The position numbers and the translations under genes are program-made. DNA of 64,000 nt from contig CM059445.1 of assembly GCA_030390025.1 (NCBI GenBank), forward strand, positions 40,176,001 through 40,240,000. Reading direction: 5' to 3'. This document shows positions 1 to 64,000 of this stretch, in pieces. This DNA is from Squalus acanthias. Taxonomy: Eukaryota. How positions within the stretch are numbered: position 1 is the first letter of the stretch; the number at the start of each line of letters is the position of its first letter. Below the pieces are notes generated by a model, which saw nothing but the letters and a program-made list of their open reading frames with translations, was not told the origin of the DNA and ran no database searches.

Positions 1-953
1 GTTCGAACTCCAAACCACCGTCACCGACGTGTATGAGAGCATGGGCCTTACACTAAACATCCATAAGACAAAGGTCCTCTACCAACCTGCCGCCGCGACA
101 CAGTACTGCCCCCCGATTATCAAAATCCACAACGAGGCCTTGGACAACGTGGACCACTTTCCATACCTCGGGAGCCTACTGTCAACAAGGGCAGACATCG
201 ATGACGAAGTCCAACACCGCCTTCAGTGTGCCAGTGCAGCCTTCGGTCACCTGAGGAAGAGAGTGTTTGAAGACCAGGACCTCAAACCCGGCACTAAGCT
301 CATGGTCTACAGAGCAGCAGTGATACCCGCCCTCCTGTATGCTTCAGAGACATTGACCATGTACAGCAGGCACCTCAAAGCACTGGAGAGGTACCACCAA
401 CGCTGCCTCCGCAAGATCCTGCAAACCCATTGGCAGGATAGGTGCACCAACGTCAGTGTTCTCGCTCAGGCCAATATCCCCAGCATCCAAACTCTGACCA
501 CGCGCGATCAGCTCCGATGGACGGGCCACATCATCCGCATGCCCGATACGAGACTCCCAAAAGCAGCGCTCTACTCAGAGGTCCAACACGGCAAGACAGC
601 CCCAGGTGGGCAGAGGAAACGCTTCAAGGACACCCTCAAAGCCTCCTTGAAAAAGTGCAACATTCCCACTGATATCTGGGAATCCCTGGCCCAAGACTGC
701 ACAAAATGGAGGAGAAGCATCCGGGAAGGCGCCGAACACCTCATGTCTCTTCGCCGGGAGCAAGCGGAAGCCAAGCGCAAACAGCGGGAGCGCACATCAA
801 CCCAAATACCCCACCCACCCGCCCCTTCAACCACCGTCTGCCCCACCTGTGACAGAGACTGTAGGTCCCGCATTGGACTCATCAGTCACTTGAGAACTCA
901 TTTTTAGTGTGGAAGTAAGTCATCCTCGGTTCCGAGGGGCTGCCTAAGAAGAA
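1..953 (+). mobile_element. RTE-clade (BovB-like) LINE, 3' portion of ORF2 and 3' tail
   Basis: ORF 29-907 encodes the RT C-terminal part (NIHKTKV, FPYLGS, LRWTGHI) and a terminal C2H2 finger CPTCDRDCRSRIGLISHLRTH; (AAG)n tail at ~946-953; near-identical copies at 21660 and 40004. Confidence 0.92.
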
Positions 954-1054
954 GGAAAGGTTCCCTTTGTCCCTGGGCAAAGTGTGAAGCTCAACTAGTA
1001 GAATGGTTCTGGCCTGTCGGTTGTGTATTGCACTCTGCAGGTACCCAAGTATAT

Positions 1055-4000
1055 GGCGCCTAATTTGCGGTCGGAGGCTTCCCGTGGGCGGATGCCTCCG
1101 ACCGGCAAAAAATCTACGAGCTTACCTTCTGCCTCGGGAACCACGGAGACTCGCGCTCCTAGAAACATAGAAGATAGGAGCAGGAGTAGGCCATTCGGCC
1201 CCTCGAGCCTGCTCCGCCATTCAATGTGATTGTGGCTGATCATCCAAATTCAGTACCCTGTCCCTGCTTTCGCCCCATATCCCTTGATCCCGTTAGCCTT
1301 CAGAAATATATCGAACTCCTTCTTGATTATATTTAATGAATTGGACTCAACTGTCTTCTGTGGTAGTGAATTCCACAGGTTCACCACTCTCTGGGTGAAG
1401 AAATTCCTCCTCATCTCAGTCCTAAATGGCTTACCCCTTATCTTAGACTGTGACCCCTGGTTCTGGACTCCCCCGCCATCGGGAACATCCTTCCTGCATC
1501 TAGTCTGTCTAGTCCTGTTAGAATTTTATAAGTTTCAATGAGATCCCCTCTCATTCTTCTAAACTCTAGCGAATACAAGCCCAATCGACCCAATCTCTCT
1601 TCATACATCATTCCTGCCATCCCAGGTATCAGTCTGGTGAATCTTCGCTGCACTCCCTCCATGGCAAGAACATCCTTCCTCAGATAAGGCGACCAAAACT
1701 GCACACAATACTCAAGGTGTGGTCTCACCAAGGCCTTGTACAACTGCAGCAATACATCCTTGCTCCTGTACTCGAATCCTCTCGCTATGAAGGCCAACAT
1801 ACCATTTGCCTTCTTAACCGCCTGCTTCACCTGCATGCTTACCTTCAGCGACTGGTGCACAAGGACACCCAGGTCTCGTTGCACTTCCCCTTTTCCCAAT
1901 CTATTGCCGTTCAGATAATCTGCCTTCCTGTTTTTGCCACCAAAGTGGATAACCTCGCATTTATCCACATTATACTGCATCTGCCATGCATCTGCCCAAT
2001 CACCCAACCTGCCCAAATCATACTGGAGTTTCTCTGCATCCTCCTCACAGCACACACGCCCACCCAGCTTTGTGTCGTCTGCAAACTTGGAGATATTAGA
2101 TCTAGTTCCCTCGTCTAGATCATTAATATATATTGTGAATAACTGGGGTCCTAGCACCGATCCCTGCGGTACCCCACTAGTCACTGCCTGCCACTCGGAA
2201 AAAGACCCGTTTATTCCAACTCTTTGCTTCCTGTCTTCCAACCAGTTTTCTATCCAAGTCAGTACCTTACCCCCAATCCCATGTGCTTTAACTTTGCACG
2301 CTAATCTCTTATGCGGGACCTTATCGAAAGCCTTCTGAAAGTCCAAATACACCACATCCACTGGTTCTCCCTTATCTATTCTACCAGTTACATCCTCAAA
2401 AAATTCCAGTAGATTAGTCAAGCATGATTTACCTTTTGTAAATCCATGTTGACTTTGTCTGATCTTGTCACTGTTTTTCAAGTGCTCTGCTATTACATCT
2501 TTTACAATGGACTCTAGCATTTTCCCCACTACCGATGTCAGGCTTACCATTTCCCCATTTTCTCTCTACCACCTTTTTTAAATAGTGGGGTTACATTAGC
2601 TACCCTCCAATCCATGGGAACTGTTCCAGAGTCTATAGAGTTTTGGAAGATGACCAGCAATGCATCTACTATTTCTAGGGCCACTTCCTTAAGTACCCTA
2701 GGATGTAGATTATCAGGCCCTGGGGATTTATCGGCCTTCAATCCTGTCAATTTCCCTAACACTATTTCCCTACAAATACTGATTTCATTCAGTTCCTCCC
2801 TCTCATTAGACCCTATGTTCCCTGACATCTCTGGAAGGTTATTTGTGTCCTCCTTTGTGAAGACAGAACCAAAGTATGTATTTAATTGGTCTGCCATTTC
2901 TTTGTTCCTCATTATAAATTCCCCTGAGTCTGAATGCAAGGGACCTACGCTTGACTTCAGCAATCTTTTTCTCTTTACATATCTATAGAAATTTTTAGAG
3001 TCAGTTTTTATGTTCGCTGCAAGGTTACTCTCATATTCTATTTTCCCCCTCTTAATTAATCCCTTTGTCCTCCTTTGCTGAATCCTAAACTGCTCCCAAT
3101 CCTTAGGTTTGCTGCTTTTTCTGGCCAATTTATATGTCCTCTCCTTGGATCTTATGCTATCCCTAATTTCCCTTGTTAGCCACGGTTGAGTCATCTTTTT
3201 TGTTTTATTTTTATGCCAAACAGGGATGAACAAATTCTGTAGTTCATCCATGCGATCTTTAAATGTTTGCCATTGCCTATCCACCGTCAACCCTTTAAGT
3301 AACGTTCACCAATCCATCCCAGCCAACTCGCGCCTCATACCATTGTAGTTTCCTTTATTTAAATTCAGCACCCTAGTCTCTGAGTCAACTACTTCGCTCT
3401 CTATCTTAATGAAGAATTCTATCATATTATGATCGCTCCTCCCCAAGGGGCCTCGCACAACAAGATTGCTAATTAATCCTTTCTCATTACATAATACCCA
3501 GTCTAAGATGGCCTGATCTCTAGTTGGTTTCTTGACATATTGGTGCAGGAAACCATCCCGTATACACTCTAAGAATTCCTCCTCCACAGTATTGTTACCA
3601 ATTTGGTTAGCCCAATCTATATGTAGACATGCGTAGAGGCCCATGTATCCCAGGGGCGCAGGCGGTTCTCGAGTGTCCCTGGATCACGTGGGCCAGGCCA
3701 ACAAATGACAGAAGGTGGATCCCCATTCATTCTTATCGGGATTCTGTATGTACGGAATCCCCATAAATATGAATGGGAATACCCCTCAAAAAATACCTCT
3801 ACACTTCAAATAAAAAAATTTTAAATCACGTTTAAAATTAATTAAAGTGGCATTTAATTAAATATTTAAAACAAAAATTGAAGGGGCTAAAATAAGCTTA
3901 CCTTATTTCACAGGTTTTTAAATGGTATAAATTATTGATAATTTTATTTTTCTGATTTTTAAAACTCTTACGCTGGTAAAAGCAGGCCTTACGACTGCTT

Positions 4001-4135
4001 TTACCAGGCGTAAGAATTTCACGGGCATTTGCTGGGCAGAAGTTGGGCAAATAGCCCAGCTCTCCGCCCGCGATGCCCTTTTCCCGGGGATGCGGATCAT
4101 CAGTTCCGGGTTTTAGCGCATGCGCAGCACATGCT
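1055..4135. mobile_element. GC-rich non-autonomous DNA element (PIF/Harbinger-like MITE) split by a CR1 insertion; pieces ~1055-1159 and ~3628-4135
   Basis: GC-rich ends with an AT-rich core; shares motifs with 27827-28487 (tatcccaggggcgca, gatcacgtgggcca, aaaataa.cttacctt). Confidence 0.55.
1160..3627 (-). mobile_element. CR1 LINE, 5'-truncated (end of endonuclease region through RT and 3' UTR)
   Basis: ORFs 3306-3644, 2544-3290 and 1438-2550 give CR1 ORF2 motifs (ILDWVLCN, SDHNMIEF, KSPGPD, LDFQKAFDKVPH, GVPQGSVLGP, FADDTKL); 3' tail (ctatgttt) at ~1160. Confidence 0.96.
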
Positions 4136-4209
4136 TACCTGTGCTCGGTCACCAGTTATGGACTTTATTGTGCTACCACTGCTCTATTAATGTGCACCCA
4201 GCACAAAAT

Positions 4210-4430
4210 GATCGAGTTAGCAAAGATCAAAAAGGTAGATTTTGAGGGGGCTTTTGAAGGTGGGAAGAGGGCTAGCAAAGTGGAAGGGTTTAGGGAGACA
4301 GTTCCAGAATGTTCCAGAATAGCAAGATGTCTGAAGGCAGCACCAGCAAAACTGGAATGAAAGGAGGTGGGATAGAAGAGGGCGAGAGTCAGTAGGACAG
4401 AAAGAAACCTCTAACACGTGGAGGAGATTG
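4210..4430 (-). mobile_element. L2 LINE 3' fragment
   Basis: Minus strand translates to WNCLPKPFHFASPLPTFKSPLKIYLF, the typical L2 ORF2 C-terminus. Confidence 0.65.
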
Positions 4431-4629
4431 GAGATAATTTTAGGGTTAAACCTGATAATCCTGAGAGATGAATTCCAAACTTGGGTTCAGTCGGATGAAG
4501 TAGGTGTAATTCTGGTGAGATGCATCTACGCACAACTGAATGAAGTTCCCTGGTGGAGGAGGCACTTGGGATGAAGCTAATGATGCACACCAACTCCCTT
4601 TTAGACATGAGAAAAGAATTGTGTTTCCC

Positions 4630-5290
4630 TCAGGTCCTGCCGAATTTAACCTGATTAGCATTTATTTGTCTCTGTTTCCCGGCCGCAGCCAGCTGGCTGG
4701 CTGTTGGGCGGGTAGGCCTTCGGCACTGGGCCACAGTCAGGGAGCGGAGAAGAGGGAGGGAGGGATTAGAAAGGCTGGGGGGTGAGGGGGAAGATTGGAG
4801 GCCAGAGCGGTGATCGGGGGTCAAGTGAAGATCGGGGTCTGGAGTAGAGGGGAGATCAGAGGCTAGGGTTGGGGGAAGATCGGGGTCTAGAGCAGAGTTT
4901 TGGGGTTGGGGGAAGATTGGAGGCCAGAGGGGAGATCGGAAGGGTCGGGGGATGGGGGTGATGGGAAGGGTTGGAGTTGTCTGATCGCAGGGGCGAGTGG
5001 GTGAAACAGATAAACTGGATCCAACGGGTCAGTGGAAAGAATCTTACCTCCTGGATCCAGCAGTCCCCTTTAGCTGCCGGGTTTCCCGAGGCCTGGGAAA
5101 CCCGGCTGGCCAGAGTTAAATTTAAAATGGTTGTTAATTCGGAGGCATGCAGCCTCATTATAATATTTAAATGACCAACCCTGCCTCCATGAAAACCGGA
5201 AGTGGCGAGTCGTGTTTCAGATTTTTAACATTTTTACATCCTACCCGACCCAAACCCGCCCATTTTTGGAGGTTAATACTCCTCCCAATG
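4630..5290. mobile_element. GC-rich non-autonomous element (Harbinger-like) with internal G-rich degenerate repeats
   Basis: Ends gccgaatttaacc ... ggttaatactcc; repeated ggggaagattggaggccagag units at ~4787-4930. Confidence 0.45.
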
Positions 5291-5395
5291 TATTTATATA
5301 GCACCTTGAAATGGCACCTTGACAGCCTTGAAATGCTTTAGACATTTTAATATAACCCTGACATAAACTTAAAATTATTTTCTCCTTCATTGCAG

Positions 5396-5461
5396 ATCTT
5401 TTCCATGGACCCATTTTTAGAATAGTGAAAACTCGTTTCCATTCATAGACCTACTGCAAAG
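5396..5461 (+). other. Possible 5'-UTR exon of gene A
   Basis: Acceptor ttctccttcattgcag| and donor AAG|gtgaaa. The leader exon has its own acceptor at 6507, so an upstream exon is probably required. Confidence 0.3.
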
Positions 5462-5688
5462 GTGAAAAGAGGTTGATCTAATTGAATGTTGCAACTGAAA
5501 AAATAATGCACTTTTGCACAACTACATTGATTTTTTAAATTGCACTGTCCCCAAGTTGATCATTTTTAACTTGCTATTCTTCTTTGCTCTAATTTAATGC
5601 AAATATAGAAGCCATGTCTTGTATTCCGTATTAATAAGGCTACGTCTTATTGGGAGTGTTGCTAACTTTAGTCAAGAAATCAAAAATT

Positions 5689-6439
5689 GGCCTGGATTTT
5701 GGATTAATAATAATAGTGAGGCTGTCAGTGCTCACCATTATTATGGAGTAAATTGGACAGCAACCTCCAGAGTGCGCACATGTGCAGTTAAACGTGGAAA
5801 TCTGGAAGTTGCGGTCCGAGTAACCCTGCTCCTCCACAGGCTGCGCTATAACAGAACCTCGCCGATAGATTCGGCATTGAAAGACATGCAATGGCGTGAA
5901 GTTGGGGTACTTACCCACTAGTTACCCAGTAAATACACCAGAAAAAGTTAGGGCTGGTGCTTTCGATGTAAGTGAATTTTTAACGACATTATAATTACTG
6001 CCAAACAACCTCTCTGCCTCAGAAAATTTAATTTTGCAAGTACGGAGTATCATTCCTTCAGAAGTTAATTCGATTTTTTTTAAAGTTTTTCTGACTGTCT
6101 CTTTTATCTCTCTCTCTCTCTCTCAATCCATCTGCCTTTCCCAATATTTACTTTGCTTTTTGTACATGATTTAAATCTAATTTATACTTCCTGCTTTATA
6201 CTTCTTGGTTTGGACTCTGCATGTCTCAGTGAGGATTCATCAATATGATTGGTTGAAGAGCCTTGCTGTTTATTGCCCTGCTCACAGATGTCATAGAGCC
6301 CCTGTAGCGGGCGCGCACTGGATCAGACACCAGATTAGAGAAAGTCAGCGCTCTAAAGCCAGAGAAAACTTTGTGGGCAGCTGTCAGCGAGGTGAACGGT
6401 GAGCGCCGTTCCTTCACTGCTGACGGCAAAATCCGGGCC
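5689..6439. mobile_element. MITE with terminal inverted repeats (Harbinger-like)
   Basis: TIRs ggcctggatttt (5689) and aaaatccgggcc (6428-6439) match 11/12; a related inverted copy lies at ~36338-37311. Confidence 0.65.
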
Positions 6440-6530
6440 ATTATGTTAAAAAATATCGGATGGAAATCTAAAACTGGTCATCATTTAAATATGCCCTTAC
6501 TTTACAGCTTTAACCACCTGATCTGCAGCC

Positions 6531-6600
6531 ATGGTTACAATTGCTGGCATCATCTGCACCGTGATTTTCTCAACATTTGTACTGAAAGAAAATGCTGCGA
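6531..6600 (+). CDS. Gene A coding exon 1: signal peptide MVTIAGIICTVIFSTFVLKENAA
   Basis: Strong Kozak gcagccATGG; hydrophobic leader; phase-1 donor GA|gtaagt at 6601; upstream acceptor ttactttacag| at 6507. Confidence 0.85.
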
Positions 6601-6627
6601 GTAAGTATTGAAATGATGCAACTGAAT

Positions 6628-7062
6628 GTCAGCTGTGGCTCAGTAGGTAGCACACTCACCTGTGAGTAAGAAGGTTGTGTGGTTCAAATCCCACACCAGT
6701 GCACAACATTCTAAGCTGTACCCTCAGTACTGAGGGAGTGCTGCACTGGTGGATCTGCCGTCTTTCAGATGAGGCGTTAAACCGAGGCTCCCGCTGTTCT
6801 CTCGGGTGGATGTAAAAGATCTCATGGCACTATTTTGAAGAAGAGCAGGTTATCCCCGGTGTACTGGCCAATATTTATCCCTCAATCAACATAGCAAAAA
6901 CAGATTATCTGGTCATTATCACACTGCTGTTTGTAGGAACTTGCTGTGCGCAATTGGCTGCTGCATTTCACACAGTGACGACACTCGAAAGTTGGCTGTA
7001 AAGCGGTTTGGGACGTCCTGAGGTTGTGAAAGGTGCCGTATAATTGCAAGTCTTTTTCTTTT
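6628..7062 (+). mobile_element. tRNA-derived Deu-domain SINE (SacSINE1-like) with L2-type tail
   Basis: A box gtggctcagtaggtag, B box ggttcaaatcc, Deu core cagtactgagggagtgctgcact, tail gtcctgaggttgtgaaaggtg...gcaagtcttt. Confidence 0.85.
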
Positions 7063-9510
7063 TCAATCAAGATGCTTAGGAACAGTGACTGAAAAGAACA
7101 ATTAATTGGCTTTGAGGTGTTTTGGGATGCCCTGAGGATGTCAAAGCTGTTCTTTAAATGCAAGAAATTTCCAGTAACATTCTTTTAAAAGCCACTTTTG
7201 CACCTGTTGTGGATACAGTGCAGCCGGTACAAAGGCAAATGTGCAGGACTACATCCTCACGCCAGTTTCACGCAGTTTATCCGACCTCAATGAGCTGTCA
7301 CATTAGTTACCTCACTCCCAAAATATATAGCAGTGTCGGTGCAAGCCAGATTTTTTTTTAGTGTTGTGAAAATGATCTTGTACATCAGTTGAATTCAGGG
7401 CAGAATTGGTTTTCTCTTCCCTTTATTTGTTCTTAATTTCCAAGAATTGTATGCAGGATAACTATCATTAATTGCTTGGTTTAGTGCAAGTGATTAAATC
7501 CAGCAAAAGGTATAATTTGCTGATCTTTAAATTTTTAGTATTCTTGACTGTTTGATACTTCTTACTAATGGAGGACATTTGTGATGAAAACAAAATGAAT
7601 TCTTCTTTGGGGAATAGCTAACTTTAAAAAAGGCATCTTTAACTTTTTTAGGGGGAGGTTTACAAGGGATGCTTTTATTAAGTTTGGTGGGCTCCAGCAA
7701 GTTTTAAAGAATAGCTGAGAAGCAGGAAGCTACTCAGCTTAAACATTCACAGGCCTTTCTAAGTAATGAGAAATAGGATTCAATTTATTACCATTGGTTC
7801 ATTTATTCGATTTGCAATTTGATAAAGTCAGATGGAAGTTAAGAATATTGGAAAATGTTTAAACATAATCTCACTGAATTGAGGAAATACAATTGTTTGT
7901 GATTTTTTTTTAAAGTCCATATTGCGCTTGGCTAAGTGAGGGAAGTTGCTACTGGGAAATGGATCATTTCCAATTTTGGATTTCAAGCAATCACAAGTCA
8001 GTTTGTAGCATCATTCAATGCAGAGTGAAGTCCCAACAAAGTGACTCAGCCCCAAACTCAGAGAGTGCTGGCTATTGTATTGTGGCCTGTTTCCAAGAGT
8101 GCCCAGCAAAGAGGGAGGGGAGGGGAGGAGAGGGGGGAGGAAATAGCCGAAGCTGCACCTTGAGATATCAGGCCGGGGCTGGGCAGGTACCAGTCCTAGC
8201 TGATTCGTGCATTAGGCCAAGGTCAGACAGAGTCACTGGGTGGGGATGGGAGGGGGGATTGGGGGAGAGGAGGAGAGGGGGGAGGGGAGGAGCTAGAATG
8301 GGTGCCCAGGAGCTCAGCGTCACAATTATTGCTGAATTTTAAGATGAAATGAAATAAAAATTAAAATGTAGCTGACCTGAGTGGGACTATTTGCTAATAC
8401 ATTAAGAGAAAAATTGAAGTTTTAAATGCAGCCAATTCTGGCGGAGGCTGCCGAGAGGTCTCGAATGTAAAAACATGACTTCGTCTTTAATTTTGCAGGT
8501 GAGAAGGGATGCAGGAGGCTTAAAGACAGCAAAAATTTTAAAAAATTAAGTATTTTAAAAAAAAGTTGAAATACATGTATGTTCCCTGAAGTAAAACCAA
8601 GATGGCTGACAGTCTCTGCCAATTTCCAGAAACCTAGGGAACTAGAGCTTGTGATGTTCCATCTGGGAACTTTGGGACATTAGGCCATCGGGACATCCTG
8701 AGGTCATGAAAGGTGCTATATAAATGCAAGTCTTTCTTTTCTTTCTAATGATGTAAGTGTGCAGTAGGCGTGATGGCTAGGAGCTTCTAACTTAGTAATG
8801 GGAAATCCATTAGCAGTGAGGCAAAGCAAGAATTGGGCTGAGGAACTAAGTTCATTCGGGGAATGTTAAATTACCTTTTTAGAGAGTGTGAGAGTGTTAT
8901 TGTAGAGAGAGCCTCCCAACTGGTTTATCTCTTCTGGTATTAAAAGTAGGGAGAATATCTTTTCCCTCAGTTGTAATTTATTGACTAATAATGTTCCTCA
9001 CATGAATGTGTAATTTGGGTTAATCTATGTGTTTTAGTATTTCAGTAATTTTATGATATAAGCATAAGCCCACAACTTGCTATCACCTACATTATTTAAA
9101 TGTAGTTCGCTGTCTACTAAAATCAGGTATGAAAATGCAATTGTTATTGTACTGGATTGGCAACCTAAAGGTCATGAGTTCAAATCCCATTATGTCAAGT
9201 CATGAAATTGAATTGAATAAATTTGGTCATTTGTGGCTCGTCACTCATGCTGAACATGAGTCACCCGAGTCACTCGTGTTCAGCACCTTCTGTGAGTCTT
9301 CTAGGTTGGCACAGGTTTTAAAGTGTATCATTCCAAACCTATCTGATGACTTCCCTAATGTACATACCCTGTGAGTAGTAATAACTGAAGAAAAGTGAAA
9401 TTCTGATGCCCTGACTTTTGCACATAACTTGGTGAGATCAAGACAACCTGAATGAAGTGATATTGTTTTCAAATACTGAATATGCTCTTTATCCATTTTT
9501 TTTAAAACAG

Positions 9511-9807
9511 CGAGTCAGCATAAAGAACAGATTGCTACATCTGGCAAAGAGGGGGTGCTGACGTGCATCGCCCCTTTCAGGGCTGAAGTTGAGGAAACTA
9601 TTGTGTACTGGAAAAATAACTCTGACTTTATTTGCTATGTAAAAACCAAAGAAATCAAATGTGAAGGATTGCAGCATGATGCAGCTAAAGGAATAATGAC
9701 TTTAACTATCCCAGAATTAACTTTATCAGATACTGGAAAATATACCTGCAGCATCTTCACTAAAAACAATACCCATGAATGCAACATTAATCTGGTTGTA
9801 AAAGTTG
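9511..9807 (+). CDS. Gene A coding exon 2: V-type Ig domain (99 codons)
   Basis: Acceptor ttttttttaaaacag| and donor G|gtaagt, phase 1/1, 297 nt; GKEGVLTC...VYWK...TLTIPELTLSDTGKYTC...INLVV carries the canonical Cys, Trp and DxGxYxC. Confidence 0.92.
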
Positions 9808-11182
9808 GTAAGTTCTTTTTTCATAAATATTGGGTGATAGGTTAAGGTTTATATTTCAGGAGGTGTTAGCCCATTGTTAGAAATCAGGGGTGTTCAAAAT
9901 GTATGTGGTTTTGTGGATAAAACTGTGACATGAGTAATGCTGTATTTACATGATTGTATTAGAACTAGAGACAGAAGTCTCTCAGACTAGTCTTAGAATA
10001 ATTAGATAGATGCGTAGAATCTGCCTGTGTTTTGGTTCCCTGCGGATGTTATAGCATTCTGCAGTGTGACGGTCATAAATAATCTTGTTTTCAAGTTAGG
10101 ATTTCAACCTTGCTTCTGTTTCTCTAATTTGACCAACCAAGGCCCAACGTTCTATTTCTTCCATTACTGCTAATAACCATTTTATAATGCTAAGGTAGGA
10201 TTTTGACTTTGTTTAACAAAACTGCTTTAAAATGCATAATTTAACCAGTGTATGAGAATAGAATAGAAGATATCTTTGGGAATTTAATGATTCATTCCAT
10301 GGTACAATAGTCTGATAATGAAATAGTTCGTTTTGCATAGCTAAAGCTGCATGAACAGCATGAACATAAATAACTGATAACAAGCAGTTACGAACATCTG
10401 ATGGCCAAGAATGGCATGCCCGACTCCAAACTAGGGAGGATAGAGACACGAGAGATAAGACACGAATTCCAAAGGAAGAACCTTCAGAAAGATTAAACAA
10501 TAAGACAAATTGAATGAGGTAATGAGACCCCCTTTTGGGGAGGGCTTTCATCCAAGAACCAAGACAAAGAACTTGAGCTGTCATTGGGTGATGAGGTTTT
10601 AGAGAAACCTCTATAGATTAAATAGTCTTGTCAATAACTTGGCCTCAGGCCCACCCCTAAAAAGAGAATAAAAGTGACACCCCAAGGGCTTTCCCACACA
10701 GACGGTGGAGGGGAGAGCCAAAGAGAAGTTGGGCTGGTCGAACGCTCTTTTGAGAGTGATCCCATGCTCACCATCGAAGGCCCGAGAGCATTTATAGTCC
10801 ACTGTTCCCTTGGAATGACATTCCTGAACTGCCTGCTTTTCAGAAACTTTCCATTATGCTTCATGCAGCATTTGACCATTGATGTTTAGACTTTTTTTAT
10901 TATGACTCGGTCCCATTTTCCAACTAGATGTTCCACAGATTCCCTTCTGAGAAATTTAAACTGGAACTACCTGCTGCATCTGAGAGCCTGCTCCACATAT
11001 CTACTACTTGAGAACTCTATACTGGTGTCCTTAGTTCTTTGCTCGCAGTCCAAGTTAAATAACTTGCATTATCCACTCCCCTCACGGTTTATTTATTATT
11101 TGAACTTGAATCATGTCTGCTCTGAATCTTCTTTTCTGCAGTGCAGATCACTTCAGTTTTATAAATCTCTCCTCATAATGTT

Positions 11183-12860
11183 GGAGCCCTAATATTGGCT
11201 GCGATTTAGCCGACCGGGGCGGCTGGGGTTGGTGTCGCGGTCCCAGCCCGCTGCCTACTCCAGCCCGCACTCTCCGAGTGATTTTACATAGAAACATAGA
11301 AGATAGGAGCAGGAGTAGGCCATTCGGCCCCTCGAGCCTGTTCCGCCATTTAATGAGATCATGGCTGATCATCCAAATTCAGTACCCTGTCCCTGCTTTC
11401 TCCCCATATCCCTTGATCTCCTTAGCCTTAAGAAATATATCTAACTCCTTCTTGAATATATTTAATGAATTGGCCTCAACTGTCTTCTGTGGTAGAGAAT
11501 TCCACAGGTTCAGCACTCTCTGGGTGAAGAAATTCCTCCTCATCTCAGTCCTAAATGGCTTACCCCTTATCCTTAGACTGTGACCCCTGGTTCTGGACTC
11601 CCCCGCCATCGGGAACATCCGTCCTGCATCTAGTCTGTCTAGTCCTGTTAGAATTTTATAAGTTTCAATGAGATCCCCTCTCATTCTTCTAAACTCTAGC
11701 GAATATAAGCCCAATCGACCCAATCTCTCTTCGTACGTCATTCCTGCCATCCCAGGTATCAGTCTGGTGAATCTTCGCTGCACTCCCTCCATGGCAAGAA
11801 CATCCTTCCTCAGATAAGGCGACCAAAACTGCACACAATACTGAAGGTGTGGTCACACCAAGGCCCTGTACAACTGCAGCAAGACATCCTTGCTCCTGTA
11901 CTCGAATCCTCTTGCTATGAAGGCCAACATACCATTTGCCTTCTTAACTGCCTGCTGCACCTGCATGCTTACCTTCAGCGACTGGTGCACAAGGACACCC
12001 AGGTCTCGTTGCACTTCCCCTTTTCCCAATCTATTGCCATTCAGATAATAATCTGCCTTCCTGTTTTTGCCACCAAAGTGGATAACCTCGCATTTATCCA
12101 CATTATACTGCATCTGCCATAGGGTTTGTTAAGCCCGCCCTGCGAGGTTCCCGGCCAATTAAACGGAAGCGGATCTGATGACGTCACTTGGTGTCGCGTC
12201 ATCAGCCGGTGTCCTTAAAGGGGCCATGTCCACATTCATTTTGACAGTTGTTCTGTCAGTGGTCTACAGCATTGATGGGCTGCAAACACTGACAAGCACT
12301 GCACAGAGGTGGACGGTTGCACCCAGGCTCACGCATGACCCCCTCCATATGCTTATGGAGGGAGTTACAGCCGCAGGGAGATTCTCTTCCCTTCCACTGG
12401 GCGGAAGAGACCTCCCCAGGATTGCAACACAGCCTGGTTGCACTTTGCACAGGAGGACACAAGCAGGGATGTTGTCAGGAGGACCAGGCTGCAGTGGCGC
12501 AAACCTTTCAATGATGCCAGTAGATCACAAAATATTACTGCAAAGCCACACTCAACCTCATCCTGCTGTGCCTCTCATCACATCCCCATCACTCTGCCTT
12601 CCCTACCCTACTCCTGCACATCCTTACTCACACCAACTTACCTTGCACCTTCACCCATCCCTCTCTATCTACATTATCACTTCCCCATCTCACTAGCCAC
12701 CCCTCACACTCACCGTCATCCTAGTCCAATCATGCCAACTAACAACACACACGGGTAGGCACGTGGGTGTTTTATGCAATGTTCATGTAAATTTTCTGTT
12801 AATGTGTTGTCAAACATTGAAATCTTTATATTCAACACTTTGCCGTAGTGGGCAGATCTG
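11183..12860 (+). mobile_element. Harbinger-derived element with degenerate Myb/SANT (NAIF1-like) exon, interrupted by CR1
   Basis: 12121-12860 translates in mixed frames to APRLTHDPLHMLMEGV...LHFAQEDTSRDVVRRTRLQWRKPFND; homologous to the inverted copy at ~30200-30963; the left arm 11183-11285 continues across the CR1. Confidence 0.75.
11286..12122 (-). mobile_element. CR1 LINE 3' fragment, same young subfamily as 1160-3627
   Basis: ORFs 11853-12113 and 11379-11834 (QFWSPYLRKD, RRNFFTQRVLNLWNSLP); flanked by catag on both sides. Confidence 0.95.
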
Positions 12861-13660
12861 TGCCAATATATCCTTCCTGAGGTGCGGTGCCCAAAACTGA
12901 ATGCCGTACTCCAGATGGGGTCTGATCATGGCTTTGCACAACTGAAACATCACTTCCTCACTTTTGAATTCCAACCCCTTGAGATAAACGCTGACATTCC
13001 ATTTGCCTTTTCGTACCTGTGCACTAGCTTTTAGTGATTTTTGAACATGGACACGTAAATCCCTTTGCTCCTCCACAGCTCATAGGGGGAGAAATTCGGT
13101 ATCGCCCCGTTTGGGGCGCAATTATCGGCCGGGCGCAAATTTCTTGATTCGAATTCCATCTGCCATAACTTTGCCCATTCACTTAGTCTGCCTGTGTCAA
13201 ATTGTAATTTCCTGCTCCCATCTACACAACTTACTGTGCCTGCTAACTTAGTTTGATCTGCAAACTTGGATATAGAACTCTCTCTTCCTTCATTCAAGTC
13301 ATTAATATATATAATGTAAAGCTGAGGTCCCAGTACAGATCCCTGGGGAACACCACTTGTCACATCCCACCGATCAGAGAACTTTCCCTTTATTCCTGCG
13401 TTGTCTCCTACAACCCAACCAGTTATCAACCCATGTCACAAGGTTACCTCCAAGTCTGGTGCTTTTATTTTTGCCAATAATCTCTTGTGCAGAACCTTAT
13501 CAAATGACTTGTGGAAGTGCATATAGACAACATCCATAGACATTCCCCGAACCACCACACTAGTGGCCTCCTCAAAAAATTCAACTAGATTGATCAGACG
13601 TGGGCTACTCTTCACAACTCCATACTGACTCTCTTTGATCAGCTCATAATTGTCCAAGTG
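12860..13660 (-). mobile_element. Older degenerate CR1 RT fragment with a short MITE end inserted at ~13083-13150
   Basis: SGVPQGSVLGPQLYIIYINDL, FADQTKL, IRPHLEYGIQFWAPHLRKD. Confidence 0.85.
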
Positions 13661-13694
13661 AGGGAAGTTTATTCTTTCTTGTCGATATTCAAAA

Positions 13695-13886
13695 GCTAAT
13701 GTATGGAATATAAAATGGGCGAATGTATGGAATATAAAATGGGCTAATGTATGGAATATACAATGGGCTAATGTATGGAATGTAAAATGGGCGAATGTAT
13801 GGAATATACAATGGGCTAATGTATGGAATATAAAATGGGCTAATGTATGGAATATAAAATGGGCTAATGTATGGAATATAAAATGG
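13695..13886. repeat. 24-bp minisatellite, ~8 copies
   Basis: Unit gctaatgtatggaatataaaatgg, with few substitutions. Confidence 0.95.
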
Positions 13887-14129
13887 TATTTTGCTGTTCA
13901 TGCCATACAAATGTAAATATCAATCTATCTGGTGTCTATAGTATGTAGGAAGAGGCTTTTGAACTTGTGGGATGTGAGCACACTGATTGCTCAAATGCTC
14001 CAATCAAAAGCCATGATGCATTCTTAAAAAGAAATAGGATCAACCAATCAAAAAGAGCTATCTGTAACAGAACATTTGCTATTTTAGCCATCACGGGTGA
14101 GGGGGAGGGAATGCCATGTGAATATAGTG

Positions 14130-14420
14130 CTTTTAGCACAGTGAAAAACCCCAAGGTGCTTTATAAAAGGCGGGATGGGGGAGGTGGGCGGAGAACAGGC
14201 AGCAAGAGTTAGAAAAGTTACGGGAGGTGATATGACTTGGTTGAAGAGTGGCTTTGAGGAGGCGATTGAATTTGGAGAGAGATGTTGCAAGGTGGAGAGG
14301 TTTGGGGAGAGAGTGCCAGAGTGCAGGACTGAGGTCGTTGAAGGTTAAATAAGCCAGGGTTGGAGGAGTGGAGATTGCAGACTAGACTTGGGGCAAGACG
14401 AGGTTTGAGAGAGTCACTGG
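14130..14420 (-). mobile_element. L2 LINE 3' end remnant
   Basis: Degenerate L2 tail (cccaaggtgctttata; ggttgaagagtggctttgaggagg). Confidence 0.55.
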
Positions 14421-15219
14421 TGAAAGATTATTTGCATTGGTTGGTTTAACAGTAACAATGAAACATAAATTTAACATTGTACTCAAAAATAAAAAGCTGA
14501 CCATGATATTTTTTCACACAAAGATTATTAGGATATGGAATGCATTACTGAAAGTATGTTAAAGTCGATTCAATTGTGCCATTTAAGGGGGAATCAGGTA
14601 AGCACTGGAAAAACAAAAATATGAATGGGGGCTAGAATCGGTAGATTTGTCACTAATGCTTTCTATACTGAAGTTTCTATGATTCTAGTACTCATGGTAT
14701 ACTTCAAGTGCAGTCAGAAAACTCCAAACTGCCCCTTAAATTGTCTTTGATCACATGGATACTAACTCAGTCTTTGTTCCTCAGAAAATTGAAGCCCTGT
14801 GGTCCTCAAAGGGTAAAATGTGACTAATAGAGCTTTGTTTTACATCAGGATGTCTCACATGAAACTCAGCAATTTCTTCATGTGCAAGTCAGCTGATGTT
14901 TATGTGAACCCGTATGACTAAACATTCCATGTAACCATATTAATATTTCGATTTATAGTTTATTTTCATGATGTGTTTTGTGCCAGAAGTTAGCTCCTTA
15001 AGCAGATATAAAGAGGCCAGTTCCCACTATGCTTTATCCCCTCCCCACATCCCCAGTTAATAACAGTTTGAGGTAGTCATTGCACCTCACCACTGTTTAA
15101 AGGAAACCATCAATACAACATGGATATTTTTTTCTTTCAGCTTTCAGTGTGCAAATCTCTCATTTTGTTTTAAACTTCTGACACCTCAGCACCAAGTTTG
15201 ACAGTTACAAATAAGCTTC

Positions 15220-16178
15220 GAATGAAAACTGAAAATACTGAAAATGCTCAGCAGGTCAGGCAGCACATCTGGAGTGAGAAACAAAGTTAACGTTTCAGGT
15301 TGATGACCTTTCATCAGAACTGGAAAAAGTTAGAGATATAACCGGTTTTAAGCAAGTACAGAGTCAGAGAAAGGGGAGAGGGGGATGAAAGAACAAAAGG
15401 GAAGGTCTGTAATCAGGTGGAAGGCAGGAGAGATTAAATGACAAAAGGGATGGTGCAAGACAAAAGGGGACGGTAATGGGACAAGTAAAGAAACAAAAGA
15501 TGGGTCGAGAGGAGGTGTATATGAGAATTCCAGAATAATTGCCAACAGCTGCTGTCTGGAAAAAATGGGAGCAGTGGTTATGATCTGAAATTGTTCAACT
15601 CAGTGTTGAGTCTGGAAGACTGTAAAATGCCTAATCGAAAGATGAGGTGCTGTTCCTCGAGCTTCCATTGTTCATTAGAACAGTGTAGGAGGCCAAGGAC
15701 AGAGAGGTCAGAGTTGGAGTGGGATGGACAATTAAAATGACATGTGACCGGAAGCTCAGGGTCACGCTTGTGGACTGAAAGGAGATCTGCATTTCACTCA
15801 AGCTGCATTTGGTCCCCCCCACTGTAGAGGAGACCGCATCGTGAGCAGCAAATACAGTACTCATTTGAAAGAAGTGAAAGTAAATTGCTGTTTCACCTGG
15901 AAGGAGTGTTTGGGGCCCATGACGGTGGGAAGGGAGGAGGTAAAGGGGCAGGTGTTGCATCTCCTACGCTTGCACGGGAAGGTGCCGTGGGAAGGGGAGA
16001 GGCTGTTGGGGGTGATTGAAGCGTGGACCAGGGTGTCGCAGAGGGAACGGTCCCTTTGGAATGCTGAAAGGGGAGAGGAGAGGAAGATGTGTGTGGTGGC
16101 GGCATCACGCTGGAGGTGGCGGAGGATGATGCGTTGAATGTGGAGGCTGGTGGGGTGGAAGGTGAGGACAAGGGGACC
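15220..16178 (-). mobile_element. Penelope-like retroelement fragment (GIY-YIG endonuclease end)
   Basis: Terminal motif aaatgctcagcaggtcaggcagc...gttaacgtttcaggt..gacctttcatcagaac; minus-strand frames give GPKHSFQVKQQFT...YCICCSRCGLLY, typical of the Penelope endonuclease region. Confidence 0.8.
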
Positions 16179-17560
16179 AGTTTCTAAAAGGAATGTTTTG
16201 AGGTTGTGTTGAAAATTTGCAACTGTTAACAGAATTTATTTTTTTGTTTGCAGTGTGTGCCTCACTTCACCTCGGGTCTAGTAAACTGTACAAGACCAGG
16301 GGATCAAATGAGGTGTTTGATGAAGCCTCATTGTATCTAACTAGTGAAACAAAATCTATTCTGAGAGCTGATATTTCTGCTGCTCCGAGGAAAAATTCAG
16401 TTTAGCTGGGTGGACTTGAGCAGCCTGACGAGAGGGACCTTCAAATAACTGGACCTGATGTTAGGGTTTAACCTGATAATTACCCCTGAAAGATGAATTC
16501 CAAAATGTGGGTTAATCTTCATAAAATTTTAAAATGCAGACATCAATAACACCCTACTCCCTTCTTTGCTGTAAATGAGTCGGGTCATATGACACAGGAT
16601 ATGACCCTACCCCCTCCAAAAAAAACCTGGAATTGTGCTGTTGATTGAGTTCATCGTGCATTGCCAAAGTGAGCTCTTCTTTTCAAAAAAAAAAGCTTGC
16701 TATGATTTCCCGATTTGACCCAAAGAGATTATTTTTGGCATATTTGCTTGCAGCTAACCATCAGATATTTTGTAAAACCCAGATTGAGGAAAGAAAGAAT
16801 TCCCAAAAATCAGAAGGCCTGATTGCAGGTGAACACCTATCGGCATCATTCTTAATCAAAACCGGCCCAAGCTGCAACAAGATAAACCCCAGGCAAAAAC
16901 TGCTGTGTCAATGGCTTTTAGTTTGTAATGAAGTGGTTTAACTGGCTTTCGTTTGTCGATTTGAAACAATTGAACTGAGGAAGCTTAGGGAAACTAAAAC
17001 TGCTTTTCCTTCCCCTTTTTTTTGGCTTAAATTAGTGTATTTATAGTTTTAGTTTCAGAAAGGGTTTGGTAGGGATCTATTTTTTTTCAAACTTTCATTA
17101 TGAAATCAAACTTGTAAAGCATTATTTATATTTAACATATTTTCCTTTTACTGCTGAAAATTGATGTGGGTGGAAATGGGCACTGACTCCCGGAGCAGAT
17201 CAGTGCTGGGGGACTAGCTGGGAGGAATTACTGGGGCTCGATTATCGGAAGTAGCTCAAGTAATGCACACTGTTCCAAGTGCTGTGATCACCGAAATTGC
17301 ATTTCTGATACTAAAGTAGTTCCTCACTAAGGCATGGGTCAGTAATTCTCCCACGAGTTTCTGCTGCTTTATCTTCGATGCTTGTTGGTGCTTTGGGCAA
17401 GAACATTGCAAATTCCGACATACACTGGGCGTTTTCCACTCCTTCTACCAGTCACCCAGCCGTTGGAGAAACTCATTCCTGTTAATGCATGGTGTCTGCA
17501 TTTCAGTTTACTGGGGGAGGAAGAGAAGCGGTCTCTGTACTCTCTGTAGATATACATGTC

Positions 17561-18227
17561 GGCCTGGAGTTTCTGCTAGGTTGCACTTCATTTTTTTCAG
17601 CGCAATTCACCCGAAATAGGCCAAACCAGCACAAAAGATCAGAATGTCAAGCGCAAATCGAGTTTCCGCGATCTTTGTGCTAGTTTATAAAACATTGCAC
17701 TAGATGCCAGTCCCACCCACCAAACTGATCAGGCCCCCAGAATGAATTAATCACCATTGCAGGTTTCCAGTGATGGCACCTGTTTGCAGGCCTTCGAGGA
17801 GGTTCTTAAAAGTAAGCTGATTCTTTTGGGCACAAGTTCACTAATAGGCACGTTTTAAAAGCTTTTCAATATTTTTTTAATTTACTAAAACACCAATATC
17901 ACTAGCAAATGGTTCGGTATAGTTTTTTAAAGTAATTTTCAGTTATTTAAAATGGAATTACTCACAGGTTGTGGACTAGACACTCATTAAAAATGTTTAT
18001 TTTTTGTGATAACCCAATTGTCAGCTGAATTAATCAAACTGCTCCAAGTTACCACTCTTAGATATATTAAGGAATACTTTTTAAAACAATTTAAATAAAA
18101 ATTGTCTTCTGAAACGCTGGTTCAGGGCAGATTTTGTGTTCGGTGATGTGCAGAAACTTAACAACCAGCACAATTATGGGTGCACTCGCCAGATCGCTGA
18201 TTGCGCCCAAAGCGGAAACTCCACCCC
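17561..18227. mobile_element. MITE with imperfect TIRs
   Basis: ggcctggagtttc ... gaaactccacccc; GC-rich ends and AT-rich core. Confidence 0.5.
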
Positions 18228-18638
18228 TCAGAAATGTCTGGGCCTTGACTGGTTGGACTAGCCACCTGTGGAATGCTATTGGCCAGAGTTGTAAATGTGG
18301 GTTGTGAGGTTGGATTAGCGTTCAGAATTGTCTAGAATTCTCTAGAGTTGCTTAATTTGCTTTGGGTGGGGGAGGAAACTTCACAAAGTTTATTTTTTCG
18401 AGCGTTCACCGTGAGCGATATTTCTTCCAGAGAGTGAATGGGTTAAATAGCGTACATGTTGGAACAGTTTGTACATGGGCTGCGTGGAGAGGGACGTAAT
18501 GGACTTTTCTCCTTCCATACTTTTATTGTGCTTCATTTTAAGTGTTCCTTTTTAAAGCCTGAACTGCTATTTTAGCAGTTCAAATGAATTGTTCTAGGTA
18601 ATCCTGTCTCAAAAGTGTCCATCCTCTTTTTATTATAG

Positions 18639-18686
18639 ACCCAAGAAGAAGTAGGAATGGATCCAATGGAATTTGCTTAAAAGCAG
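18639..18686 (+). CDS. Gene A coding exon 3: stalk DPRRSRNGSNGICLKA
   Basis: Acceptor cctctttttattatag| and donor CAG|gtgaga; 48 nt, phase 1/1, open in frame with exon 2. Confidence 0.75.
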
Positions 18687-19723
18687 GTGAGAACATCAGC
18701 CTGACTGGGCTTGGCTCATTTTTTAACACAAACAAAAATGTGCTGTTGAGTCAGTGGATGACTATTCAATTCTAGGATGAAGTCAAAACCCTAGAAAGTA
18801 AAGGATATATAACCAGACAATAGTCTGACAGGGATGGGGGTGGGGGGTGGGATGTTCAGATTATGTAAACTGATAGGCTGAAGCTTGAGTAGATCAGAAG
18901 TCTCTCATGACTCCCAACTATTGCCCTCATGATCACACTAATTAAAGTATCTTTTCACATGTTCTGCTCTGGACCTTGTGGCTGTACCTTTCCTCTGTTT
19001 CGTCATTAGTGGATGCTGATAACTGATTTCCATATTGTTGATTTGCAATTAGATCCACATTGAAGAATCTGAAATTATAATGTGATCAGTGTTTGATTTC
19101 CACAAAGTAATGCACTGATTACTCAAGTTCAAAAATGTCTATGTAAATCAAATTGTGGCCCAATTTCACAATTACTCCAGATGTACATTTTTGCTGCATT
19201 GAAGAATCATAGAATTTTACAGTTCATAAGGATATCATTCAGACCAACACAGTTTTTGATAACTCTAGACTCTGAGAGTGAACTCCTCACTGTTGCATAG
19301 CAACAGAATGCAGAACCTTGGGTTGGAAAGTTCACCTTTGAACTGCAGTCCTGTAAATGACATCAAACCAAAATGGTTATTTGTTAAATTGTACAGTTAA
19401 TATGTTAACCTATTTTTTCACTTTTTATTGAAATTTAGCCCTTTTACGGTGATCCTTCCCCACCTGCACCATTCCCTTACTGAGACCCCTCTTTGCCTAT
19501 TGAACAGTGCCACTCTTGACCTGTGTAAGAGCAACCCAGGTTGATTCATCAACCCAATCTCTGGAAATACCCTCACTACACCTTGATCTGACATTCCAGT
19601 TTAGACTAGGGTGGGATTGTAAAGAATTGTAGCATCAATCATCAGTTCTGTTGGTAATTGCTTACATGGCTTAGATATAAAATTAACCTGAATTTTTTAT
19701 TTTCATGTTTAATTTTTTTTTAG

Positions 19724-19788
19724 GTCCGATGTTTCTCTTACTTCCACTTGCATTGATCATTTGGAGTTTTCCATTAATTTCATTGTAA
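19724..19788 (+). CDS. Gene A last coding exon: hydrophobic C-terminus GPMFLLLPLALIIWSFPLISL* (GPI-signal-like)
   Basis: Strong acceptor (poly-T)tag|, phase 1; hydrophobic run ends directly in TAA at 19786-19788. Confidence 0.75.
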
Positions 19789-20259
19789 GACAGCAAGGGT
19801 TGGCTGATATTTTCAGGCAGAGATGTGCAATTCACCAAGAAATTGTGTGCTTCAATCAATGTTCGGAGTGCAATACAAGAAATCAGAGAATGGGTATTTG
19901 CAAAGCATTCTCCAACTTCATCTAAATTAAAGTAACCTAAAAAACAATGTAAACAGTGACATTTATTTCTGTTATCTGTTAGCTGCTTTATGCGCCATGT
20001 GCTAAACATTGAAAGCCTGATACATTAGAGCATATAATGGACTTTGATGGGAATTATCCCATCCATTTAACCCATTGTAATTTTGTGTACCCCCACAATA
20101 TTGTGAATTGAGATGTGTTCTGTGCAAATCCCTAACTTAAACACCATGACTAGAGACTTTCCTCAGCTTTTTATATTCGATTCCGCTCCTGTGAAGTGGG
20201 ACATCCTGAAGATCGTGAAAGGTGCTATATAAATGCAAGTCTTTCTTTATATAAGGCGC

Positions 20260-20265
20260 AATAAA
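20260..20265 (+). promoter_or_regulatory. Candidate polyadenylation signal of gene A
   Basis: First AATAAA I found after the stop (~470 nt); alternatives at ~23339 and ~23449. Confidence 0.35.
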
Positions 20266-20924
20266 GAATAAGGTAATTTTGGATACCGAAAAGGCCTTTC
20301 AAGGTTTCTGCATTGTCTGAGGAGGAAATGAAAGTGTTTTTGGTTCTTTGGAATTCAATGTGTAATTCTTCCTTTTATTTCCCCTTGAGCCCAACTTCTG
20401 ATTTTTTTTGTAGTCAGCTCCTAAAAATGCAAAAGGTTTATTTTACAACTGCTGACCATAAAGTAGTAGAAAAGCTGAGCTGAAGTCTCGTAGCTCCTTT
20501 TTTCAGCTTTGAAATATTTGAGCCGTACAGAATCAAAAGCATGGAGAAGTCACTGTGCATCGACAACATTAGTAGTTTGGTTTGTAAGGGATGGGACCTG
20601 CATTCTGACAGTAGTTAACATCAGACTTCAGAATTGGAGTTTGTATTGACAGAAAGGTAAATTGGGCCCATTAATGAGGGCATGAATCTGATCTCACAAC
20701 CCAATAGATAAAGAGAACTGGAGAAAGTGAGTAAATTCAATAGTTATATTGGGATAGGAGAGAGGAACTAGAAAACAAGATGGATGAGATTATTAGTTCC
20801 TCGCTGATTATTTAATGGATGGTGCAGATAAAAACTAAACAAAATGGCATTGTGCATAAGTTTTCTTTACCCAGTTTCCAGTCTGATTAAATGTTACTGG
20901 GCTTCGGCATCTGAATACATAAAT

Positions 20925-21482
20925 ACCTTGAACTGTATAAAACACTAGTTAGGCCGCAGCTAGAATACTGCTTGCAGTTCTGGTCACCGCATTACAGGAA
21001 GGATGTGATTGCACTAGAGGGGATACAGAGGAGATTTACGAGGATGTTGCCTGGGCTGGGGAATTTTAGCTATGAGGAAAGATTGGATAGGCTGGGGTTA
21101 TTTTCTTTGGAACAGAGGAGGCTGAGGGGAGACCTAATTGAGGTGTATGAAGTTATCAGGAGCCTAGATAGAGTGGATAGGAAGGACCTATTTCCCTTAG
21201 TAGAAGGGTCAATAACCAGGGGGCATAGATTTAAAGTAATTGGTCGGAAGTTTAGAGGGGATTTGAAGAGAATTTCTTTCACCCAGAGGGTGGTGGGGGT
21301 CTGGAACTCACTGCCTGAAAGGGTGGTAGAGGCATTTAAAAAGTACTTGGATATGCACTTGAAGTGCTGTAACCTACAAGTGCTGGAAAGTGGGATTAGG
21401 GTGGATAGCTCTTGGTCAGCCGGTGCGGACAGGATGGGCCGAATGGCCTCCTTCTGTGCTGTAAATTTCTATGATCCTATGA
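20925..21482 (+). mobile_element. CR1 LINE 3' fragment
   Basis: ORF 20972-21496 (QFWSPHYRKD...FTQRVVGVWNSLP); tail ttctatgatcctatga. Confidence 0.93.
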
Positions 21483-21659
21483 AATTGTTTTCATAAACTG
21501 GACGTCATAATTTCTACTCTTTGCTATTGTGCATCTGCAAAGACTATACAAGTGACCAGCATAACTGTGGCAGTCACGTCTGGTGTCTGTGACACAAGTT
21601 GTGGTGATGTTAGTTAGCTACTGTAGAAGTTGCTCGGTTATTCACGTCTGCCAGCTGTC

Positions 21660-22675
21660 AGTGGTCGAATTACAGTTCGCAGACGACGCTTGCGTCTGCG
21701 CACACTCGGAGGTCGAATTCCGAACCATCGTCAACACCTTCACCGAAGCATACGAGAGCATGGGCCTTACACTAAACATCCGTAAGACAAAGGTCCTCTA
21801 CCAACCTGCCCCCGCCACACAGTACTGCCCCCCGATTATCAAAATCCACGACAAGGCCTTGGACAACGTGGACCACTTACCATACCTCAGAAGCCTACTG
21901 TCAACAAGGGCAGACATCAACGACGTAGTCCAACACCGCCTTCAGTGTGCCAGTGCAGCCTTCGGTCGTCTAAGGAAGAGAGTGTTTGAAGACCAGGACC
22001 TCAAACCCGGCACTAAGCTCATGGTCTACAGAGCAGCAGTGATAACCGCCCTGCTGTATGCCTCAGAGACATGGACCATGTACAGCAGGCACCTCAAAGC
22101 ACTGGAGAGGTACCACCAACGCTGCCTCCGCAAGATCCTGCAAATCCATTGGCAGGATAGGCGCAACAACGTCAGTGTTCTTGCTCAGGCCAACATCCCC
22201 AGCATCGAAGCTTTGACCACGCTAGATCAGCTCCGATGGATGGGTCACATTGTCCGCATGCCCGATACGAGACTCCCAAAACAAGCGCTCTATTCGAGGC
22301 TCCGGCACGGCAAGAGAGCCCCAGGTGGGCAGAGGAAACGCTTCAAGGACACCCTCAAAACCTCCTTGAAAAAGTGTAACATCCCCACCGACACCTGGGA
22401 ATCCCTGGCCCAAGACCGCACAAAGTGGAGGAGAAGCATCCGGGAAGGCGCCGAACACCTCGAATCTCTTCGCCAGGAGCAAGCGCAGGCAGCGCAAGGA
22501 GCGCAAGGAGCGCACGTCAACCCAAGCACCCCACCCACCCGCCCCTTCAACCACCGTCTGCCCCACCTGTGACAGAGACTGTAGGTCCCGCATTGGACTC
22601 ATCAGTCACCTGCGAACTCATTTTTAATGTGGAAGCAAATCATCCTCGGTTCTGAGGGACTGCCTAAGAAGAAGA
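21660..22675 (+). mobile_element. RTE-clade LINE 3' fragment
   Basis: Starts at VVELQFADDAC (RT catalytic motif); same family as 1-953; (AAG)n tail. Confidence 0.93.
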
Positions 22676-23520
22676 TCAGCAAATCAAATTATAATATTGA
22701 AGTACAGATCTGACTGCTGCTTATAATTAAAAGCTCATATGAGTGTGTCTGCTACACATTCTAGGATACAAATAGTCATTAGTGTTAATTTCTAACCATA
22801 CTGTTGAACTGTGGCATTTGAACTTCTTTTAGGAATCTGCATTTAACGTATTGTTTAATGATCACTTTTTTTGCCCAGTTGGATTGCTTTTTCACTATAT
22901 TCTATCTGATGATAAATGACTTTTAGTGACAGCCTATTTATACACACTACATTTTAACTGAAAATAAGCATGAAGAAGTAGACAGCCTCATCTAGCCAAA
23001 GATTGGGTGATGTGAGAGGAGAAGGAAGAAGAGTCCCTGTGGGTTATTCCCACCCGATCAAGCTTCAGTGCCTTATGCCAGAGGTTCTGGTGTTCTAATC
23101 TAAAGTGCTTCTTAAAACAATTCTAAAGAAATTAGTGCCTCCTACATTTTTGAATTATTTTGTATGTCTGCCCAATTTCTGTTAATTGTGGACTGTACAT
23201 TTGTAAATGGTGAATCTAAGGATGGGATTCCATTGTGTCAATGCATGTAGAATTCCCTGTGTAAAATGGTTTAATTGTTTAGCTATTAATACTGAGTTTT
23301 TGAGTCTGATCGATCTTTCACTTGAGATTTCTACATGTAATAAAATTGTTTTCTGTATCTGCTCAGATTGAGTTGCTGAATTAATGATGTTTCAAATGTG
23401 ACGATGTTTTCTAATTAATTAATTTTGTCCAGGCTATTTAATTGTTTGAATAAAGTTACAAGACAAAATAGTTGTTTAAAAGTGATTCAACTGTGTGCTA
23501 CAAAATGTGGGTTTTTTTCA

Positions 23521-24132
23521 CTGGAGGAGTGCAGAAGATGGTGTGTGTGTAGTCCTCTGGAGGAGTGCAGAAGATGGCATGTGTGTAGTCATCTGGAGGA
23601 GTGCAGAAGATGGCGTGTGCGTAGTCCTCTGGAGGAGTGCAGAAGATGGTGTGTGTGTAGTCCTCTGGAGGAGTGCAGAAGATGGTGTGTGTGTAGTCCT
23701 CTGGAGGAGTGCAGAAGATGGTGTGTGTGTAGTCCTCTGGAGGAGTGCAGAAGATGGTGTGTGTGTAGTCCTCTGGAGGAGTGCAGAAGATGGCGTGTGT
23801 GTAGTCCTCTGGAGGAGTGAAGAAGATGGTGTGTGTGTAGTCCTCTGGAAGAGTGCAGAAGATAGTGTGTGTGTAGTCCTCTGGAGGAGTGAAGAAGATG
23901 GTGTGTGTGTAGTCCTCTGGAGGAGTGAAGAAGATGGCGTGTGTGTAGTCCTCTGGAGGAGTGTAGAAGATGCTGTGTGTGTAGTCCTCTGGAGGAGTGA
24001 AGAAGATGGCGTGTGTGTAGTCCTCTGGAGGAGTGCAGAAGATGCTGTGTGTGTAGTCCTCTGGAGGAGTGCAGAAGATGCTGTGTGTGTAGTCCTCTGG
24101 AGGAGTGAAGAAGATGCTGTGTGTGTAGTCCT
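23521..24132. repeat. 36-bp minisatellite, 17 copies
   Basis: Unit ctggaggagtgcagaagatggtgtgtgtgtagtcct, head to tail with no spacers. Confidence 0.97.
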
Positions 24133-24784
24133 CCTAATGTTGGTTGCACTTGTAAAGAGCCTGACTCTCTGTTCCAGCAGAAGCCGACACCCACTTTTCT
24201 TTGCGAGCTGCTGCTGGACTTAATGGGCCTGTTTCCGGCCTGCGAAAAGTCTGCAGCTGGTTTAGTGCTTCAAAGCTGACCAATTAAAACCTTCAGTTTG
24301 AAATGGAGAACCATGGTGATGTTGCTGCACTGTGATCATGTGCCGAACATAGCTTTCTATTTTCCCCGTGGTCGTCATAAGGGCACAGTGATAATGGCAC
24401 CATGAGAGATAAAATAAACAAGGGAGGAAATTGCTGAGGTTGATATCGCTGCTCTTTAACTGTATACTCTATCTTTTGTAGCGATAGTCCTGTGGGGAAA
24501 AGGTGGGGATTGTGATCCATTACTATTCAAAGGGTGGTTTATGTTGTTTAGTACTATTCACAATTTGATTTAATCTATAGAAAAATAGATGCTGTTTAGA
24601 CTGTGAATTTGGACCATGTTCTAATGTCCTAAACCGTGTGGGCATTTCATGAATATAACTCATAACAGAACTTTAAGACTAAATTACAACCATTACTTCT
24701 CATCTGATCTTTCAGATAATCTATAATTATAAACATCTGTTTTATTACATCATTGTTTATATTCACACTATCCCGGTGGAAAAG

Positions 24785-26465
24785 CTAATTATGAGGGGCT
24801 GAGGATGGAACTAGGGAAGGTAAACTGGAAAAGAGATGGAATAATAGTGAGAAATATTTTTTTTAAAGTGATCAGTCGAGTTCAGGAGAAACATATTGCA
24901 CTAAAAAAGTAACAACAAACTAGCCAATAATGAGTCACCATGGATGACTAAAGAGATGAGGGTAACATTTAATCTAAAGAAACAGGCATACACTAAGTGC
25001 ATAGACATCAAAGGGAAGGATGACAAAAGGTAATACGAAGAGGTTAGGGAAGAAGTTTAAAAAAATTAGGGAGGTAAAGAGGAATTACAAAATGAAATTA
25101 TCAAAGAACCTAAAAAGGAATAATGAGGTATTCTATAGACACATAAATAACAAAAGGAAAAGTAAACTAGATTAATGCAGTGCATGTGATGTATATGGAC
25201 GTTGAATAGACCTTGGATAATGCCGCACATAGTAGACACATGACTACGGTCTGAGCATGTGCAGTCGGACAAGTAACAGAATGGATATCGAACTGGCCAG
25301 AAAACGGAGAGTAGGGGTTAAAGGTAGTTACTCAGACTGGCTGAAGATGGAACGTGGTCCACAGGGATCGGTGCTGGGACCACTGTTCATCATTTACATA
25401 AATGATTTGGATGCAGGAATCTGAAGAACAATTTCAAAATTTGCGGCTGACTCCACTTTGAGTGGTATAGTTAATACTGAGGAAGACTGTCACAAACTTG
25501 CAGAATGGGTGGGTAATTGGCAAATTAATTTTATTACAGGTAAGTGTCAGGTGGTACATTTTGGTAGGAATAAGGAGGCTACATACTTATTGGAAAATAA
25601 GAGTCTAAATAGGGTAGAGGAGCAAAGAGATCTTGGGATAAAAAGCAAACAAAGCACTGGGGTTGCAGTACAGTATACACTTCTGGCCTCCATTTTACAA
25701 AAAAGGATATAGAAGCACTGGAGAAATTGCAAAAAAGATTTATTAAAAAGATCATACCAGAACTGAGAGGGTAAAACTATCTGGAAAGACGAACAAGCTG
25801 GGGCTCTTTTTTATGGAAAAGAGAAGGCTGAGAGGTGACCTGATAGAGGTCTTTAAAATTAGGCAGGGGTTTGAAAGGGTAGACATAGAGAAGATGTTTC
25901 CACTTGTGGGGGAGTCCAAACTATGGGCCATAAATATAAGATAGTCACTAATAAATTCAGGAGGAACTTCTTTACTCAGACAGTGGTGAGAATGTGGAAC
26001 TCGCCACCACATGGAGTGTTTGAAGCAATTAGCATAGATTTTTTTTTATTTGTTCATGGGATGTGGGCGTCGCTGGCAAGGCCAGCATTTATTGCCCATC
26101 CCTAGTTGCTCGTTAGAATGTGGTGAGCCGCCTTCTCGCTGCAGTCTGTGTGGTGAAGGTACTCCCACAGTGCTGTTAGGCAGGGAATTCCAGGATTTTG
26201 ACCCAGCGACGATGAAGGAACGGCGATATATTTCCAACTCAGGATGGTGCGTGGCTTGGAGGGGAACTTGGAGGTGGTGGTGTTCCCATGCGCCTTCTAG
26301 GTGGTAGGGGTTGTGGGTTTGGGTGATGCATTTAAGGGGAAGCTAGATAAGTATGTGAGGGAGAAGGGAATAGAAAAATATGTTGATAGGGTGAGATTAA
26401 GTAAAGAGAGTGGGAGGAGGCTCACGTGGAGCATAAGTGGTCTGTTTCTGTGCTCGGAATTCTAT
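24785..26465 (+). mobile_element. Old degenerate CR1 LINE
   Basis: Fragmentary RT motifs (ccacagggatcggtgctgggacc, RRNFFTQTVVRMWNS) and 3' UTR. Confidence 0.8.
26040..26325 (-). mobile_element. 3' end of a second non-LTR family (CR1/L2 group, subfamily uncertain) inserted in CR1
   Basis: Minus strand SFIVAGSKSWNSLPNSTVG...gggatgggcaataaatgctggccttgccag plus poly-A; same family at 34631-34810 and 39065-41200. Confidence 0.75.
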
Positions 26466-27059
26466 CCCAGTTATTAGTTGACAACAGATGGGTGTAGCCT
26501 ACTGTAAATATGTTGCATGATTCATGAAAGGATACAATTACATTATCAGCAACAGATTTCTGGGCATTAATAGCACAGTTTATATGCTGTGGAACCAAAG
26601 ATCCTGTAAATAACTTTATTTTATCCCATTCTTAATGAACGTGCATCAATGTTGATTTTTCTTGCCTCCCATGTCGTCTTCCTTCTACAATCTACAGGCT
26701 TTGAAACTCAAATTAGGCAATCATTACTTTCTGATTCATCTCATCTTCACCCCTTCTCTTTTCAACCTCAAATTAAATCACTTTCCTCATTAGCAAGAGT
26801 GCCAGTTCTGTAATAGATCAGTCGTTCAATAAAGGTTTCTGTTTGTATCGGAAAATGTTGTTTTACGTCGAAACACCTTTACCATTTCTGTTACAAGTCG
26901 ACTCTTTGGGTGATCACATCCAGCCCTCACGAACCTAGACTGCAGCCAGATCAAAGTGCATAATTCACCACAAATTTAAAAATACTGCTATTGCATAGAT
27001 TAAATTAAATCAGCTGAGGGGACTAAAGGAATTGAGGTCCATCAAGGAATTGTGATCTT

Positions 27060-27447
27060 GGCTACAAGGACAGGTTGGAGAAGCTGAATTTGTTTTTATT
27101 AGAGGTGTACAAGATTATGACGGGTTTGGATAGGCTAGACGGGGAAGTTAATGGTACAAGGACCAGGAGACACATTTAAGGTTTTGGGCAAGAGATACAG
27201 CGGGGGGTGAGGAAAATCTTTTTTACGCAGCGAGTGTTGAGGACCTGGAACGCGCTGCCGACGGAAGTGGTGGAAGCGGAGACAATCAATGTTTTCAAGG
27301 GGAGACTGGATAGGCACTTGAGGGAAATAAACTTGCAGGGCTACGGGGATAGAGCGGGGGAGTGAGACTGACTGAATTGCTCTACAGAGAGCCGGCACGG
27401 ACTCGATGGGCGGAATGGCCTCCTTCTTTGCCGCTATGACTCTATGG
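27060..27447 (+). mobile_element. CR1 LINE 3' fragment
   Basis: tttttacgcagcgagtgttgaggacctggaacgcgctgcc...gaatggcctcct...ctatgactctatg. Confidence 0.85.
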
Positions 27448-27826
27448 TACTTGTTGCTGAAAATGGTTACACAGACCAGCAAGGCTGAGTCTAGTAGGGT
27501 TTAAGAATCACCTGTATTTCCTTTTTATATTGTAAGCTGTGACTGCCCAAATTAATAGGCAAGTTCATTAGTGACTTGGACCAAAATAATGCATTTCAAA
27601 CGTAAGTGTCAGTTGCTGCTGTAATTCATGTTTTAGGACTGGTAGCAATAGAGATGCTGACCATTTTTCTTATGAAAATTCCTTCTGGATTAATTTATGA
27701 AACCACTTTAGTTGGTATATTGACAGGATTACTCCCTTTTGAAATGTTTTAAAATATCTAGGAACAGGGATGTTGGAGGCCACACCCATGTGTAGTGTTT
27801 GTGCATCTGTCCCTTTCAAGTCCATT

Positions 27827-28487
27827 GGGCCAGAAATTCGGCTCTCCGGCTTCCTGCGGGTGCAAGGATCGCGCGCGTACTTACCTACCGCGCCTGCCGT
27901 TGTGCTTCGGGCCCGCGTGGACTTCGGCTCCTGGGCCTCCTGCAGCTGCTGGTGCGCAGTGCTTGCGTATCCCAGGGGCGCAGTTAGTTCGAAGCATCCC
28001 CTGAGATCACGTGGGCCATGGAGGGCCAATCGAAGACCTGTCAAATCTATGAATAGAGATCGGCCCCAAAACCTCACTTAAACTTCAAATAAATTTTTTA
28101 AAAACATCACATTTTTAAAATAAATATAAATTACATAAATTAACTACTTTAAACAAAAATTTAAATTTTTGAAAAAATTAATTACACTTTTTAACGGTGC
28201 TAAAAATAAACTTACCTTTCTTCAAAGTATGTAAAAAAGATAAACCTGATGAAAAAATGTTTAAATTCTACTTAATTCACCACTTACCTTGTTAAAAGCA
28301 GGCCTTGCGCCTCCTTTTTTCCTGCGCAGCTTCTCCGTACTTACCCCCAAGGAGAAACCTGAAAAAAAAACGAAGTTCGCTGCGTGCGCGCTGCCGCTCG
28401 AACCACATGCGCGAAACCGGCACTTCCGGTGGCCCTACGGGTGAGTACACAGCGCGTACTCACCCGTGGAGACCCGAATTTCTGCAA
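27827..28487. mobile_element. MITE (Harbinger-like) with TIRs
   Basis: gggccagaaattcggctctcc ... ggagacccgaatttctgc. Confidence 0.7.
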
Positions 28488-29364
28488 TATGTTTGTTGTC
28501 TGTAGGTTGAAACAACTGAAACTGCCATTGATACATTGGCCCCGAAATTGTGGTTGGCGGCACAAGGAATAGGCCGCTGACCTCTGAACGAAACCCGCAC
28601 TTACCTGATGCGAGTCCCCGAATGAAAACTTAGTTTAAAATGCTGCCGAGTTGTGCGCTGCGTGGTGGCCCACGGATCCCAGGCGCGCACCGTGTGCGTA
28701 AACGTACCTGGGATCACGTGGGGCGGTGCTCCTTTCACTCAGCCAATCACGAAACAGAAATCTCCAATGCCCAACTTCAATCAAATTTTAAATTAAACGG
28801 TGTGAATATTTATTTGACAAGTGCAGTACTTGGCTTTAAAAAGCACAGGGAATACGTTGGAGTAAGTACAGTTAATTTATGAACGACTATGCAAGATTAA
28901 AAAAGATGATCTCATCCCTCAAACCGAGCCTTCACAGCTGCCTGGTAGTTTTTTTTACGTGTTCGATTTTATTTTATGGCCCTGAAATTGCAAATGTCTT
29001 ATTCCCCCCCACCCCCCCCCACCTTTATGCTGTGAAAAGAGCCTCCTACGTCTGTTTGCACCAGCTGTGAAATTTTACTGCTTAATTGCTGGGCAGTTGG
29101 TGGGCAATGAGCCCAACTCTGCATCACCAGCAATAAGGATTTCACTGTCCGAGTGGATGATCTGTCAAGTTGGAACTCGACAGATCTCAAGTTCGGTATT
29201 TAGCGCATACTACCCAACCCCAAATTAAATAAAACCACCAAAACATAGTCTGCATTGTAGATTTATAAAGATAGTGTCGGTAAGAATATGTTTCAAGGAA
29301 ATAAATCCTTCTGGATTTCAGTAGGCATAATGAGTTACACTTTAATTTAAAATTCTGTATGTCC

Positions 29365-29591
29365 GAGGGATACCAAATCTGATTGGACGTATTCCTGGAG
29401 GTGTTATCACATGACCTCTTGCTTCCAACTGCCCGGCCTGGTTGGAATTGTTATAACTAATAAATAAAAGTGTTCAAAGAAAATGGAAAAAAACTTTTTT
29501 TATGCCCCGATATTTTTCTCCTGGTTTGCTCTGGAAATTAATCCTCAATTCCTGGAAACTCCAAGGCAATCCAGGAGGGTTGGCAACACTA
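29365..29591. mobile_element. hAT-like (Blackjack-type ends) MITE, shorter copy
   Basis: Ends ...ggagggttggcaacacta; internal similarity to 33449-33804. Confidence 0.5.
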
Positions 29592-29627
29592 GTGTCCTAG
29601 TAGAAATTGCCATGTGAAGACAGTAGA

Positions 29628-30963
29628 GGGGGAATCTTTCAGGGGGTCAGCGGGCGCGTTTGGTGAAGGGTCGGGTCGGAAAATTTTTTTTGACAGAGGG
29701 TATGGAACCCGCCGCCACGCTAGTTTCCCAGATGTCCTCGGTGAACAGACCTGACACCAAGAGGCAGGGGAGGCAATTTAGATGATTAAGAGTTTGTTAA
29801 CAGGCACTTAAAAACTATTTTAAGCTCACCTTTAGATTTTAAGAGTTCGCCCATGCTTCCACGCTGCTCGGGGATCATGTCAGGTAAGCAGATTGGGAGT
29901 TGTATCAGCCTGGGATGATTTCTTAACTTGACAGCTGCAAATATTCTGTAAAAGCTCCCATTTCATAGCTGTTCACTTTCCAAGGTTAGCAGCTGTTACT
30001 TACTGCATTTGGAAGACAGATTGAGCTTTATGCAGTGTGCAAGTGTTTGGAGCAAAATCTGTATCCAATGTCAACTCATTGGAACAACCTCTCTTACCTT
30101 TGACAGCTCGCTTCTGTCATCTCAACCTCACCTGCCATCTATTCCATCAGCATCGGTGCCATTGAAACTATCTCACCTTGGTCCTCAGGATCCCACCACG
30201 ATCAGCCCCAACAAGTGCCTACCCTTGTGTGTTGTCAGTTGGTATGATTGGACTAGAATGAGAGTGAGTGTGAGGGGTGGCTACTGAGATGGGGATGTGA
30301 TAATGTAGATAGAGAGGGATGGGTGGAGGTGCAAGGTAAGTTGGTGTGAGTAAGGATGTGCAGGAGTAGGATAGGGAAGGCAGAGTGATGGGGATGTGAT
30401 GAGTGGCACAGCAGGATGAGGTTGAGTGTGGCTTTGCAGTAACGTTTCGTGATCTATTGAGATCATTGAAAAGTTTGAGACACTGCAGCCTAGTCCTCCT
30501 GACGACATCCCTGCTTGTGTCCTCCTGTGCAATGTGCAACCAGACTCTGTTGATCTCCTGGGGAGGTCTCTTCCGCCCATTGGAATGGAAGAGGACCTCC
30601 CTGCATGCTGTGATTCCCTCCATAAGCATATGGAAGGAGTCATGGGAGAGCCTGGGTGCAGCCGTGCGCCTCTGTGCAGTGCTCGTCAGTGTTTGCAGCA
30701 CCTCAATGCTGTAGAACACTGACAGCACAACTGTCAAAATCAATTTGTGCATGGTCCCTTTAAGGATACCGGCTGATCACGCGTCATCAAGTGACGTCAT
30801 CAGACCAGCTACTTTCAATTGGCCAGGAAACGTGCTGGCTGGGCTTAACAAGCCCAATCAACGTAAGATGACTTTGGACAACGGGCTGGAGACAGCAGCG
30901 GGGTCGCAACCCGCCACCGACCTTGGCCGCCCCGGACCCACTGAGGTGGGGAAATCGTGGCCT
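29628..30963 (-). mobile_element. Harbinger-derived element with Myb/SANT-like coding remnant
   Basis: ORF 30219-30752: APRLSHDSFHMLMEGITACREVLFHSNGRKRPP...VWLHIAQE...RTRLQCLKLFNDL, a trihelix/Myb-SANT pattern of Harbinger DNA-binding proteins. Confidence 0.75.
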
Positions 30964-31439
30964 CCGTGTTTGTTTGTAATATGGAAATGCAGATTTGTGT
31001 AGGAAATTTACTTTCAAAATGAAGCTTAAATTTGGAAGTCACTTTTTAGGTCCTCTGGTCATTTTTTTCAAATTGGAGACAAAATATTGCTTCCAGTTTA
31101 CCCCATATTTAAAATTCTGTGAATTTCTTTCAGTCTAACTGAAAAATATGAAGCATTAACATTCTTTTACGTCCAGCTGGATTTAGAAAATGACTACACA
31201 GCTGGGCTAATGGGGGGTAACTTAATGGTAGGCCGGGAGGGAATTTTAAAAATCTCTTCTCTTGTTTTTATATTAACAATCACTTGATTATTCAGTTGCT
31301 TTTCTATTCTCTCTTTCCCCCCCCCCACCCCACTTTAGTTTTCATTATTTTGTTAGAAGAATTTGCTTTTGGAATCTGGAGATAGTATTTAAAACAAAAC
31401 TTTATTCTGAAATTTGATTTTTACCCAGCAATATATATA

Positions 31440-31750
31440 TCTGCGCTCCTCTAATTCTGTCCTCCTGAGCATCCCTGATTATAATCGCTCAACTATTGGT
31501 GGCTGTGCCGTCTGTTGCCGAGGCTCTAAGCTCTGGAATTCCCTGCCTAAACCTCTCAGTTTCTCTACCTCTCTTTCCTCCTTTAAGACGCTCCTTAAAA
31601 TCTACCTCTTTGACCAAGCTTTTGGTCACCTGTCCTAATTTCTCCTTATGTGACTAGGTGTCAAATTTTTTGTCTTATAATACTCCTGTGCAGCGCCTTG
31701 AAACATTTTACTACGTTAAAGGCGCTATATAAATACAAGTTGTTGTTATT
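31440..31750 (+). mobile_element. L2 LINE 3' end
   Basis: LRSSNS...STIGGCAV...KLWNSLPKPL...FKTLLKIYLFDQAF; tail aaaggcgctatataaatacaagttgttgtt. Confidence 0.85.
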
Positions 31751-33448
31751 GTCAGAGGATTGCAGCATATATGGCATTTTGCACCATATATACAGGACGA
31801 TGTTATTAAAATGTATAATAATTCTATGTTTGTCATTATTCCTTGTGTTTGGATTTCCTGTTCCAACAGAATACTAGTTAAGATTTAAATTCTACAGCAA
31901 TGGAACGGTTGTACTTTCAAATTTTGCTCCCATGTTTTAAGGTTAGTCTGTTGCCACATCATGTCTTGACAATTCTGCAGCCATAAAATTAATATTGAAA
32001 CTTACTGTTGTGTGAATGTTCTTTTTGAATCTATACCATAATGTAGTTTTCCCATTTCCCATTTTTGACTAAAAGTAGATGAAATGGGACCAGAGGTTTC
32101 TTCCTGCAGTTATACAAAAATGTTTGAACCTCGTGTGACAAAAATGGAGAATGATTGTCCAGAGTGGAAGGGTTTTCTCTTAAAACATTTCTTTAGCTTA
32201 AAAAATGGGCTTGTAAGAAAGATAACACCTTCAATATGGCGTCTGCATGCTGGAAGAATGGCGTCCATTTTGTTGGCTCACCAGGAAGTTCTTTTTTTAA
32301 AAAAGGCCAGTCAAGACAATTCTAGTTAGTTATTAACAGACTTGTGCATCTGGGATAAAAAAAATGCCAAACCACATCATCAAGCTATTAATGGACCTAA
32401 TGCCAGCAAGCCCTGATGTAGTTATTACTTGTCAAACACCACAGATAAGTACCGGCTTGCTTTCACATGTGTAATGGAGTTTGCTGGCCACTGTTTTGAG
32501 TAAAGTGCTCTGTCTCGAGGACTAACTTATCAAAGGCAAGACTGTATTTCAAAGGTTCTGCAGATGAAAGAATTCCAACACGTCTAATATGCCAGTTAGT
32601 TTGGATCTTGACTGAGATGCATTCTCAAAGCTGATGTAACATATAAACAGTCTGATTACTGGTCTGTCCTGTGCGCAACCCCCTACCCTCCTCCCCCCCA
32701 CCCCCCCAGCCCGCTTCCACATTTGGTCAATCCTAGGATATTCCGGGGAGCTATACTATCACCAGGCTGAGAACTGTTACGGAATCTGCTCAAAAGATTT
32801 CCCATTATTTACAAATTAACATTCAGGTGGCTGTGGCAGCAATCTAGATGTCATGTTGGTTGGCTTTAAAAAAAGGCTTCATTTAATATGTAAGAAATGT
32901 TGTAAATTCACATAATGAACTTCAGGAAATGTCAGTGTATCCCAAAATGTTAGAGACGCCCTGAGGCCAATTAGATGACAACGGTTGGTAAAGTTAATCT
33001 ACAGATTGACAGGCACTTGTGAATTCGCGCTATCTGGTCAGAAGGAAGCTGGATGAAATGACTGTTTTTAACGTTTTGACACTTTTATTTTGACAGATTC
33101 AGCTTTTCTAGCCTTGTTTGATCTGTTTGACTAATTGTGTCTTTGACCTCTCCTCCCCACCCTACCCCATTACTGTTATTAATCTCTTGCATGAAAAAGC
33201 TTTGCAGTTCTAGGAATAAGGTTAACATCTGCGGGAAGCATATTTAGGCCTCCTGGGATTTTGTGGTTTTTGGTGAGTCAGAGTGTGCGCTAAAGTGCGA
33301 AGTACAGTAAGTTAGAGCTATACAGAAGACTTTTAAAATCGAAATTTATCAATAGATAATATATTTGGCCTATCTCAACACAACAGAGGGGCATCCTTGG
33401 TCTGTCTGACTGAGTCCCATACCGTGCTTGTGTCTTTAGGCTCCTTCC

Positions 33449-33804
33449 TAGGGTTGTCAGCTCTGGGTATATACTCCTGGAGCTTTCATCGCATGACCTC
33501 GAACCGCCCTGTCCCACCATTGGTCCATCTTCCTGGCGCACTGACTTCCCATGTCAATTTGAAAGGGAGCAGGCTCTTTGTTACCCAATTGGATTAATCT
33601 TGACTGTTAGTGAAACAGTCTTTTTCCCTCATCGCCTTATTTTTATAACTAATAAATTAAAGTGTACAAAGAAAATGAAAAAAACCACAACTTTCTTTTT
33701 AATGTTGCTGTGAATTTTCACCCAGGTTGCTCGTCGCTATTTCCTGGAGATTCATTTTCAATTCCTGAAGACTCCCGGGCAATCCTGGAGGGTTGGCGAC
33801 CCTT
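33449..33804. mobile_element. hAT-like (Blackjack-type ends) MITE
   Basis: tagggttgtca ... ggttggcgaccctt inverted ends. Confidence 0.6.
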
Positions 33805-34456
33805 ACAGATTCTGACATCGGTAGATAACTAAATTAATAAACAGTTTAAACCTTAAATTACTGAATGTCCTTAGTTAATAACCATTTGATTAGTGATGTC
33901 AACTCAGTGACTTCGTGCTTTCGGCACCTGATCCTCTTCAGGTTATGGTACGAACTTTAAATAAGTCTGTTCAGAGACGATCAAATGAAAGGTACAGAAA
34001 AGGCCGAAGAGGATATCAGTCAACCCGAGCATACTTTCTGACAGTTTGCTTTTTTTCTCATCCTCCCCTGGGAGTTGTGATTCCTGCTTGAGGAAGGCTC
34101 ACTTGGTCCTGGTAGTCCTTCCATGCTTCAGTATTTGAGTCTTCAGCCATGGGTCCAATCAGGTGCTCCCCTAACATTTACCAGTGAGACATCAATATAA
34201 AGTCACTGCTCCTGGCAGTCGGGAGAAGAACCATTTATTTATTTCCCAAGTATAGAATTCCCTGCCCCACAGCCCAATACAGACTAACCCCAGCTAAGTT
34301 ACTTCGCCACTGTTGGAGGAGCATTTGCTATGTGCTTATCACGATTCAGATGTACGACTCGAGCAATATGTCATCCTTACTCAGTGACCCTCACAAATAA
34401 ATATATCTGTGTACACATTGGGAGAAGATAACATCAGCCCCTGAGCACATTACATA

Positions 34457-34810
34457 GATTACATAGAATATACGGCACAGAAACAAGCCATTCGACCCAA
34501 CAAGTCTATGCCGGCGTTTATGCTCCACTCGAGCCTCCCCCTATTCTTCCTCATCTGACTATCAGCATAACCCTCTATTCCCTTCTCCCTCATATATTTT
34601 TCTAGCCTCCCCTTAAATGCATCTATACTACTTGGGGAGTTCCAGGATTGTGACCCAGCAACGATGAAGGAACAACAATATATTTCCAAGTTATTTGGAG
34701 AGGAATATGGAGGTGATGGTGTTCCCATGCGCCTGCTGCCCTTGTCCTTCTAGGTGGTGAAAGTCGTGGGTTTGGGAGGTGCTGCCGAAGAAGCCTTGGC
34801 GAGTTGCTCG
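34457..34810 (-). mobile_element. CR1 3' tail (34457-34630) joined to a fragment of the second LINE family (34631-34810)
   Basis: ORF 34459-34728 reads across the junction: SFIVAGSQSWNSP|SSIDAFKGRLEKYM. Confidence 0.7.
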
Positions 34811-35093
34811 CTCGCTGTGCAGGTTTGGAGATGAAGACTGACTGCTTGAGTGAAATGCTGACAGTCCTCCAGTGAATGGAAGTGTACTGAATTACGGGAA
34901 TAGCTGAGCAGGTGCTGGCATGATATGACATGTTCCAGGGATGGACTGTTGTGGCACGATTTGGACTGCTTTCCTAAATATTTGAAATGGGATAAAAGGA
35001 AGGCATTCCTATCTGACCTCAGTATTGCTCTTCCACCACAAGAAAATTCTAATTTTCGTAGCTTGAACATGCATAGCTGAGGATAGTGATCAG

Positions 35094-35252
35094 CAATGTT
35101 CCCTCTAAGCTGCGCAGCAATCTGCAAGGTCCCGCATAGGCTGCTCACCGGCTTTTCCATTGTAAATACCGCGCATGCACAGAAATCTAAAGGGGCCGGG
35201 CATTAAAAGAATGAGGCGGCGCAGAGCAAAGTGCAGCTTGCAGGGAACATTG
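35094..35252. mobile_element. 159-bp hAT-type MITE
   Basis: TIRs caatgttccctctaagctgc / gcagcttgcagggaacattg; 8-bp TSD gtgatcag/atgatcag (7/8). Confidence 0.85.
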
Positions 35253-35994
35253 ATGATCAGATATACTGTGCACGCTTGCCCAGCAGGCACACAGATACTG
35301 ACTCATCTTTGTTTCCAACCCTTCATGGGATGTTTATTTTGGTTGGTTTTCATTAGTATTTGTTAAGGCAGAGCAAATACTCAGCAGCAGAATAATCACT
35401 TAGAAACAGAGTGACTTCATAGCCATTAATGGCACACAGCAGATGTGCTGCAAGAGAATTAATTCTATTGTCCTTTGATAGGCCCAACAGCAATACTGTA
35501 AAAATAAATTCTGTGTCATCCCATAGCTAAGATAACTGAGGAAACAGATTCAAAAAATGCAGTTTCCATGTGTTAATGACCTCATCTGGGTAGTCGCTCA
35601 GTGACCTATTAAAGGACAGCTGTATTGCAAAGTCTCCTGATGTAAATCCCAGCCACTTCTATTTTTTAATCTATTGTATTTTCAATAATCATAGATACGG
35701 GACATTCCCCAGAGATCAGGATAATTGGTTTGGGTGGAAAAATTGATGCAATTACTGATTCCAACTAAGATCGACAAGGTCTCCATGTGCCCGAAGTCTC
35801 CGGGTGTGCTGTCCGTTACTGGGCTCACATGCACCGTTCCCACCCACCCCCCTCCCCCCATCCCCGGGTAAAAATTGAGGCCTCTGTGATTAGAGCCTTA
35901 ATTCCTGGCACAGAGATAAAATCTCCAAGCTGATTTCTCAAACATTAGTAATTAACATTCCCAAAAAATCACTTGCAGCAGAGACCAGGAGAAA

Positions 35995-36200
35995 AACATA
36001 AGATAAGAAATAAGAGCAGGAGTAGGCCATTGTGCCCTTCGAGTCTGCTCCGCTAGTCACTAAGATCATGGCTGATCTTCCACCTCAACTCCACCTTCTC
36101 GCTCTATCCCCATATCCCTTTGTTCCCTTAGTACCTAAAAATCTATCGATCTCGGTCTTGAATATACTTGATGACAGAGCCTCTACTGCCCTCTGGGGTA
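35995..36200 (-). mobile_element. CR1 3' UTR fragment
   Basis: aacataagataagaaataagagcaggagtaggccatt... Confidence 0.8.
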
Positions 36201-36337
36201 GATTTGAAATCCGTTCAAAATACAGCAGTCAGTTCACAAAGGCTTCAACAGAGAAGCCAGTCACGAGTTCCTTTGATTCCTCTGCAAAACTTGCAAAATG
36301 TACTTAATCATCTTGTTCCTTAATAAACTCAACATAT

Positions 36338-37311
36338 AGACCCAAAGTTTCCTGTGGCAGGTCAACAAGTTAAACTTGCCTTTGGCAGTTAAATGTCGAT
36401 GACATTTTTTTCTGCAAATTGCAGGAAGTGCAAGACAGAAACAGCGCGGCGCCCTCTACAGGGCATCTGGGACCTGAGTGAACAGCGAACTGTGTCTCTT
36501 CTTAACCAATCAGATTGAAGTATTGTGAAATTAACAGCGCAAAGACTGAGAAGGAAGTGTAAGTTAGAATACAATGTCAAATCAGGTAAATAAAGAGAAG
36601 GAAAGAAAGATTGGATTGAGAGAGAGAAAAAAGAGACAAAGAAAACATTTTAGAAGGAATTTTGTTTTTACATCTCCAACAACAATTAAAACCTGAAAGA
36701 ATGAGACTCCACACTTGTCATAGTTAATTTTCAGTGCCAGCGAGGTTGACTGGCAGTAATTAACACTTATCACGTCGTTAAAAGGATACTTAGACTTGAA
36801 ATGACTTGATTTAACTTTCTGTGGCCAGTTTACTTTGTCTCTACCGCACAAGTACAGGAACTTCACGCTGCTCAATGCATTTGAATGGTGAGCTGGACAG
36901 CGAGATGCTGTTTTCGTGAAGCTAACGGTGGAGCAGCAGAAACCTTTGGATTTCCATGTTTAACCATGCATCTGCCCTCACCTGAAGTTGCTGTGGCATT
37001 TCATAGAATCCCAAAAGTGCAGATAGAGGCCATTTCGGCCCATCGAGCCTGCACCGACACATATCCCACCCTATCCCCGTAACCCCACGTATTTAATCCC
37101 CCTAACACTAAGGGTCAATTTTATCATAGCCAAATCAACCTAACCCGCACATCTTTGGACTGTGGGAGGAAACCGGAGCACCCGGAGGAAACCCACGTAG
37201 ACACGGGGAGAATGTGCAAACTCCACACAGACAGTCACCCGTGGCAGAGGCACATAAATAACGGAGAGCGCTATTAGCCTCACCGTTATGTTGACAACAA
37301 TTTTTGGGCTT
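36338..37311. mobile_element. MITE related to 5689-6439 (inverted), hosting an HE1 SINE
   Basis: Shares core segments with the 5689-6439 element on the opposite strand. Confidence 0.55.
37001..37240 (-). mobile_element. HE1-type V-SINE, 5'-truncated
   Basis: V-domain ggaggaaaccggagcacccggaggaaacccac...ggggagaatgtgcaaactccacacagacagt plus a CR1/HER1-like tail. Confidence 0.85.
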
Positions 37312-39064
37312 TAGTCATTACAGGAATTAAGTAGATGTGCCGTCTGTGGGCTTCATGTCAAAACAAAATAAAATGTTTTTTATTACTTCTAAACTCTGAA
37401 AAGCCTGCCCTGCTTTGAAAGCCAATTTGTGTTCAAGGTAATCTGCTTACACAATGACCACTGTACTCTAAACTTGCAAACTTATATTTTCCTTCATTTA
37501 GCAAGTCCATGGATAAGTGAGTCTATGCCAGACAGCATGGATGCAATACGATGAAGCTGATGTATTTACATAAATTAGATCACTTCATTTTTGTTTGCAC
37601 GTACAACAAAGGATCTCCCAATCTTTTAATTATGAACAGTACCTTTTTCAGAGGCTGAAGTTCACTGGTTTCATAGAACTCAAACAAGTACGGCAGCTGT
37701 TAGCCTCCCAGGCAATGCTGGCATTTAGTAATACTGGATGTTGAGAAGCTGTGTATCTACTGAAAAAGTCATCACATTCAAGCAAAATGAATGAAGCCAT
37801 AAGCCTTACAAGTTTATTTATCAACCATTAAAAAGTGTGCCAGAATCCTGATCTCCCCAAATATGAAACTGCTCTCTTCAAATAAGAAGCAGTGGGTGCA
37901 GCACCATGGCCCCAATCGCCACACAGTTCATTCTATACCCGGGTGCAATACACTGCTGGATAATAGCCATGGTATCATATACATGGAACTCTATCTGATT
38001 TTAAAGTGGACGGTCATTGAGACTTAAGCTGTGGTTACTGCAAGCCCTCCCTTGCAGGAGATGAAAGAAGACTACATAGATTTGCTTCCAGATAGCAGGA
38101 CTTTCTTCGAACCACCCCCGCAGCCCCCCCCCTGCCCCCCCGCCGCCATCCCCACCCCGAGACTGTAATAATTTTTTATTCAAAATTTCACAAGAAAACT
38201 TGCTTAGGTAATCAATGTAGTTATGACAATGAATGACTTCATTTAGTTTGGTTGATGTTGGCCAAGTTTGGTTCCCTCAGTCTGATTATACGTCTGACTC
38301 TTAAAATATGCATTGATAGAATTTAAGTTCAAATAAAATGCAGAGACTTGTCTTGGAAGAAAATGATTGTGCCATGTTTATTCTGTACATTTATTAGCAG
38401 AGGCATCCCGTGAAGTTAATTCTGAACCATCTTTTTATTGAATGCTTTTCAATCATGGTATAAGCAAAAAAATAAAAAACACAGCTATTAGCATTCTGGG
38501 ACAAAGCTGACCATTTTTGTATCACTTGCTGTTTCACATTCCTTAAGCTGTTGTCCACCACCTGGTAACATCTTAATTTTAAGCAGGAAGAGGAACTTCT
38601 CTTAATCTCCACTTGGATTGTTTCCTCAAAACTGAAAATTCTCCTCTCAGAATATGGTTGAAAAGCATTCCTGCTCCTCTTGACGCCACAACAATAATTT
38701 AAAACTTATCTTTCCAGGACCGCTTTGACTTTATCAACTGAGAAACTGATTGGAGGGTGTGTGGTGCAGGCTCTGGCCAGTCCTATCCTAAATTAGCAAT
38801 CAGCGTCCTATGTGCGCCATAGGAACCTGATTTCCAAATTAAAAGGGGTCCACTGCCTGGAACAGGCAGACACTTTGGCCGCCCAACAATAGGCCCCACT
38901 AAAGTGGCAGTGGGCTGATTATTGGTGTTAACAGGGTGGTCAGCCCACTGACTCCACTTGGAGGCCTTTACCGCCCCGTTAATGCCAATTTTGGCAAGTT
39001 AAAATCGAGCCTAATACTGTTTTCACAGACTAAAAGGCTTTCCAACATAATGGGTGTGGATTAT

Positions 39065-41200
39065 TTTCTTTAATTCATTTTCAGGATGTGGGTGTCACTG
39101 GCAAGGCCAGCATTTATTGGCCATCCCTAGTTGCCCTTGAGAAGGTGATGGTGTGCTTTCTTCTTGAACTGCCGCAGTCCATGTGGTGAAGGAATTCCTA
39201 CAATGTTAGGTAGGGAGTTCCAGGAATTTGACCCAGCGACATTGAAGGAACAGGGATATATGTCTAAGTTGGGATGGTGGGGGATTTGGAGGGGAACTTG
39301 GAGGTGATGGTATTCAAATGCACCTGCTGCCATTGTCCTTTTTGGAGATGTTTGGGAGGTACTCCAAAGGAGCCTTGGTGAGTTACTTTAGTGCATCCTA
39401 CAGATAGTACACACTGCAGCCAGTGGATGGGGTGTTGATCAAGCGGACTGCTTTGTCCTGGATAGTGTTGAGTTTCTTGAATATCGTTGGAGCTGCACCC
39501 ATCCAGCAAATGGAAAGTATTCCATCACACTCCTGACTTGTGCCTTGTCTGTGGTAGAGAGGCTTTGGGGAGTCAGGAGGTGAGCCAATTTCCGCAGTGT
39601 ACCCAGCCTCTGGCCCCCAGAATGTTGATGGTGAGGGACTCGACAATGGTACTGCCCTTGAGTGTTAAGGGTACAATTCTGCAGCTGCTCATTACCAACA
39701 GCACTTCATGGATGCCCAGTTTTGAGCTGCTAGATACATTCTTAATCTATCCCACTTAGAATGGTGATAGTGTCACATGATATGATGGAGGGTGTCCTCA
39801 GTGTAAAGACAAGATTTGGTTTCCATGATGACTGTGCGGTGCTCACTCCAGCAATACTGGCCAGATGTATCTGTGACAGGTAGATTGGTGAGGATGAGAT
39901 TAAGTCAGTTTTTCCCTCGTATTGGTTCTCTCACCACCTGCTGCAAGCCCAGTCTGGCAGCTATGTCCTTCAGGACTTGGCCAGTTTGGTCAGTGGTGGT
40001 ACTGCACTCACTCGGAGGTCGAACTCCAAACCATCGTCAACACCTTCTCCGAAGCATACGCTAAACATCCGTAAGACAAAGGTCCTCTACCAACCTGCCC
40101 CTGCCACACAGTACTGCCCCCCGATTATCAAAATCCACGACAAGGCCTTGGACAACGTGAACCACTTTTCATAACTCGGAAGCCTACTGTCAACAAGGGC
40201 AGACGTCGATGACGAAGTCCAACACCGCCTTCAGTGTGCCAGTGCAGCTTTCGGTCGCCTGAGGAAGAGAGTGTTTGAAGACCAGGACCTCAAACCCGGC
40301 ACTAAGCTCATTGTCTACAGAGCAGCAGTGATACCCGCCCTGCTGTATGCCTCAGAGACATGGACCATGTACAGCAGGCACCTCAAAGCACTGGAGAGGT
40401 ACCACCAACGCTGCCTCCACAAGATCCTGCAAACCCATTGGCAGGATAGGCGCACCAACATCAGTGTTCTCGCTCAGGCCAACATCCCCAGCATCGAAGC
40501 TTTGACCGCGCTCGATCAGCTCCGATGGACGGGTCACATTGTCCGCATGTCCGATACGAGACTCCCAAAACAAGCGCTCTACTCGAGCTCAGCACGGCAA
40601 GAGAGCCCCAGGTGGGCAGAGGAAACGCTTCAAGGACACCCTCAAAGCCTCCTTGAAAAAGTGCAACATCCCCACCGACACCTGGAAATCCCTGGCCCAA
40701 GACCGCACAAAGTGGAGGAGAAGCATCCGGGAAGGCGCCGAACACCTCGAGTCTCTTCGCCGGGAGCAAGCGGAAGCCAAGCTCAATGAGCGCACGTCAA
40801 CCCAAGCACCCCACCCACCTGCCCCTTCAACCACCGTCTGCCCCACCTGTGACAGAGACTGTAGGTCCCGCATTGGACTCATCAGTCACCTGAGAACTCA
40901 TTTTTAATGTGGAAGCAAGTCATCCTCGGTTCCGAGGGACTGCCTAAGAAGAAGAAGGGTACTACCGAGCCACACGTGGTGATGGACATTGAAGTCCCCC
41001 ACCCAGAGTACATTCTGAGCCCTTGCTATCCTTGTATGCTTGTTTCCTCCAAGTGGTCTTCAACATGGAAGACTACTGATTTATCAGCTGAGGGAGGGCG
41101 GTCTGTGATAATCAGCAGTTGGTTTCCTTGCCCATGCTTTACCTGAAGCCTTGAGATTTCATGGGGTCTGAAGTCATCGTTGAGCACTCCCAGAGCCACA
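39065..41200 (-). mobile_element. Degenerate, internally deleted non-LTR retrotransposon (second LINE family), interrupted by RTE
   Basis: WMGAAPTIFKKLNTIQDKAVRLI and SWNSLPNIVG on the minus strand; endonuclease-like remnants near 40960-41200. Confidence 0.75.
40004..40957 (+). mobile_element. RTE-clade LINE 3' fragment with frameshifts
   Basis: Same family as 1-953; flanked by ggtact on both sides (putative TSD). Confidence 0.92.
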
Positions 41201-41434
41201 TTGCTTTAAAAAAACATTAAAAGTAACTCTTTTTTTTCTAAATCTGTTCAGTGGAAATATTATCAAAAAAATCGTGAAGCATGACAGCACGAAAGATAAC
41301 AGTAAATTTGTAGTAATGTATGTAAATGTCACTGTTTCTTCTGAAATAGTTATACCTCCTCAGAATATAGGAACTATCAAAGAGCCACATTTCCTGTACT
41401 AAAGGTTGCCATAAAACCTGACCTGATAACATCA

Positions 41435-43397
41435 CTTAACAATGACTCAGAGGGTAGTAAATCTATGGAATTTGCTACCTCAGAGAGCTGTGGAAGCTGC
41501 GACATTAAATAAATGTAAAACGGAGATAGACAGTTTCCTAGCTGATAAGGGAATTAACGTTTATGGGGAGCGGGCAGGGAAGTGGACATGAGTCTAGGTT
41601 CGGATCAGCCATGATCCTATTGAATGGCGGAGCAGGCCCAAAGGGTCGTATGGCCTACTCCTGCTCCTACTTGTAAAGTTTCGCAATTATCGCGATTCAA
41701 AATAACAAGATAGAAGCAGATTCGTTTGATCAGTTTTATTAAACGAAATGCTGTCATGATATAAAGGACACAGAAGCCTGTAAAATGGCCGCCGCGCATC
41801 GTGGCAGAAGCTTCCAGAATCACAGTGGGCAGACAAGATGGCGGTCGAATAAACATTCAATATAAGATTGGATCATACTCGATAAACACTGATAAAGACA
41901 GGATGCAACCTGTTTGCATTTTTGACAATAGCAAAGATATAAGTGCTGGAATCGTTTTCCATGCACAAGTAAGGTTCATTGTACTGGGCAATCGAAGGCC
42001 CATCCAGACACATCAATACACAAATACCCCCACGGCTCTACAATGAGAGAGACATCGACGGGTGATTAAGTAAGTATTCGGGGGCCCCAAAAACCAGTCA
42101 GGGAGACGATTCATACAATCCTGGCTGGGGCAACAATGGGGAAAACATTAACGGATAGTTGGCCAGTTTCAGGTGCTACCGAAACCCGTTAAAAGGATAA
42201 TCGCCCCATGCTGGGAGTTTTGAGCGCCAATATTTCACAAAGGACAAACATTAAGATTTGAGCGGGAGATAAGGGAACACAGCACTATAACTATAGTGCA
42301 TGATGTGGAGACTATAGTGAGCAAATGTCCATCGCTCTCTTATTTGCTTGAATCGACTCTTATTCTCTCATCCTGACCCTCGGGTATCGCTCTGCTGGAC
42401 GAGCAGCCTTTGTGTCTTCTCCGGACTCTGTTGACTCTTGACTTTTAGCCGTACGGGTCGGCTATTCGAATGTTGGGTGGAGCTCAATCGGAACGAGCCG
42501 CCTCGACAAGGGCAAGTGACCGGGTGCACCATCCCGAGAGTCGGTAAACGGTGTCTGGACCCGAAGGCCCGAAGAGACAAGACAAAATGACAAGAAAAGA
42601 AGAAGAATCCACGTGCCGCCACGGTCAGTAAACCCCGACCGCGCCTGAAAATATAAATACAGAACTCATTTCTTGAATTCTACGGGTTACTGCACGAACC
42701 GGTTTGGGTCCATCGACTTCTTCATGACAACAGGAAGACTTTTCTTTGAGTTCTACAACCGTGCCCGAGTTCTGTCGAGTTCTTCATGACAACAGGGAGC
42801 CTGGCCTGCTTGTCGCAGCAGCGAAGATAAACAAGTGGGGTGCAGAACCCCTCCAAACACGTGACAGTCAGGCGCTGCAGCGAAACGAGCCGAGTGCCTC
42901 ACTTTAAAATTCTCCGAAGTAACACGAGTGGTGAGCATGTTTCCCGATCCTACAAATCTAGACGTAGTGTAGGTATTGATAAGGGAGGGTGGTTTTATTA
43001 AGGATAAAGTATAATGTGTTCCCCTTTTTACGATGTGCCGTGCGTTCTTCATTACCATAGACCAAGCTTTATGAATGTATGTATACTTGTACTCTCGTTA
43101 ATTTGCGCCTATGACATGTACTTCATGATTTTGGACGCTATGCAATAAAGATTTCCATTTCGTACTATTCAACCGGGTCTATCTGAGTTTTCTCTGCATT
43201 ACTGCTTCTGCACCTAAGTCCAGTGTTAGAACCGTAAGGGTGAGTGGGTCGAACCACTCACAGGTGCTTATTGCAATAAGGCTGGCCGGAGACCAGAGCA
43301 AGCAATAGTATTAGGCAACGAAGGCCTAACCTCGCACCAGCACCGTCTGAGACACAGACACGAAACCCTTACAACTTCTTATGTTCTTATGTTCTTA
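41435..43397 (+). mobile_element. CR1 3' end (41435-41671 and 43374-43397) split by the LTR-like insertion
   Basis: ...ggcctactcctgctcctact | insert | acttcttatgttcttatgttctta restores a normal CR1 tail. Confidence 0.85.
41672..43373 (+). mobile_element. 1.7-kb solo-LTR-like element
   Basis: TG...CA ends with short inverted repeats TGTAAAGTTTCG / CGAAACCCTTACA; TATA-like tataaata at ~42652; AATAAA at ~43144; no recognisable coding sequence. Confidence 0.75.
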
Positions 43398-43958
43398 CAT
43401 GGAATTCACTGCTGAAGGCTCTCCTGTTCCCTGCTCCACCGCACTCCCCTCCCACCACCCACCCCCCTTCACCTTCCCTCTATTTCTGATGGCTTCAGAA
43501 GGCCTTATGAATTCGGGCAAGCCTGCCTGAGATATATGTCACATCCAATAACAAAGGAAATCAAATATGTATCTCTCATGATTGTATCAGGTTGTCAGAC
43601 ATCCCCAGGATAGCAAACGCAAAATAGGTTTGTTGGCCATTGTAACCTCTTCCACACATTAAAGTTTATGGGGTAGAAATTGGACCTCGTTGCACTCATT
43701 TTACGGGTGTAAAATGGACGTAACAAAAGTCAATTTTGGGGACTAATGTCCGACCCTATATTGGGTGGGGCAATTTTTCAGGGGTCCCTGGTGTTAGGCC
43801 CCTTACATATATCTCCTCTCTAGAATCAACGGGCCGAGTGGCCTCCTTCTGTGCTGTAACCAGTCTATGATTCCACTTAATTTTTTGGCATTGGAAATGA
43901 ACTAAAATAACATTAAATCAGCAGGATGAGCCTGTGCTTATCATTGAGGAATAAAACA

Positions 43959-43964
43959 TTTATT
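43959..43964 (-). promoter_or_regulatory. Candidate polyadenylation signal of gene B
   Basis: AATAAA on the minus strand, ~315 nt after the stop. Confidence 0.45.
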
Positions 43965-44278
43965 TTTTGCACTATAGCACCTTTAGCTGAGAGTACAGTG
44001 CCACGAGAAGAGCATTTGCAGTTTTTAGAGGGAAACTTTGTTTTGTCAAAAGGTTGGGGTTGGCGAGTGGTCTTTAGCAATATGTTAGATAAGCCAAGAA
44101 AATAAAATCCACTTGTTCCTTGCATAAATACCGTTTTTTTAGAAAAGGGTAAGGTACACATGGGACATGAGTCTCTGAAAGGGGGCATAAACAAAAAAAG
44201 AGCCTCTGGTCTAAATGGTACTTTGTAAAAATGATTAACAGCTTGTGGATGAGACCCCCCGCCCCACCCTCCAGGTGC

Positions 44279-44378
44279 TCAGAATTCTGTTGTTGTTATT
44301 TTGTCCTTATGGGCATCAACATCTTCGACTGTGGCACTTTCGACCAATCTCCCTTGGTTCTCGTGTTGCTTTGAATTC
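44279..44378 (-). CDS. Gene B exon 7 (last): cytoplasmic tail RNSKQHENQGRLVESATVEDVDAHKDKITTTEF*
   Basis: Acceptor catttcttttctcattag|, phase 2 matching the 25-nt microexon; open for 32 codons to TGA. Confidence 0.75.
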
Positions 44379-44935
44379 CTAATGAGAAAAGAAATGCCAA
44401 AGCTGTGAGGGATGATTCTATCATTCTGCTGCAGTGAAGCTTAGTCAAGATCGACCTAAGAACATAAAGCACAGAATGAGCAAGGTAATTTAATCTATCG
44501 AATCAGCTTCTTCCACAGACATAGCACAACCTACCCTGCCATTGATTCCACCTAATCCATTTCATCTTTACTGCGGCACCGATGACTTATTTCACCATGA
44601 TTAGCTGCCAATTCTGCTCACGCGGTAACTCGAGCTTTCATGTCAAAGGATGATTCGCTGTCTTTGACTTGTCCACATTTTGGTAAAAAAGTTCTCGGAC
44701 TAGATTGGCTGAAAAAATGGCTTTATGACAATCCAACCAAGTTATTTAATTAACTGTCAAATCCTCACAGAGGTCTGGTAGATTTAAGAATGAATTATTG
44801 CTTCTAAAACAATGATGCTTATTACGTCTGCCTCTGCGTTATAACGAGAAGCTGAATGGTCTGTGCTCTGAGGGGAATGAAATGAATATTATTTGTGGTG
44901 GTACATCTGAGAGCAGATAATTGTTTGGATTTTGT

Positions 44936-45686
44936 GGGGGAAAAATTCAGCTGCTTGCGCCTCCCGTTAGCGCCCTAAGAGGGCGCTAATGGGGCGTAAA
45001 GCAGCTAACGCCCGGGCGCAGCGCCGCCCACGCCTCCCGCAAAATTCAGTGGGAGGTTAGCGGCGGCGCCAGCCGGTAGCGCCCTGTGGCGCTGCGCCAC
45101 CGGCGATGACGTAATCGCCGTGCGCAGCACCCCGCTCGCGCTCCAGCCGCGATCTTCAGTCGCGCCCCCTGATTTACCGCCAGACGCTATGTCCGACGGG
45201 TTCAGGGAGGCGTATGTGCGGCCGGGGCGGCGATATTTAAAGGGGAGGTGGCAGGCAGCCATTTTTGTTGCTGGCCGCCTGCCAGCACCTGCCCCCGTTG
45301 CTGTCCCCGGCCCCCGTGAAGCCCCCCCACCGTGAAGTGCCGGCTGCGCTCCAAGAGCCCGGCACTTCTCTTGAGTGCCGGGCTCTTTTGCCGGCACTCC
45401 CGATCCCTGGGGGCCCAGCTGGGCCCCGGTTCGCGCTGCGCAGGGTCCCTCCCCTTTAAGAAGGGGAGGAAGGCCTGCAATATCCTGGCGCTGCGGCACG
45501 TAGCGCCAGGATATTCCCTCGCAGCGCCCCAAGAGGGATGCGGGGTGCTTCCAGTGGCGCCCCGCTTCCCTCTTGGGGCGCAACCACTGAAGTTCCGGCG
45601 CGGGGCTGCTAATTTTTTCGGGGCACTAAAAGTAGCGCCCCGGCGAGGTTAGCGCCCCAAATGGGGCGCGACTCAATTTTTAGCCC
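44936..45686. mobile_element. GC-rich MITE (Harbinger-like) with internal hairpins
   Basis: Ends gggggaaaaatt ... aatttttagccc, flanked by tgt/tgt; related to 55929-56692. Confidence 0.75.
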
Positions 45687-45994
45687 TGTGTGTCTTATGC
45701 TACAGTCTCCAGTGATGCTGTTGATTAGGTTTTCTTCTTGCACTCTGTATTGTGCTTTGTTAGTGTGAAGTTCCAGTAAGGAGTCACATCCCAAATGTAT
45801 CATTTGTAATTTATATATACTGGGTAACACCTCTAAGTGCACTTGTCCTGTGTTCATGTCTTGTCTTGTCTCGGTTGAGTCGGCATACGCAGTCTAGGTG
45901 TATTCTGCCGACTTTGTAAGAGATTGGCTAGGACACCGGGGATAACTCCCCTGCTCTTCTTCAAAATCGTGCCATAGGATCTTTTACATCCACC

Positions 45995-46695
45995 GTGCAC
46001 TATCGCCCTTCAAGCCTTTTGATCTCTCTGCAGCCTCTGTCATGATCAATCACATCATCTCCTTCAATACCTCTCCTACCTTATCTAGCTCAGTGGGACT
46101 GCCCTCGCTTGGTTCCACTCTTACCTATTCAATCTCTAGGTAGAGCATCTCCAGTAATGGCTTCTCTTCCAGCCCTTTAACTGTTCCTTCCTGTTCCTTC
46201 CAAGGATCTATCCTTGACCCCATCTCCTTCCTCATTTGCACACCATCTGAAGACATGCAGTCAGCTTCCACATGCACACTGATGACACACAGCTCCACCA
46301 TCTGTCTCGAACCCTCCATTGCCTCTGTGTTGTCAAACTGCATATCTGACATTCAGTCTAATTAGGAACAAAGCCATAATCTTCGGCCCCACTACAAACT
46401 CTGCACCAGATTCAATGCCCCTTCATGACAACTGTCTCAGTTTGAACCAGACTGTTTGCAACCTTGGCTTCCTATTCGACCCAAAGCTGAGCTTCAAACC
46501 CCATATCCTCTCCATCATAAAGACTGCCTAAATTCCATCTCCATAACATCGCCCGCCTCTGCCCCTGCCTTAACCCATCATCTGATAAAACTCACATCCC
46601 AGCCTTTGTTACTTCCAGACTGGACTATTGCGATACTCTCCTGGCTGGCCCCCCATGCTTCACTCTGTGGAAACTTCAGTTCATCCAAACTCTGA
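45995..46695 (+). mobile_element. L2 LINE RT remnant
   Basis: Degenerate QGSILDP; VCNLGFLFDPKLSFKPHILSIIKTA; FVTSRLDYC. Confidence 0.75.
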
Positions 46696-46906
46696 TGTCT
46701 AGCAAAGTGCAAAAGGAAGCCAGGCTGTGGAGACAGCCACTGGTCATTCAGAGTCTGAGGTTTACAACTTCCTGAACTGTACACTGCAATGATAAAGGTT
46801 TGTTGCTTGGTGCTTGTATGTGTGCATGTTATTTGGTGCAAATTATGTCACAGTTGTTTAATCTATCATTTATACTGAAAGAGTAACAGGTTCGGTTGTG
46901 ACTTAC

Positions 46907-46931
46907 CTACAGTTGCAAGGGCTGTCCCGAT
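46907..46931 (-). CDS. Gene B exon 6: 25-nt cytoplasmic microexon DRDSPCNC(R)
   Basis: Near-consensus sites attcttctcattccacag| and AG|gtaagt; phase 1 to phase 2. Confidence 0.75.
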
Positions 46932-48022
46932 CTGTGGAATGAGAAGAATTATGTATTATTAAGAAAATTCTGCACTCTTTATATGCTTCATTATTGTGGC
47001 ATTTGGGAGGTTATTTCTTAAAGGTCCGTTTGATTATTATTGCATTGCAAGCCCTATTTTATACACTTCTGGTTATCGTTTCTGCATTGTCTTGATGCAT
47101 CAGTTGTTGCTGGTGTTTGGTGTTTTTTTGTTTGCTTTGCAACACTGTTGCTGCAGAATCCTTTGCCCACCACACTCTTGCTGATTGCTACTATTTTACA
47201 GGCAGTGTGCTCATTTTTCAGCATGAGAATTCCTTTTCGGAATTCCTATGGTGCTCCTAGATTTAGAAGAGGAAGCTAAGAAAATCAGGCATACTTTCAC
47301 CTGAGGCATTTGGTCCATTCTTGTCCTTGTTGCAGGAGCTACATGTTCAGGTCTTGGCAAACCTATCTACCTTTATTGTCTATAATTCACGATAGAGACT
47401 ATGACTGAATTATGCGGTCTTCTTGACCAGGACCTCCACACACAGGGACAGCTCTGTCGGGCATTGAAATGCAAAGCTACCATATCCTTCCAAGCCACCA
47501 CTTGATACTACAGTCCGGATGAAATCTCAGATTTCTTTAATGAAATAAATTGGCTTACTACATGTAAGCACATCTCTTAACCACCTCCACAATGACTGTG
47601 CATTGCTAAAAATTTTCAGAAATGTGTATTTTTTTCCCCAGCTTAAGCCCCTGTATTTCAGAACAAATTGAACATCTACACCTTTCTATTAATATTTATG
47701 TTTACAACCATCCTTTTAAATGACCATTTCATTTGATGCAGAGATTCAGCACTGAATAGCATGCTCATCCATCATCTGTGACATGCTATCTCTGCGACAC
47801 TTCATTTACTACATCTTGCAACCACTCTATACAACTGTAATAATGGTGTTGACTATCATTTTCCCATGACCAATCCTTATTGAGCAGGTTTGATGGCTTG
47901 ATTTTTTTGCTCATTCCAAATTCTCTTAACTAAACCAAATCACATCTAGTGGTGAATGAGTTAATGCCTATTAAGACTGTCACTTCACATTTGTGCTTCT
48001 CGTCAGCTATTGGTTAATTTAC

Positions 48023-48106
48023 CTTTCCATTTAATGCCCCAGATCAGTAATAAAATTACAGACACCGCAAAGATTGGCACTGATACAGATCGGACAGGAA
48101 AACTAC
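48023..48106 (-). CDS. Gene B exon 5: transmembrane SSFPVRSVSVPIFAVSVILLLIWGIKWK
   Basis: Acceptor ttttctgttccttcacag| and donor AAG|gtaaat; 84 nt, phase 1/1; hydrophobic run followed by a KWK stop-transfer. Confidence 0.85.
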
Positions 48107-50039
48107 CTGTGAAGGAACAGAAAAGTAGTTTGAGTTTCTCATGATCTGCTTCAGTGTAAAAAAATGGTGACAAATACTAGCTAAATTGCATTCCTGGTGA
48201 ACTGACTCAATATAGTAATATCTTCAAGATTTGTGAATTAAATTTCATTTTCTCCATTAGTGCCAGTGCAGGATCTCCGTCCCACTGTGCAGGAGGTAGG
48301 AATAGGTCAGTCCCGATTTCTACAATTCAGTAGGTCTTAGCCACGTAATATTACTATTTTAAGCTTAGTACAAACATCAGACCTGCATTACAGATAAAGT
48401 TATATTCACCAACACTGCTAATCTATCTGTATTTGAGTTGCTTTCCATCAATCCAGCTATTTTTTTTCAAGAATGATTGATATGCTGAAATATTGACTTC
48501 AGCCCTCGTGACATTTGTGCCTGGTGATCTAGGGCATGTTTATATACATATTCTAGAATCTTGGATATGATACACACTTCCATACATGTTGAATCACACT
48601 TTTAATATCAGCATTTAACATTGAAAATCCATAGGAAATATTTACTGTATAATGGAAGTCAACATTTATAATGGCAAAACTTGACCTAAATATAAACAAT
48701 TCACCATTAACAATTTGTCGTGAACCAATCAAATCATTCAAAATGCTTTTGAAAATAATTTCATCCACTTTTTTCCCCTCTGTAACTAAAATTTCTAATG
48801 TCCAAAATAAAGTTTTAAAGAAAAGAAATTAAAATTACATATTTCACAATAACATAATTAACTTTACCCACTAAGTTAACTTTTGATATCTTATTTGAAT
48901 TTTTCCTTCAAGGCCTGGGAATCAATGAGACTTTTTTAAATTTTACCTCACACCTGATGGAAACATTTTCAACCGCATCTGTGCATTTTGAGCATGTGCA
49001 GTTGGCAGAATTGTCGAACATGCAATCTGTGCATCAAGATGAGTTGATGCCCCTAATTTTGTCAGGATTTTAGAGATTGTACATTAACTTGTAGGTAAGT
49101 TATGTTTTTGAGAACACAAGCAAAGTTAGTGCTGTTGAGAGAGAAGAAGGATTAAATACTACGATGGCAGAGATGAATTATACTGAGATCTCTGAGGCCA
49201 GCACAAGCAGCTCAAAGAGAGATGAGACCACAAACTCTACTACGTTGATTTGAAAGAACAAGTTTGGAAAAGATGAAGGAATATTGCTAATGTTGTTAAA
49301 CTGCGAGCTTATCAGCAATGAACTGAATTAGCTAGTCTTAATATATCCGACATACTAACTATTCAAAGCTGTTAACTTGGCAGCTATATATGAAATCTAG
49401 CCTAAAGAAACCTTGCTGTATGTTAATCTTGGACCTTAAGTGTAATATCAACTTCTAATAAGTAGAGCCCAACTTATATTGATTTACTGTGATCCATTCA
49501 AACTGCTGTTGTAACCTCACATACTAATTGTCAGTTAATAACATCTACTCAAGTACCTTGTGTACTCATAATGTTTAACATTAAAATGCTGCTAATTGTA
49601 TTATCATAAGTATATTAATAATGAATTGTTAGTTCATGATTTCATTGCCTAACTTTCTCTTTTTGAGGTTATCTCCTTCCGTCAGTAGTGTACTGGCCCT
49701 CTGAAAGATGGTAATCCTCTAGATATGGATGGTAAATCACCAGATGATTTTTTTTGATGGGGAATTAAGGTGAAGAAGTTAAGGAGTCATCTGGTCCTTT
49801 TCTTAGGTACTATATCTTGCATGGTTTATGGCCTTACTGATCACAGAGTTAATTTTCCTACAGGTCTGTATACTGGAGAATTAAATCATCTTAGTTTGAC
49901 ATGTGAAAAGGCATTAGAAAGACAAAAGATGAGTTAATGTTTTAACTTTATAATAAATTAATCTTGTTTCAGTTTGTTCTACACTAAGAATTCATAATGA
50001 AGAAACATTCCCTTTTGCAGGTAGCATCATTGCACTTAC

Positions 50040-50357
50040 TTTTCCAACCAGATGTTATGTATATTCCTACAGCAAGTTCTTTCAAGCCATATTTATTTTC
50101 TGCTCTGCAAATATACTCTCCATTGTCTGAATCATCAACACTCCTTTTCGTCAAGCCAGAACTGTTTACTCCAGCTTCCAATTGTATGCTTTGCCCCAAT
50201 AATTTCTTTTGCCAGATAACTATGGGTTCTGGGTTACTGTGCGCTGTACATTTTAGTTCAAGAAATGACTGGGGCGTAACATGGATGCTGTCTTGGAGCA
50301 GTGGTTGAAGCTGATCTGAATCAGAAGTCCTGTAACGTATGATGGGCTGTGGACCAT
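50040..50357 (-). CDS. Gene B exon 4: I-set/C2 Ig domain
   Basis: 318 nt, phase 1/1; YGPQP...LELKCTAHSNPEPIVIW...DDSDNGEYICRAENKYG; canonical splice sites. Confidence 0.92.
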
Positions 50358-51239
50358 CTGAATCAGAACAATGGAAATGAAAAGTAATTAGTCATATAGG
50401 CAGCTTCGATAAAGCCTTGTAGAATTGTGTACATCTTGTCAGAGTACAGACAAAGCTGACTGGAAATTGAAACATCAATTGCAGCTATGTCCTTTCTGTA
50501 TAAATATGTATTGTGTATTACAATATTGATCCAAGGGCACAAAACTGTAAAAGAAAAGGACTGGGGTAACTGTTCTTCTTGATTACACTTATAAAAGGAC
50601 TAATTGTTAAAATGGAATTCTGTTTACATTTATTAGATGTGTATTCCTAACCAAAAGACAGGCAGACAAACCACTCCCAAGTTGACATCACTCGCAAACC
50701 AGTCTCTGTAATGTGCAAGAATAACACAGATTGACTTACCCTCCAATTTCCCCTCCCTTCTTTCTTGTGGTGGTATCTCTCCTGACCATCATGTTGTGAT
50801 CAGGAACATGTGAAGTCATACATGGAGAACTACGTTCTATCACTCTGACACAGCAAATCGGTCTGACAAGAATTTTTATGAATAGGAAAAAGCCCAACTG
50901 ACCAGGCCCATTTTAGTAGATGGACATCACCTTCTCAAGATTTCCCTCAATCTCTGTGTCTTCAGAAATACATCTAATAGGTTCTTGAGATCATTTATAT
51001 TATAATTCAGAAGTCTTTCCTTGTATTTTGTTTCATAAATTTATATCCCTTGTTTGAAAATGTCCCACTGACTTCCCCTTTTATTCCTACCTTTCTCATT
51101 TTTAATCTGGATCCCTTGGTATTTGAACCCTTCACCATAGTGAATAGTTTGCACAGATCAGATTTATCATTTTCATTAACATTATTGAAAATATCATTCA
51201 GGTTGCTTTGTAAACTTAAACATAAATTGCGGAAACCTG

Positions 51240-51457
51240 TTACCAATTAGGACGAAAGGTCATTNNNNNNNNNNNNNNNNNNNNNNNNNNNNNNNNNNNN
51301 NNNNNNNNNNNNNNNNNNNNNNNNNNNNNNNNNNNNNNNNNNNNNNNNNNNNNNNNNNNNNNNNNNNNNNNNNNNNNNNNNNNNNNNNNNNNNNNNNNNN
51401 NNNCTGCCTGACCTGCTGGGTATTTTCAGCATTTTCTGCTTTAATTACCAATTAGGA
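51240..51457 (+). mobile_element. Short Penelope terminal fragment spanning a 139-N assembly gap (51265-51403)
   Basis: gacgaaaggtcatt...ctgcctgacctgctgggtattttcagcatttt; 13-bp direct repeat ttaccaattagga on both flanks. Confidence 0.7.
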
Positions 51458-52189
51458 GTGTCATTTACCAACATGAGATCCATAGACTATAAGCCTACAT
51501 TGAAATCAACAATTTCTACAGGAAAAGCAGACAGCCTCAATGAGCAGTCTATTAGGTTCCAATACATTCATTAAAGAGAAATATATCCTGTTGAAAAGTA
51601 CATCATCTTAAGTGTAAAGTCCATCTTAAATGTTATAAAATGAGATTTCTGCACTTTTTGTTTCTTGCTGTCCCTTGTATTGCGTTTCCCTTTTTTCCCC
51701 AAAAGTGTTTTGGTGAATTTTTCGTGCTCATCAAGGCAAGGAATTTTAGCAAAGAAGAGTGGACCACCTTTTGATTTTAATCAATCACTGTCTGCTTCAA
51801 GTACTCCCAAGTCAAGTACAGCACAGCCAGTTTCAGAGTCAAACTCTTCCTACTCTGCCAAGTGATGTGCCTTTGCCCCAACTACAGAAGACCAACCCCA
51901 TCGGCAGGGCCAGTCGCTCAACTAATGTAAGACTATTACACACAGAAAAGACAGAAGGGCTTCATCCCAACCATCTGAGCTGGATCACAGAGCCAAAAGG
52001 ACAGTGTGCTAACTTGGACACTCCAAGCTCAGTCTGCCCATTCACATGGACACTGCAGCCTGACATTACCAAATTACCTTTTAAAGTTTCAGTGAAGCAG
52101 TTAGCATCTCAGACTTTCATCAGAAGTGTGCTACATAATCGAAAATTTAAAAAAGGCCATCAAAATACATAGTAATTTAACATACTTAC

Positions 52190-52540
52190 AATTCACATTT
52201 AGGGTTATACTTTTTATTATCCACTCTTTACTTGTCGTATGAAGGACCTGACAGGTACAGATTGTCCTATGGTCTTCTTGCAAGATGGGCTTAAAAATCA
52301 TTTGACTGGTAACATTAAATGTGCCATCCGAATTCCTTAAGGTGGGCAGTCTAGTCGTATATCTAATTTTATCATCTGCTTCTGAAGGTTGAGCATTGTG
52401 AGAAATGGTTTGATCTTGGTGTAGCCATTTAATAGAGATATTCTGAGGATAAAATCCACCAGCGAGGCACTTCACAATCGACTCATGCCCGGCTACTAGT
52501 TCTTCCAGAGTAATAGAAATTGCTGGAGGAGATGGTGGGA
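52190..52540 (-). CDS. Gene B exon 3: C1-set Ig domain
   Basis: 351 nt, phase 1/1; CLAGGFYPQNISIKW...NSDGTFNVTS...TCQVLH are C1 hallmarks. Confidence 0.95.
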
Positions 52541-53349
52541 CTGTAACAAACAATGCAAAATAAAGTTATGTTGTATTTAAATACTAAAGCAAACCAATGT
52601 CAAGCAAGCTTTACAAACTCAATGCATGTAGCAATTCCATTTCGATAAGGGAGTTATATTCGGGGTGCGACATGAATATAATTTGTATCTCATGATTGGT
52701 GAAGATCACGTAACCCATTGAGTGGCAGAGTTGCATAAAAGGACTCCCATTGGTGATAAGACTGCTATTTCAGTTATTCGTTTTAATGATTTTGTCTAAT
52801 AGGTCTAATTTTGCATGAGGCCCAATGTTCTTTTCAATGAGAATTGTGCGATTTCACCTCTTTAGGCCCAAACTCAGTAGATGCATATCAATGTGGACAA
52901 CACCTCTTCCTGTGCCATGGGTCACTGCTATTGTGATAGAGGTGCAGTTAGTATCTATATTCTCTTTATATTGTAGTGATGCTTTTGTGATTTATGTTGC
53001 TATTTTAAGATGCCAACAGATAGCCTGAAATTACATAGGATTTGTGGCATAATGCCTCAACATTTTTACTGGATTTTCAAGCAATGAAGGATCTGAAATT
53101 ATATTAGTTTTGTTTGTAAGATCTTAAGTTAAATTGAATTATTATGTATGATCAGGAAAAAAATAAGAATTGGAAAGGAAGAACCTAAATTATATGTATA
53201 TTATATTAACACTAATATTATAAAATGCCTAAATGGAGTTATTGCAGTTAAAGCTGGCATTTTCTAAGAAGCTACATATATATTTCCAGTTGTAAAATGT
53301 GCAGTCTCCCAGTGAGGTGCAAATATCATTAATGTTAAAAAAACATTTT

Positions 53350-53745
53350 AGGAAGTGACCACACATTCAAGGCCTTTGGTGAGGTCAGGGGGGTTGGAGA
53401 TGGGCCTGTGGTTTGCAAGGACAAAAGGGTCAAGGGTGACAAAGGAGTGGACGAGAGTTTCAGTGCTTTTGGGGGTGAGGTAGGAACATAGACATGTTAT
53501 GGAGGCGGAAGTAGCTAACCTTGTCAGTGGACTCCATGTGGAGTTTGAATCTTGGCTCTGGGTCAAACAAGACACTGAGGCGGCACTCAATTGGGTACAG
53601 CCTAAGCGAGCATTTGGGAAGCGGATTGGAATCACTGGTGGAGGCACAAAGACTGGTGGGAGCCAAAAAGAATGGCTTCAGTCTTGTTGATGCTGGGCTG
53701 GAGAAAGTGCTAACCTATCCACAACTTGATGTCAGACAGGCAGTT
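53350..53745 (-). mobile_element. L2 LINE remnant
   Basis: LSVLFDPEPRFKLHM...SYFRLHNM; TETLVHSFVTLD. Confidence 0.7.
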
Positions 53746-54467
53746 AATTATCAATTATTATTTTGCTTTCAGTCCCATTTGTTGGGGAGGAGAGTCAAAT
53801 GATTAGTTCAGTTAACCTGTCTTTTTGGGCCTTTATGGATTCCAAGAATAAAAAGTAATTGGACAGTACAGATGAGGAAGGGCCTAGGCCCAATCCCTGT
53901 GCTGAATTAGCCAATATCAGTTGAGGCTGATATACTGCAGTTGGCTTCAGCATTCCTGGACTATGGAGAAGAAATATGCCTCAGGGTTGGCACTGTGGAT
54001 TACCAATGTTGAATCCCTTCTGCTGAAGCTGTATCTGCAGGCCTGGGTTTAATTGTAATGGAGTAGGTCCACATTTTATTATACCCATAATTGGCTGAGG
54101 CACTGATCAGAATACCTACTGTAGAAAAGTGAATAAGAAAGAATAGAATGAGAAAAGGCCTGTGGCCCACCAAGTTCTTTCCAAATACCAAGTGCCATTT
54201 GCCCCATCATGAATTCACTGAATCCTCTAATAAAGCCCCAAAAGGTAAATCACACAGAACTCTAGACTACATATCCAACCTTACATCCAACATGAATTAT
54301 TTTTGACTAATTGCGCTTTCATGGTCCCAGCAGTTCAGAAATGATCACATTGGACACTGTGTTCCATTATCTTTACCTGTACTTATTATATTAAATTATT
54401 TACATGTAACAGTAGCTATACATATAAAACTATTGTCTATTTATGATAATATATACACCCAATTTAC

Positions 54468-54815
54468 CATCGACATGCAATCGTGTTCCTGGTCCTCTTC
54501 TCTCTAATGGCGGGTAGACAGTTGGTATCTTCACCACACAGGTATAATTATAATCAGAGAACTTGAAAGGAACATTTTCAATCTTCAATGATGCAACACA
54601 GTGCTTAAAACCACCCAGAGCAATGTCAAAAGTGCAGTTATGCTCATGACTTTCATTGGGAGTATCAGCGATTCCTGGAGGGCTTCTGTCCCAGTTTGTA
54701 TGGATCCAATCAGTCTCATTTGCAGTGTAATTAAAGATACAGTTTAACGTGACTGATTTTCCTCGCAGGACGCTGACCAGATGTGGCTGAGTCACCTCCC
54801 CAATCACCGGATGAC
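54468..54815 (-). CDS. Gene B exon 2: germline-joined VJ-type Ig domain
   Basis: 348 nt, phase 1/1; EVTQP...GKSVTLNC...W...SLKIENV...YTC...RGPGTRLHV (GxGT J motif in the same exon). Confidence 0.94.
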
Positions 54816-55928
54816 CTATGGAACAAAATGTATCAATTGCTGAATGTAATCTTAGACCCAGTCAGGCTCATCTAAAAATAACGGGGAAGATTTATTACTT
54901 ATTGTGAAATTGTAAATGTGTATAATTCACATGTTCACAATATTGCTACGAGAGAGGAAGTTATCCCATAATGAAGAAAATTACAGCAAAAAATCGTCAA
55001 ACGCATTTGGTGAATTTAAAAGTGTTTAAATTACAGAGTTAATCCCCTGCTTTATTAATGTGCATTTAGCTTATATAAGAATAATATGTGATTAGAATAG
55101 TCTTGTTTATAGTCCAGCAGTATATTGTATTCCTGATGTGTTGGGTTGCTTTGAAATAGTGTTGTATGTTGTGCAGAGGAAGAGAGGTACTGCCAGTAAA
55201 CGTGTTCCAGACGCAGCCAGCTCCAGGGTTCAGGGCAAGAGCTGTTCCACTAGCTTGGGCAGAATGGGGGGGGGTTAAGCTGAACCATCTCTTGTAATTG
55301 GAGAATCCTTGTAGGGCTGTAGCAATAGATACAAAAACTCCCACCGTAAGTTTGTAGGCAGGAGAACTTGTCTACTGTGCTCGTCCTACACACACAAGTT
55401 TGTGAGGGCCCGATGACTCAGTCTGATGACAGAGAAACGTTTTCACCATTTCCCTCAGTTATGTGGGTGAGTTGTATTCCCATCTATAGCCGGACAGAAC
55501 CTTGTCTGGGATGAAAATACTTGTTTGGTTGTTTGTTTGGTTGTTTCAAGAAAATATAACATCGACTAATATTGTTCTCTTTGCACCATCTTAAATTCTG
55601 AACCTGGTGACGCTAATCCTAAGTGTATCTTAATAAATAGACATCCTCTCATTAAAAATTTCCTTCCCTCACACTCATAAGGCATCTATTTGTTTCTTGG
55701 TTGGTTCCAGGGTTATTGTCTCCGCTACACTGCCTTGAAATCCATTCCATGTGTTGGTCACTCTTTGTGTGAAGAAACTGTAGCTTATACATGGAGGACA
55801 TCTCTAGGGTTTGAAATAGTAGCCTACAACATTTTTTATTAAATACTTGTAGCTGGAAATCACTACAGCTGTTAACTCGTAAACTTTAAGAGTTATGTAG
55901 CAACTTTAAGAATTGTGCATCAATCTAT

Positions 55929-56692
55929 GGGGGCAAAATTGGGTGCTTTGCACCTCCCATTAGCGCCCTCGGGGGGCGCTAACGGGACACAAATGGCTTT
56001 GCAACCGGACGCGGCGCTGACATCGACTCCCGCCATACTCGGTGGGAGTTTTGCGGCGGCACTATGGCGTTGCGCCCCGATCTCTTTCACCCGGAGATTG
56101 TGACGTCATCGCCATGCACATCGCCCCGGTAGCGCCCCAGACCCGAAATTGACTTCCGCCCCCTGCAGCAGCGCCGGGCGAAAAACACTGACAGCTGCAG
56201 GAGGCGCGCATCAGTCGGCCGGCCGCTTCGGGGGCGATGATTAAAGGCGAGGTGGCTGAGGTAAGTAAAAAAAACTTACCTTTCTTGTTCCAGTTTTTTT
56301 TGTGGGTTCCTGCCCGCGATCGATCAGCCCGGCTCTCTGCTTGAGTGCCGGGCTGATCGCGCGGGATCGCGGCTGCCTTGGTGGTCCAGGTGGGTAATTT
56401 TTCTATTGCAGAGCCTGCAGCGATGGCCCTTCCCTTTAAGGGAGGGAAGGAGCCTTTGAATGCGGCGGCGCTGCACGGCCCAGTGTGCAGCGCTGCTGAA
56501 ATCTCCGCTACGCCTTGCTGCTGACTGCGCTCCAAGAAGGAAGTGGAGCGGTTTAGCGGTTTAGCGCTCCACTTCCTTCTTGGAGCGCAAAACCGAATTT
56601 TTTAAAAGTTTGGAAACATTAGCGCCTGGCACTAATTTTCCAAACTTTTAAAATTTAGCACCCCAAACGGGGATATAATGAATTTCTCCCCC
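55929..56692. mobile_element. GC-rich MITE (Harbinger-like) with a perfect 25-bp hairpin
   Basis: Ends gggggcaaaatt ... aatttctccccc; related to 44936-45686. Confidence 0.75.
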
Positions 56693-57413
56693 ATATGTTT
56701 AATTTAAATTGTAGCACTAATGATGGATTAAGGCACTGATCAGTACATGTCGATAGATTTTTGTTTGGTAAGGGTATAAAGAGATATGGAGCAAAGGCAA
56801 GTAAATGGAGTAGAGTTGCAGATCAGTTATGACCTAATAGAATGACTGTATAGGCTCGAGGGGTTGAATGGCCTACTCCTGTTCCTAAGTATAATTATAC
56901 TGCCACTTTCACATCAAAGGGGAAATGGTTTCAGGGCGTAACAACACAAAAGTGGACGTATAACCTGGTTTGGATCAGCATCCGTCTCCCCAACACACTA
57001 AAGTAAGAATTGGAACACTGTGCAGTTATACTGTGACTACAGTCTGTTTGGCGCTTACATGAGTTGCAGTATAACTCCAGCCCAGTGCAAAGTCAGTTTT
57101 TGAAAGTACCCAGGCCTTTCATTGAATCCCCTGGGAACTTCAGAAACATCTTTTAAAAATCTTTTTAATGGCTTGAGAAAGTCCGCCACCCTGACCGTGC
57201 TCTCATAATGTTAAAAATGAATCGTCCGTGAACAGAGCTCTGTGCAAGCATACACGCACACAGTTCGGCTGTAGTTAATTTACAGTGTGAGGTGCAGTCA
57301 GCAGTGTATCGCAGATCTGCTGGCGGACCATCACACTCTATAGATACCGGTCTGAGTGCTACCTGTGGTATTCCAGCACCCTTTGATATTAATGATCAAA
57401 ATAATTGTATAAT

Positions 57414-57740
57414 TATAAATCTCTAAGCATGTCCTCTTCTGTCTACAACCAGAAAGGGCATTGATTATCATCACCACACATTGTATGTATAATGAGAGTC
57501 TTGGAAATAAACTGTCAATCTTCAGCAATCCAACAATTGCTGCTCAGACCACCTGATTCAAGGTCAGAAATGCAGGTCACGCTATTCCCCTTTAAAATAT
57601 CCGATTGTCAAAGTAAAGCCCCTGTACCAGGCTGTGTGGATCCAGTCAGCATAATTAAATATACAGTTCAATATGACAAACTGAACTCTCAAGGGCACTG
57701 ACTAGATGCTGCAGAGTCACCTCCTCAACAACCAGGACAC
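57414..57740 (-). pseudogene. Frameshifted duplicate V exon in gene B intron 1
   Basis: Successive frames give EEVTLQHLVSAL / VILNCIFNYADWIHTAW / TCISDLESGG / LKIDS / CVVMI, collinear with exon 2; upstream intron sequence is also homologous; the donor is lost. Confidence 0.88.
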
Positions 57741-57870
57741 CTGATGGGATCAAATGTCTCATCTGCTGAACATAATCTGAGACCTGATCGCACACTTTTA
57801 CCTGTAATATTATAAAGAAAATCACAATGACAAAATTTTTAAAAAAAACAAGGAACACCATGAACACAGA

Positions 57871-60510
57871 GCGGGGAAATTTTAACCTGGAGGAGCGCGT
57901 GGATTTGGATGCAGGTGGGGGGTTAAAACCGGCAGAAATGCGAGCATGTCGGGAAGCCGGCTCCAACCCGCCAACTTCTGCATTTCACTCGAGCGTGTTA
58001 GGCTGCTTGCGCGCAAGCCCCTCGGGAGAGGAGGGTTGCCTATTAACATGAAATTGAAGTGTCGTAAACTACAAGGCTACGGACCAAGAGCTGGAAAGTG
58101 GGATTAGGCTGGATAGCCCTTTTTCGGCTGGTGTGGACACGATGGGCTGAATGGTCTCCTTCTGTGCCGTAAATTTCTATGATTTCTATGATATGGTAGT
58201 CGCTCAATTGGAGCAATATTTCAACAGTTTTAAATTTAGCACTGCATCCATGGGTTTCCCGGGCTTCCTGAAACTCAGCATTGAAAGCAAGGCGAGAACA
58301 CAATAGCAATTGAGGGGGCTGATTAAAACTCATGGAAATACTGCAAAAATACTCAGTACTCACAGCTGCTTTCTTACCTACTACTGGGAAAGGGTTTGTT
58401 CATAGTACTTTTGTTGAGAGTGTACTTTCTACACTTTGGAGGTTTTCTGAATCACAGCAGGATGGCGCCTTGGCTGCCTTAGATTGGACCTCGGACAAGG
58501 AGCAATATGACCAGCACCAGCAGCAGCCTGCTGTTGAGAGACCTGCAGCTGGACAGCAGAGAGGGGAGCAGCAAAGAGGGGAGCATTAGAGAGGGGAGCA
58601 GAGAGGGGAACAGCAGAGAGAGGAGCAGCAGAGAGAGGAGCAGCAGAGAGAGGAGTAGCACAGAGGAGAGCAGCAGAGAGAGGAGCAGCAGAGAGAGGAG
58701 TAGCAAAGAGGGGTGCAGCAGAAAGAGGAGTAGCAGAGAGAGGAGTAGCACAGAGGAGAGCAGCAGAGAGGGGAGCAGCAGAGAGAGGAGCAGCAGAGAG
58801 GGGAGCAGCAGAGAGAGGAGCATTAGAGAGGGGAGCAGAGAGGGGAACAGCAAAGAGGGAAGCAGCAGAGAGAGGAGTAGCAGAGAGAGGAGTAGCAAAG
58901 AGGGGTGCAGCAGAAAGAGGAGTAGCACAGAGGGGAGCAGCTGAGAGGGCAGCAGAGAGGGGAGCAGCAGAGAGAGGAGTAGCAGAGAGGGGGGCAACAG
59001 AGAGAGGAGCAGAGAGAGAGGAGTAGCAGAGAGAGGAGCAGAGAGAGGAGTAGCAGAGAGGGGAGCAGAGAGGGGAGCAGCAGAGAGGGGAGCAGCAGAG
59101 AGGGGAGTAGCAGAGGGATGCAGCTCGCAGGAGGCACTACCCGTGATGCAGGGTTCACAGGCAGAGGTTGAGTTTCCTTGACATGTCGGGACAGCAGTGC
59201 TTCAGGAGGCTCAGGTTGTCGTGTCAGGTGGTGGCAGATGTCTGCAACCTCCTAGAAGAAGACCTGCTCCCTGCTGGAGCTGGAGGCCAGACATTACCAG
59301 TAGCTGTGAAAGTGACCACCGCCCTCAAAGTGTTTGTCTCCAGTCTCCAGATCCTTAAGTGTGAGTCCTATGATTGTCTTATAAAGAAAGGTTGAGCAGG
59401 TTGGGCCTATACTCATTGGAGTTTAGAAGAATGAGAGGGGATCTTATTGAAACATATAAAATTCTTAAGGGGCTTGACAGGGCAGATGCAGAGAGGATGT
59501 TTCCCCTCGTGGGGGAATCTAGAACTGGGGTGCATAATTTCAGAATAAGGGGGCACTCATTTAAAATGGAAATGGAGGAGGAATTTCTTCTCTCAGAGGG
59601 TCGTGAATCTTTGGAATTCTCTTCCCCAGAGAGCTGTGGAGGCTGGGTCATTGAATATATTTAAGGTGGAGATAGACAGATTTTTGAATGATAAGTGAGT
59701 CAAGGTTTATGGGGAACGGGCAGGGAAGTGGAGTTGAGGCCAAGATCAGATCAGCCATGATCTTATTGAATGGCGGAGCAGGCTCGAGGGGCCGAATGAC
59801 CTGCTCCTGCTCCTACGTCTTATGTTCTTATGGTGGATGGATAGATGGGGATTTGAGGAAGTGCATAGAAAGAGAAAGATGGGTGTGCATGCAAGGTAAG
59901 TGGGTGTGAGGAGTGATGTGATGGAGTAGGCTTGACAAGGCAGCGTGAGGGGGTGGGTGGCTCACAGCAGGATGTCGGTGAATGTGCACCTGTACTCACC
60001 CTTTCTGACCTGGTTCGGTCATTAAAGCACTTCCTGCACTGAATCCAGGAGCGTGGCACTATGCTCCTGCTGCTGACCGCCTTGGCCACCTCCAGCCACA
60101 CCTTCTTTGTGGCAGCAGCAGGTTTCTTTCTCCCATTGCTGGGGAAGAGCATCTCTCTCCGGCTCCCCACAGCCCCCACCGTACATCATGGGAGGCGTCA
60201 TTGAAGCGGGCGCAGCCTTGGAGCGTCCGGAATCCATTGTCACACCTTGTCTTTTCTTGTTTCCAACTTCAACGCCTCCAAATTCCATCTTTGGATTGGC
60301 CCTTTAAATACTGGAGTCGAGCTTTTGTCATTCGGCTCCTCAGCACGCCCGCTGCCGCGCAATCGACGCCAAACCCGGAAGTAAAATGATAATGAGTTGG
60401 CTGCGTTAAAGTGCCACTGGCAGACCTGCCCAACTTAATTCCAGGTTTCTCACGTGATATCGGACCCCCCCTCCCCCCCAAGCTCCCAATGCGCCCGAAT
60501 GTTTGTGTAA
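57871..60510. mobile_element. Decayed two-gene PIF/Harbinger transposon (transposase +, Myb/SANT -) with nested CR1 pieces (~58060-58192, ~59375-59832)
   Basis: + strand RQRLSFLDMSGQQCFRRLRLS...LPVAVKVTTAL (HARBI1-like N-terminus); - strand RREMLFPSNGRKKP...VWLEVA...RSWIQCRKCFND (NAIF1-like). Confidence 0.82.
58553..59118. repeat. Purine-rich 12/15-bp tandem repeat (gagcagcagagagag / gagcagagaggg)
   Basis: Seen directly; it explains the low-complexity ORFs 58479-58997 and 58507-58944. Confidence 0.95.
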
Positions 60511-60571
60511 ATTTTACAGTATATAATCTCAGTTCACAAACTAAATCATTGTTAAAGCACAATATGTTACA

Positions 60572-60995
60572 AAAGAAAAGTAAGACTTGCATTTATATAG
60601 CGCCTTTCACAACCACCGGACCTCTCAAAGCGCTTTACAGTCAATAAAGTACTATTTGAAGTGGGAAACGCAGCAGCCAATTTGCGCACAGCAAGGTCCC
60701 ACAAACAGCAATGTGATAATGACCTATAATCTGTTTGTGTTATGTTGCTTGATAACTCCCCTGCTCTTCTTCGAAATAGTGCCATGGGATCTTTTACATC
60801 CACCTGAGAGAGCAAACGGGGCTTCGGTTTAATGTCTCATCCGAAAGATGGCACCTCCCGACAGTGAAGCACTCCCTCAGTACTGCACTGGAATGTCAGC
60901 CTAGATTAAGTGTGCTCAAGTGTCTAGAGTGGGACTATGAACCCACAACCTTCTGACTCAGAGGCGAGTGCGCTACCAACTGAGCCACAGCTGAC
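60572..60995 (-). mobile_element. tRNA-derived Deu-domain SINE, full length
   Basis: Reverse complement of the 6628-7062 family (actccctcagtactgcactg; ctaccaactgagccacagctgac). Confidence 0.88.
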
Positions 60996-61251
60996 AGAAG
61001 TTAAGTAATAACCTCTAAATTCACTCTAAAGATTCTGTACAGCTACAAAACATGTTACACTGTGAACATTCTGGGTTTTAGTGCCCGACCCTCCCTCTGA
61101 ACTTCAATCTACAACAAGATTCCAGCAAAATCCGCACTCTGGAAATGTTGACCAAATCTGTACTTTATCAGTAAGGAATTTTCCATCACTTTATTCTATT
61201 AAAACATGAGCTACTAAGTGGAAACTTTGTATCAAATTAATATATTTAAGT

Positions 61252-63440
61252 TATACGAACATACGAATTAGGAGCAGGAGAAGGCCACTCGGCCCTTCGA
61301 GCCTGCTCCACCATTCAATAAGATCATGGCTGATCCGATTATTCCACATTCCCGCCTACCCTCGATAACTTTTCACCCCCTTGCTTACCAAGAATCTATC
61401 TACCTCTGCCTTAAAAATATTCAAAGACTCTGCTTCCACCGCCCTCTGAGGAAGAGAGTTCCAAAGACTCACAACCCTCTGTGAGAAAAAATTTCTCCTC
61501 ATCTCTGTCTTAAATGGGCGACCCCTTATTTTTTAACAGTGACCCCTAGTTCTAGATTCTCCCACAAGAGGAAACATCCTCTCCACATCCACCCTGTCCA
61601 GACCCCTCAGGATCTTATATGTTTCAATCAAGTCACCTCTTATTCTTCTAAACTCCAGCGGATACAAGCCTAGCCTGTCCAACCTTTCCTCATAAGACAA
61701 CCCGCCCATTCCAGGTATTAGTCTAGTAAACCTTCTCTGAACTGCTTCCAATGCATTTACATCCTTCCTTAAATAAGGAGACCAATACTGTACACAGTAC
61801 TCCAGATGTGGTCTCACCAATGCCCTGTATAACTGAAGCATAACCTCCCTACTTTTGTATTCAATTCCCCTCACAACAAACGATAACATTCTATTAGCTT
61901 TCCTAATTACTTGCTGTACCTGCATAGTAACCTTTTGTGATTCATGCACTAGGACACCCAGATCCCTCTGCATCTCAGAGCTCTGCAATCTCTCACCATT
62001 TAGATAATATGCTTCTTTTTTATTCTTCCTGCCAAAATGGACAACTTCACATTTTCCCACATTATACTCCATTTACCAGATCTTTGCCACTCACTTAACT
62101 TATCTATATCCCTTTGTAGCCTCCTTATGTCCTCTTCACAATTTACTTTCCTACCTATCTTTGTGTCATCAGCAAATTTAGCAAACATACCTTCGGGCCC
62201 TTCATCCAAGTCATTTATATAAATTGTAAAAAGTTGAGGCCCCAGCACTGATCCCTGTGGCACACCACTCATTACATCTTGCCAATCAGAAAATGACCCA
62301 TTTATGCCTACTCTCTGTTTCCTGTTAGCTAGCCAATTTTCTATCCATGCCAATATGTTGCCCCCTACACCATGACCTTTTATTTTCCGCAATAACCTTT
62401 GATGTGGCACCTTATCAAATGCCTTCTGGAAATCTAAGTACAGTACATCCACTGGTTCCCCTTTATCCACAGCACATGTTACTTCCTCAAAGAACTCCAA
62501 TAAATTGGTTAAACATGATTTCCCTTGCACAAAACCATGTTGACTCTGCCTGATTACTTTGAACTTTTCTAAATGCCCTGCTATAACGTCTTTAATAATA
62601 GCTTCTAACATCTTCCCTATGACAGATGTTAAGCTAACTGGTCTGTAGTTTCCTGCTTTCTGTCTCCCTTTTTGAATAAAGCAGTTACATTCGCTATTTT
62701 CCAATCTAATGGAACCTTTCCCGAATCTAGGGAATTTTGGAAAATTAAAACCAACGCATCAACTATCTCACTAGCCACTTCTTTTAAGACCCTAGGATGA
62801 AGTCCATCAGGACCTGGGGACTTGTCAGCCCGCAGCTCCAACAATTTGCTCAGTACCACTTCCCTGGTGATTATAATTTTCTTGAGCTCCTCCCTCCCTT
62901 CCATTTCCTAGTTTACAGCTATTTCTGGGATGTTTATTGTATCCTCTATAGTGAAGACCGATGCAAAATACCTGTTCAAAACAACTACCATCTCCTTATT
63001 TTCCATTATTAATTCCCCAGACTTACTTTTTATAGGACCAACGCTCACTTTGTTAACTCTTTTCTTTTTTAAATATCTATAGAAACTCTTACTATCTGTT
63101 TTTATATTTCTAGCTAGCTTTCTCTCATACTCTAATTTGTCTCTCCTTATTAATCTTTTAGTCATTTATTGCTGTTTTTTATATTCTGTCCAATCTTCTG
63201 ACCTGTCATCCATCTTTGTGCAATTATATGCTTTTTCTTTCAGTTTAATACTATCTATAACTTTTTTAGTTAACCACGGATAGTGGGTTCTCCCCTTGGA
63301 ATTTTTCATTCTTGTTGGAATGTATATATTCTGTGTATTTTGAAATGTCCCCTTAAATGTCTGCTACTGCAACTCTATTGACCTATCCCTTAACCTAATT
63401 TGCCAGTTCACTTTAGCTAGCTCTGCTTTCATGCCCTCAT
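61252..63440 (-). mobile_element. CR1 LINE, 5'-truncated, frameshifted ORF2
   Basis: ORFs 62908-63165, 62629-62904, 62000-62704 and 61533-62072 carry the full RT motif series. Confidence 0.96.
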
Positions 63441-63586
63441 AATTATATTAATTACTACAGACATTTTCTTTGAATGATCCCGTAGTGTTACTCTTAACTG
63501 TTTAGTATTCGTTTGTGATGAGCCGCAGTCAGAACCAAATCTGTAATACAGAGATTGGATTAAAAGACTTTAATCAGAGCACTAAC

Positions 63587-63644
63587 CTGTTACACCAGTC
63601 TGTGTCAGAAGGAACACCAACAGCTGCAGTAATATGCTCTCCAT
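63587..63644 (-). CDS. Gene B exon 1: signal peptide MESILLQLLVFLLTQTGVT(G)
   Basis: 58 nt; ATG followed by G; hydrophobic core; phase-1 donor CAG|gttagt matching the phase-1 V exon. Confidence 0.85.
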
Positions 63645-63687
63645 TCGACGTCCTCTTAATTCAGTTCAGTTTATTTCTATCTTCAAA

Positions 63688-63701
63688 TTATCTTATTTAT
63701 A
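63688..63701 (-). promoter_or_regulatory. Candidate TATA box (TATAAAT) and adjacent GATA site for gene B
   Basis: Lies ~50 nt upstream of the leader ATG; GGAA (ETS-like) cores at ~63825-63833. Confidence 0.35.
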
Positions 63702-64000
63702 CACAATTCTTTGGTACATAATCCTGTATCATGAACGGTGTCTCCTCAAGACTGTGTTTATTTCAGCTTAAGTGTTTGAAGAGACAGATCTGACCGCTTT
63801 GATCAACTAGGTTTAATGAGGGCAGGAAGGAAATGCATGTGTTTCATTTAGGTGTGTTGATGGTTTGTAACTAGCACACATGATATTCAAGACAGAAACC
63901 ACTGATTTTGTGTAGACCAATTCCATTTTCCATTGAATTAGAGTAACAGTGAATTGTTAGGGTGAATAATTTATTTCCATAGAATGAATTATTAAAAATC

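Follow-up and report, generated by a model that had tools for sequence, protein, structure and literature searches.

We analyzed a 64,000-nt window of Squalus acanthias DNA (CM059445.1, 40,176,001–40,240,000), which carries a small immunoglobulin (Ig)-type gene on the + strand (6531..19788; hereafter the target) and a second Ig-type gene convergent with it. A preliminary description of the window had proposed four coding exons for the target, and we recovered the same model: exons of 70 + 297 + 48 + 65 = 480 nt, with AG/GT (GT-AG intron) ends and phase-1 introns, encode 159 residues plus a stop with the C terminus quoted there, and orthologous proteins map onto the exons. The features of the target are as follows.

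6508..6530, + strand: upstream untranslated part of the first coding exon, with an acceptor (score 4.7) before 6508
6531..6600, + strand: coding exon 1, signal peptide residues 1–23, phase-1 donor, matched by orthologs in tblastn
9511..9807, + strand: coding exon 2, Ig domain of V type, its C'' short
18639..18686, + strand: coding exon 3, 16-residue linker that holds the candidate GPI site S131 (S-x-G) and begins the spacer
19724..19788, + strand: coding exon 4, terminal hydrophobic segment up to the stop, no cytoplasmic tail
20260..20265, + strand: AATAAA, candidate polyadenylation signal downstream of the target

When scored with an approximate splice matrix, the three donors fell at the 98.1–99.7th percentile among all GT sites of the window and the three acceptors at the 98.0–99.9th percentile among all AG sites. 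The start codon sits in GCCATGG, a stop in the same frame lies four codons upstream of it, and the acceptor at 6508 implies a non-coding exon further upstream. By itself, the hydrophobic terminal exon is within chance expectation: of the 204 strong acceptors counted over the two strands, 6 yield one. The model was settled by homology: exon 4 is identical to the basking-shark protein at 17 of 21 residues (shuffle mean 3.1; 0 of 5000 shuffles as high), and tblastn with orthologs matched exons 1, 2, and 4 at the modelled coordinates. Exon 3 was matched weakly (E 1.2–1.3, with skate-type proteins), and the leader shares 14 of 23 residues with the leaders of basking shark and smooth-hound. We regard it as virtually certain that the target is a real gene.

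Other 3' ends were considered and rejected. Between 9808 and 49900 on the + strand, 19724 is the sole phase-1 hydrophobic exon candidate of note, which leaves no other candidate for a downstream transmembrane exon, and no C-domain exon was present among the candidate phase-1 exons of this interval. A mucin stalk was also discarded, the 36-nt tandem array at 23521–24133 not being mucin-like on the + strand. An Rfam search gave no match. Besides the AATAAA, an ATTAAA occurs at 19926.

Searching with the target by phmmer gave 240 matches at E ≤ 0.001, the best 150 of which include three single-domain proteins, 41 to 47% identical (from Chiloscyllium, Mustelus, and Rhinoraja), and no further ones; a family profile added Cetorhinus. 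We take these as probable orthologs: Cetorhinus LOC144669245 (basking shark; 95/159 residues identical to the target), Mustelus LOC144479844 (smooth-hound; 71/159), Rhinoraja LOC144608712 (skate; 66/159), and Chiloscyllium chiPu_0001670 (GCC23276.1, bamboo shark; 68/159). The orthologs are 156 to 159 residues long and share with the target the leader, V domain, linker, tail-less end, a Cys eight residues after the C-strand Trp (W+8), and a C-x-G motif. The layout is kept in five of six related proteins aligned, the exception being a short isoform of smooth-hound in which the hydrophobic end is missing. Eight skate-type family proteins are each complete on a contig of 945 to 3121 nt, which would imply spliced mRNA. 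In a word-seeded search, the family profile recovered 5 of 880 candidates, every one from a shark or skate-type source; among proteins of 280 to 2000 residues it recovered 0 of 7999, a count that carries little weight, and a word-seeded search with the target V exon alone returned no candidate. In the searches made, the family is known solely from elasmobranchs. The preliminary description had suggested that the target may encode a new or highly diverged lymphocyte surface protein. The gene itself is not new, being already in databases as an automatic "uncharacterized" or "hypothetical" prediction in four elasmobranchs. We found no description of the family in the mainly open-access literature covered, and the ortholog identifiers (LOC144669245, LOC144479844, LOC144608712, and chiPu_0001670) are uncited there. 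The target belongs to a real elasmobranch protein family, undescribed in that literature.

The single Ig V domain read earlier from the letters was borne out by Pfam matches to exon 2 (Ig_3, 4.9e-7; V-set, 2.5e-5, just below the curated cut-off) and by an AlphaFold2 model from a six-row alignment (pLDDT 85), and the architecture is kept in orthologs. A single-sequence model (pLDDT 44) was unusable and was left out of the fold searches. The domain contains Cys42 (strand B), Cys65 (C'), Cys74, Cys103 (F), and Cys114 (G), together with Trp57 and N-glycosylation sequons at 59 and 109. The extra Cys at W+8 is found in 13 of 13 family sequences, and the extra Cys pair is invariant across the family as aligned; a C65–C74 disulfide would staple a variable loop. 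The core disulfide appears to switch between B–F and B–G within the family: the target and Cetorhinus have both the F-strand and the G-strand Cys, Mustelus and the skate lack the former, and Chiloscyllium lacks the latter. In the target, Cys42 would be bonded to either Cys103 or Cys114. Domain 1 of tetrapod LAG-3 is similar in that it has, in place of the F-strand Cys, one in the G strand 11 residues further along, and the skate ortholog aligns with it without gaps (E about 0.05). The LAG-3 switch is described as newly acquired in tetrapods (PMC10768021), so its likeness to the target family would be convergence; LAG-3 is also a four-domain transmembrane protein, whereas the target has a single domain.

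The structure prediction and fold search that the preliminary description had suggested gave a V fold with generic V domains tied at the top. With the target model, a VIA-align search placed the CD80 V domain first (Z 13.0, rmsd 1.8, 92 aligned) and a wide search placed B7-H6 first (Z 12.8, rmsd 2.0, 97 aligned); these ranks are ties, with CD48, 2B4, TREM2, TCR, and MOG within 1 Z of CD80. As modelled, the target has a generic V-set fold for which CD80, PD-L1, CD48, and 2B4 share the top rank, and none of Thy-1, CD160, CD200R, or CD28 is among the top matches listed in three fold searches. By sequence, the family profile matched the CD80 V domain (E 5e-4) and also IgLON D1, CD4 D2 was matched at E 3e-8 over 40 residues (a local similarity of strands E-F-G), and the best non-family domain score among eight named matches was butyrophilin-like (28.5 bits). 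When the B-to-E strands were searched by themselves against PDB, nothing beyond chance-level matches came up.

The tail-less GPI-signal layout noted earlier in the sequence is conserved in five of six related proteins aligned, and we predict from these sequences that the target protein is likely to be GPI-anchored. The last 22 residues of the target are uncharged, as are the last 17 to 33 positions in all six full-length proteins, and the S-x-G motif is present in the target and, aligned, in four of five full-length orthologs, smooth-hound lacking an aligned S-x-G. It is very unlikely that the hydrophobic end instead stays as a tail-less transmembrane helix, or that the main product is secreted. 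In four of five orthologs, identity in the tail is no lower than in the V domain (skate 13/21 versus 35/98, p 0.048), which is odd for a peptide that would be discarded and fits a retained helix, and the basking-shark tail has a negative insertion energy on a rough scale. On that scale the energy is positive in five of six tails, against −0.46 for the true transmembrane segment of the neighboring gene. Basic stop-transfer residues and a tail are absent from all six full-length proteins, a cluster of small residues lies 25 to 30 residues before the end, and five of the six proteins have one to three prolines within the last 21 residues. Secretion would agree with the RefSeq-listed smooth-hound isoform without the hydrophobic end and with read-through of the target V exon, which would also yield a short soluble form.

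To our knowledge, GPI-anchored single-V Ig proteins are rare, and the preliminary description had found no obvious match to Thy-1 or CD160. We agree, as neither is among the matches listed by sequence or fold. Thy-1 has three coding exons, an RLD motif, a second disulfide that joins an A-strand Cys to the attachment-site Cys, and no C-strand Trp. The target resembles it in its single V domain, precursor of ∼160 residues, and predicted GPI signal, but has four coding exons, places its extra Cys pair differently, lacks the RLD motif, has a Cys neither in the A strand nor at the attachment site, and keeps an invariant Trp57. CD160 binds HVEM and MHC-I, and its extra Cys pair begins at the position of the C-strand Trp, whereas the target keeps Trp57 and has its extra Cys at W+8. 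Thy-1 is described as having "two internal disulphide bonds" (PMC6305390). We consider it quite unlikely that the target is a strongly diverged elasmobranch ortholog of either protein. Length and layout would fit both; the CD160 gene has six exons with the first two untranslated (PMC9676924), so that four coding exons following non-coding 5' exons, a single Ig domain, and the predicted GPI anchor are shared with the target. By language-model features, the top three clusters for the bamboo-shark ortholog are also all Thy-1 (0.95–0.96; 183–190 of 256 features). Against such orthology, the single-domain proteins among the best 150 of 240 phmmer matches are those of the family alone, and the few candidates recovered in the word-seeded family-profile search are all shark or skate-type; the invariant Trp57 and the missing A-strand and attachment-site Cys also depart from the layouts of Thy-1 and CD160. 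Thy-1 itself is in neither of these two lists. Read-through of target exon 3 gives no transmembrane segment and therefore no form like CD160-TM by that route. The target probably represents a family of its own rather than a Thy-1 or CD160 ortholog. No marker gene of the THY1 block or of an MHC paralogon was recognised within the 64-kb window.

Among other Ig families, B7 V domains (CD80, PD-L1, B7-H6, and B7-H4) resemble the target in their top-ranked, tied folds and in the YW[KQ] C strand; the target differs in lacking a C domain, transmembrane segment, and tail, in its very short C'', and in its extra Cys pair. The B7 ectodomain is described as V plus C (PMC11599192), whereas the target and its orthologs have a single V. 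The CDR3 motif and the tail of CD28/CTLA-4 are likewise absent, the FG hairpin being short and without Pro. In that family an extra C'-D Cys pair ends in C-x-G; the target has a C-x-G, which lies 29 residues before the F Cys as against 26 in human CD28. CD4/LAG-3 proteins have two to four Ig domains, a transmembrane segment, and a CxC/CxH or (F/Y)xxL(D/E) tail (PMC10768021); we rejected membership for the single-domain, tail-less target, whose similarity is local (E-F-G). SECTM1 is defined by two N-terminal invariant Cys and a GxYxWxLxGxQ motif (PMC4603632), and both are absent from the family alignment. Apparent resemblances to CD200R D1, SECTM1, ICOS/TMIGD2, and LAG-3 gave no membership on follow-up.

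The convergent gene on the − strand has the order leader-VJ-C1-I-TM and an intact reading frame.

63587..63644, − strand: candidate leader exon, 19 residues, phase 1; best donor (4.6) of four candidates; joins in frame
54468..54815, − strand: unsplit VJ exon with an IPTVYPP loop and GxG; Pfam V-set 26 bits; predicted partner of the target
52190..52540, − strand: C1-set exon, Pfam C1-set 6.6e-11
50040..50357, − strand: I-set exon, Pfam I-set 4.4e-10
48023..48106, − strand: transmembrane exon followed by basic residues (acceptor 10.4, donor 5.7)
46907..46931, − strand: candidate first cytoplasmic exon (CxC), in frame (acceptor 7.0, donor 7.4)

The C1 exon found UrIg2 (2e-12), B7-H6 (3e-10), and SIRP-gamma (8e-9) as best PDB matches, and we looked for later cytoplasmic exons and identified none. 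The CDR3 equals the shark CD28H/CD28X rows in length, with YPP two residues later than in CD28. CD28-family proteins carry PPP or EIP in CDR3, a transmembrane segment, and a cytoplasmic Tyr motif (PMC11599192); we rejected membership, as the neighbor's ectodomain is VJ-C1-I and not a single V with such a CDR3 motif.

We modelled the target together with the neighbor's VJ domain in ESMFold2, which gave ipSAE values of 0.73, 0.72, and 0.73, against 0.01 for the best of three controls (non-Ig, unrelated proteins). The runs had at least 91% of contacts in common, and partner pLDDT was at least 83. The CD28-like YPP loop of the neighbor was placed on the GFCC' face of the target, a predicted further likeness to B7, and the predicted interface includes the outward-facing, invariant Y56, Y66, and E113; interface conservation was borderline (0.53 versus 0.35, permutation p 0.053). 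In eukaryotic calibration, 39 of 65 solved pairs that had no older like complex attained the mark for this test, as did 2 of 126 unrelated pairs; in microbial calibration, 51 of 78 solved and 2 of 108 mismatched pairs did. The docked geometry resembles that of CTLA-4/B7, and with no Ig domain among the controls, the high score may stem from the tool's recall of that complex. On this model, the neighbor as binding partner of the target is possible but somewhat doubtful. Possible, but less likely than not, is the rival reading that the target works like Thy-1 or CD48, in adhesion or in organising rafts, as a single-V protein with a GPI anchor and no relation to the neighbor, the docking being a product of the tool's recall of solved V–V complexes. 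The Thy-1 feature clusters of the bamboo-shark ortholog point that way, CD48, 2B4, CD58, and CD2 tie with B7 folds, and in an older test of the tool 7 of 44 blind neighbors, being adjacent genes, passed too. Yet 0.73 exceeds the 0.34–0.59 at which the tool's false passes scored, none of 84 distant cousins of true partners passed, and the docked loop is the motif that PMC11599192 names for the CD28 family.

Our best explanation, held tentatively and at slightly less than even odds, is that the target is a conserved, GPI-predicted single-V protein and a putative B7-like ligand, with a GFCC' face to which a VJ receptor of CD28/NKp30 type may bind through its proline loop; the ligand role itself carries the same reserve. 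The leader would direct entry into the ER, and cleavage near S131 with GPI transfer would leave ∼107 residues with two N-glycans on the outer leaflet. There, the proline loop of such a receptor, perhaps the neighbor's product, is predicted to bind the GFCC' face. The target has no cytoplasmic part and so would not signal alone; signaling would run through the counter-receptor or raft partners. The placing on lymphocytes suggested in the preliminary description is a conjecture; if the B7-like reading is right, the target may instead sit on a cell that a lymphocyte contacts.

No living lineage whose immunity rests on antibodies and TCRs is older than that of the sharks and skates. A broader and unlikely proposal is that they have a linked pair not known from bony vertebrates: a B7-like ligand of one V domain with a GPI anchor, and a VJ-C1-I receptor that does not rearrange, has a CD28-like proline loop, and bears CxC in its tail. 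If true, the pair would be a new branch of B7/CD28-NKp30 co-signaling in which antigen-receptor-like VJ-C1 is joined to CD28-type ligand binding, and a linked ligand–receptor module bearing on the origin of B7/CD28 second signals and of non-rearranging VJ-C1 receptors. The target would add a family to the rare single-V GPI-anchored Ig proteins, and the B–F, B–G, and both-Cys states among its close relatives may offer a natural series for the disulfide switch known from LAG-3.

The preliminary description had placed a four-exon gene for a single-V Ig protein at 6531–6600, 9511–9807, 18639–18686 and 19724–19788 of the forward strand, and we found these exons to be AG/GT bounded at exactly those positions, with phase-1 introns and a frame of 159 residues plus stop. 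Scored with an approximate matrix, the splice sites outrank about 98% of the GT/AG sites that the window contains, and the start codon sits in a GCCATGG context with an in-frame stop shortly 5′. An acceptor at 6508 implies a putative non-coding exon further 5′ of coding exon 1. Features of this target gene and its neighbour are as follows.

6508, plus strand: acceptor, by splice-site score
20260, plus strand: AATAAA sequence motif
46907–63644, minus strand: neighbour gene, six GT-AG exons with an open 394-residue frame, converging on the target

Because chance can yield a hydrophobic last exon (6 of 204 strong acceptors), homology was the decisive test of the model. When ortholog proteins were compared with the window by tblastn, exons 1, 2 and 4 were matched at the same coordinates and exon 3 weakly; no second copy was found in the window. 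We conclude that the gene, which spans 13 kb, is real and that its model is right.

A phmmer search with the V exon, run on a set of 1.84 billion representative proteins, gave 240 matches at E ≤ 0.001. Three of the 150 matches listed were single-domain relatives (41–47% identity), all uncharacterised proteins, from Chiloscyllium punctatum, Mustelus asterias and Rhinoraja longicauda; the other listed matches were weak ones summed over multi-domain proteins. Of 880 candidates in a profile search, 5 were retained, the additions being Cetorhinus maximus and P0153, one of eight skate-type proteins (P0153–P0160); longer relatives numbered 0 among 7999 profile candidates, a result of little weight. 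Residues identical with the window protein numbered 95/159 for Cetorhinus, 71/159 for Mustelus, 68/159 for Chiloscyllium, 66/159 for Rhinoraja and 60/159 for P0153, and a six-row tree grouped it with the sharks, nearest to Cetorhinus and split from the two skate-type rows (100/100), which makes a shark the most likely source of the window. All eight skate-type variants are complete on contigs of 945–3121 nt, against 13 kb for the gene in the window, and these contigs are therefore probably spliced transcripts. Within reach of the sequence and profile searches run, the family was detected only in elasmobranchs, and the target is a member of this as yet unnamed group of single-V proteins, which are probably GPI-anchored. 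Literature on CD160 and Thy-1 in sharks, cartilaginous-fish single-V GPI proteins and GPI-anchored B7 left the family undescribed, and six of its database ids drew no mention, most subscription journals lying outside the coverage.

A tail-less hydrophobic C-terminal end after a small-residue site is the layout expected of a GPI signal. The layout proposed for the target held across the full-length proteins: an uncharged hydrophobic run without a tail ends all six full-length proteins, the last charged residue lying 17–33 positions from the C-terminal end. S131-x-G is aligned in the window protein and four of five orthologs, 25–28 residues from the end, smooth-hound (Mustelus) being the exception. 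A rough insertion energy was positive in five of six tails and negative for the neighbour's transmembrane (TM) exon, which is followed by basic residues. Two observations count against an anchor: the tail is at least as conserved as the V domain in four of five orthologs, and smooth-hound isoform X2 (P0005) is annotated without the hydrophobic end. Weighing these, we regard the predicted GPI anchor as likely and a product without one as quite improbable. The leader would direct entry into the ER, GPI transfer would occur at about S131, and a glycosylated V domain of ~107 residues would be displayed in the outer leaflet. Read-through of the V exon from 9808 onward meets a stop after 12 residues, and a soluble form is possible by this route. 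Skipping the 48-nt exon 3 would keep the frame and lose the candidate attachment site.

AlphaFold2, given the six-row alignment, predicted (pLDDT 85) a V-type sandwich whose C″ strand is very short. All 13 of 13 sequences keep the B-strand Cys, Trp57, a Cys at Trp+8 and C-x-G, and 7–11 residues separate the two members of the extra Cys pair. Smooth-hound and all skate-type sequences lack the F-strand Cys and instead have one in the G strand, 11 residues further along; bamboo shark (Chiloscyllium) has the F Cys only, and the window and basking-shark (Cetorhinus) proteins have both. Tetrapod LAG-3 makes the same B–F to B–G switch (PMC10768021), and there is an ungapped local match between LAG-3 and the skate ortholog; we read the common switch as convergence. 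Between the extra Cys pair, 8 of 11 columns vary among the eight skate-type variants versus 9 of 148 elsewhere, a contrast driven by three sequences. The loop changes are substitutions and a two-residue indel, the leader and tail being nearly invariant. As a lead only, the pattern may reflect differences between alleles or species, with pressure from a ligand or a pathogen behind them. The two-V-domain Lampetra fluviatilis protein P0095 (CAN0413234.1) has I-[IL]-Y-C with another Cys a few positions later (24 and 17 bits), a pair loosely like the extra pair though shifted in register.

Structure prediction with Foldseek, the check proposed earlier, returned the V fold, and its top matches were near-tied generic V domains. 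The CD80 V domain led the top 1000 from Foldseek (Z 13.0, rmsd 1.8, 92 aligned) and B7-H6 led a comparison with 48,161 representatives (Z 12.8, rmsd 2.0, 97 aligned), with CD48, 2B4, PD-L1, TREM2 and TCR domains at most 1 Z from the best. Local sequence matches were split among CD4 D2, IgLON D1, CD80 and butyrophilin-like domains. The target had been described as not obviously Thy-1 or CD160. This stood: neither was among the sequence and fold matches listed, and the Cys and Trp layouts of both are unlike the family's. Language-model features place the full bamboo-shark protein closest to Thy-1 (0.95–0.96), and CD160 has four coding exons in common with the target (PMC9676924). The V exon alone gave V-domain clusters without a name, which suggests that the Thy-1 signal is architectural, and we think a diverged CD160 or Thy-1 ortholog unlikely. 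Motifs of the CD28 family and of SECTM1 were absent from the target, as judged against PMC11599192 and PMC4603632. Given the tied fold ranks, split local matches, differing layouts and absent motifs, we file the target under none of Thy-1, CD160, the CD28 family, SECTM1, B7 or the other families compared.

The neighbour is intact. Its exons encode a leader, an unsplit VJ, C1, I-set and TM domains and a tail start with CxC, the leader and tail exons being candidates; no exon that ends the tail could be identified. The candidate CxC comes just after the TM segment, as it does in the Lck-binding tails of CD4 and CD8. Its C1 domain matched UrIg2, B7-H6 and SIRP-gamma best, and no family could be assigned to the gene. 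CDR3 equals in length the shark CD28H and CD28X rows of PMC11599192 supplement 4, and carries YPP two residues later than CD28 does. The neighbour is a non-rearranging gene, and its CDR3 is CD28-like. Its C1-to-I intron holds a 139-nt N run (51265–51403).

We modelled the pair because the target's V domain leans towards B7 and the adjacent receptor has a loop like that of CD28. In ESMFold2 the two V domains reached scores of 0.73, 0.72 and 0.73, against 0.01 for the best of three non-Ig controls; the runs had at least 91% of contacts in common and partner pLDDT of at least 83. In a microbial calibration, 51 of 78 solved pairs and 2 of 108 mismatched ones attain the mark of this test; among eukaryotic pairs, 39 of 65 solved ones for which no similar older complex exists attain it, as do 2 of 126 unrelated ones; in an older run, 7 of 44 blind neighbours passed. 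The modelled interface joins K95, P97, T98, Y100, P101, P102, W36, H38 and N40 of the neighbour to the GFCC′ face of the target (I54, Y56, F63, Y66, K68, S104, F106, K108, T111, E113, N115). Y56, Y66 and E113 are invariant and, by strand alternation, outward-facing. Pairwise identity was 0.53 at interface strand positions versus 0.35 at other outward positions (permutation p 0.053; five rows, the near-duplicate P0153 being left out, with manual assignment of positions). The geometry resembles that of CTLA-4/B7-1, which the predictor may simply be reproducing. The model supports, as a prediction, binding between the two V domains. The target would act as a ligand in cell–cell contact, with signalling via the counter-receptor. 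A linked ligand–receptor pair is the interesting part of this locus, and we hold that reading tentatively, as rather unlikely; a Thy-1/CD48-like adhesion molecule with no relation to the neighbour, to which the near-tied CD48 fold and the Thy-1 features could belong and from which the modelled complex points away, is likewise possible though doubtful.

The window also contains the following repeats.

13695–13886: minisatellite, 24-nt unit, 8 copies, repetitive sequence
23521–24133: minisatellite, 36-nt unit, 17 copies, repetitive sequence
58554–59115: minisatellite, 15-nt unit, 38.5 copies, repetitive sequence
1–3700, 11300–13900, 20915–22650, 40000–40900 and 59374–63165: many LINE reverse-transcriptase fragments

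The three minisatellite arrays give long repetitive open frames with no sign of coding. Some LINE fragment pairs are 94–98% identical (e.g., 1442–1741 and 11572–11871), pointing to recent activity.

What the first reader, a model, noticed from the sequence alone, without database searches (positions are those of the whole stretch)
44279..63644. Complete 7-exon receptor with unusual VJ-C1-I architecture: a non-rearranging, antigen-receptor-like molecule
Seen: exons 63644-63587, 54815-54468, 52540-52190, 50357-50040, 48106-48023, 46931-46907 and 44378-44279 join with matching phases into 1284 nt (427 aa). The ORF track shows only fragments of this. Known: V plus C1 pairing is largely restricted to Ig/TCR, tapasin, SIRP, B7-H6 and some nectin-like proteins, and germline VJ-C1 molecules are discussed as models for the pre-RAG antigen receptor. 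Inference: a GxGT-type VJ domain followed by C1 and then an I/C2 domain fits none of these families cleanly (SIRP is V-C1-C1, B7-H6 is V-C1). It may be an undescribed cartilaginous-fish immune receptor family.
Basis: partly seen in the sequence, partly recalled or inferred. Interest (0 to 1): 0.88.

Follow-up and report, generated by a model that had tools for sequence, protein, structure and literature searches.

The report
Shark VJ-C1-I receptor, short-tailed form
This is a real seven-exon shark gene for a membrane protein whose outer part looks like an unrearranged antibody light chain plus one extra domain; it belongs to a family found only in sharks and rays that databases mislabel as Siglecs and that no paper we could find describes.

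Summary
All seven minus-strand exons are open in the stated phases and have AG/GT splice sites. The N gap lies in intron 3, beside a high-copy repeat. Nothing here shows continuity across it directly. A sawshark orthologue (P0001, 70-76% identical per exon) is colinear from the V exon to the stop, with no extra residues at that junction.

Pfam calls the domains V-set, C1-set and I-set. The germline-joined GxGT end is kept in every relative.

The gene is one of two subfamilies found in 18 named elasmobranch species and nowhere else. NCBI names them Siglec-, MAG- or sialoadhesin-like. The window gene is the short-tailed form, with no tyrosine and a conserved [S/T]-x-[F/L] C-terminus. The sister subfamily carries three ITIM/ITSM-like motifs.

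The V-C1 unit matches human SIRP-alpha best. The V profile matches Ig lambda, TCR-alpha and IgNAR V domains.

It is not UrIg, a Siglec, a SIRP or a CD28-family member by their defining features. No RNA data were available, so expression is untested. Seven literature searches found no description.

The scan noted other, unchecked VJ-C1 families on other pieces of this genome.

Verdict: a new variant of the non-rearranging VJ-C1 receptor kind, of moderate interest.

The parts
63587..63644 (-). Exon 1: start codon and most of a hydrophobic leader (19 codons plus 1 nt; phase-1 donor)
   Evidence: Translation. GT donor. The leader resembles those of the long-tailed paralogues (L-rich stretch followed by T-x-x-G).
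57400..57745 (-). Dead duplicate of the V exon inside intron 1, with frameshifts, stops and a 12-nt deletion
   Evidence: tblastn found 61% identity over 28 residues in one frame and 64% over 14 in another. All three frames hold stops. The DNA alignment to the live V exon has 78% mean column identity. One Hemiscyllium paralogue, P0024, carries two live V domains.
54468..54815 (-). Exon 2: V-set domain with a germline-joined J-like G strand (G-P-G-T-R-L-H-V), a Y-P-P loop four residues before it, and an extra Cys pair
   Evidence: Open frame. Pfam V-set at 26 bits, equal to the cut-off; the orthologue scores 35.4 bits and P0016 45.1 bits. Invariant columns include 4 Cys, P-P and G-x-G-T. The profile hits Ig lambda, TCR-alpha and IgNAR V domains.
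52190..52540 (-). Exon 3: C1-set domain (G-F-Y-P ... C-Q-V-L-H)
   Evidence: Open frame. Pfam C1-set 42.8 bits against C2-set_2 24.1 bits. The best single-domain solved match is human B7-H6 C1 at 42.5 bits, then SIRP-gamma and SIRP-alpha d3 and Ig C domains. All Atlas neighbour clusters listed are 97-100% C1-set.
51265..51403 (.). Assembly gap (139 N) inside intron 3, left unfilled
   Evidence: N run. A high-copy repeat lies at 51404-51447, and the relative's contigs also break here. The orthologue is colinear across the C1-to-I junction.
50040..50357 (-). Exon 4: I-set domain
   Evidence: Open frame. Pfam I-set 39.9 bits and Ig_3 40.8 bits. Solved matches are contactin-2, MAG D3, DSCAM and titin. 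Against the relative there are 8 substitutions, 6 of them non-synonymous, and no listed indel.
49984..50039 (-). Possible secretory tail if the exon-4 donor is read through: 18 codons with three Cys, then a stop
   Evidence: Translation. It resembles the C-termini of the TM-less models P0008 (Scyliorhinus canicula) and P0009 (Hemiscyllium ocellatum). tblastn alignments of both run past the exon end. This is inference only.
48023..48106 (-). Exon 5: stalk and transmembrane segment, with no charged residue inside the hydrophobic stretch
   Evidence: Translation. 73% identical to P0001 residues 342-371.
46907..46931 (-). Exon 6: 25-nt microexon encoding the juxtamembrane P-C-N-C
   Evidence: Translation and splice sites. 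The orthologue has the matching residues between its TM and tail matches. Only the first Cys is kept in all five tails.
44279..44378 (-). Exon 7: acidic cytoplasmic tail without tyrosine, ending T-E-F and a stop
   Evidence: Translation. 69% identical to P0001 residues 378-406. The C-terminus fits [S/T]-x-[F/L] in 5 of 5 short-tailed proteins that reach the end.
43959..43964 (-). First AATAAA downstream of the stop (317 nt), a candidate polyadenylation signal
   Evidence: Pattern scan. Not tested with RNA.

Best explanation
The locus is an intact gene for a type I membrane glycoprotein of the immunoglobulin superfamily. Its parts are a leader, a V domain with a germline-joined J-like G strand, a true C1-set domain, an I-set domain, a transmembrane segment without an internal charge, and a 42-residue (by exon lengths) tyrosine-free tail.

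It is the short-tailed member (subfamily A) of a two-branch receptor family restricted to sharks and rays. The sister branch (subfamily B) has the same ectodomain plan and a long tail with three ITIM/ITSM-like tyrosine motifs, so it most likely signals inhibition through SH2 phosphatases.

I infer that the two branches work as paired receptors in the manner of SIRP-alpha and SIRP-gamma. The V domain, probably through its Y-P-P ... G-x-G-T loop, binds the same or a related ligand in both branches. B delivers inhibition. A does not; instead it is anchored or scaffolded through a juxtamembrane cysteine (probably palmitoylated) and a conserved class-I PDZ-type C-terminus, acting as an adhesion, co-receptor or competing partner. 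Read-through of the exon-4 donor may add a secreted form.

Shown: the gene structure, the domain types, the family, its taxonomic range and the tail motifs. Inferred: ligand sharing, the signalling roles, PDZ coupling, the secreted form and any immune function.
For: - Gene structure: open frames and splice sites.
- Orthologue: P0001 matches exon by exon at 70% (V), 75% (C1), 72% (I), 73% (TM) and 69% (tail) identity.
- Domain types: Pfam V-set, C1-set and I-set; all C1 Atlas neighbours are C1-set.
- Range: the exhaustive HMMER scan with the V exon gave 14 hits at E<=0.001 among 1.84 billion representatives. The 8 that belong to the family are all elasmobranch. Word-index searches added more, giving 18 named species, 13 sharks and 5 batoids.
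- Two branches: A and B are each one side of a branch in the C1 tree (SH-aLRT 96 and 99) and the I tree (100 and 100). A includes a stingray, so the split predates the shark-ray divergence.
- V kept more alike: the window is 42-58% identical to B in V, 30-37% in C1 and 28-43% in I, while the orthologue is 70%, 76% and 71%. The internal A-B branch is about 0.3 in the V tree against 1.05 (C1) and 1.2 (I).
- Tails: B tails carry x-I-Y-A-[VF]-V, V-[SP]-Y-A-D-I and S-[EV]-Y-S-[VA]-V. A tails have no such tyrosine motif and end in [S/T]-x-[F/L] in 5 of 5.
- SIRP likeness: human SIRP-alpha is the top solved-structure hit for the orthologue's V-C1 (62.3 bits, d1-d2 colinear). SIRP-alpha and SIRP-beta are the first non-elasmobranch hits for full-length P0001. 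hhalign of the family against SIRPs gives 99.1% probability over 277 colinear columns.
- Linkage: A and B proteins list the same longest-contig length in 3 of 3 species that have both with contig data.
Against: - No RNA evidence at all. No RNA run holds the stretch, and the three runs laid are genomic contigs of a close relative.
- Exon 4 differs from that relative at the intron rate (2.5% against 2.8%), with 6 of 8 changes non-synonymous. Constraint on that domain is therefore weak on a short time scale: relaxed or diversifying selection cannot be told apart.
- The short tail has no charged TM residue, so it is not a classical DAP12/FcR-gamma activating partner. The PDZ reading rests on three terminal residues only.
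- The higher V similarity could reflect gene conversion or faster divergence of C1 and I, rather than a shared ligand.
- The hhalign result has no comparator families, and any multi-Ig proteins align with high probability.
- The V exon alone did not find SIRP among its 14 hits, and SIRP d1 is not in the top 60 of the V-profile search.
- No B gene lies in this window, so local pairing is not shown.
Confidence: 0.55

Rival explanations
1. It is the elasmobranch orthologue or co-orthologue of the SIRP family. The ancestral SIRP was V(J)-C1 plus a third domain, which stayed or became I-set in elasmobranchs and C1-set in tetrapods. The A and B branches would correspond to the short-tailed and ITIM-bearing SIRPs and bind a CD47-like ligand.
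For: - SIRP-alpha is the top solved hit for the orthologue's V-C1 (E 5e-16, d1-d2 colinear), and SIRP-gamma also ranks high.
- SIRPs are the only non-elasmobranch hits below 1e-7 for full-length P0001.
- BLASTP of P0001 against pig SIRP-alpha gives 28% identity over 238 residues, with matching G-P-G-T-R-L, P-S-x-P-x-I-S and G-F-[YF]-P-Q-N-I-S-[IL]-K-W stretches.
- hhalign is colinear over all three domains.
- The paired tail logic is the same.
Against: - The third domain is I-set, not C1-set.
- In the C1 tree the SIRP domains sit outside A+B on very long branches, and the support is only 83.
- Ig light chains score nearly as well as SIRP (56.5 against 62.3 bits), so the signal may be generic VJ-C1 likeness.
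- The V profile does not bring SIRP d1 into the top 60.
- A 2026 survey places conservation of the SIRP family at Tetrapoda (PMC13262535, passages seen).
- Synteny could not be tested.
Confidence: 0.2
2. It is a direct relic of the non-rearranging antigen-receptor precursor, a third lineage beside UrIg and UrIg2. Its V domain would then be specifically related to the V exon invaded by the RAG transposon.
For: - 57 of the 60 best solved-structure matches of the V profile are Ig light or heavy chain, TCR-alpha or IgNAR V domains, several aligned through the J part.
- Whole Ig light chains align colinearly with V-C1.
- The VJ unit is a single exon with a phase-1 split leader.
- UrIg2 is among the better solved hits (53.8 bits; 72.6 bits with the family profile).
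Against: - The Protein Data Bank is dominated by antibodies, so their rank is partly a matter of composition, and the best E-value is only 2e-5.
- The UrIg2 score is the sum of three weak domain matches; the best is 22 bits.
- The third domain is not C1.
- Intron 1 is 8.8 kb, unlike the short leader introns I recall for antigen-receptor genes.
- Linkage to the MHC or the antigen-receptor complex is unknown.
- The family was not found in chimaeras or bony vertebrates, which suits a lineage-specific origin as well as an ancient relic.
Confidence: 0.1
3. It is what the automatic names say: a Siglec- or MAG-type sialic-acid-binding lectin of sharks.
For: - NCBI and UniRef names such as Siglec 8 and 10-14, MAG-like and sialoadhesin-like.
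- The I-set exon hits MAG D3 at E 4e-14.
- The family profile aligns its C1-I part colinearly with MAG D2-D3 (92.8 bits) and Siglec-8 D2-D3 (72.2 bits).
- B tails end in an S-E-Y-S-V-V motif that I recall as resembling the distal Siglec motif.
Against: - The V domain keeps the canonical B-F cysteine pair; both are invariant. As I recall, Siglecs have instead a B-E intrasheet disulfide and an essential F-strand arginine, and no arginine is seen in that strand here.
- The second domain is C1-set in Pfam (42.8 bits against 24.1 for C2-set_2). No Siglec or MAG is in the top 60 solved hits of the C1 exon or of the V exon or V profile.
- No Siglec V has the G-x-G-T end, as far as I recall.
Confidence: 0.05
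4. The window copy is a decaying or non-functional gene, and the intact frames are a recent accident.
For: - Exon 4 changes at the intron rate against a relative about 97% identical, with 6 of 8 changes non-synonymous.
- A dead V exon lies in intron 1.
- There is no RNA evidence.
Against: - Seven exons are open with six intact intron boundaries.
- Identity to a sawshark orthologue is 70-76% in every exon, including the microexon and the tail motif.
- None of the 12 listed indels (of 17) against the relative falls in exons 2-4.
- Eight substitutions are too few to measure selection.
Confidence: 0.08

Closest known systems
SIRP family (SIRP-alpha, -beta, -gamma)
   Same: - An N-terminal V domain with a J-like G-x-G-T end, followed directly by a C1-set domain.
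- Three Ig domains, one TM segment, and paired long ITIM tails and short tails.
- A short-tailed member without a charged TM residue, like SIRP-gamma (recalled).
- SIRP-alpha is the best solved-structure hit for the orthologue's V-C1, and SIRPs are the first non-elasmobranch database hits.
   Different: - The third domain is I-set, not C1-set.
- The V domain has an extra conserved Cys pair and a Y-P-P loop.
- The short tail ends in a PDZ-type motif.
- Identity is only about 28%.
- The V exon alone does not retrieve SIRPs.
- Synteny and CD47 binding are untested.
UrIg and UrIg2 (non-rearranging shark VJ-C1 genes; PMC12227049, abstract and sections 4 and 7 read)
   Same: A single-exon VJ domain with a split leader, followed by a C1-type domain. 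Restricted to elasmobranchs. Not rearranging.
   Different: - UrIg is VJ plus three C1 domains and is secreted only. Nurse shark UrIg2 is VJ plus nine C1 domains and a TM segment (section 7). Here there is one C1 and then an I-set domain.
- The best single-domain match to UrIg2 is only 22 bits.
- There is no evidence of MHC or antigen-receptor-complex linkage.
B7-H6 (NCR3LG1)
   Same: A V-C1 ectodomain. Human B7-H6 C1 is the best single-domain solved match of the window's C1 exon (42.5 bits over residues 5-102).
   Different: B7-H6 has two Ig domains. The alignment to the orthologue's V-C1 covers only the end of V plus C1 (46.5 bits). The V domains are otherwise unlike each other.
CD28/CTLA-4 family (PMC11599192, abstract and passages read)
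   Same: The CDR3-like loop has [VI]-[YF]-P-P four residues before G-x-G. This recalls the CTLA-4 signature [M/L/I]-[Y/F]-P-P-P-Y with G-x-G, and the CD28X pattern quoted in that paper. Atlas feature neighbours include PD-1 clusters and two CTLA-4 clusters sharing 196 and 192 of 256 features (a lead only).
   Different: According to that paper's abstract, every CD28-family member has a single extracellular V domain. Here there are three Ig domains. Only two prolines are present, and their spacing from the F-strand Cys differs by two residues. No CD28, CTLA-4 or PD-1 chain is in the top 60 solved hits.
Siglecs / MAG (the automatic database names)
   Same: The I-set third domain and the tyrosine motifs of the long-tailed branch resemble them.
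   Different: The V domain has the canonical disulfide and a J-like end. The second domain is C1-set.

Membership tests
SIRP | N-terminal V-set domain with a J-like G strand | tested here: met
   G-P-G-T-R-L-H-V lies at the end of the V exon. G-x-G-T is invariant in 6 of 6 aligned V domains. It aligns to the G-x-G-T of human and pig SIRP-alpha.
SIRP | Two membrane-proximal C1-set domains (V-C1-C1) | tested here: not met
   Domain 2 is C1-set at 42.8 bits. Domain 3 is I-set/Ig_3 and has no C1-set hit at E<=1.
SIRP | Specific sequence grouping with SIRPs over other VJ-C1 proteins | tested here: inconclusive
   SIRP-alpha is the top solved hit for V-C1, but Ig light chains are within 6 bits of it. 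The V exon and V profile do not retrieve SIRP d1. In the C1 tree the SIRP domains are long-branched outgroups.
SIRP | Conserved synteny with the SIRP locus; CD47 binding | not testable with these tools
The rest of the window holds only repeats and one unidentified Ig gene. Binding needs a bench test.
UrIg / UrIg2 | [quoted passage not shown] | tested here: met
UrIg / UrIg2 | All following domains of C1 type (three in UrIg, nine in nurse shark UrIg2; PMC12227049 sections 4 and 7) | tested here: not met
   There is one C1-set domain and then an I-set domain.
UrIg / UrIg2 | Linkage to the MHC (UrIg) or to the IgH/TCR-alpha-delta complex (UrIg2) | not tested
Siglec | V-set with a non-canonical B-E disulfide and an essential F-strand arginine (criteria recalled, not from a call) | tested here: not met
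   The canonical B-strand and F-strand cysteines are invariant (C25 and C92). The F strand reads Y-N-Y-T-C-V-V-K, without arginine.
Siglec | C2-set domains after the V domain | tested here: not met
   Domain 2 scores C1-set 42.8 bits against C2-set_2 24.1 bits. Its 60 best solved matches hold no Siglec.
CD28/CTLA-4 family | [quoted passage not shown] | tested here: not met
   There are three Ig domains.
CD28/CTLA-4 family | P-P-P-type motif in the CDR3 loop, with or without G-x-G | tested here: inconclusive
   [YF]-P-P followed by four residues and G-x-G-T is invariant in the family. It has two prolines, not three, and is offset by two residues relative to the pattern quoted.
B7-H6 / B7 | Two-domain V-C ectodomain with a B7-type V | tested here: not met
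   There are three domains, and only the C1 domain matches well.
Nectin / PVR / CRTAM | V then a C2-set_2-type domain then C2, with sequence likeness to nectins | tested here: not met
   No nectin, PVR, TIGIT, CADM or CRTAM chain is among the 60 best solved hits of the V, C1 or I exons, the orthologue's V-C1 or the V profile.
Elasmobranch 'Siglec-like' VJ-C1-I family, subfamily A (defined here) | A-type C1 and I domains, short tyrosine-free tail, C-terminal [S/T]-x-[F/L] | tested here: met
   The window groups with A in the C1 tree (support 96) and the I tree (support 100).

The most novel reading that the evidence does not exclude
Sharks and rays keep a third, unnamed lineage of germline-joined VJ-C1 receptors beside UrIg/UrIg2 and the SIRPs. 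Its V domain is closest to Ig lambda and TCR-alpha V domains. It carries a CTLA-4-like Y-P-P ... G-x-G loop. It comes in an inhibitory and a scaffold-coupled membrane form, and it can be switched to a secreted form by reading through the last ectodomain donor, as immunoglobulin genes do. On this reading it would be a living intermediate linking SIRP-type paired receptors, CD28-type co-receptors and antigen receptors, and would show what a pre-RAG receptor system looked like as a working signalling pair.
Probability: 0.12. Interest if true: 0.85.

Novelty: new variant of a known kind. Interest (0 to 1): 0.52.

Why it matters
Proteins that pair a V domain with a C1 domain are few, and they lie at the centre of the debate on how antibodies and T-cell receptors arose. 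Published candidates for unrearranged relatives in sharks are UrIg and UrIg2. A recent survey dates the SIRP family only to tetrapods (PMC13262535, passages seen).

A family with a germline VJ-C1 unit, present in both sharks and rays, would add an independent data point at the base of the jawed vertebrates. It has an inhibitory branch and a short-tailed branch, and its V domains have stayed much more alike than its other domains. It would also correct the Siglec, MAG, sialoadhesin and syg-2 names carried by 30 of the 33 database proteins collected here.

In practice it gives comparative immunologists a defined receptor pair to express, to stain cells with and to use in a ligand search. The value is limited for now because neither expression nor function is known, and because other, unchecked VJ-C1 families seem to be common in this genome.

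Tried and rejected
- **RNA evidence.** The look-up of sequencing runs (kind rna) listed no RNA holder. The three holders were laid on 50000-54850 and proved to be genomic contigs of a relative about 96-97% identical, running through the introns.
- **Structure.** There is no model.
- **Neighbours in the window.** Positions 1-44200 hold mainly reverse-transcriptase and LINE-like ORFs and a minisatellite, plus one Ig-domain exon at about 9511-9807 (+). That exon matched only generic Ig families and gave no synteny clue.
- **C1-only database search.** The word-index search with P0001 residues 120-235 had 13 candidates and returned only the query, so it says nothing.
- **Joined-protein steps.** The orthologue P0001 served as a proxy.
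- **UrIg membership.** UrIg2 looked like the top hit, but the score is the sum of three weak domain matches. Rejected.
- **Siglec, nectin/PVR, CD28-family and B7-H6 membership.** Rejected on the features listed in the membership table.
- **Lck-clasp reading of the juxtamembrane C-x-C.** The second Cys is present only in the window gene and P0001, 2 of 5 short tails, so a single conserved Cys is the more cautious reading.
- **Gene conversion of V between the branches.** The V tree is compatible with an old A/B split if rooted on the A branch. Only the branch lengths differ, so conversion is not shown.
- **Literature.** The searches were for UrIg, Siglec with shark, B7H6 and NKp30 with shark, PRARP (only unrelated meanings were found, and the PRARP paper itself is not in the library, so what I know of it is recalled), SIRP with cartilaginous fish, shark with ITIM and C1-set and nonrearranging with shark and SIRP. 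Passages in PMC12227049 were also checked. None describes a V-C1-I family in elasmobranchs. Supplements were closed; the supplementary tables of PMC12227049 and PMC11599192 might list such genes.
- **Rows dropped.** For the trees, matches shorter than 80 residues were left out. These were the V fragments of P0008 and P0009 and the C1 fragment of P0019.

Full report
**The observation**

Exon 1 (63644-63587) starts with ATG and encodes a hydrophobic leader of 19 codons plus one base. Read in frame 1, exons 2 to 4 are full of stops. Read in the phase set by the running length, each is open from end to end:
- exon 2: 115 codons
- exon 3: 116 codons
- exon 4: 105 codons
- exon 5: 27 codons
- exon 6: 7 codons
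- exon 7: 32 codons and TGA

Every intron starts with GT and ends with a pyrimidine tract and AG. All searches were made exon by exon or with database proteins.

**The assembly gap**

The only N run is 51265-51403. It lies in intron 3, about 790 nt beyond the donor of the C1 exon and about 910 nt before the acceptor of the I-set exon. No exon or reading frame runs into it.

Continuity across it is not shown by data. Contigs of a closely related genome also stop at 51167 and resume at 51412, and 51404-51447 is a repeat with word depth above 100,000. The gap is therefore a repeat-caused break.

Homology argues that no coding exon is hidden in it. The orthologue P0001 passes from residue 235 to 237 between the two exons. 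Every family member that has both domains shows the same direct junction. Identity to P0001 is even on both sides of the gap (75% and 72%), which speaks against a chimeric scaffold.

**Domain types**

Pfam gives the following:
- exon 2: V-set, 26 bits, exactly at the cut-off. The orthologue scores 35.4 bits and a skate paralogue 45.1 bits.
- exon 3: C1-set, 42.8 bits, against C2-set_2 at 24.1 bits.
- exon 4: I-set at 39.9 bits and Ig_3 at 40.8 bits.

Atlas feature neighbours of the C1 exon are all clusters in which 97-100% of members are C1-set.

The V exon ends in G-P-G-T-R-L-H-V directly before the donor, so V and J are joined in the germline.

**Relatives**

An exhaustive HMMER scan of 1.84 billion representative proteins with the V exon gave only 14 hits at E<=0.001. 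Six are strong (E 3e-44 to 4e-22) and two are short fragments, and all eight come from sharks or rays. The other six are weak hits to multi-Ig proteins.

Word-index searches with two of these proteins added more members. In all, 18 named species are represented: 13 sharks and 5 batoids. No chimaera or bony vertebrate appeared, which does not prove absence. Of the 33 family proteins collected, 30 are named as Siglecs (8 and 10-14), 'myelin-associated glycoprotein-like', 'sialoadhesin-like' or 'synaptogenesis protein syg-2-like'; the other three are 'uncharacterized' or 'hypothetical'.

**Two subfamilies**

*Subfamily A.* It holds the window gene and the following proteins:
- P0001 (Pristiophorus japonicus)
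- P0017 and P0009 (Chiloscyllium plagiosum and Hemiscyllium ocellatum)
- P0019 and P0008 (two Scyliorhinus species)
- P0018 (the stingray Hemitrygon akajei)

P0001 matches the window exon by exon: V 70%, C1 75%, I 72%, TM 73% and tail 69%. Its residues between the TM and tail matches correspond to the 25-nt microexon. This is independent support for the whole model, microexon included.

A tails are short and lack the tyrosine motifs of subfamily B. They keep one juxtamembrane Cys and an acidic V/Y-E-D stretch. They end in T-E-F, S-E-F, S-E-L or S-K-L, that is [S/T]-x-[F/L], in 5 of the 5 that reach the end. That fits a class I PDZ ligand; the consensus is recalled. The TM segment has no internal charge.

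*Subfamily B.* It was found in 16 species and has the same ectodomain plan, with a long tail carrying x-I-Y-A-[VF]-V, V-[SP]-Y-A-D-I and S-[EV]-Y-S-[VA]-V. These are one ITSM-like and two ITIM-like motifs.

*Trees and linkage.* In maximum-likelihood trees of the C1 and I domains, A and B are each one side of a branch (SH-aLRT 96 and 99; 100 and 100). Because A includes a stingray, the split is older than the shark-ray divergence. A and B proteins list the same longest-contig length in Hemiscyllium and both Scyliorhinus species. That suggests the same chromosome in 3 of 3 cases with data, though the distance between them is unknown. No B gene lies in the window.

**Uneven divergence between the branches**

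Identity of the window gene to the orthologue and to B members, by domain, with the internal A-B branch length in each tree:

| Domain | Identity to orthologue | Identity to B members | Internal A-B branch |
|---|---|---|---|
| V | 70% | 42-58% | about 0.3 |
| C1 | 76% | 30-37% | 1.05 |
| I | 71% | 28-43% | 1.2 |

The path from the window to its orthologue is 0.42, 0.25 and 0.45 in the three trees. So V evolves at least as fast as the other domains between orthologues, yet has stayed far more alike between the two branches.

This is the pattern expected of paired receptors that see the same or related ligands. Gene conversion, or accelerated change of C1 and I, are alternatives that I cannot exclude. 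The V tree is compatible with an old split if rooted on the A branch.

**What the domains resemble**

*C1 exon alone.* The best single-domain solved match is human B7-H6 C1 (42.5 bits), then SIRP-gamma and SIRP-alpha d3 and Ig constant domains. UrIg2 heads the list only because three weak domain scores (22, 8.5 and 15 bits) are summed.

*Orthologue's V-C1 (residues 1-235).* Solved-structure scores:
- human SIRP-alpha: 62.3 bits, E 5e-16, d1-d2 colinear (top hit)
- an IgG1/IgG4 hybrid heavy chain: 60.6 bits
- an IgA1 heavy chain entry: 57.1 bits
- whole Ig light chains aligned colinearly: up to 56.5 bits
- SIRP-gamma: 55.1 bits
- UrIg2: 53.8 bits
- B7-H6: 46.5 bits

SIRP-alpha and SIRP-beta are also the first non-elasmobranch hits for full-length P0001. 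BLASTP against pig SIRP-alpha gives 28% identity over 238 residues, with matching J, hinge and G-F-[YF]-P-Q-N-I-S motifs. hhalign of the family against three SIRP-type proteins is colinear over 277 columns at 99.1% probability. I had no comparator families, and multi-Ig proteins generally align well.

*V domain.* A V-only profile of six sequences finds Ig light or heavy chain, TCR-alpha and IgNAR V domains in 57 of its 60 best solved hits and MPZL1 in the other three. The best E-value is 2e-5, and several alignments run through the G-x-G-T. SIRP d1, CTLA-4, PD-1 and NKp30 are not among those 60. The Protein Data Bank is dominated by antibodies, which inflates their rank.

Atlas feature neighbours of the V exon include PD-1, 'putative antigen receptor' and two CTLA-4 clusters (196 and 192 shared features). 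These are leads only.

The family-invariant [YF]-P-P, four residues, then G-x-G-T recalls the CTLA-4 and CD28X signatures quoted in PMC11599192. That family, however, has a single V domain by definition (abstract).

*I-set exon.* It resembles contactin-2, MAG D3, DSCAM and titin. That similarity, with the tyrosine tails, explains the automatic Siglec and MAG names.

*Why it is not a Siglec.* The V domain has the canonical B-F cysteines, which are invariant. The F strand has no arginine. Domain 2 is C1-set.

**Constraint and expression**

No RNA run holds the stretch. The three runs laid are genomic contigs of a relative about 96-97% identical, so splicing and expression remain untested.

None of the 12 listed indels (of 17) against that relative falls in exons 2-4. 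Exon 4 carries 8 substitutions (2.5%, against 2.8% in the adjoining intron). Six change the residue and none makes a stop. Recent constraint on that domain is therefore weak, or selection is diversifying. The sample is too small to tell.

**Most likely function**

- Shown: an intact gene for a type I membrane protein with a VJ-C1-I ectodomain, belonging to the short-tailed branch of an elasmobranch-only family.
- Inferred: it is the non-inhibitory partner of ITIM/ITSM-bearing paralogues, as SIRP-gamma is to SIRP-alpha. It would bind a related ligand through the V domain and be held by palmitoylation and a PDZ scaffold rather than signalling through tyrosines or a DAP12-type adaptor.
- Possible extra: if the exon-4 donor is read through, the frame continues for 18 codons with three Cys before a stop. 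This tail resembles the C-termini of the TM-less database models P0008 and P0009. The first three residues follow from the donor consensus itself, so only the remaining residues count as conservation.

**Novelty**

The kind is known: non-rearranging VJ-C1 receptors such as SIRP, UrIg and UrIg2. PMC11599192 also lists CD79, NITR, CD8, NKp30 and PRARP among proteins with joined VJ domains. The combination VJ-C1-I with these two tail types, restricted to elasmobranchs, matches no described family in seven full-text searches. The proteins are in public databases under misleading names. Supplements, which might list such genes, were closed.

Other first-stage notes on this genome report many VJ-C1-TM-ITIM and 'SIRP-like' genes on other pieces. 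They are unchecked, and I did not test them. I rate this a new variant of a known kind, of moderate interest.

Noticed in passing
window 57400-57745 (-), inside intron 1: There is a dead copy of the V exon with a 12-nt deletion, frameshifts and stops. One Hemiscyllium paralogue (P0024, 610 aa) has two live V domains in tandem, so V-exon duplication recurs in this family.
   Followed up: partly
window 49984-50039 (-), just past the exon-4 donor: Reading through the donor gives an 18-codon Cys-rich tail and a stop. It is similar to the C-termini of TM-less models in Scyliorhinus canicula and Hemiscyllium ocellatum. This may be a membrane/secreted switch like that of Ig genes.
   Followed up: partly
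window about 9511-9807 (+): This is an Ig-domain exon of a neighbouring gene, with AG and GT boundaries and extra cysteines. It gave only generic Ig hits (Ig_3 30.6 bits; weak CD4 D2, pIgR, CADM and CRTAM matches), so its identity is unresolved.
   Followed up: partly
window 23425-24223 (both strands): A minisatellite with a unit of about 36 nt gives long repetitive ORFs in several frames (units such as W-R-S-A-E-D-G-V-C-V-V-L).
   Followed up: no
window 29-907, 1438-3644, 11379-11834, 13031-13429, 20972-22572, 40271-40907: Several reverse-transcriptase and LINE-like ORF fragments lie on both strands. They make up much of the 44 kb downstream of the gene.
   Followed up: no
window 51404-51447: A very high-copy repeat (word depth above 100,000 in three runs) abuts the assembly gap. 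A second, moderately repeated stretch lies at about 53240-53725 in intron 2.
   Followed up: no
proteins P0001-P0036 (other species): The long-tailed subfamily B is named Siglec 8, 12, 13 or 14 or MAG-like in 14 of its 16 species. Its C1-like domain scores only 19-29 bits on Pfam C1-set, against 43-49 bits in subfamily A.
   Followed up: partly

Follow-up and report, generated by a model that had tools for sequence, protein, structure and literature searches.

A cysteine-bearing microexon in a predicted activating V-C1-I receptor gene of Squalus acanthias

A 25-nt exon in the genome of Squalus acanthias encodes two cysteines (PCNCR) shortly after a transmembrane (TM) segment, and a sequence-only reading of the surrounding 64,000 nt (the window, i.e., the whole stretch analysed here) had taken it for a possible Lck-binding tail like those of the co-receptors CD4 and CD8alpha, with palmitoylation as the simpler alternative. 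The locus raises the questions of whether this exon is used, what kind of receptor it belongs to, and what its cysteines do.

The microexon and its gene

The gene is composed of the following seven coding exons:

63587..63644, minus strand: leader exon for the signal peptide, with its ATG at 63644 and phase 0 to 1; resembles the leader of a paralogue and has no coverage in the aligned reads.
54468..54815, minus strand: V-set Ig exon; its G strand is J-like (GxGT), its YxC..IP..PP loop resembles that of the CD28 family, and it has a second Cys pair that is invariant (Pfam V-set E 1.1e-5; model pLDDT 85).
52190..52540, minus strand: C1-set Ig exon (Pfam C1-set E 6.6e-11; 75% identity to P0001, a protein of Pristiophorus japonicus).
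50040..50357, minus strand: I-set/C2-like Ig exon (Pfam I-set E 3.9e-10); contig 17 of sequencing run X4 shows its 3' part spliced onto the TM exon.
48023..48106, minus strand: TM exon, phase 1 to 1, with an arginine at position 2-4 of its best hydrophobic window (FPVRSVSVPIFAVSVILLLIWGI); covered by contig 17 of X4.
46907..46931, minus strand: microexon, 25 nt, phase 1 to 2, with the D-RDSPCNC-R cysteine cluster; backed by splice signals, joined frame, X4 contig and homologous peptides.
44279..44378, minus strand: last coding exon of 32 aa, which lacks tyrosine and closes with TEF-stop, a class I PDZ-binding-like end; the P0001 tail finds it by tblastn at E 2e-12, the genome has one copy of it, and its junction was not seen directly in reads.

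Joined in the order leader-V-C1-I-TM-microexon-last, these exons give one open frame of 427 aa with a single stop, all borders GT-AG and phases of 0-1-1-1-1-1-2 along the gene. The microexon itself is bordered by a polypyrimidine tract with a cag acceptor and by a gtaagt donor. Across the junctions, the tail reads ...IWGIKWK/DRDSPCNCR/NSKQ... and ends in TTTEF, giving 44 residues without tyrosine in which the two cysteines lie 9 and 11 residues past the last hydrophobic TM residue, in line with the earlier estimate of about 9 for PCNCR. Skipping of the microexon had been expected to shift the frame and replace the tail, and the computed product indeed carries a 27-aa tail free of cysteine. A scan of both strands of the window for look-alike microexons (length 3n+1, 16-43 nt, strong splice signals, open frame) returned five candidates, with CxC in the 46907..46931 exon only. 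The last exon was placed by tblastn using the tail of P0001; another candidate for it near 41200-41140 was dropped, as the orthologue tail matched 44378-44279. The window also holds an incomplete, decayed V-exon copy (57540-57741, minus strand), which lies upstream of the intact exon, and an unrelated Ig exon with weak V/I-set, Izumo-Ig and CD47-like scores that belongs to another gene (9480-9809, plus strand).

Six sequencing runs were found, none of them recorded as RNA, with X4 being RNA by the tool's guess. Four runs (X1, X3, X4 and X5) were aligned to 46720-50450, a stretch that does not include the last exon. X4 yielded one 221-nt contig (contig 17, depth 2.5) that matches 50037-50137 and 48023-48103 with zero differences, i.e., the I-TM splice. 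Its pieces account exactly for the depth in four bins and leave 0.52 over in the bin of the microexon (46845-46969); this equals 26 bases at 2.5, and a depth of 2.5 is listed at 46923. Twenty-six bases are the microexon plus one, compatible with a following exon that begins with G, as the one at 44378 does. However, the microexon piece is not among the rows listed, and depth is 0 at 46930, 2 bases from the end of the piece. On inclusion versus skipping, X4 provides a single low-depth, partly inferred observation and X5 no coverage of the exons; no skipping joint is among those listed for either run, which is not evidence that skipping is absent.

A homologous microexon peptide is present in four of the seven database proteins of the short-tail branch described below (P0001, P0012, P0009 and P0007, with exon borders inferred from the alignment), while the other three (P0008, P0010 and P0169) terminate ahead of it. 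Splice borders, the joined frame, the X4 contig and these peptides bear out the exon as first proposed: it is a real spliced post-TM exon of an intact V-C1-I receptor gene.

A paired family of V-C1-I receptors

Pfam assigns the three Ig exons to V-set, C1-set and I-set, with the third domain scoring I-set/Ig_3 and giving no C1 match; in the V domain, C25, C60, C72 and C92 are invariant and G107 and G109 nearly so. Three homologue searches returned 6, 4 and 6 proteins, every named one from a shark or ray. A profile search, whose results were dominated by multi-Ig proteins and of which six new short matches were examined, added proteins of Narcine, Rhinoraja, Heterodontus, Latimeria and Polyodon. 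The V-C1-I family thus ranges over sharks, rays, paddlefish and coelacanth, and its members have either a long tail with three tyrosine motifs or a short tail. In a 17-row tree built on the C1+I region (P0010, P0011, P0018, P0039, P0042 and isoforms omitted), the window gene and five elasmobranch short-tail proteins form one branch with support of 98/97, which a paddlefish protein joins at 89/85 on a long branch. The model of this paddlefish orthologue, automatically named SHPS-1-like, ends after the TM segment and is therefore without the microexon block.

A long-tail paralogue lies on the same contig, about 235 kb away on the opposite strand (G000:C22:40465408-40529760), and carries the ITIM-like motifs IYAIV, VSYADI and SEYSAI. 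The best among the scanned candidates for its post-TM exon has 28 nt, phase 1 to 2 and no cysteine (G000:C22:40505741-40505768), and is isolated between introns of ~29 kb and ~15 kb (G000:C22:40476728-40520610). None of ten long-tail proteins has a cysteine in the block matching the microexon; eight of them have one at the inner TM end instead. Judged from these sequences, a short phase 1-to-2 post-TM exon is a trait of the whole family. The sequence-only reading had treated the exon layout as a pointer to a co-receptor, which falls away because the ITIM paralogue has a cysteine-free exon of the same kind.

A second paralogue (G000:C22:40437314-40445975, plus strand) has a TM arginine, almost no tail and additional incomplete C1 exons. 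Two proteins similar to it, Pristiophorus P0006 and Latimeria P0120, cluster with the ITIM forms of their own species (100/100), so that Arg-type members originated, or were homogenised, on more than one occasion. In both paralogues, the V exon (G000:C22:40437314-40437663 and 40466117-40466465, plus strand) matches in two different frames and looks frameshifted in this assembly, be it by decay or assembly error. The neighbourhood further includes an inverted, internally deleted duplicate of the window gene (L036, G000:C22:40294447-40299775, plus strand) with the leader, bits of intron 1, the TM exon and the microexon at ~95-98% likeness. This duplicate is without V, C1, I or last exon, has glutamine in place of the TM arginine, and carries three cysteines in its microexon. 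Between the gene and the paralogues, G000:C22:40349000-40359000 (L053, L054) holds open-frame fragments like gag, RNase H and integrase of an LTR retroelement.

An arginine near the outer TM end is found in all six short-tail proteins with a TM segment and in none of the ten long-tail proteins, one of which has lysine; in the window gene, it occupies position 2-4 of the best 21-23-residue hydrophobic window. Receptors associating with Fc-gamma likewise have an arginine in the N-terminal TM segment (accessible part of PMC1440944). Given this arginine, the absence of a tail tyrosine and the ITIM-bearing neighbour, we predict that the window gene encodes the activating member of a receptor pair, coupled to FcR-gamma or CD3-zeta. 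The arginine's partners would then be the aspartates in a dimer of FcR-gamma or CD3-zeta, the source of ITAMs. All five complete short tails end in S/T-x-F/L (window gene: 44279-44290, minus strand), a class I PDZ-binding pattern that may engage a PDZ scaffold. The sequence-only reading, sound on the microexon, had overlooked the arginine in the TM segment, the ITIM-bearing partner and this PDZ-like end.

By domain plan or motifs, the window gene is not CD4, CD8, SIRP, Siglec or CD28. Its nearest working likeness is predicted to be an Fc-gamma-coupled paired receptor: like FcalphaRI and its kin, it combines an arginine in the N-terminal TM part and a short, tyrosine-free tail with an ITIM-type paralogue nearby. 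However, FcalphaRI-type receptors coupled to Fc-gamma have C2-type ectodomains, unlike the V-C1-I plan, the cysteine cluster and the PDZ-like end seen here. Structure searches gave generic three-Ig matches (MAG, CD22, nectins and SIRP-alpha) at 16-20% identity, and a fold search with the V domain returned antibody V domains only (E ~1e-6). With SIRPs, the family shares a J-like V domain followed by C1 as well as paired activating and inhibitory forms, and SIRP-alpha had the best TM-score among the matches listed in the fold search (0.48/0.61, identity ~19%). However, SIRPs are V-C1-C1, with an I-set third domain here, and activating SIRP uses a central lysine with DAP12. Siglecs are suggested by NCBI, which names most members "sialic acid-binding Ig-like lectin", by domains 1-3 of MAG and CD22 as top matches by Foldseek E-value, and by alignment of domains 2-3 with MAG and Siglec-8. 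Siglecs are defined by an essential arginine on strand F of the V domain and a B-E intra-sheet disulfide, whereas the V domain here has a canonical B-F disulfide, the GxGT strand and a strand F (YTCVVK) without arginine, so that the sialic-acid site is missing.

The V loop YxCxxKIPxxxPP...GxG resembles motifs of CD28, CTLA4 and CD28H (PMC11599192, accessible part), and CTLA4 and PD-1 clusters are among the atlas look-alikes (0.91-0.93). However, that source describes the CD28 family, as far as it is accessible, as single V-TM-tail proteins with tyrosine motifs, as opposed to three Ig domains and no tyrosine here. CD8alpha comes close in its V domain with a J-like strand, in the succession of a TM exon (phase 1), a short cysteine-motif exon (phase 2) and a last exon, and in a first cysteine 8-9 residues from the TM segment. 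That its motif sits on a short phase 1-to-2 post-TM exon, as the sequence-only reading had it, is confirmed by the accessible part of supplementary file 7 of PMC10768021, though by our own count on that alignment this exon, at ~31 nt (human) or ~40 nt (sharks), does not have 25 nt; the shared exon type is not diagnostic, being found in the cysteine-free ITIM paralogue too. CD8alpha differs further in its plan of V plus hinge, a different TM segment without arginine, a basic run before the motif and CxH in sharks. Neither the fixed Cx(C/H) spacing nor the ectodomains of CD4 and CD8alpha (four Ig or V-hinge) are found here. Rodent NKR-P1C shares the TM arginine, the FcR-gamma coupling (predicted here), an inhibitory ITIM sibling and a cytoplasmic dicysteine (PMC4041007, as far as accessible). 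However, NKR-P1 receptors are type II C-type lectins whose CxCP(R/H) was shown to bind Lck, and they are not homologous to the receptor here, a type I Ig protein whose motif is CNCR and whose spacing varies.

Candidate roles of the cysteines

The microexon peptide reads DRDSPCNCR in the window, DRYGPCNCR in Pristiophorus, DRYCPCNSR in Chiloscyllium plagiosum, GWCGPCNSG in Scyliorhinus torazame and DRCFLCNRR in Hemitrygon. C6-N7 and a count of two cysteines hold in all five species, with the second cysteine at position 8, 4 or 3. Conservation of CxC in orthologues is therefore mixed, with CNC (positions 6-8) in two species, CPC (4-6) in one and CxxC in two. Both CxxC models are 5'-incomplete and without V domain, possibly from decayed genes, and both whole-V models keep PCNCR. 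Nonetheless, the CxxC tails look constrained too, given that the genes form one branch and all five tails stay in frame with an S/T-x-F/L end. From these alignments, selection appears to preserve an anchor cysteine with one or more others close to it, and not a set distance between them.

In DNA runs X1 and X3 (~96% alike), a change at 46923 turns position 4 into cysteine (DRDCPCNCR), and the truncated duplicate in the same genome reads the same; the intact copy thus likely lost a third cysteine recently (Cys4 to Ser). We rejected the idea that the X1/X3 contigs stem from this duplicate, because only 9 of the 38 listed differences are common to it and the contigs cover the I exon that it is missing.

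Our preferred reading, in which we place roughly even confidence, is that the two cysteines serve as predicted S-palmitoylation sites of this predicted activating receptor. A zinc site shared by two proteins should hold its spacing, while two acylatable thiols near a membrane need not, and we therefore rank lipid attachment over a CD4/CD8-style grip on Lck for cysteines that shift position between species as their number holds. The alternative that the sequence-only reading had called simpler thus fits better than its main proposal. Acyl chains on these cysteines, at 9 and 11 residues from the membrane on its inner side, would anchor the short tail in the inner leaflet and direct the complex into the ordered membrane domains that hold Src-family kinases. 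In both CD4 and LAT, palmitoylation falls on a pair of cysteines spaced three apart (accessible part of PMC13270668). Against palmitoylation, the cysteines lie 6-11 residues from the TM segment across species, the same distance as the CD8alpha clasp. The palmitoylation cysteines of LAT and CD4 are nearer to the TM segment than those of the window receptor. The possible decay of the CxxC models also speaks against it, as does the Chiloscyllium motif RYCPC, which resembles RYCPH of shark CD4, itself with one basic residue in the five before its cysteine (PMC10768021, supplementary file 8).

The strongest rival, which we consider rather unlikely, has the cysteines clasp the CxxC of Lck through zinc, so that the receptor would bring its own kinase to its own ITAM adaptor like rodent NKR-P1C. 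CxC in three of five species and in X1/X3, exon phases and membrane distance that match CD8alpha, and the likeness of RYCPC to the shark CD4 motif speak for it, as do activating NKR-P1 receptors of rodents, which unite a TM arginine, FcR-gamma and an Lck-recruiting CxCP (PMC4041007, accessible part). A candidate partner is encoded in the genome: an Lck-like gene at G000:C16:53501808-53529693 (plus strand), located by its SH2 motif after two degenerate Lck-start patterns gave no match, keeps CxxC (CEQC) in its first coding exon (G000:C16:53501808), with following residues that are charged and not of the usual pattern. A predicted complex of this N-terminus (P0020) with residues 364-400 of the Pristiophorus tail and zinc scored 0.03 in two runs and bears neither way.

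However, two of five species have CxxC only, the CxC register moves between 6-8 and 4-6, and no proline follows the motif. The five tails have 0-1 K/R and up to 2 acidic residues in the five positions before C6 (with R/K after the motif) to face an acidic Lck N-terminus, as opposed to at least 2 K/R and no acid before the first cysteine in 13 of 13 CD8alpha tails (our own count on the accessible part of PMC10768021, supplementary file 7); shark CD4, too, has a single basic residue there. Moreover, the sharks' own co-receptors use CxH, and P0001, P0012, P0009 and P0007 gave no match to the Pfam CD4-tail family with E up to 10; this family has no match in the genome either, which is uninformative as shark CD4 differs. 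Of the proposed co-receptor-like tail, the real exon and its CD8alpha-like phases stand, and Lck binding is weakened by the variable spacing, the missing CD8-type basic run and the CxH of shark CD4 and CD8. That said, palmitoylation and an Lck clasp can coexist.

A broader form of the clasp, which we hold to be unlikely, sees the locus as an undescribed, old, non-rearranging V(J)-C1-I pair whose activating member would be a self-contained unit, with a TM arginine for an ITAM adaptor and a zinc- and Lck-clasping dicysteine that tolerates the step from CxC to CxxC. The ancestral dicysteine would then have been CPC or CPCNC, near RYCPH of shark CD4. If true, the receptor would be an Ig-family counterpart of NKR-P1C and would have a genuine Cys-Cys clasp, whereas CD4 and CD8 of the same lineage rely on CxH.

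It is quite improbable, in our view, that the cysteines link the receptor to a second copy of itself, or to another partner, by zinc or by a disulfide formed on activation, with CxC or CxxC both tolerated. Either spacing can bind zinc, and GPVI forms a cytoplasmic disulfide dimer. Two cysteines are always retained, and Zn-dependent CD4 and Lck homodimers are cited, by reference title, in PMC13270668 (accessible part). However, the cytosol is reducing, and the tail is predicted to be disordered (pLDDT <50 for residues 369-408 of P0001). Least probable of all is that the exon is a mere family spacer whose cysteines, perhaps except C6, drift without function, as the cysteine-free exon of the ITIM paralogue, single-base steps at positions 3, 4 and 8 and the recent Cys4-to-Ser change in the intact copy would allow, against which stand an invariant C6-N7 across sharks and a ray and two cysteines in all five species despite a differing second one.

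Implications for shark receptors

The literature searched, including by accession, gave no description of the V-C1-I family, with several subscription papers on shark VJ-C1 genes outside our reach. To our knowledge, NK-type activating receptors of sharks are poorly catalogued. For the bamboo shark gene, a term search of the accessible text of PMC11372145 and four of its supplements gave no expression entry, though genes may carry other identifiers there. VJ-C1 genes that do not rearrange are discussed as remnants of the precursors of antigen receptors (PMC10751288, accessible part).

On its own, the microexon is ordinary, and the paired-receptor family around it is the more useful finding. The exon exposes a paired family with J-like V and C1 domains in sharks, rays, paddlefish and coelacanth that automatic annotation mislabels as Siglec or SIRP. 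The CNC, CPC, CxxC and CPCNC tails moreover form a natural series, ready-made for telling the tolerance of an Lck clasp from the needs of palmitoylation.

Follow-up and report, generated by a model that had tools for sequence, protein, structure and literature searches.

The window analysed here (64,000 nucleotides of Squalus acanthias, contig CM059445.1) contains on its minus strand an intact gene, called gene B below, with the domain order leader, V, C1, I, transmembrane segment and tail (L-V-C1-I-TM-tail). Its seven exons have GT/AG boundaries and form an open reading frame of 427 residues. The leader exon (63587..63644; 19 codons and 1 nucleotide, phase 1, GT donor) was located by a leader scan and is the sole hydrophobic leader-like exon in 54860-64000, save one match inside a repeat at 57947. 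It is followed by the live V exon (54468..54815; 116 codons, phase 1-1, Pfam V-set with E 1.1e-5), in which the V part and a J-like G strand are unsplit, by a C1-set exon (52190..52540; Pfam C1-set, E 6.6e-11) and by an I-set Ig exon identified by a domain match (50040..50357). The gene model is completed by a transmembrane exon (48023..48106), whose helix has an Arg at its outer edge, and by two cytoplasmic exons, one of 25 nucleotides (46907..46931) and one that extends to the stop codon (44279..44378); the tail has no tyrosine. A run of 139 N letters (51265-51403) in the intron between the C1 and I exons is an assembly gap.

Other features of the window include gene A, an unrelated single Ig exon of V/I type (9480-9806, plus strand) whose Atlas neighbours are generic (TIGIT-like, CD4-like). 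Tandem repeats occupy 58554-59115 in intron 1 of gene B (period 15, 38.5 copies), 23521-24133 (period 36, 17 copies) and 13695-13886 (period 24, 8 copies). LINE (reverse-transcriptase) fragments are found at 1160-3080, 11287-12120, 61258-63174 and 59374-59831, one of them just inside intron 1, and a 950-nucleotide repeat is present in three copies (3-954, 21696-22675 and 40002-40955) with 92-93% identity.

Between the leader exon and the live V exon, the minus strand from 57740 to about 57416 is a degenerate copy of the live V exon; this pseudo-V exon is placed at 57416..57740 by the alignments to live V. A dead second V exon in intron 1 of gene B had been proposed from the letters alone, and the proposal holds: the homology is significant, the frame is broken and the donor is gone. 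The three peptide pairs quoted in its support are present in the sequence, the position between leader and live V is as described (no other leader-like exon outside a repeat), and the pairwise alignment suggested as a check is significant. Blastn aligns 57622-57784 to live V across 175 columns with 70% identity (E 2.8e-16). For the local DNA alignment, a score of 290 contrasts with 83 +/- 11 in shuffles (max 114, n=100). A frameshift-aware protein alignment, with 44/98 residues identical, scores 121 against 27 +/- 4 in shuffles (max 35, n=20) and passes through six frame changes, in agreement with the multiple frameshifts originally described. Pseudo-V thus has what is expected of a pseudoexon that arose by exon duplication: a significant match to a functional exon elsewhere in gene B, a destroyed reading frame and a lost splice site.

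The acceptor AG of pseudo-V is intact, and the exon starts at 57740 directly after it. Downstream there are at least six frameshifting indels. The lesions, with positions accurate to a few nucleotides, comprise an early +1 at about 57692, a 12-nucleotide deletion at about 57650, further frame changes at about 57610, 57538, 57510, 57481 and 57456, and a deletion of 7 or 21 nucleotides after 57430. The first stop in the frame of the leader is the TAA at 57657-57655 (codon 29). The last letters of the exon can also be aligned as decayed intron following a 21-nucleotide deletion; under either alignment there is no GT at the homologous donor.

Upstream of pseudo-V, the segment 57741..57883 (minus strand) is homologous by local alignment to the intron preceding live V, and this part of the original prediction, a match between the two acceptor-side introns, is also borne out. 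The last 44 nucleotides are identical at 34/44 positions (hand count) and end in AG; the homology extends for about 140 nucleotides, to about 57880, where the duplicated block is bordered by a high-copy dispersed repeat (57873..58049, read depth in the hundreds to thousands in 4/4 runs). The duplicated portion consists only of the V exon and these roughly 140 nucleotides of its upstream intron. Sliding alignments, the leader scan and profile HMMs for the family C, I, tail and leader revealed no further duplicated part of gene B in intron 1, and duplication of the whole gene inside this intron was rejected, since neither another leader nor any trace of C, I or tail is present.

We also considered a rearranging Ig/TCR V segment and rejected it, since the G strand is within the same exon and matches to the recombination signal are at chance level. 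The 12-spacer signal pattern gave 2 matches at 3 mismatches with 0.84 expected by chance (21/100 shuffles reach 2), and the 23-spacer pattern gave 0 matches. One signal-like sequence with 3 mismatches, at chance level, lies at 57823-57850 of the plus strand, 80 nucleotides upstream of the pseudo-exon.

Relatives were compared over 56950-58060 using 4 of the 23 available sequencing runs (X6, X7, X11 and X16), one for each of the related organisms B, C, D and F. Pseudo-V, at least in part, is present with its flank at the same site in all four. Over 57473-57811 the X7 contig departs from the window at 14 substituted positions. Its 10 gap letters, all individually located, touch neither the early +1 nor the 12-nucleotide deletion; these two lesions are common to the window and X7. 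Both X6 and X7 are gap-free over 57348-57474, so the 3' deletion and the loss of the donor are shared with them. X7, X11 and X16 all lack the 2-nucleotide deletion near 57512, which is therefore either lineage-specific or an assembly error. The most distant relative compared, X16, yields one contig across 57039-58008 with 11.8% difference from the window; it has 61 gap letters and 12/37 readable indel rows, so its frame is only partly known. Depth arithmetic for X16, which is blind to insertions, indicates that no single letter is left out in 57672-57709 (the bin of the early +1) and that about 12 letters are missing at 57482-57519. Most of the exon has no cover in X6, and X11 has holes; neither was read as absence.

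The divergence of X7 from the window is 4.1% in the pseudo-exon and 4.6% in the flank, and that of X11 is 5.0% and 5.8%; these two relatives are the ones that allow such a comparison, and in them pseudo-V decays at the intronic rate, although the counts are small. Of the 14 changes in X7, 12 are listed and 8 can be mapped to codons; 6 of the 8 are non-synonymous. No intact upstream V was seen in the four relatives, X11 and X16 being only partly readable. Considering the shared lesions and the equal divergence of exon and flank, the exon was dead before lineages A and C split and probably also before A and F split. Since the lesions are shared with related species (as judged from the relatives' runs only), sequencing error is rejected as the origin of the frameshifts, a check that the original prediction had called for. 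It had also stated that the absence of any intact copy together with a neutral pattern would indicate a duplication dead on arrival; both were found within these four fairly close relatives.

The intact acceptor raises the question of whether pseudo-V acts as a "poison" exon, which, spliced through a cryptic donor, would insert a premature stop and lower the output of gene B. The AG and the block before it are conserved, 11 donor-like sites were found downstream, and the leader with pseudo-V joined to each of the 8 sites tested, then to V or C1, reaches a stop within 29-47 residues. We give this explanation very little credence: the exon body diverges at the rate of its flank, the acceptor block itself departs from the window at 57751 in X7 and X11, and the donor-like sites come from a scan with a loose consensus and are expected by chance. 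Pseudo-V is presumably skipped in the mature mRNA, its donor being lost.

The host gene belongs to a family for which protein searches and a profile-library search gave 27 proteins of sharks and rays (P0001-P0004, P0009-P0014, P0016 and P0022-P0037), some of them isoforms of one gene. Six of the 27 are of the gene-B type and 21 of a sister type. The closest to gene B is P0001 of the sawshark, with 70-77% identity per domain, as would suit a squalomorph shark; between the two types, identity is 45-61% in V, 35-41% in C1 and 30-45% in I. Three or four ITIM-like motifs of the pattern (S/I/V/L/T)xYxx(I/L/V) are present in 16/21 sister-type proteins; of the other five, two have no transmembrane segment in the model and three have tails of 6-19 residues. 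The gene-B type has short tails; gene B and all four orthologues with a transmembrane segment have the Arg at the outer helix edge. A third type (P0034 and P0035) has almost no tail and an Arg within the helix. In Hemiscyllium, S. canicula and S. torazame both main types are on contigs of one length, which points to the same chromosome, near each other or not. The family V domain has, in addition to the canonical cysteine pair, a second invariant pair (C61 and C73 in live V) and two invariant prolines in the FG loop.

This family includes ITIM-tailed members and a short-tailed member with a basic membrane residue, as paired receptors do, and gene B seems to be its short-tailed, Arg-bearing member, within a SIRP-like paired-receptor family of elasmobranchs. 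By analogy, gene B may be coupled to an adaptor through the Arg. The names "Siglec-like" given to these proteins are automatic labels, because no Arg is among the invariant or 90% columns of 17 aligned family V sequences, as a Siglec would require. A germline-joined N-terminal domain of VJ type followed by C1 is found as in SIRPs; the ectodomain of gene B is V-C1-I rather than V-C1-C1. SIRPs are among the best non-shark sequence matches, and the best PDB sequence match is SIRP-alpha (2wng, E 4.7e-15), with a score barely above those of Ig chains. The ESM Atlas neighbours of the family V are generic V-set domains only, including PD-1-like and CTLA-4-like clusters. Judging by these sequence features, the family would resemble SIRP and Siglec in its working but is assigned to neither. 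The literature searched, with few subscription journals and no supplements, contains no account of this shark family or of the pseudo-V exon.

Among the 27 proteins, 22 have one V end, four have none and one has two. The last is P0024 of the epaulette shark, Hemiscyllium ocellatum (610 aa, ITIM type), whose two tandem V domains are identical at 105/115 positions, the first of them without the F-strand Cys. Two in-frame V exons of the same phase are thus present in P0024 and not in gene B today. As P0024 is a predicted model, its V-V arrangement may be a recent duplication independent of that in gene B, or an assembly artefact. A leader is missing from all six gene-B-type models, and V is complete in just one of them. 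In the five non-sawshark models (P0002, P0003, P0004, P0009 and P0016) most or all of V is missing: two models begin within V, a third has a V fragment joined to C1, a fourth begins in the middle of C1, and the fifth opens with LINE reverse-transcriptase sequence; P0016 also has no C1. Mis-annotation would account for this, as would a V exon broken in those lineages. All six orthologue models are truncated at the 5' end, and the window supplies the complete structure from leader to stop.

The age of the copy was estimated over 83 codons in hand-chosen segments, 15 poorly alignable codons being omitted. Pseudo-V differs from live V by 29% of nucleotides (19/25/28 by codon position), or about 0.59 neutral substitutions per site. 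It is old: the 29% compares with 11.8% to the most distant relative compared. The pairwise omega is 0.51, with omega = 1 rejected (p 0.03), which allows for a period in which the copy worked. The Nei-Gojobori estimate is 0.42 (95% 0.23-0.77); a working period deduced from it was dropped, as with transition bias modelled a dead-on-arrival history is within 1 log unit. Codon models of a dead-on-arrival and of a partly working history differ by less than this.

Concerning the donor, both ends of pseudo-V look like those of the ITIM-bearing sister genes, a point missed by the original prediction, as was the membership of gene B in a family of inhibitory and activating types. Residue 2 is Val, as in 9/19 sister V domains, while both full gene-B-type V domains have His; the last five codons need 2 base changes to become the sister ending and 5 to become the gene-B one, a likeness with a chance P of about 0.04 by shuffles and random intron pieces. 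In all, sister-type states occur at residues 2, 86, 114 and 116. In codon scores against pseudo-V, a catshark sister V is first among 21 full V domains (63.5), live V second (58.1) and the sawshark orthologue 13th (20.9). The maximum-likelihood tree places pseudo-V outside live V plus sawshark V with support 87.8/93. This placement rests on the five 3' codons, since without them the support drops to 26/43. Placing pseudo-V as sister to live V gives p 0.17 in the AU test, and neither placement is rejected.

A younger, purely local tandem duplicate of the gene B V exon, made after the sawshark split and dead on arrival, would explain a good part of these data, with the sister-like residues due to chance or ancestry. 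The copied portion is just V and its adjoining intron; without the five 3' codons the tree prefers the sister-to-live-V placement by 4.5 log units (not significant); Ile27 is shared only with live V and Asn29 with the gene-B-type V; and at 0.59 substitutions per site a lower identity would be expected in the acceptor block (P 0.009, for a block chosen as the best). A dead-on-arrival model also fits. The four sister-type states, the higher score of the catshark sister V, and a distance to live V several times that to the farthest relative speak against it, and we consider a local duplicate possible but doubtful. The sister-type residues might also suggest the remnant of a neighbouring family gene that lost its 3' part, so that its leader and V were fused to the V-C1-I-TM of gene B; the gene B leader resembles those of sister genes, and the two types share a chromosome in the three species named. 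Such a fusion has our least confidence of all, given that the V exons have no additional leader and no vestige of C, I or tail between or around them, a weak objection as a clean deletion would leave none.

The probable source, in our view, is an ancient copying event close to the time at which the gene B lineage originated. An unequal crossover among V exons of paired Ig-superfamily receptors, that is, misaligned recombination between family V exons, is likely to have added a second phase 1-1 V to intron 1. The inserted V would have brought its own acceptor and settled in front of the present V exon; in support of this, the stretch between the two V exons is free of a further leader and of C, I or tail remnants. 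The source would be the ancestral V of gene B or the V of a sister gene, and the copy would have arisen before gene B acquired its own G-strand ending, so that the sister-type residues were retained. Because of the phase 1-1 exons, the default product of a complete copy before its death would have been an in-line V-V-C1-I protein (mRNA L-V-V-C1-I), not alternative cassettes. Death on arrival and an early loss fit the data alike; with donor and frame lost, the copy would be skipped in splicing and today is likely removed with the intron.

The original prediction offered two histories of the gene. A former state with two V domains in tandem is possible, P0024 being a precedent; there is no sign that this particular copy ever worked. 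The other, alternative V cassettes in which the leader was spliced to one of two V exons, V1 or V2, ahead of a single constant region, found no support. We presume it very unlikely, although the two exons have the same phase-1 acceptor with a well-kept block, an omega of 0.51 is compatible with a selected period, and the leaderless orthologue models are unable to exclude an upstream V. Cassettes would require intact exons; the upstream one is broken in the window, with shared lesions readable in X6 and X7, and no intact copy was seen in the four relatives. Decay at the flank rate, a dead-on-arrival history that the best codon model betters by no more than 1 log-likelihood unit, the presence of only two copies with no evident mechanism for mutual exclusion, and the prevalence of a single V end in the family (two tandem V domains in one protein, none in four) argue against it too. 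A broader scenario appears rather unlikely: an ancestor of gene B with two working V exons, one of sister type and one its own, in tandem or alternative, on one activating-type backbone, within an undescribed SIRP-like paired-receptor cluster of sharks and rays whose ligand-binding V exon would repeatedly be duplicated and exchanged, an unsampled lineage still keeping both.

As a dead exon, pseudo-V is an ordinary fossil; duplication and subsequent loss are frequent among phase 1-1 exons for Ig domains. Taken with the V-V form of the epaulette shark, it records, with a date, the turnover of V exons within a receptor family, and most of the weight of the finding lies with this family, not with the dead exon. 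If the family is a true inhibitory/activating pair, the dynamics of paired receptors extend to cartilaginous fish and the "Siglec-like" names are to be corrected. Should an intact second V be used somewhere as an alternative cassette, a non-rearranging VJ-C1 gene would have variable-domain diversity at the level of splicing, a route relevant to the origins of antigen receptors.

Among known systems, mammalian SIRPs are similar in having a germline-joined VJ-type domain followed by C1, and in comprising ITIM-bearing and short-tailed members; the shark family has V-C1-I where SIRPs have V-C1-C1. The SIRP membrane segment has a Lys in its middle, and that of gene B has an Arg at the helix edge. 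UrIg, NKp30 and PRARP, described as non-rearranging VJ-C1 genes in the part of PMC10751288 drawn on here, offer a further parallel, from a cartilaginous fish, for a VJ exon left unsplit beside one for C1; UrIg, with V-C1-C2-C3 (9dmx), differs in matching only locally (E 2.4e-12).

Xenopus CEACAM (PMC5112662) and Siglec-11/16 and Siglec-5/14 (PMC6288428) are, according to the sections of these sources used here, paired receptors with exchange of the N/V or V exon, and like the shark family they combine an inhibitory ITIM member with a short-tailed one. In those pairs, as between the two shark types, the ligand-binding exon is more alike among paralogues than the rest, and recombination acts on it, as it may have done in the sharks; the difference is that their exon was converted in place and is functional, whereas in gene B an extra copy was added and then died. 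The portion of PMC6288428 consulted also describes Siglec-12, an immune receptor with two V-set domains and loss-of-function alleles; both of its V domains are encoded, and the shark family is without the invariant Arg in V.

Mutually exclusive exons of the Dscam type share with gene B the presence of two homologous exons of the same phase; theirs are intact and conserved, while the upstream shark copy is broken wherever it is readable. The closest parallel is within the family itself, in P0024 (annotated at NCBI as sialic acid-binding Ig-like lectin 8 isoform X2), with tandem V domains before C-I-TM. Its upstream V copy is already without a core Cys, as the upstream copy in gene B is decayed; unlike the latter it is recent (105/115), belongs to an ITIM-bearing gene and, in the predicted model, is still in frame.
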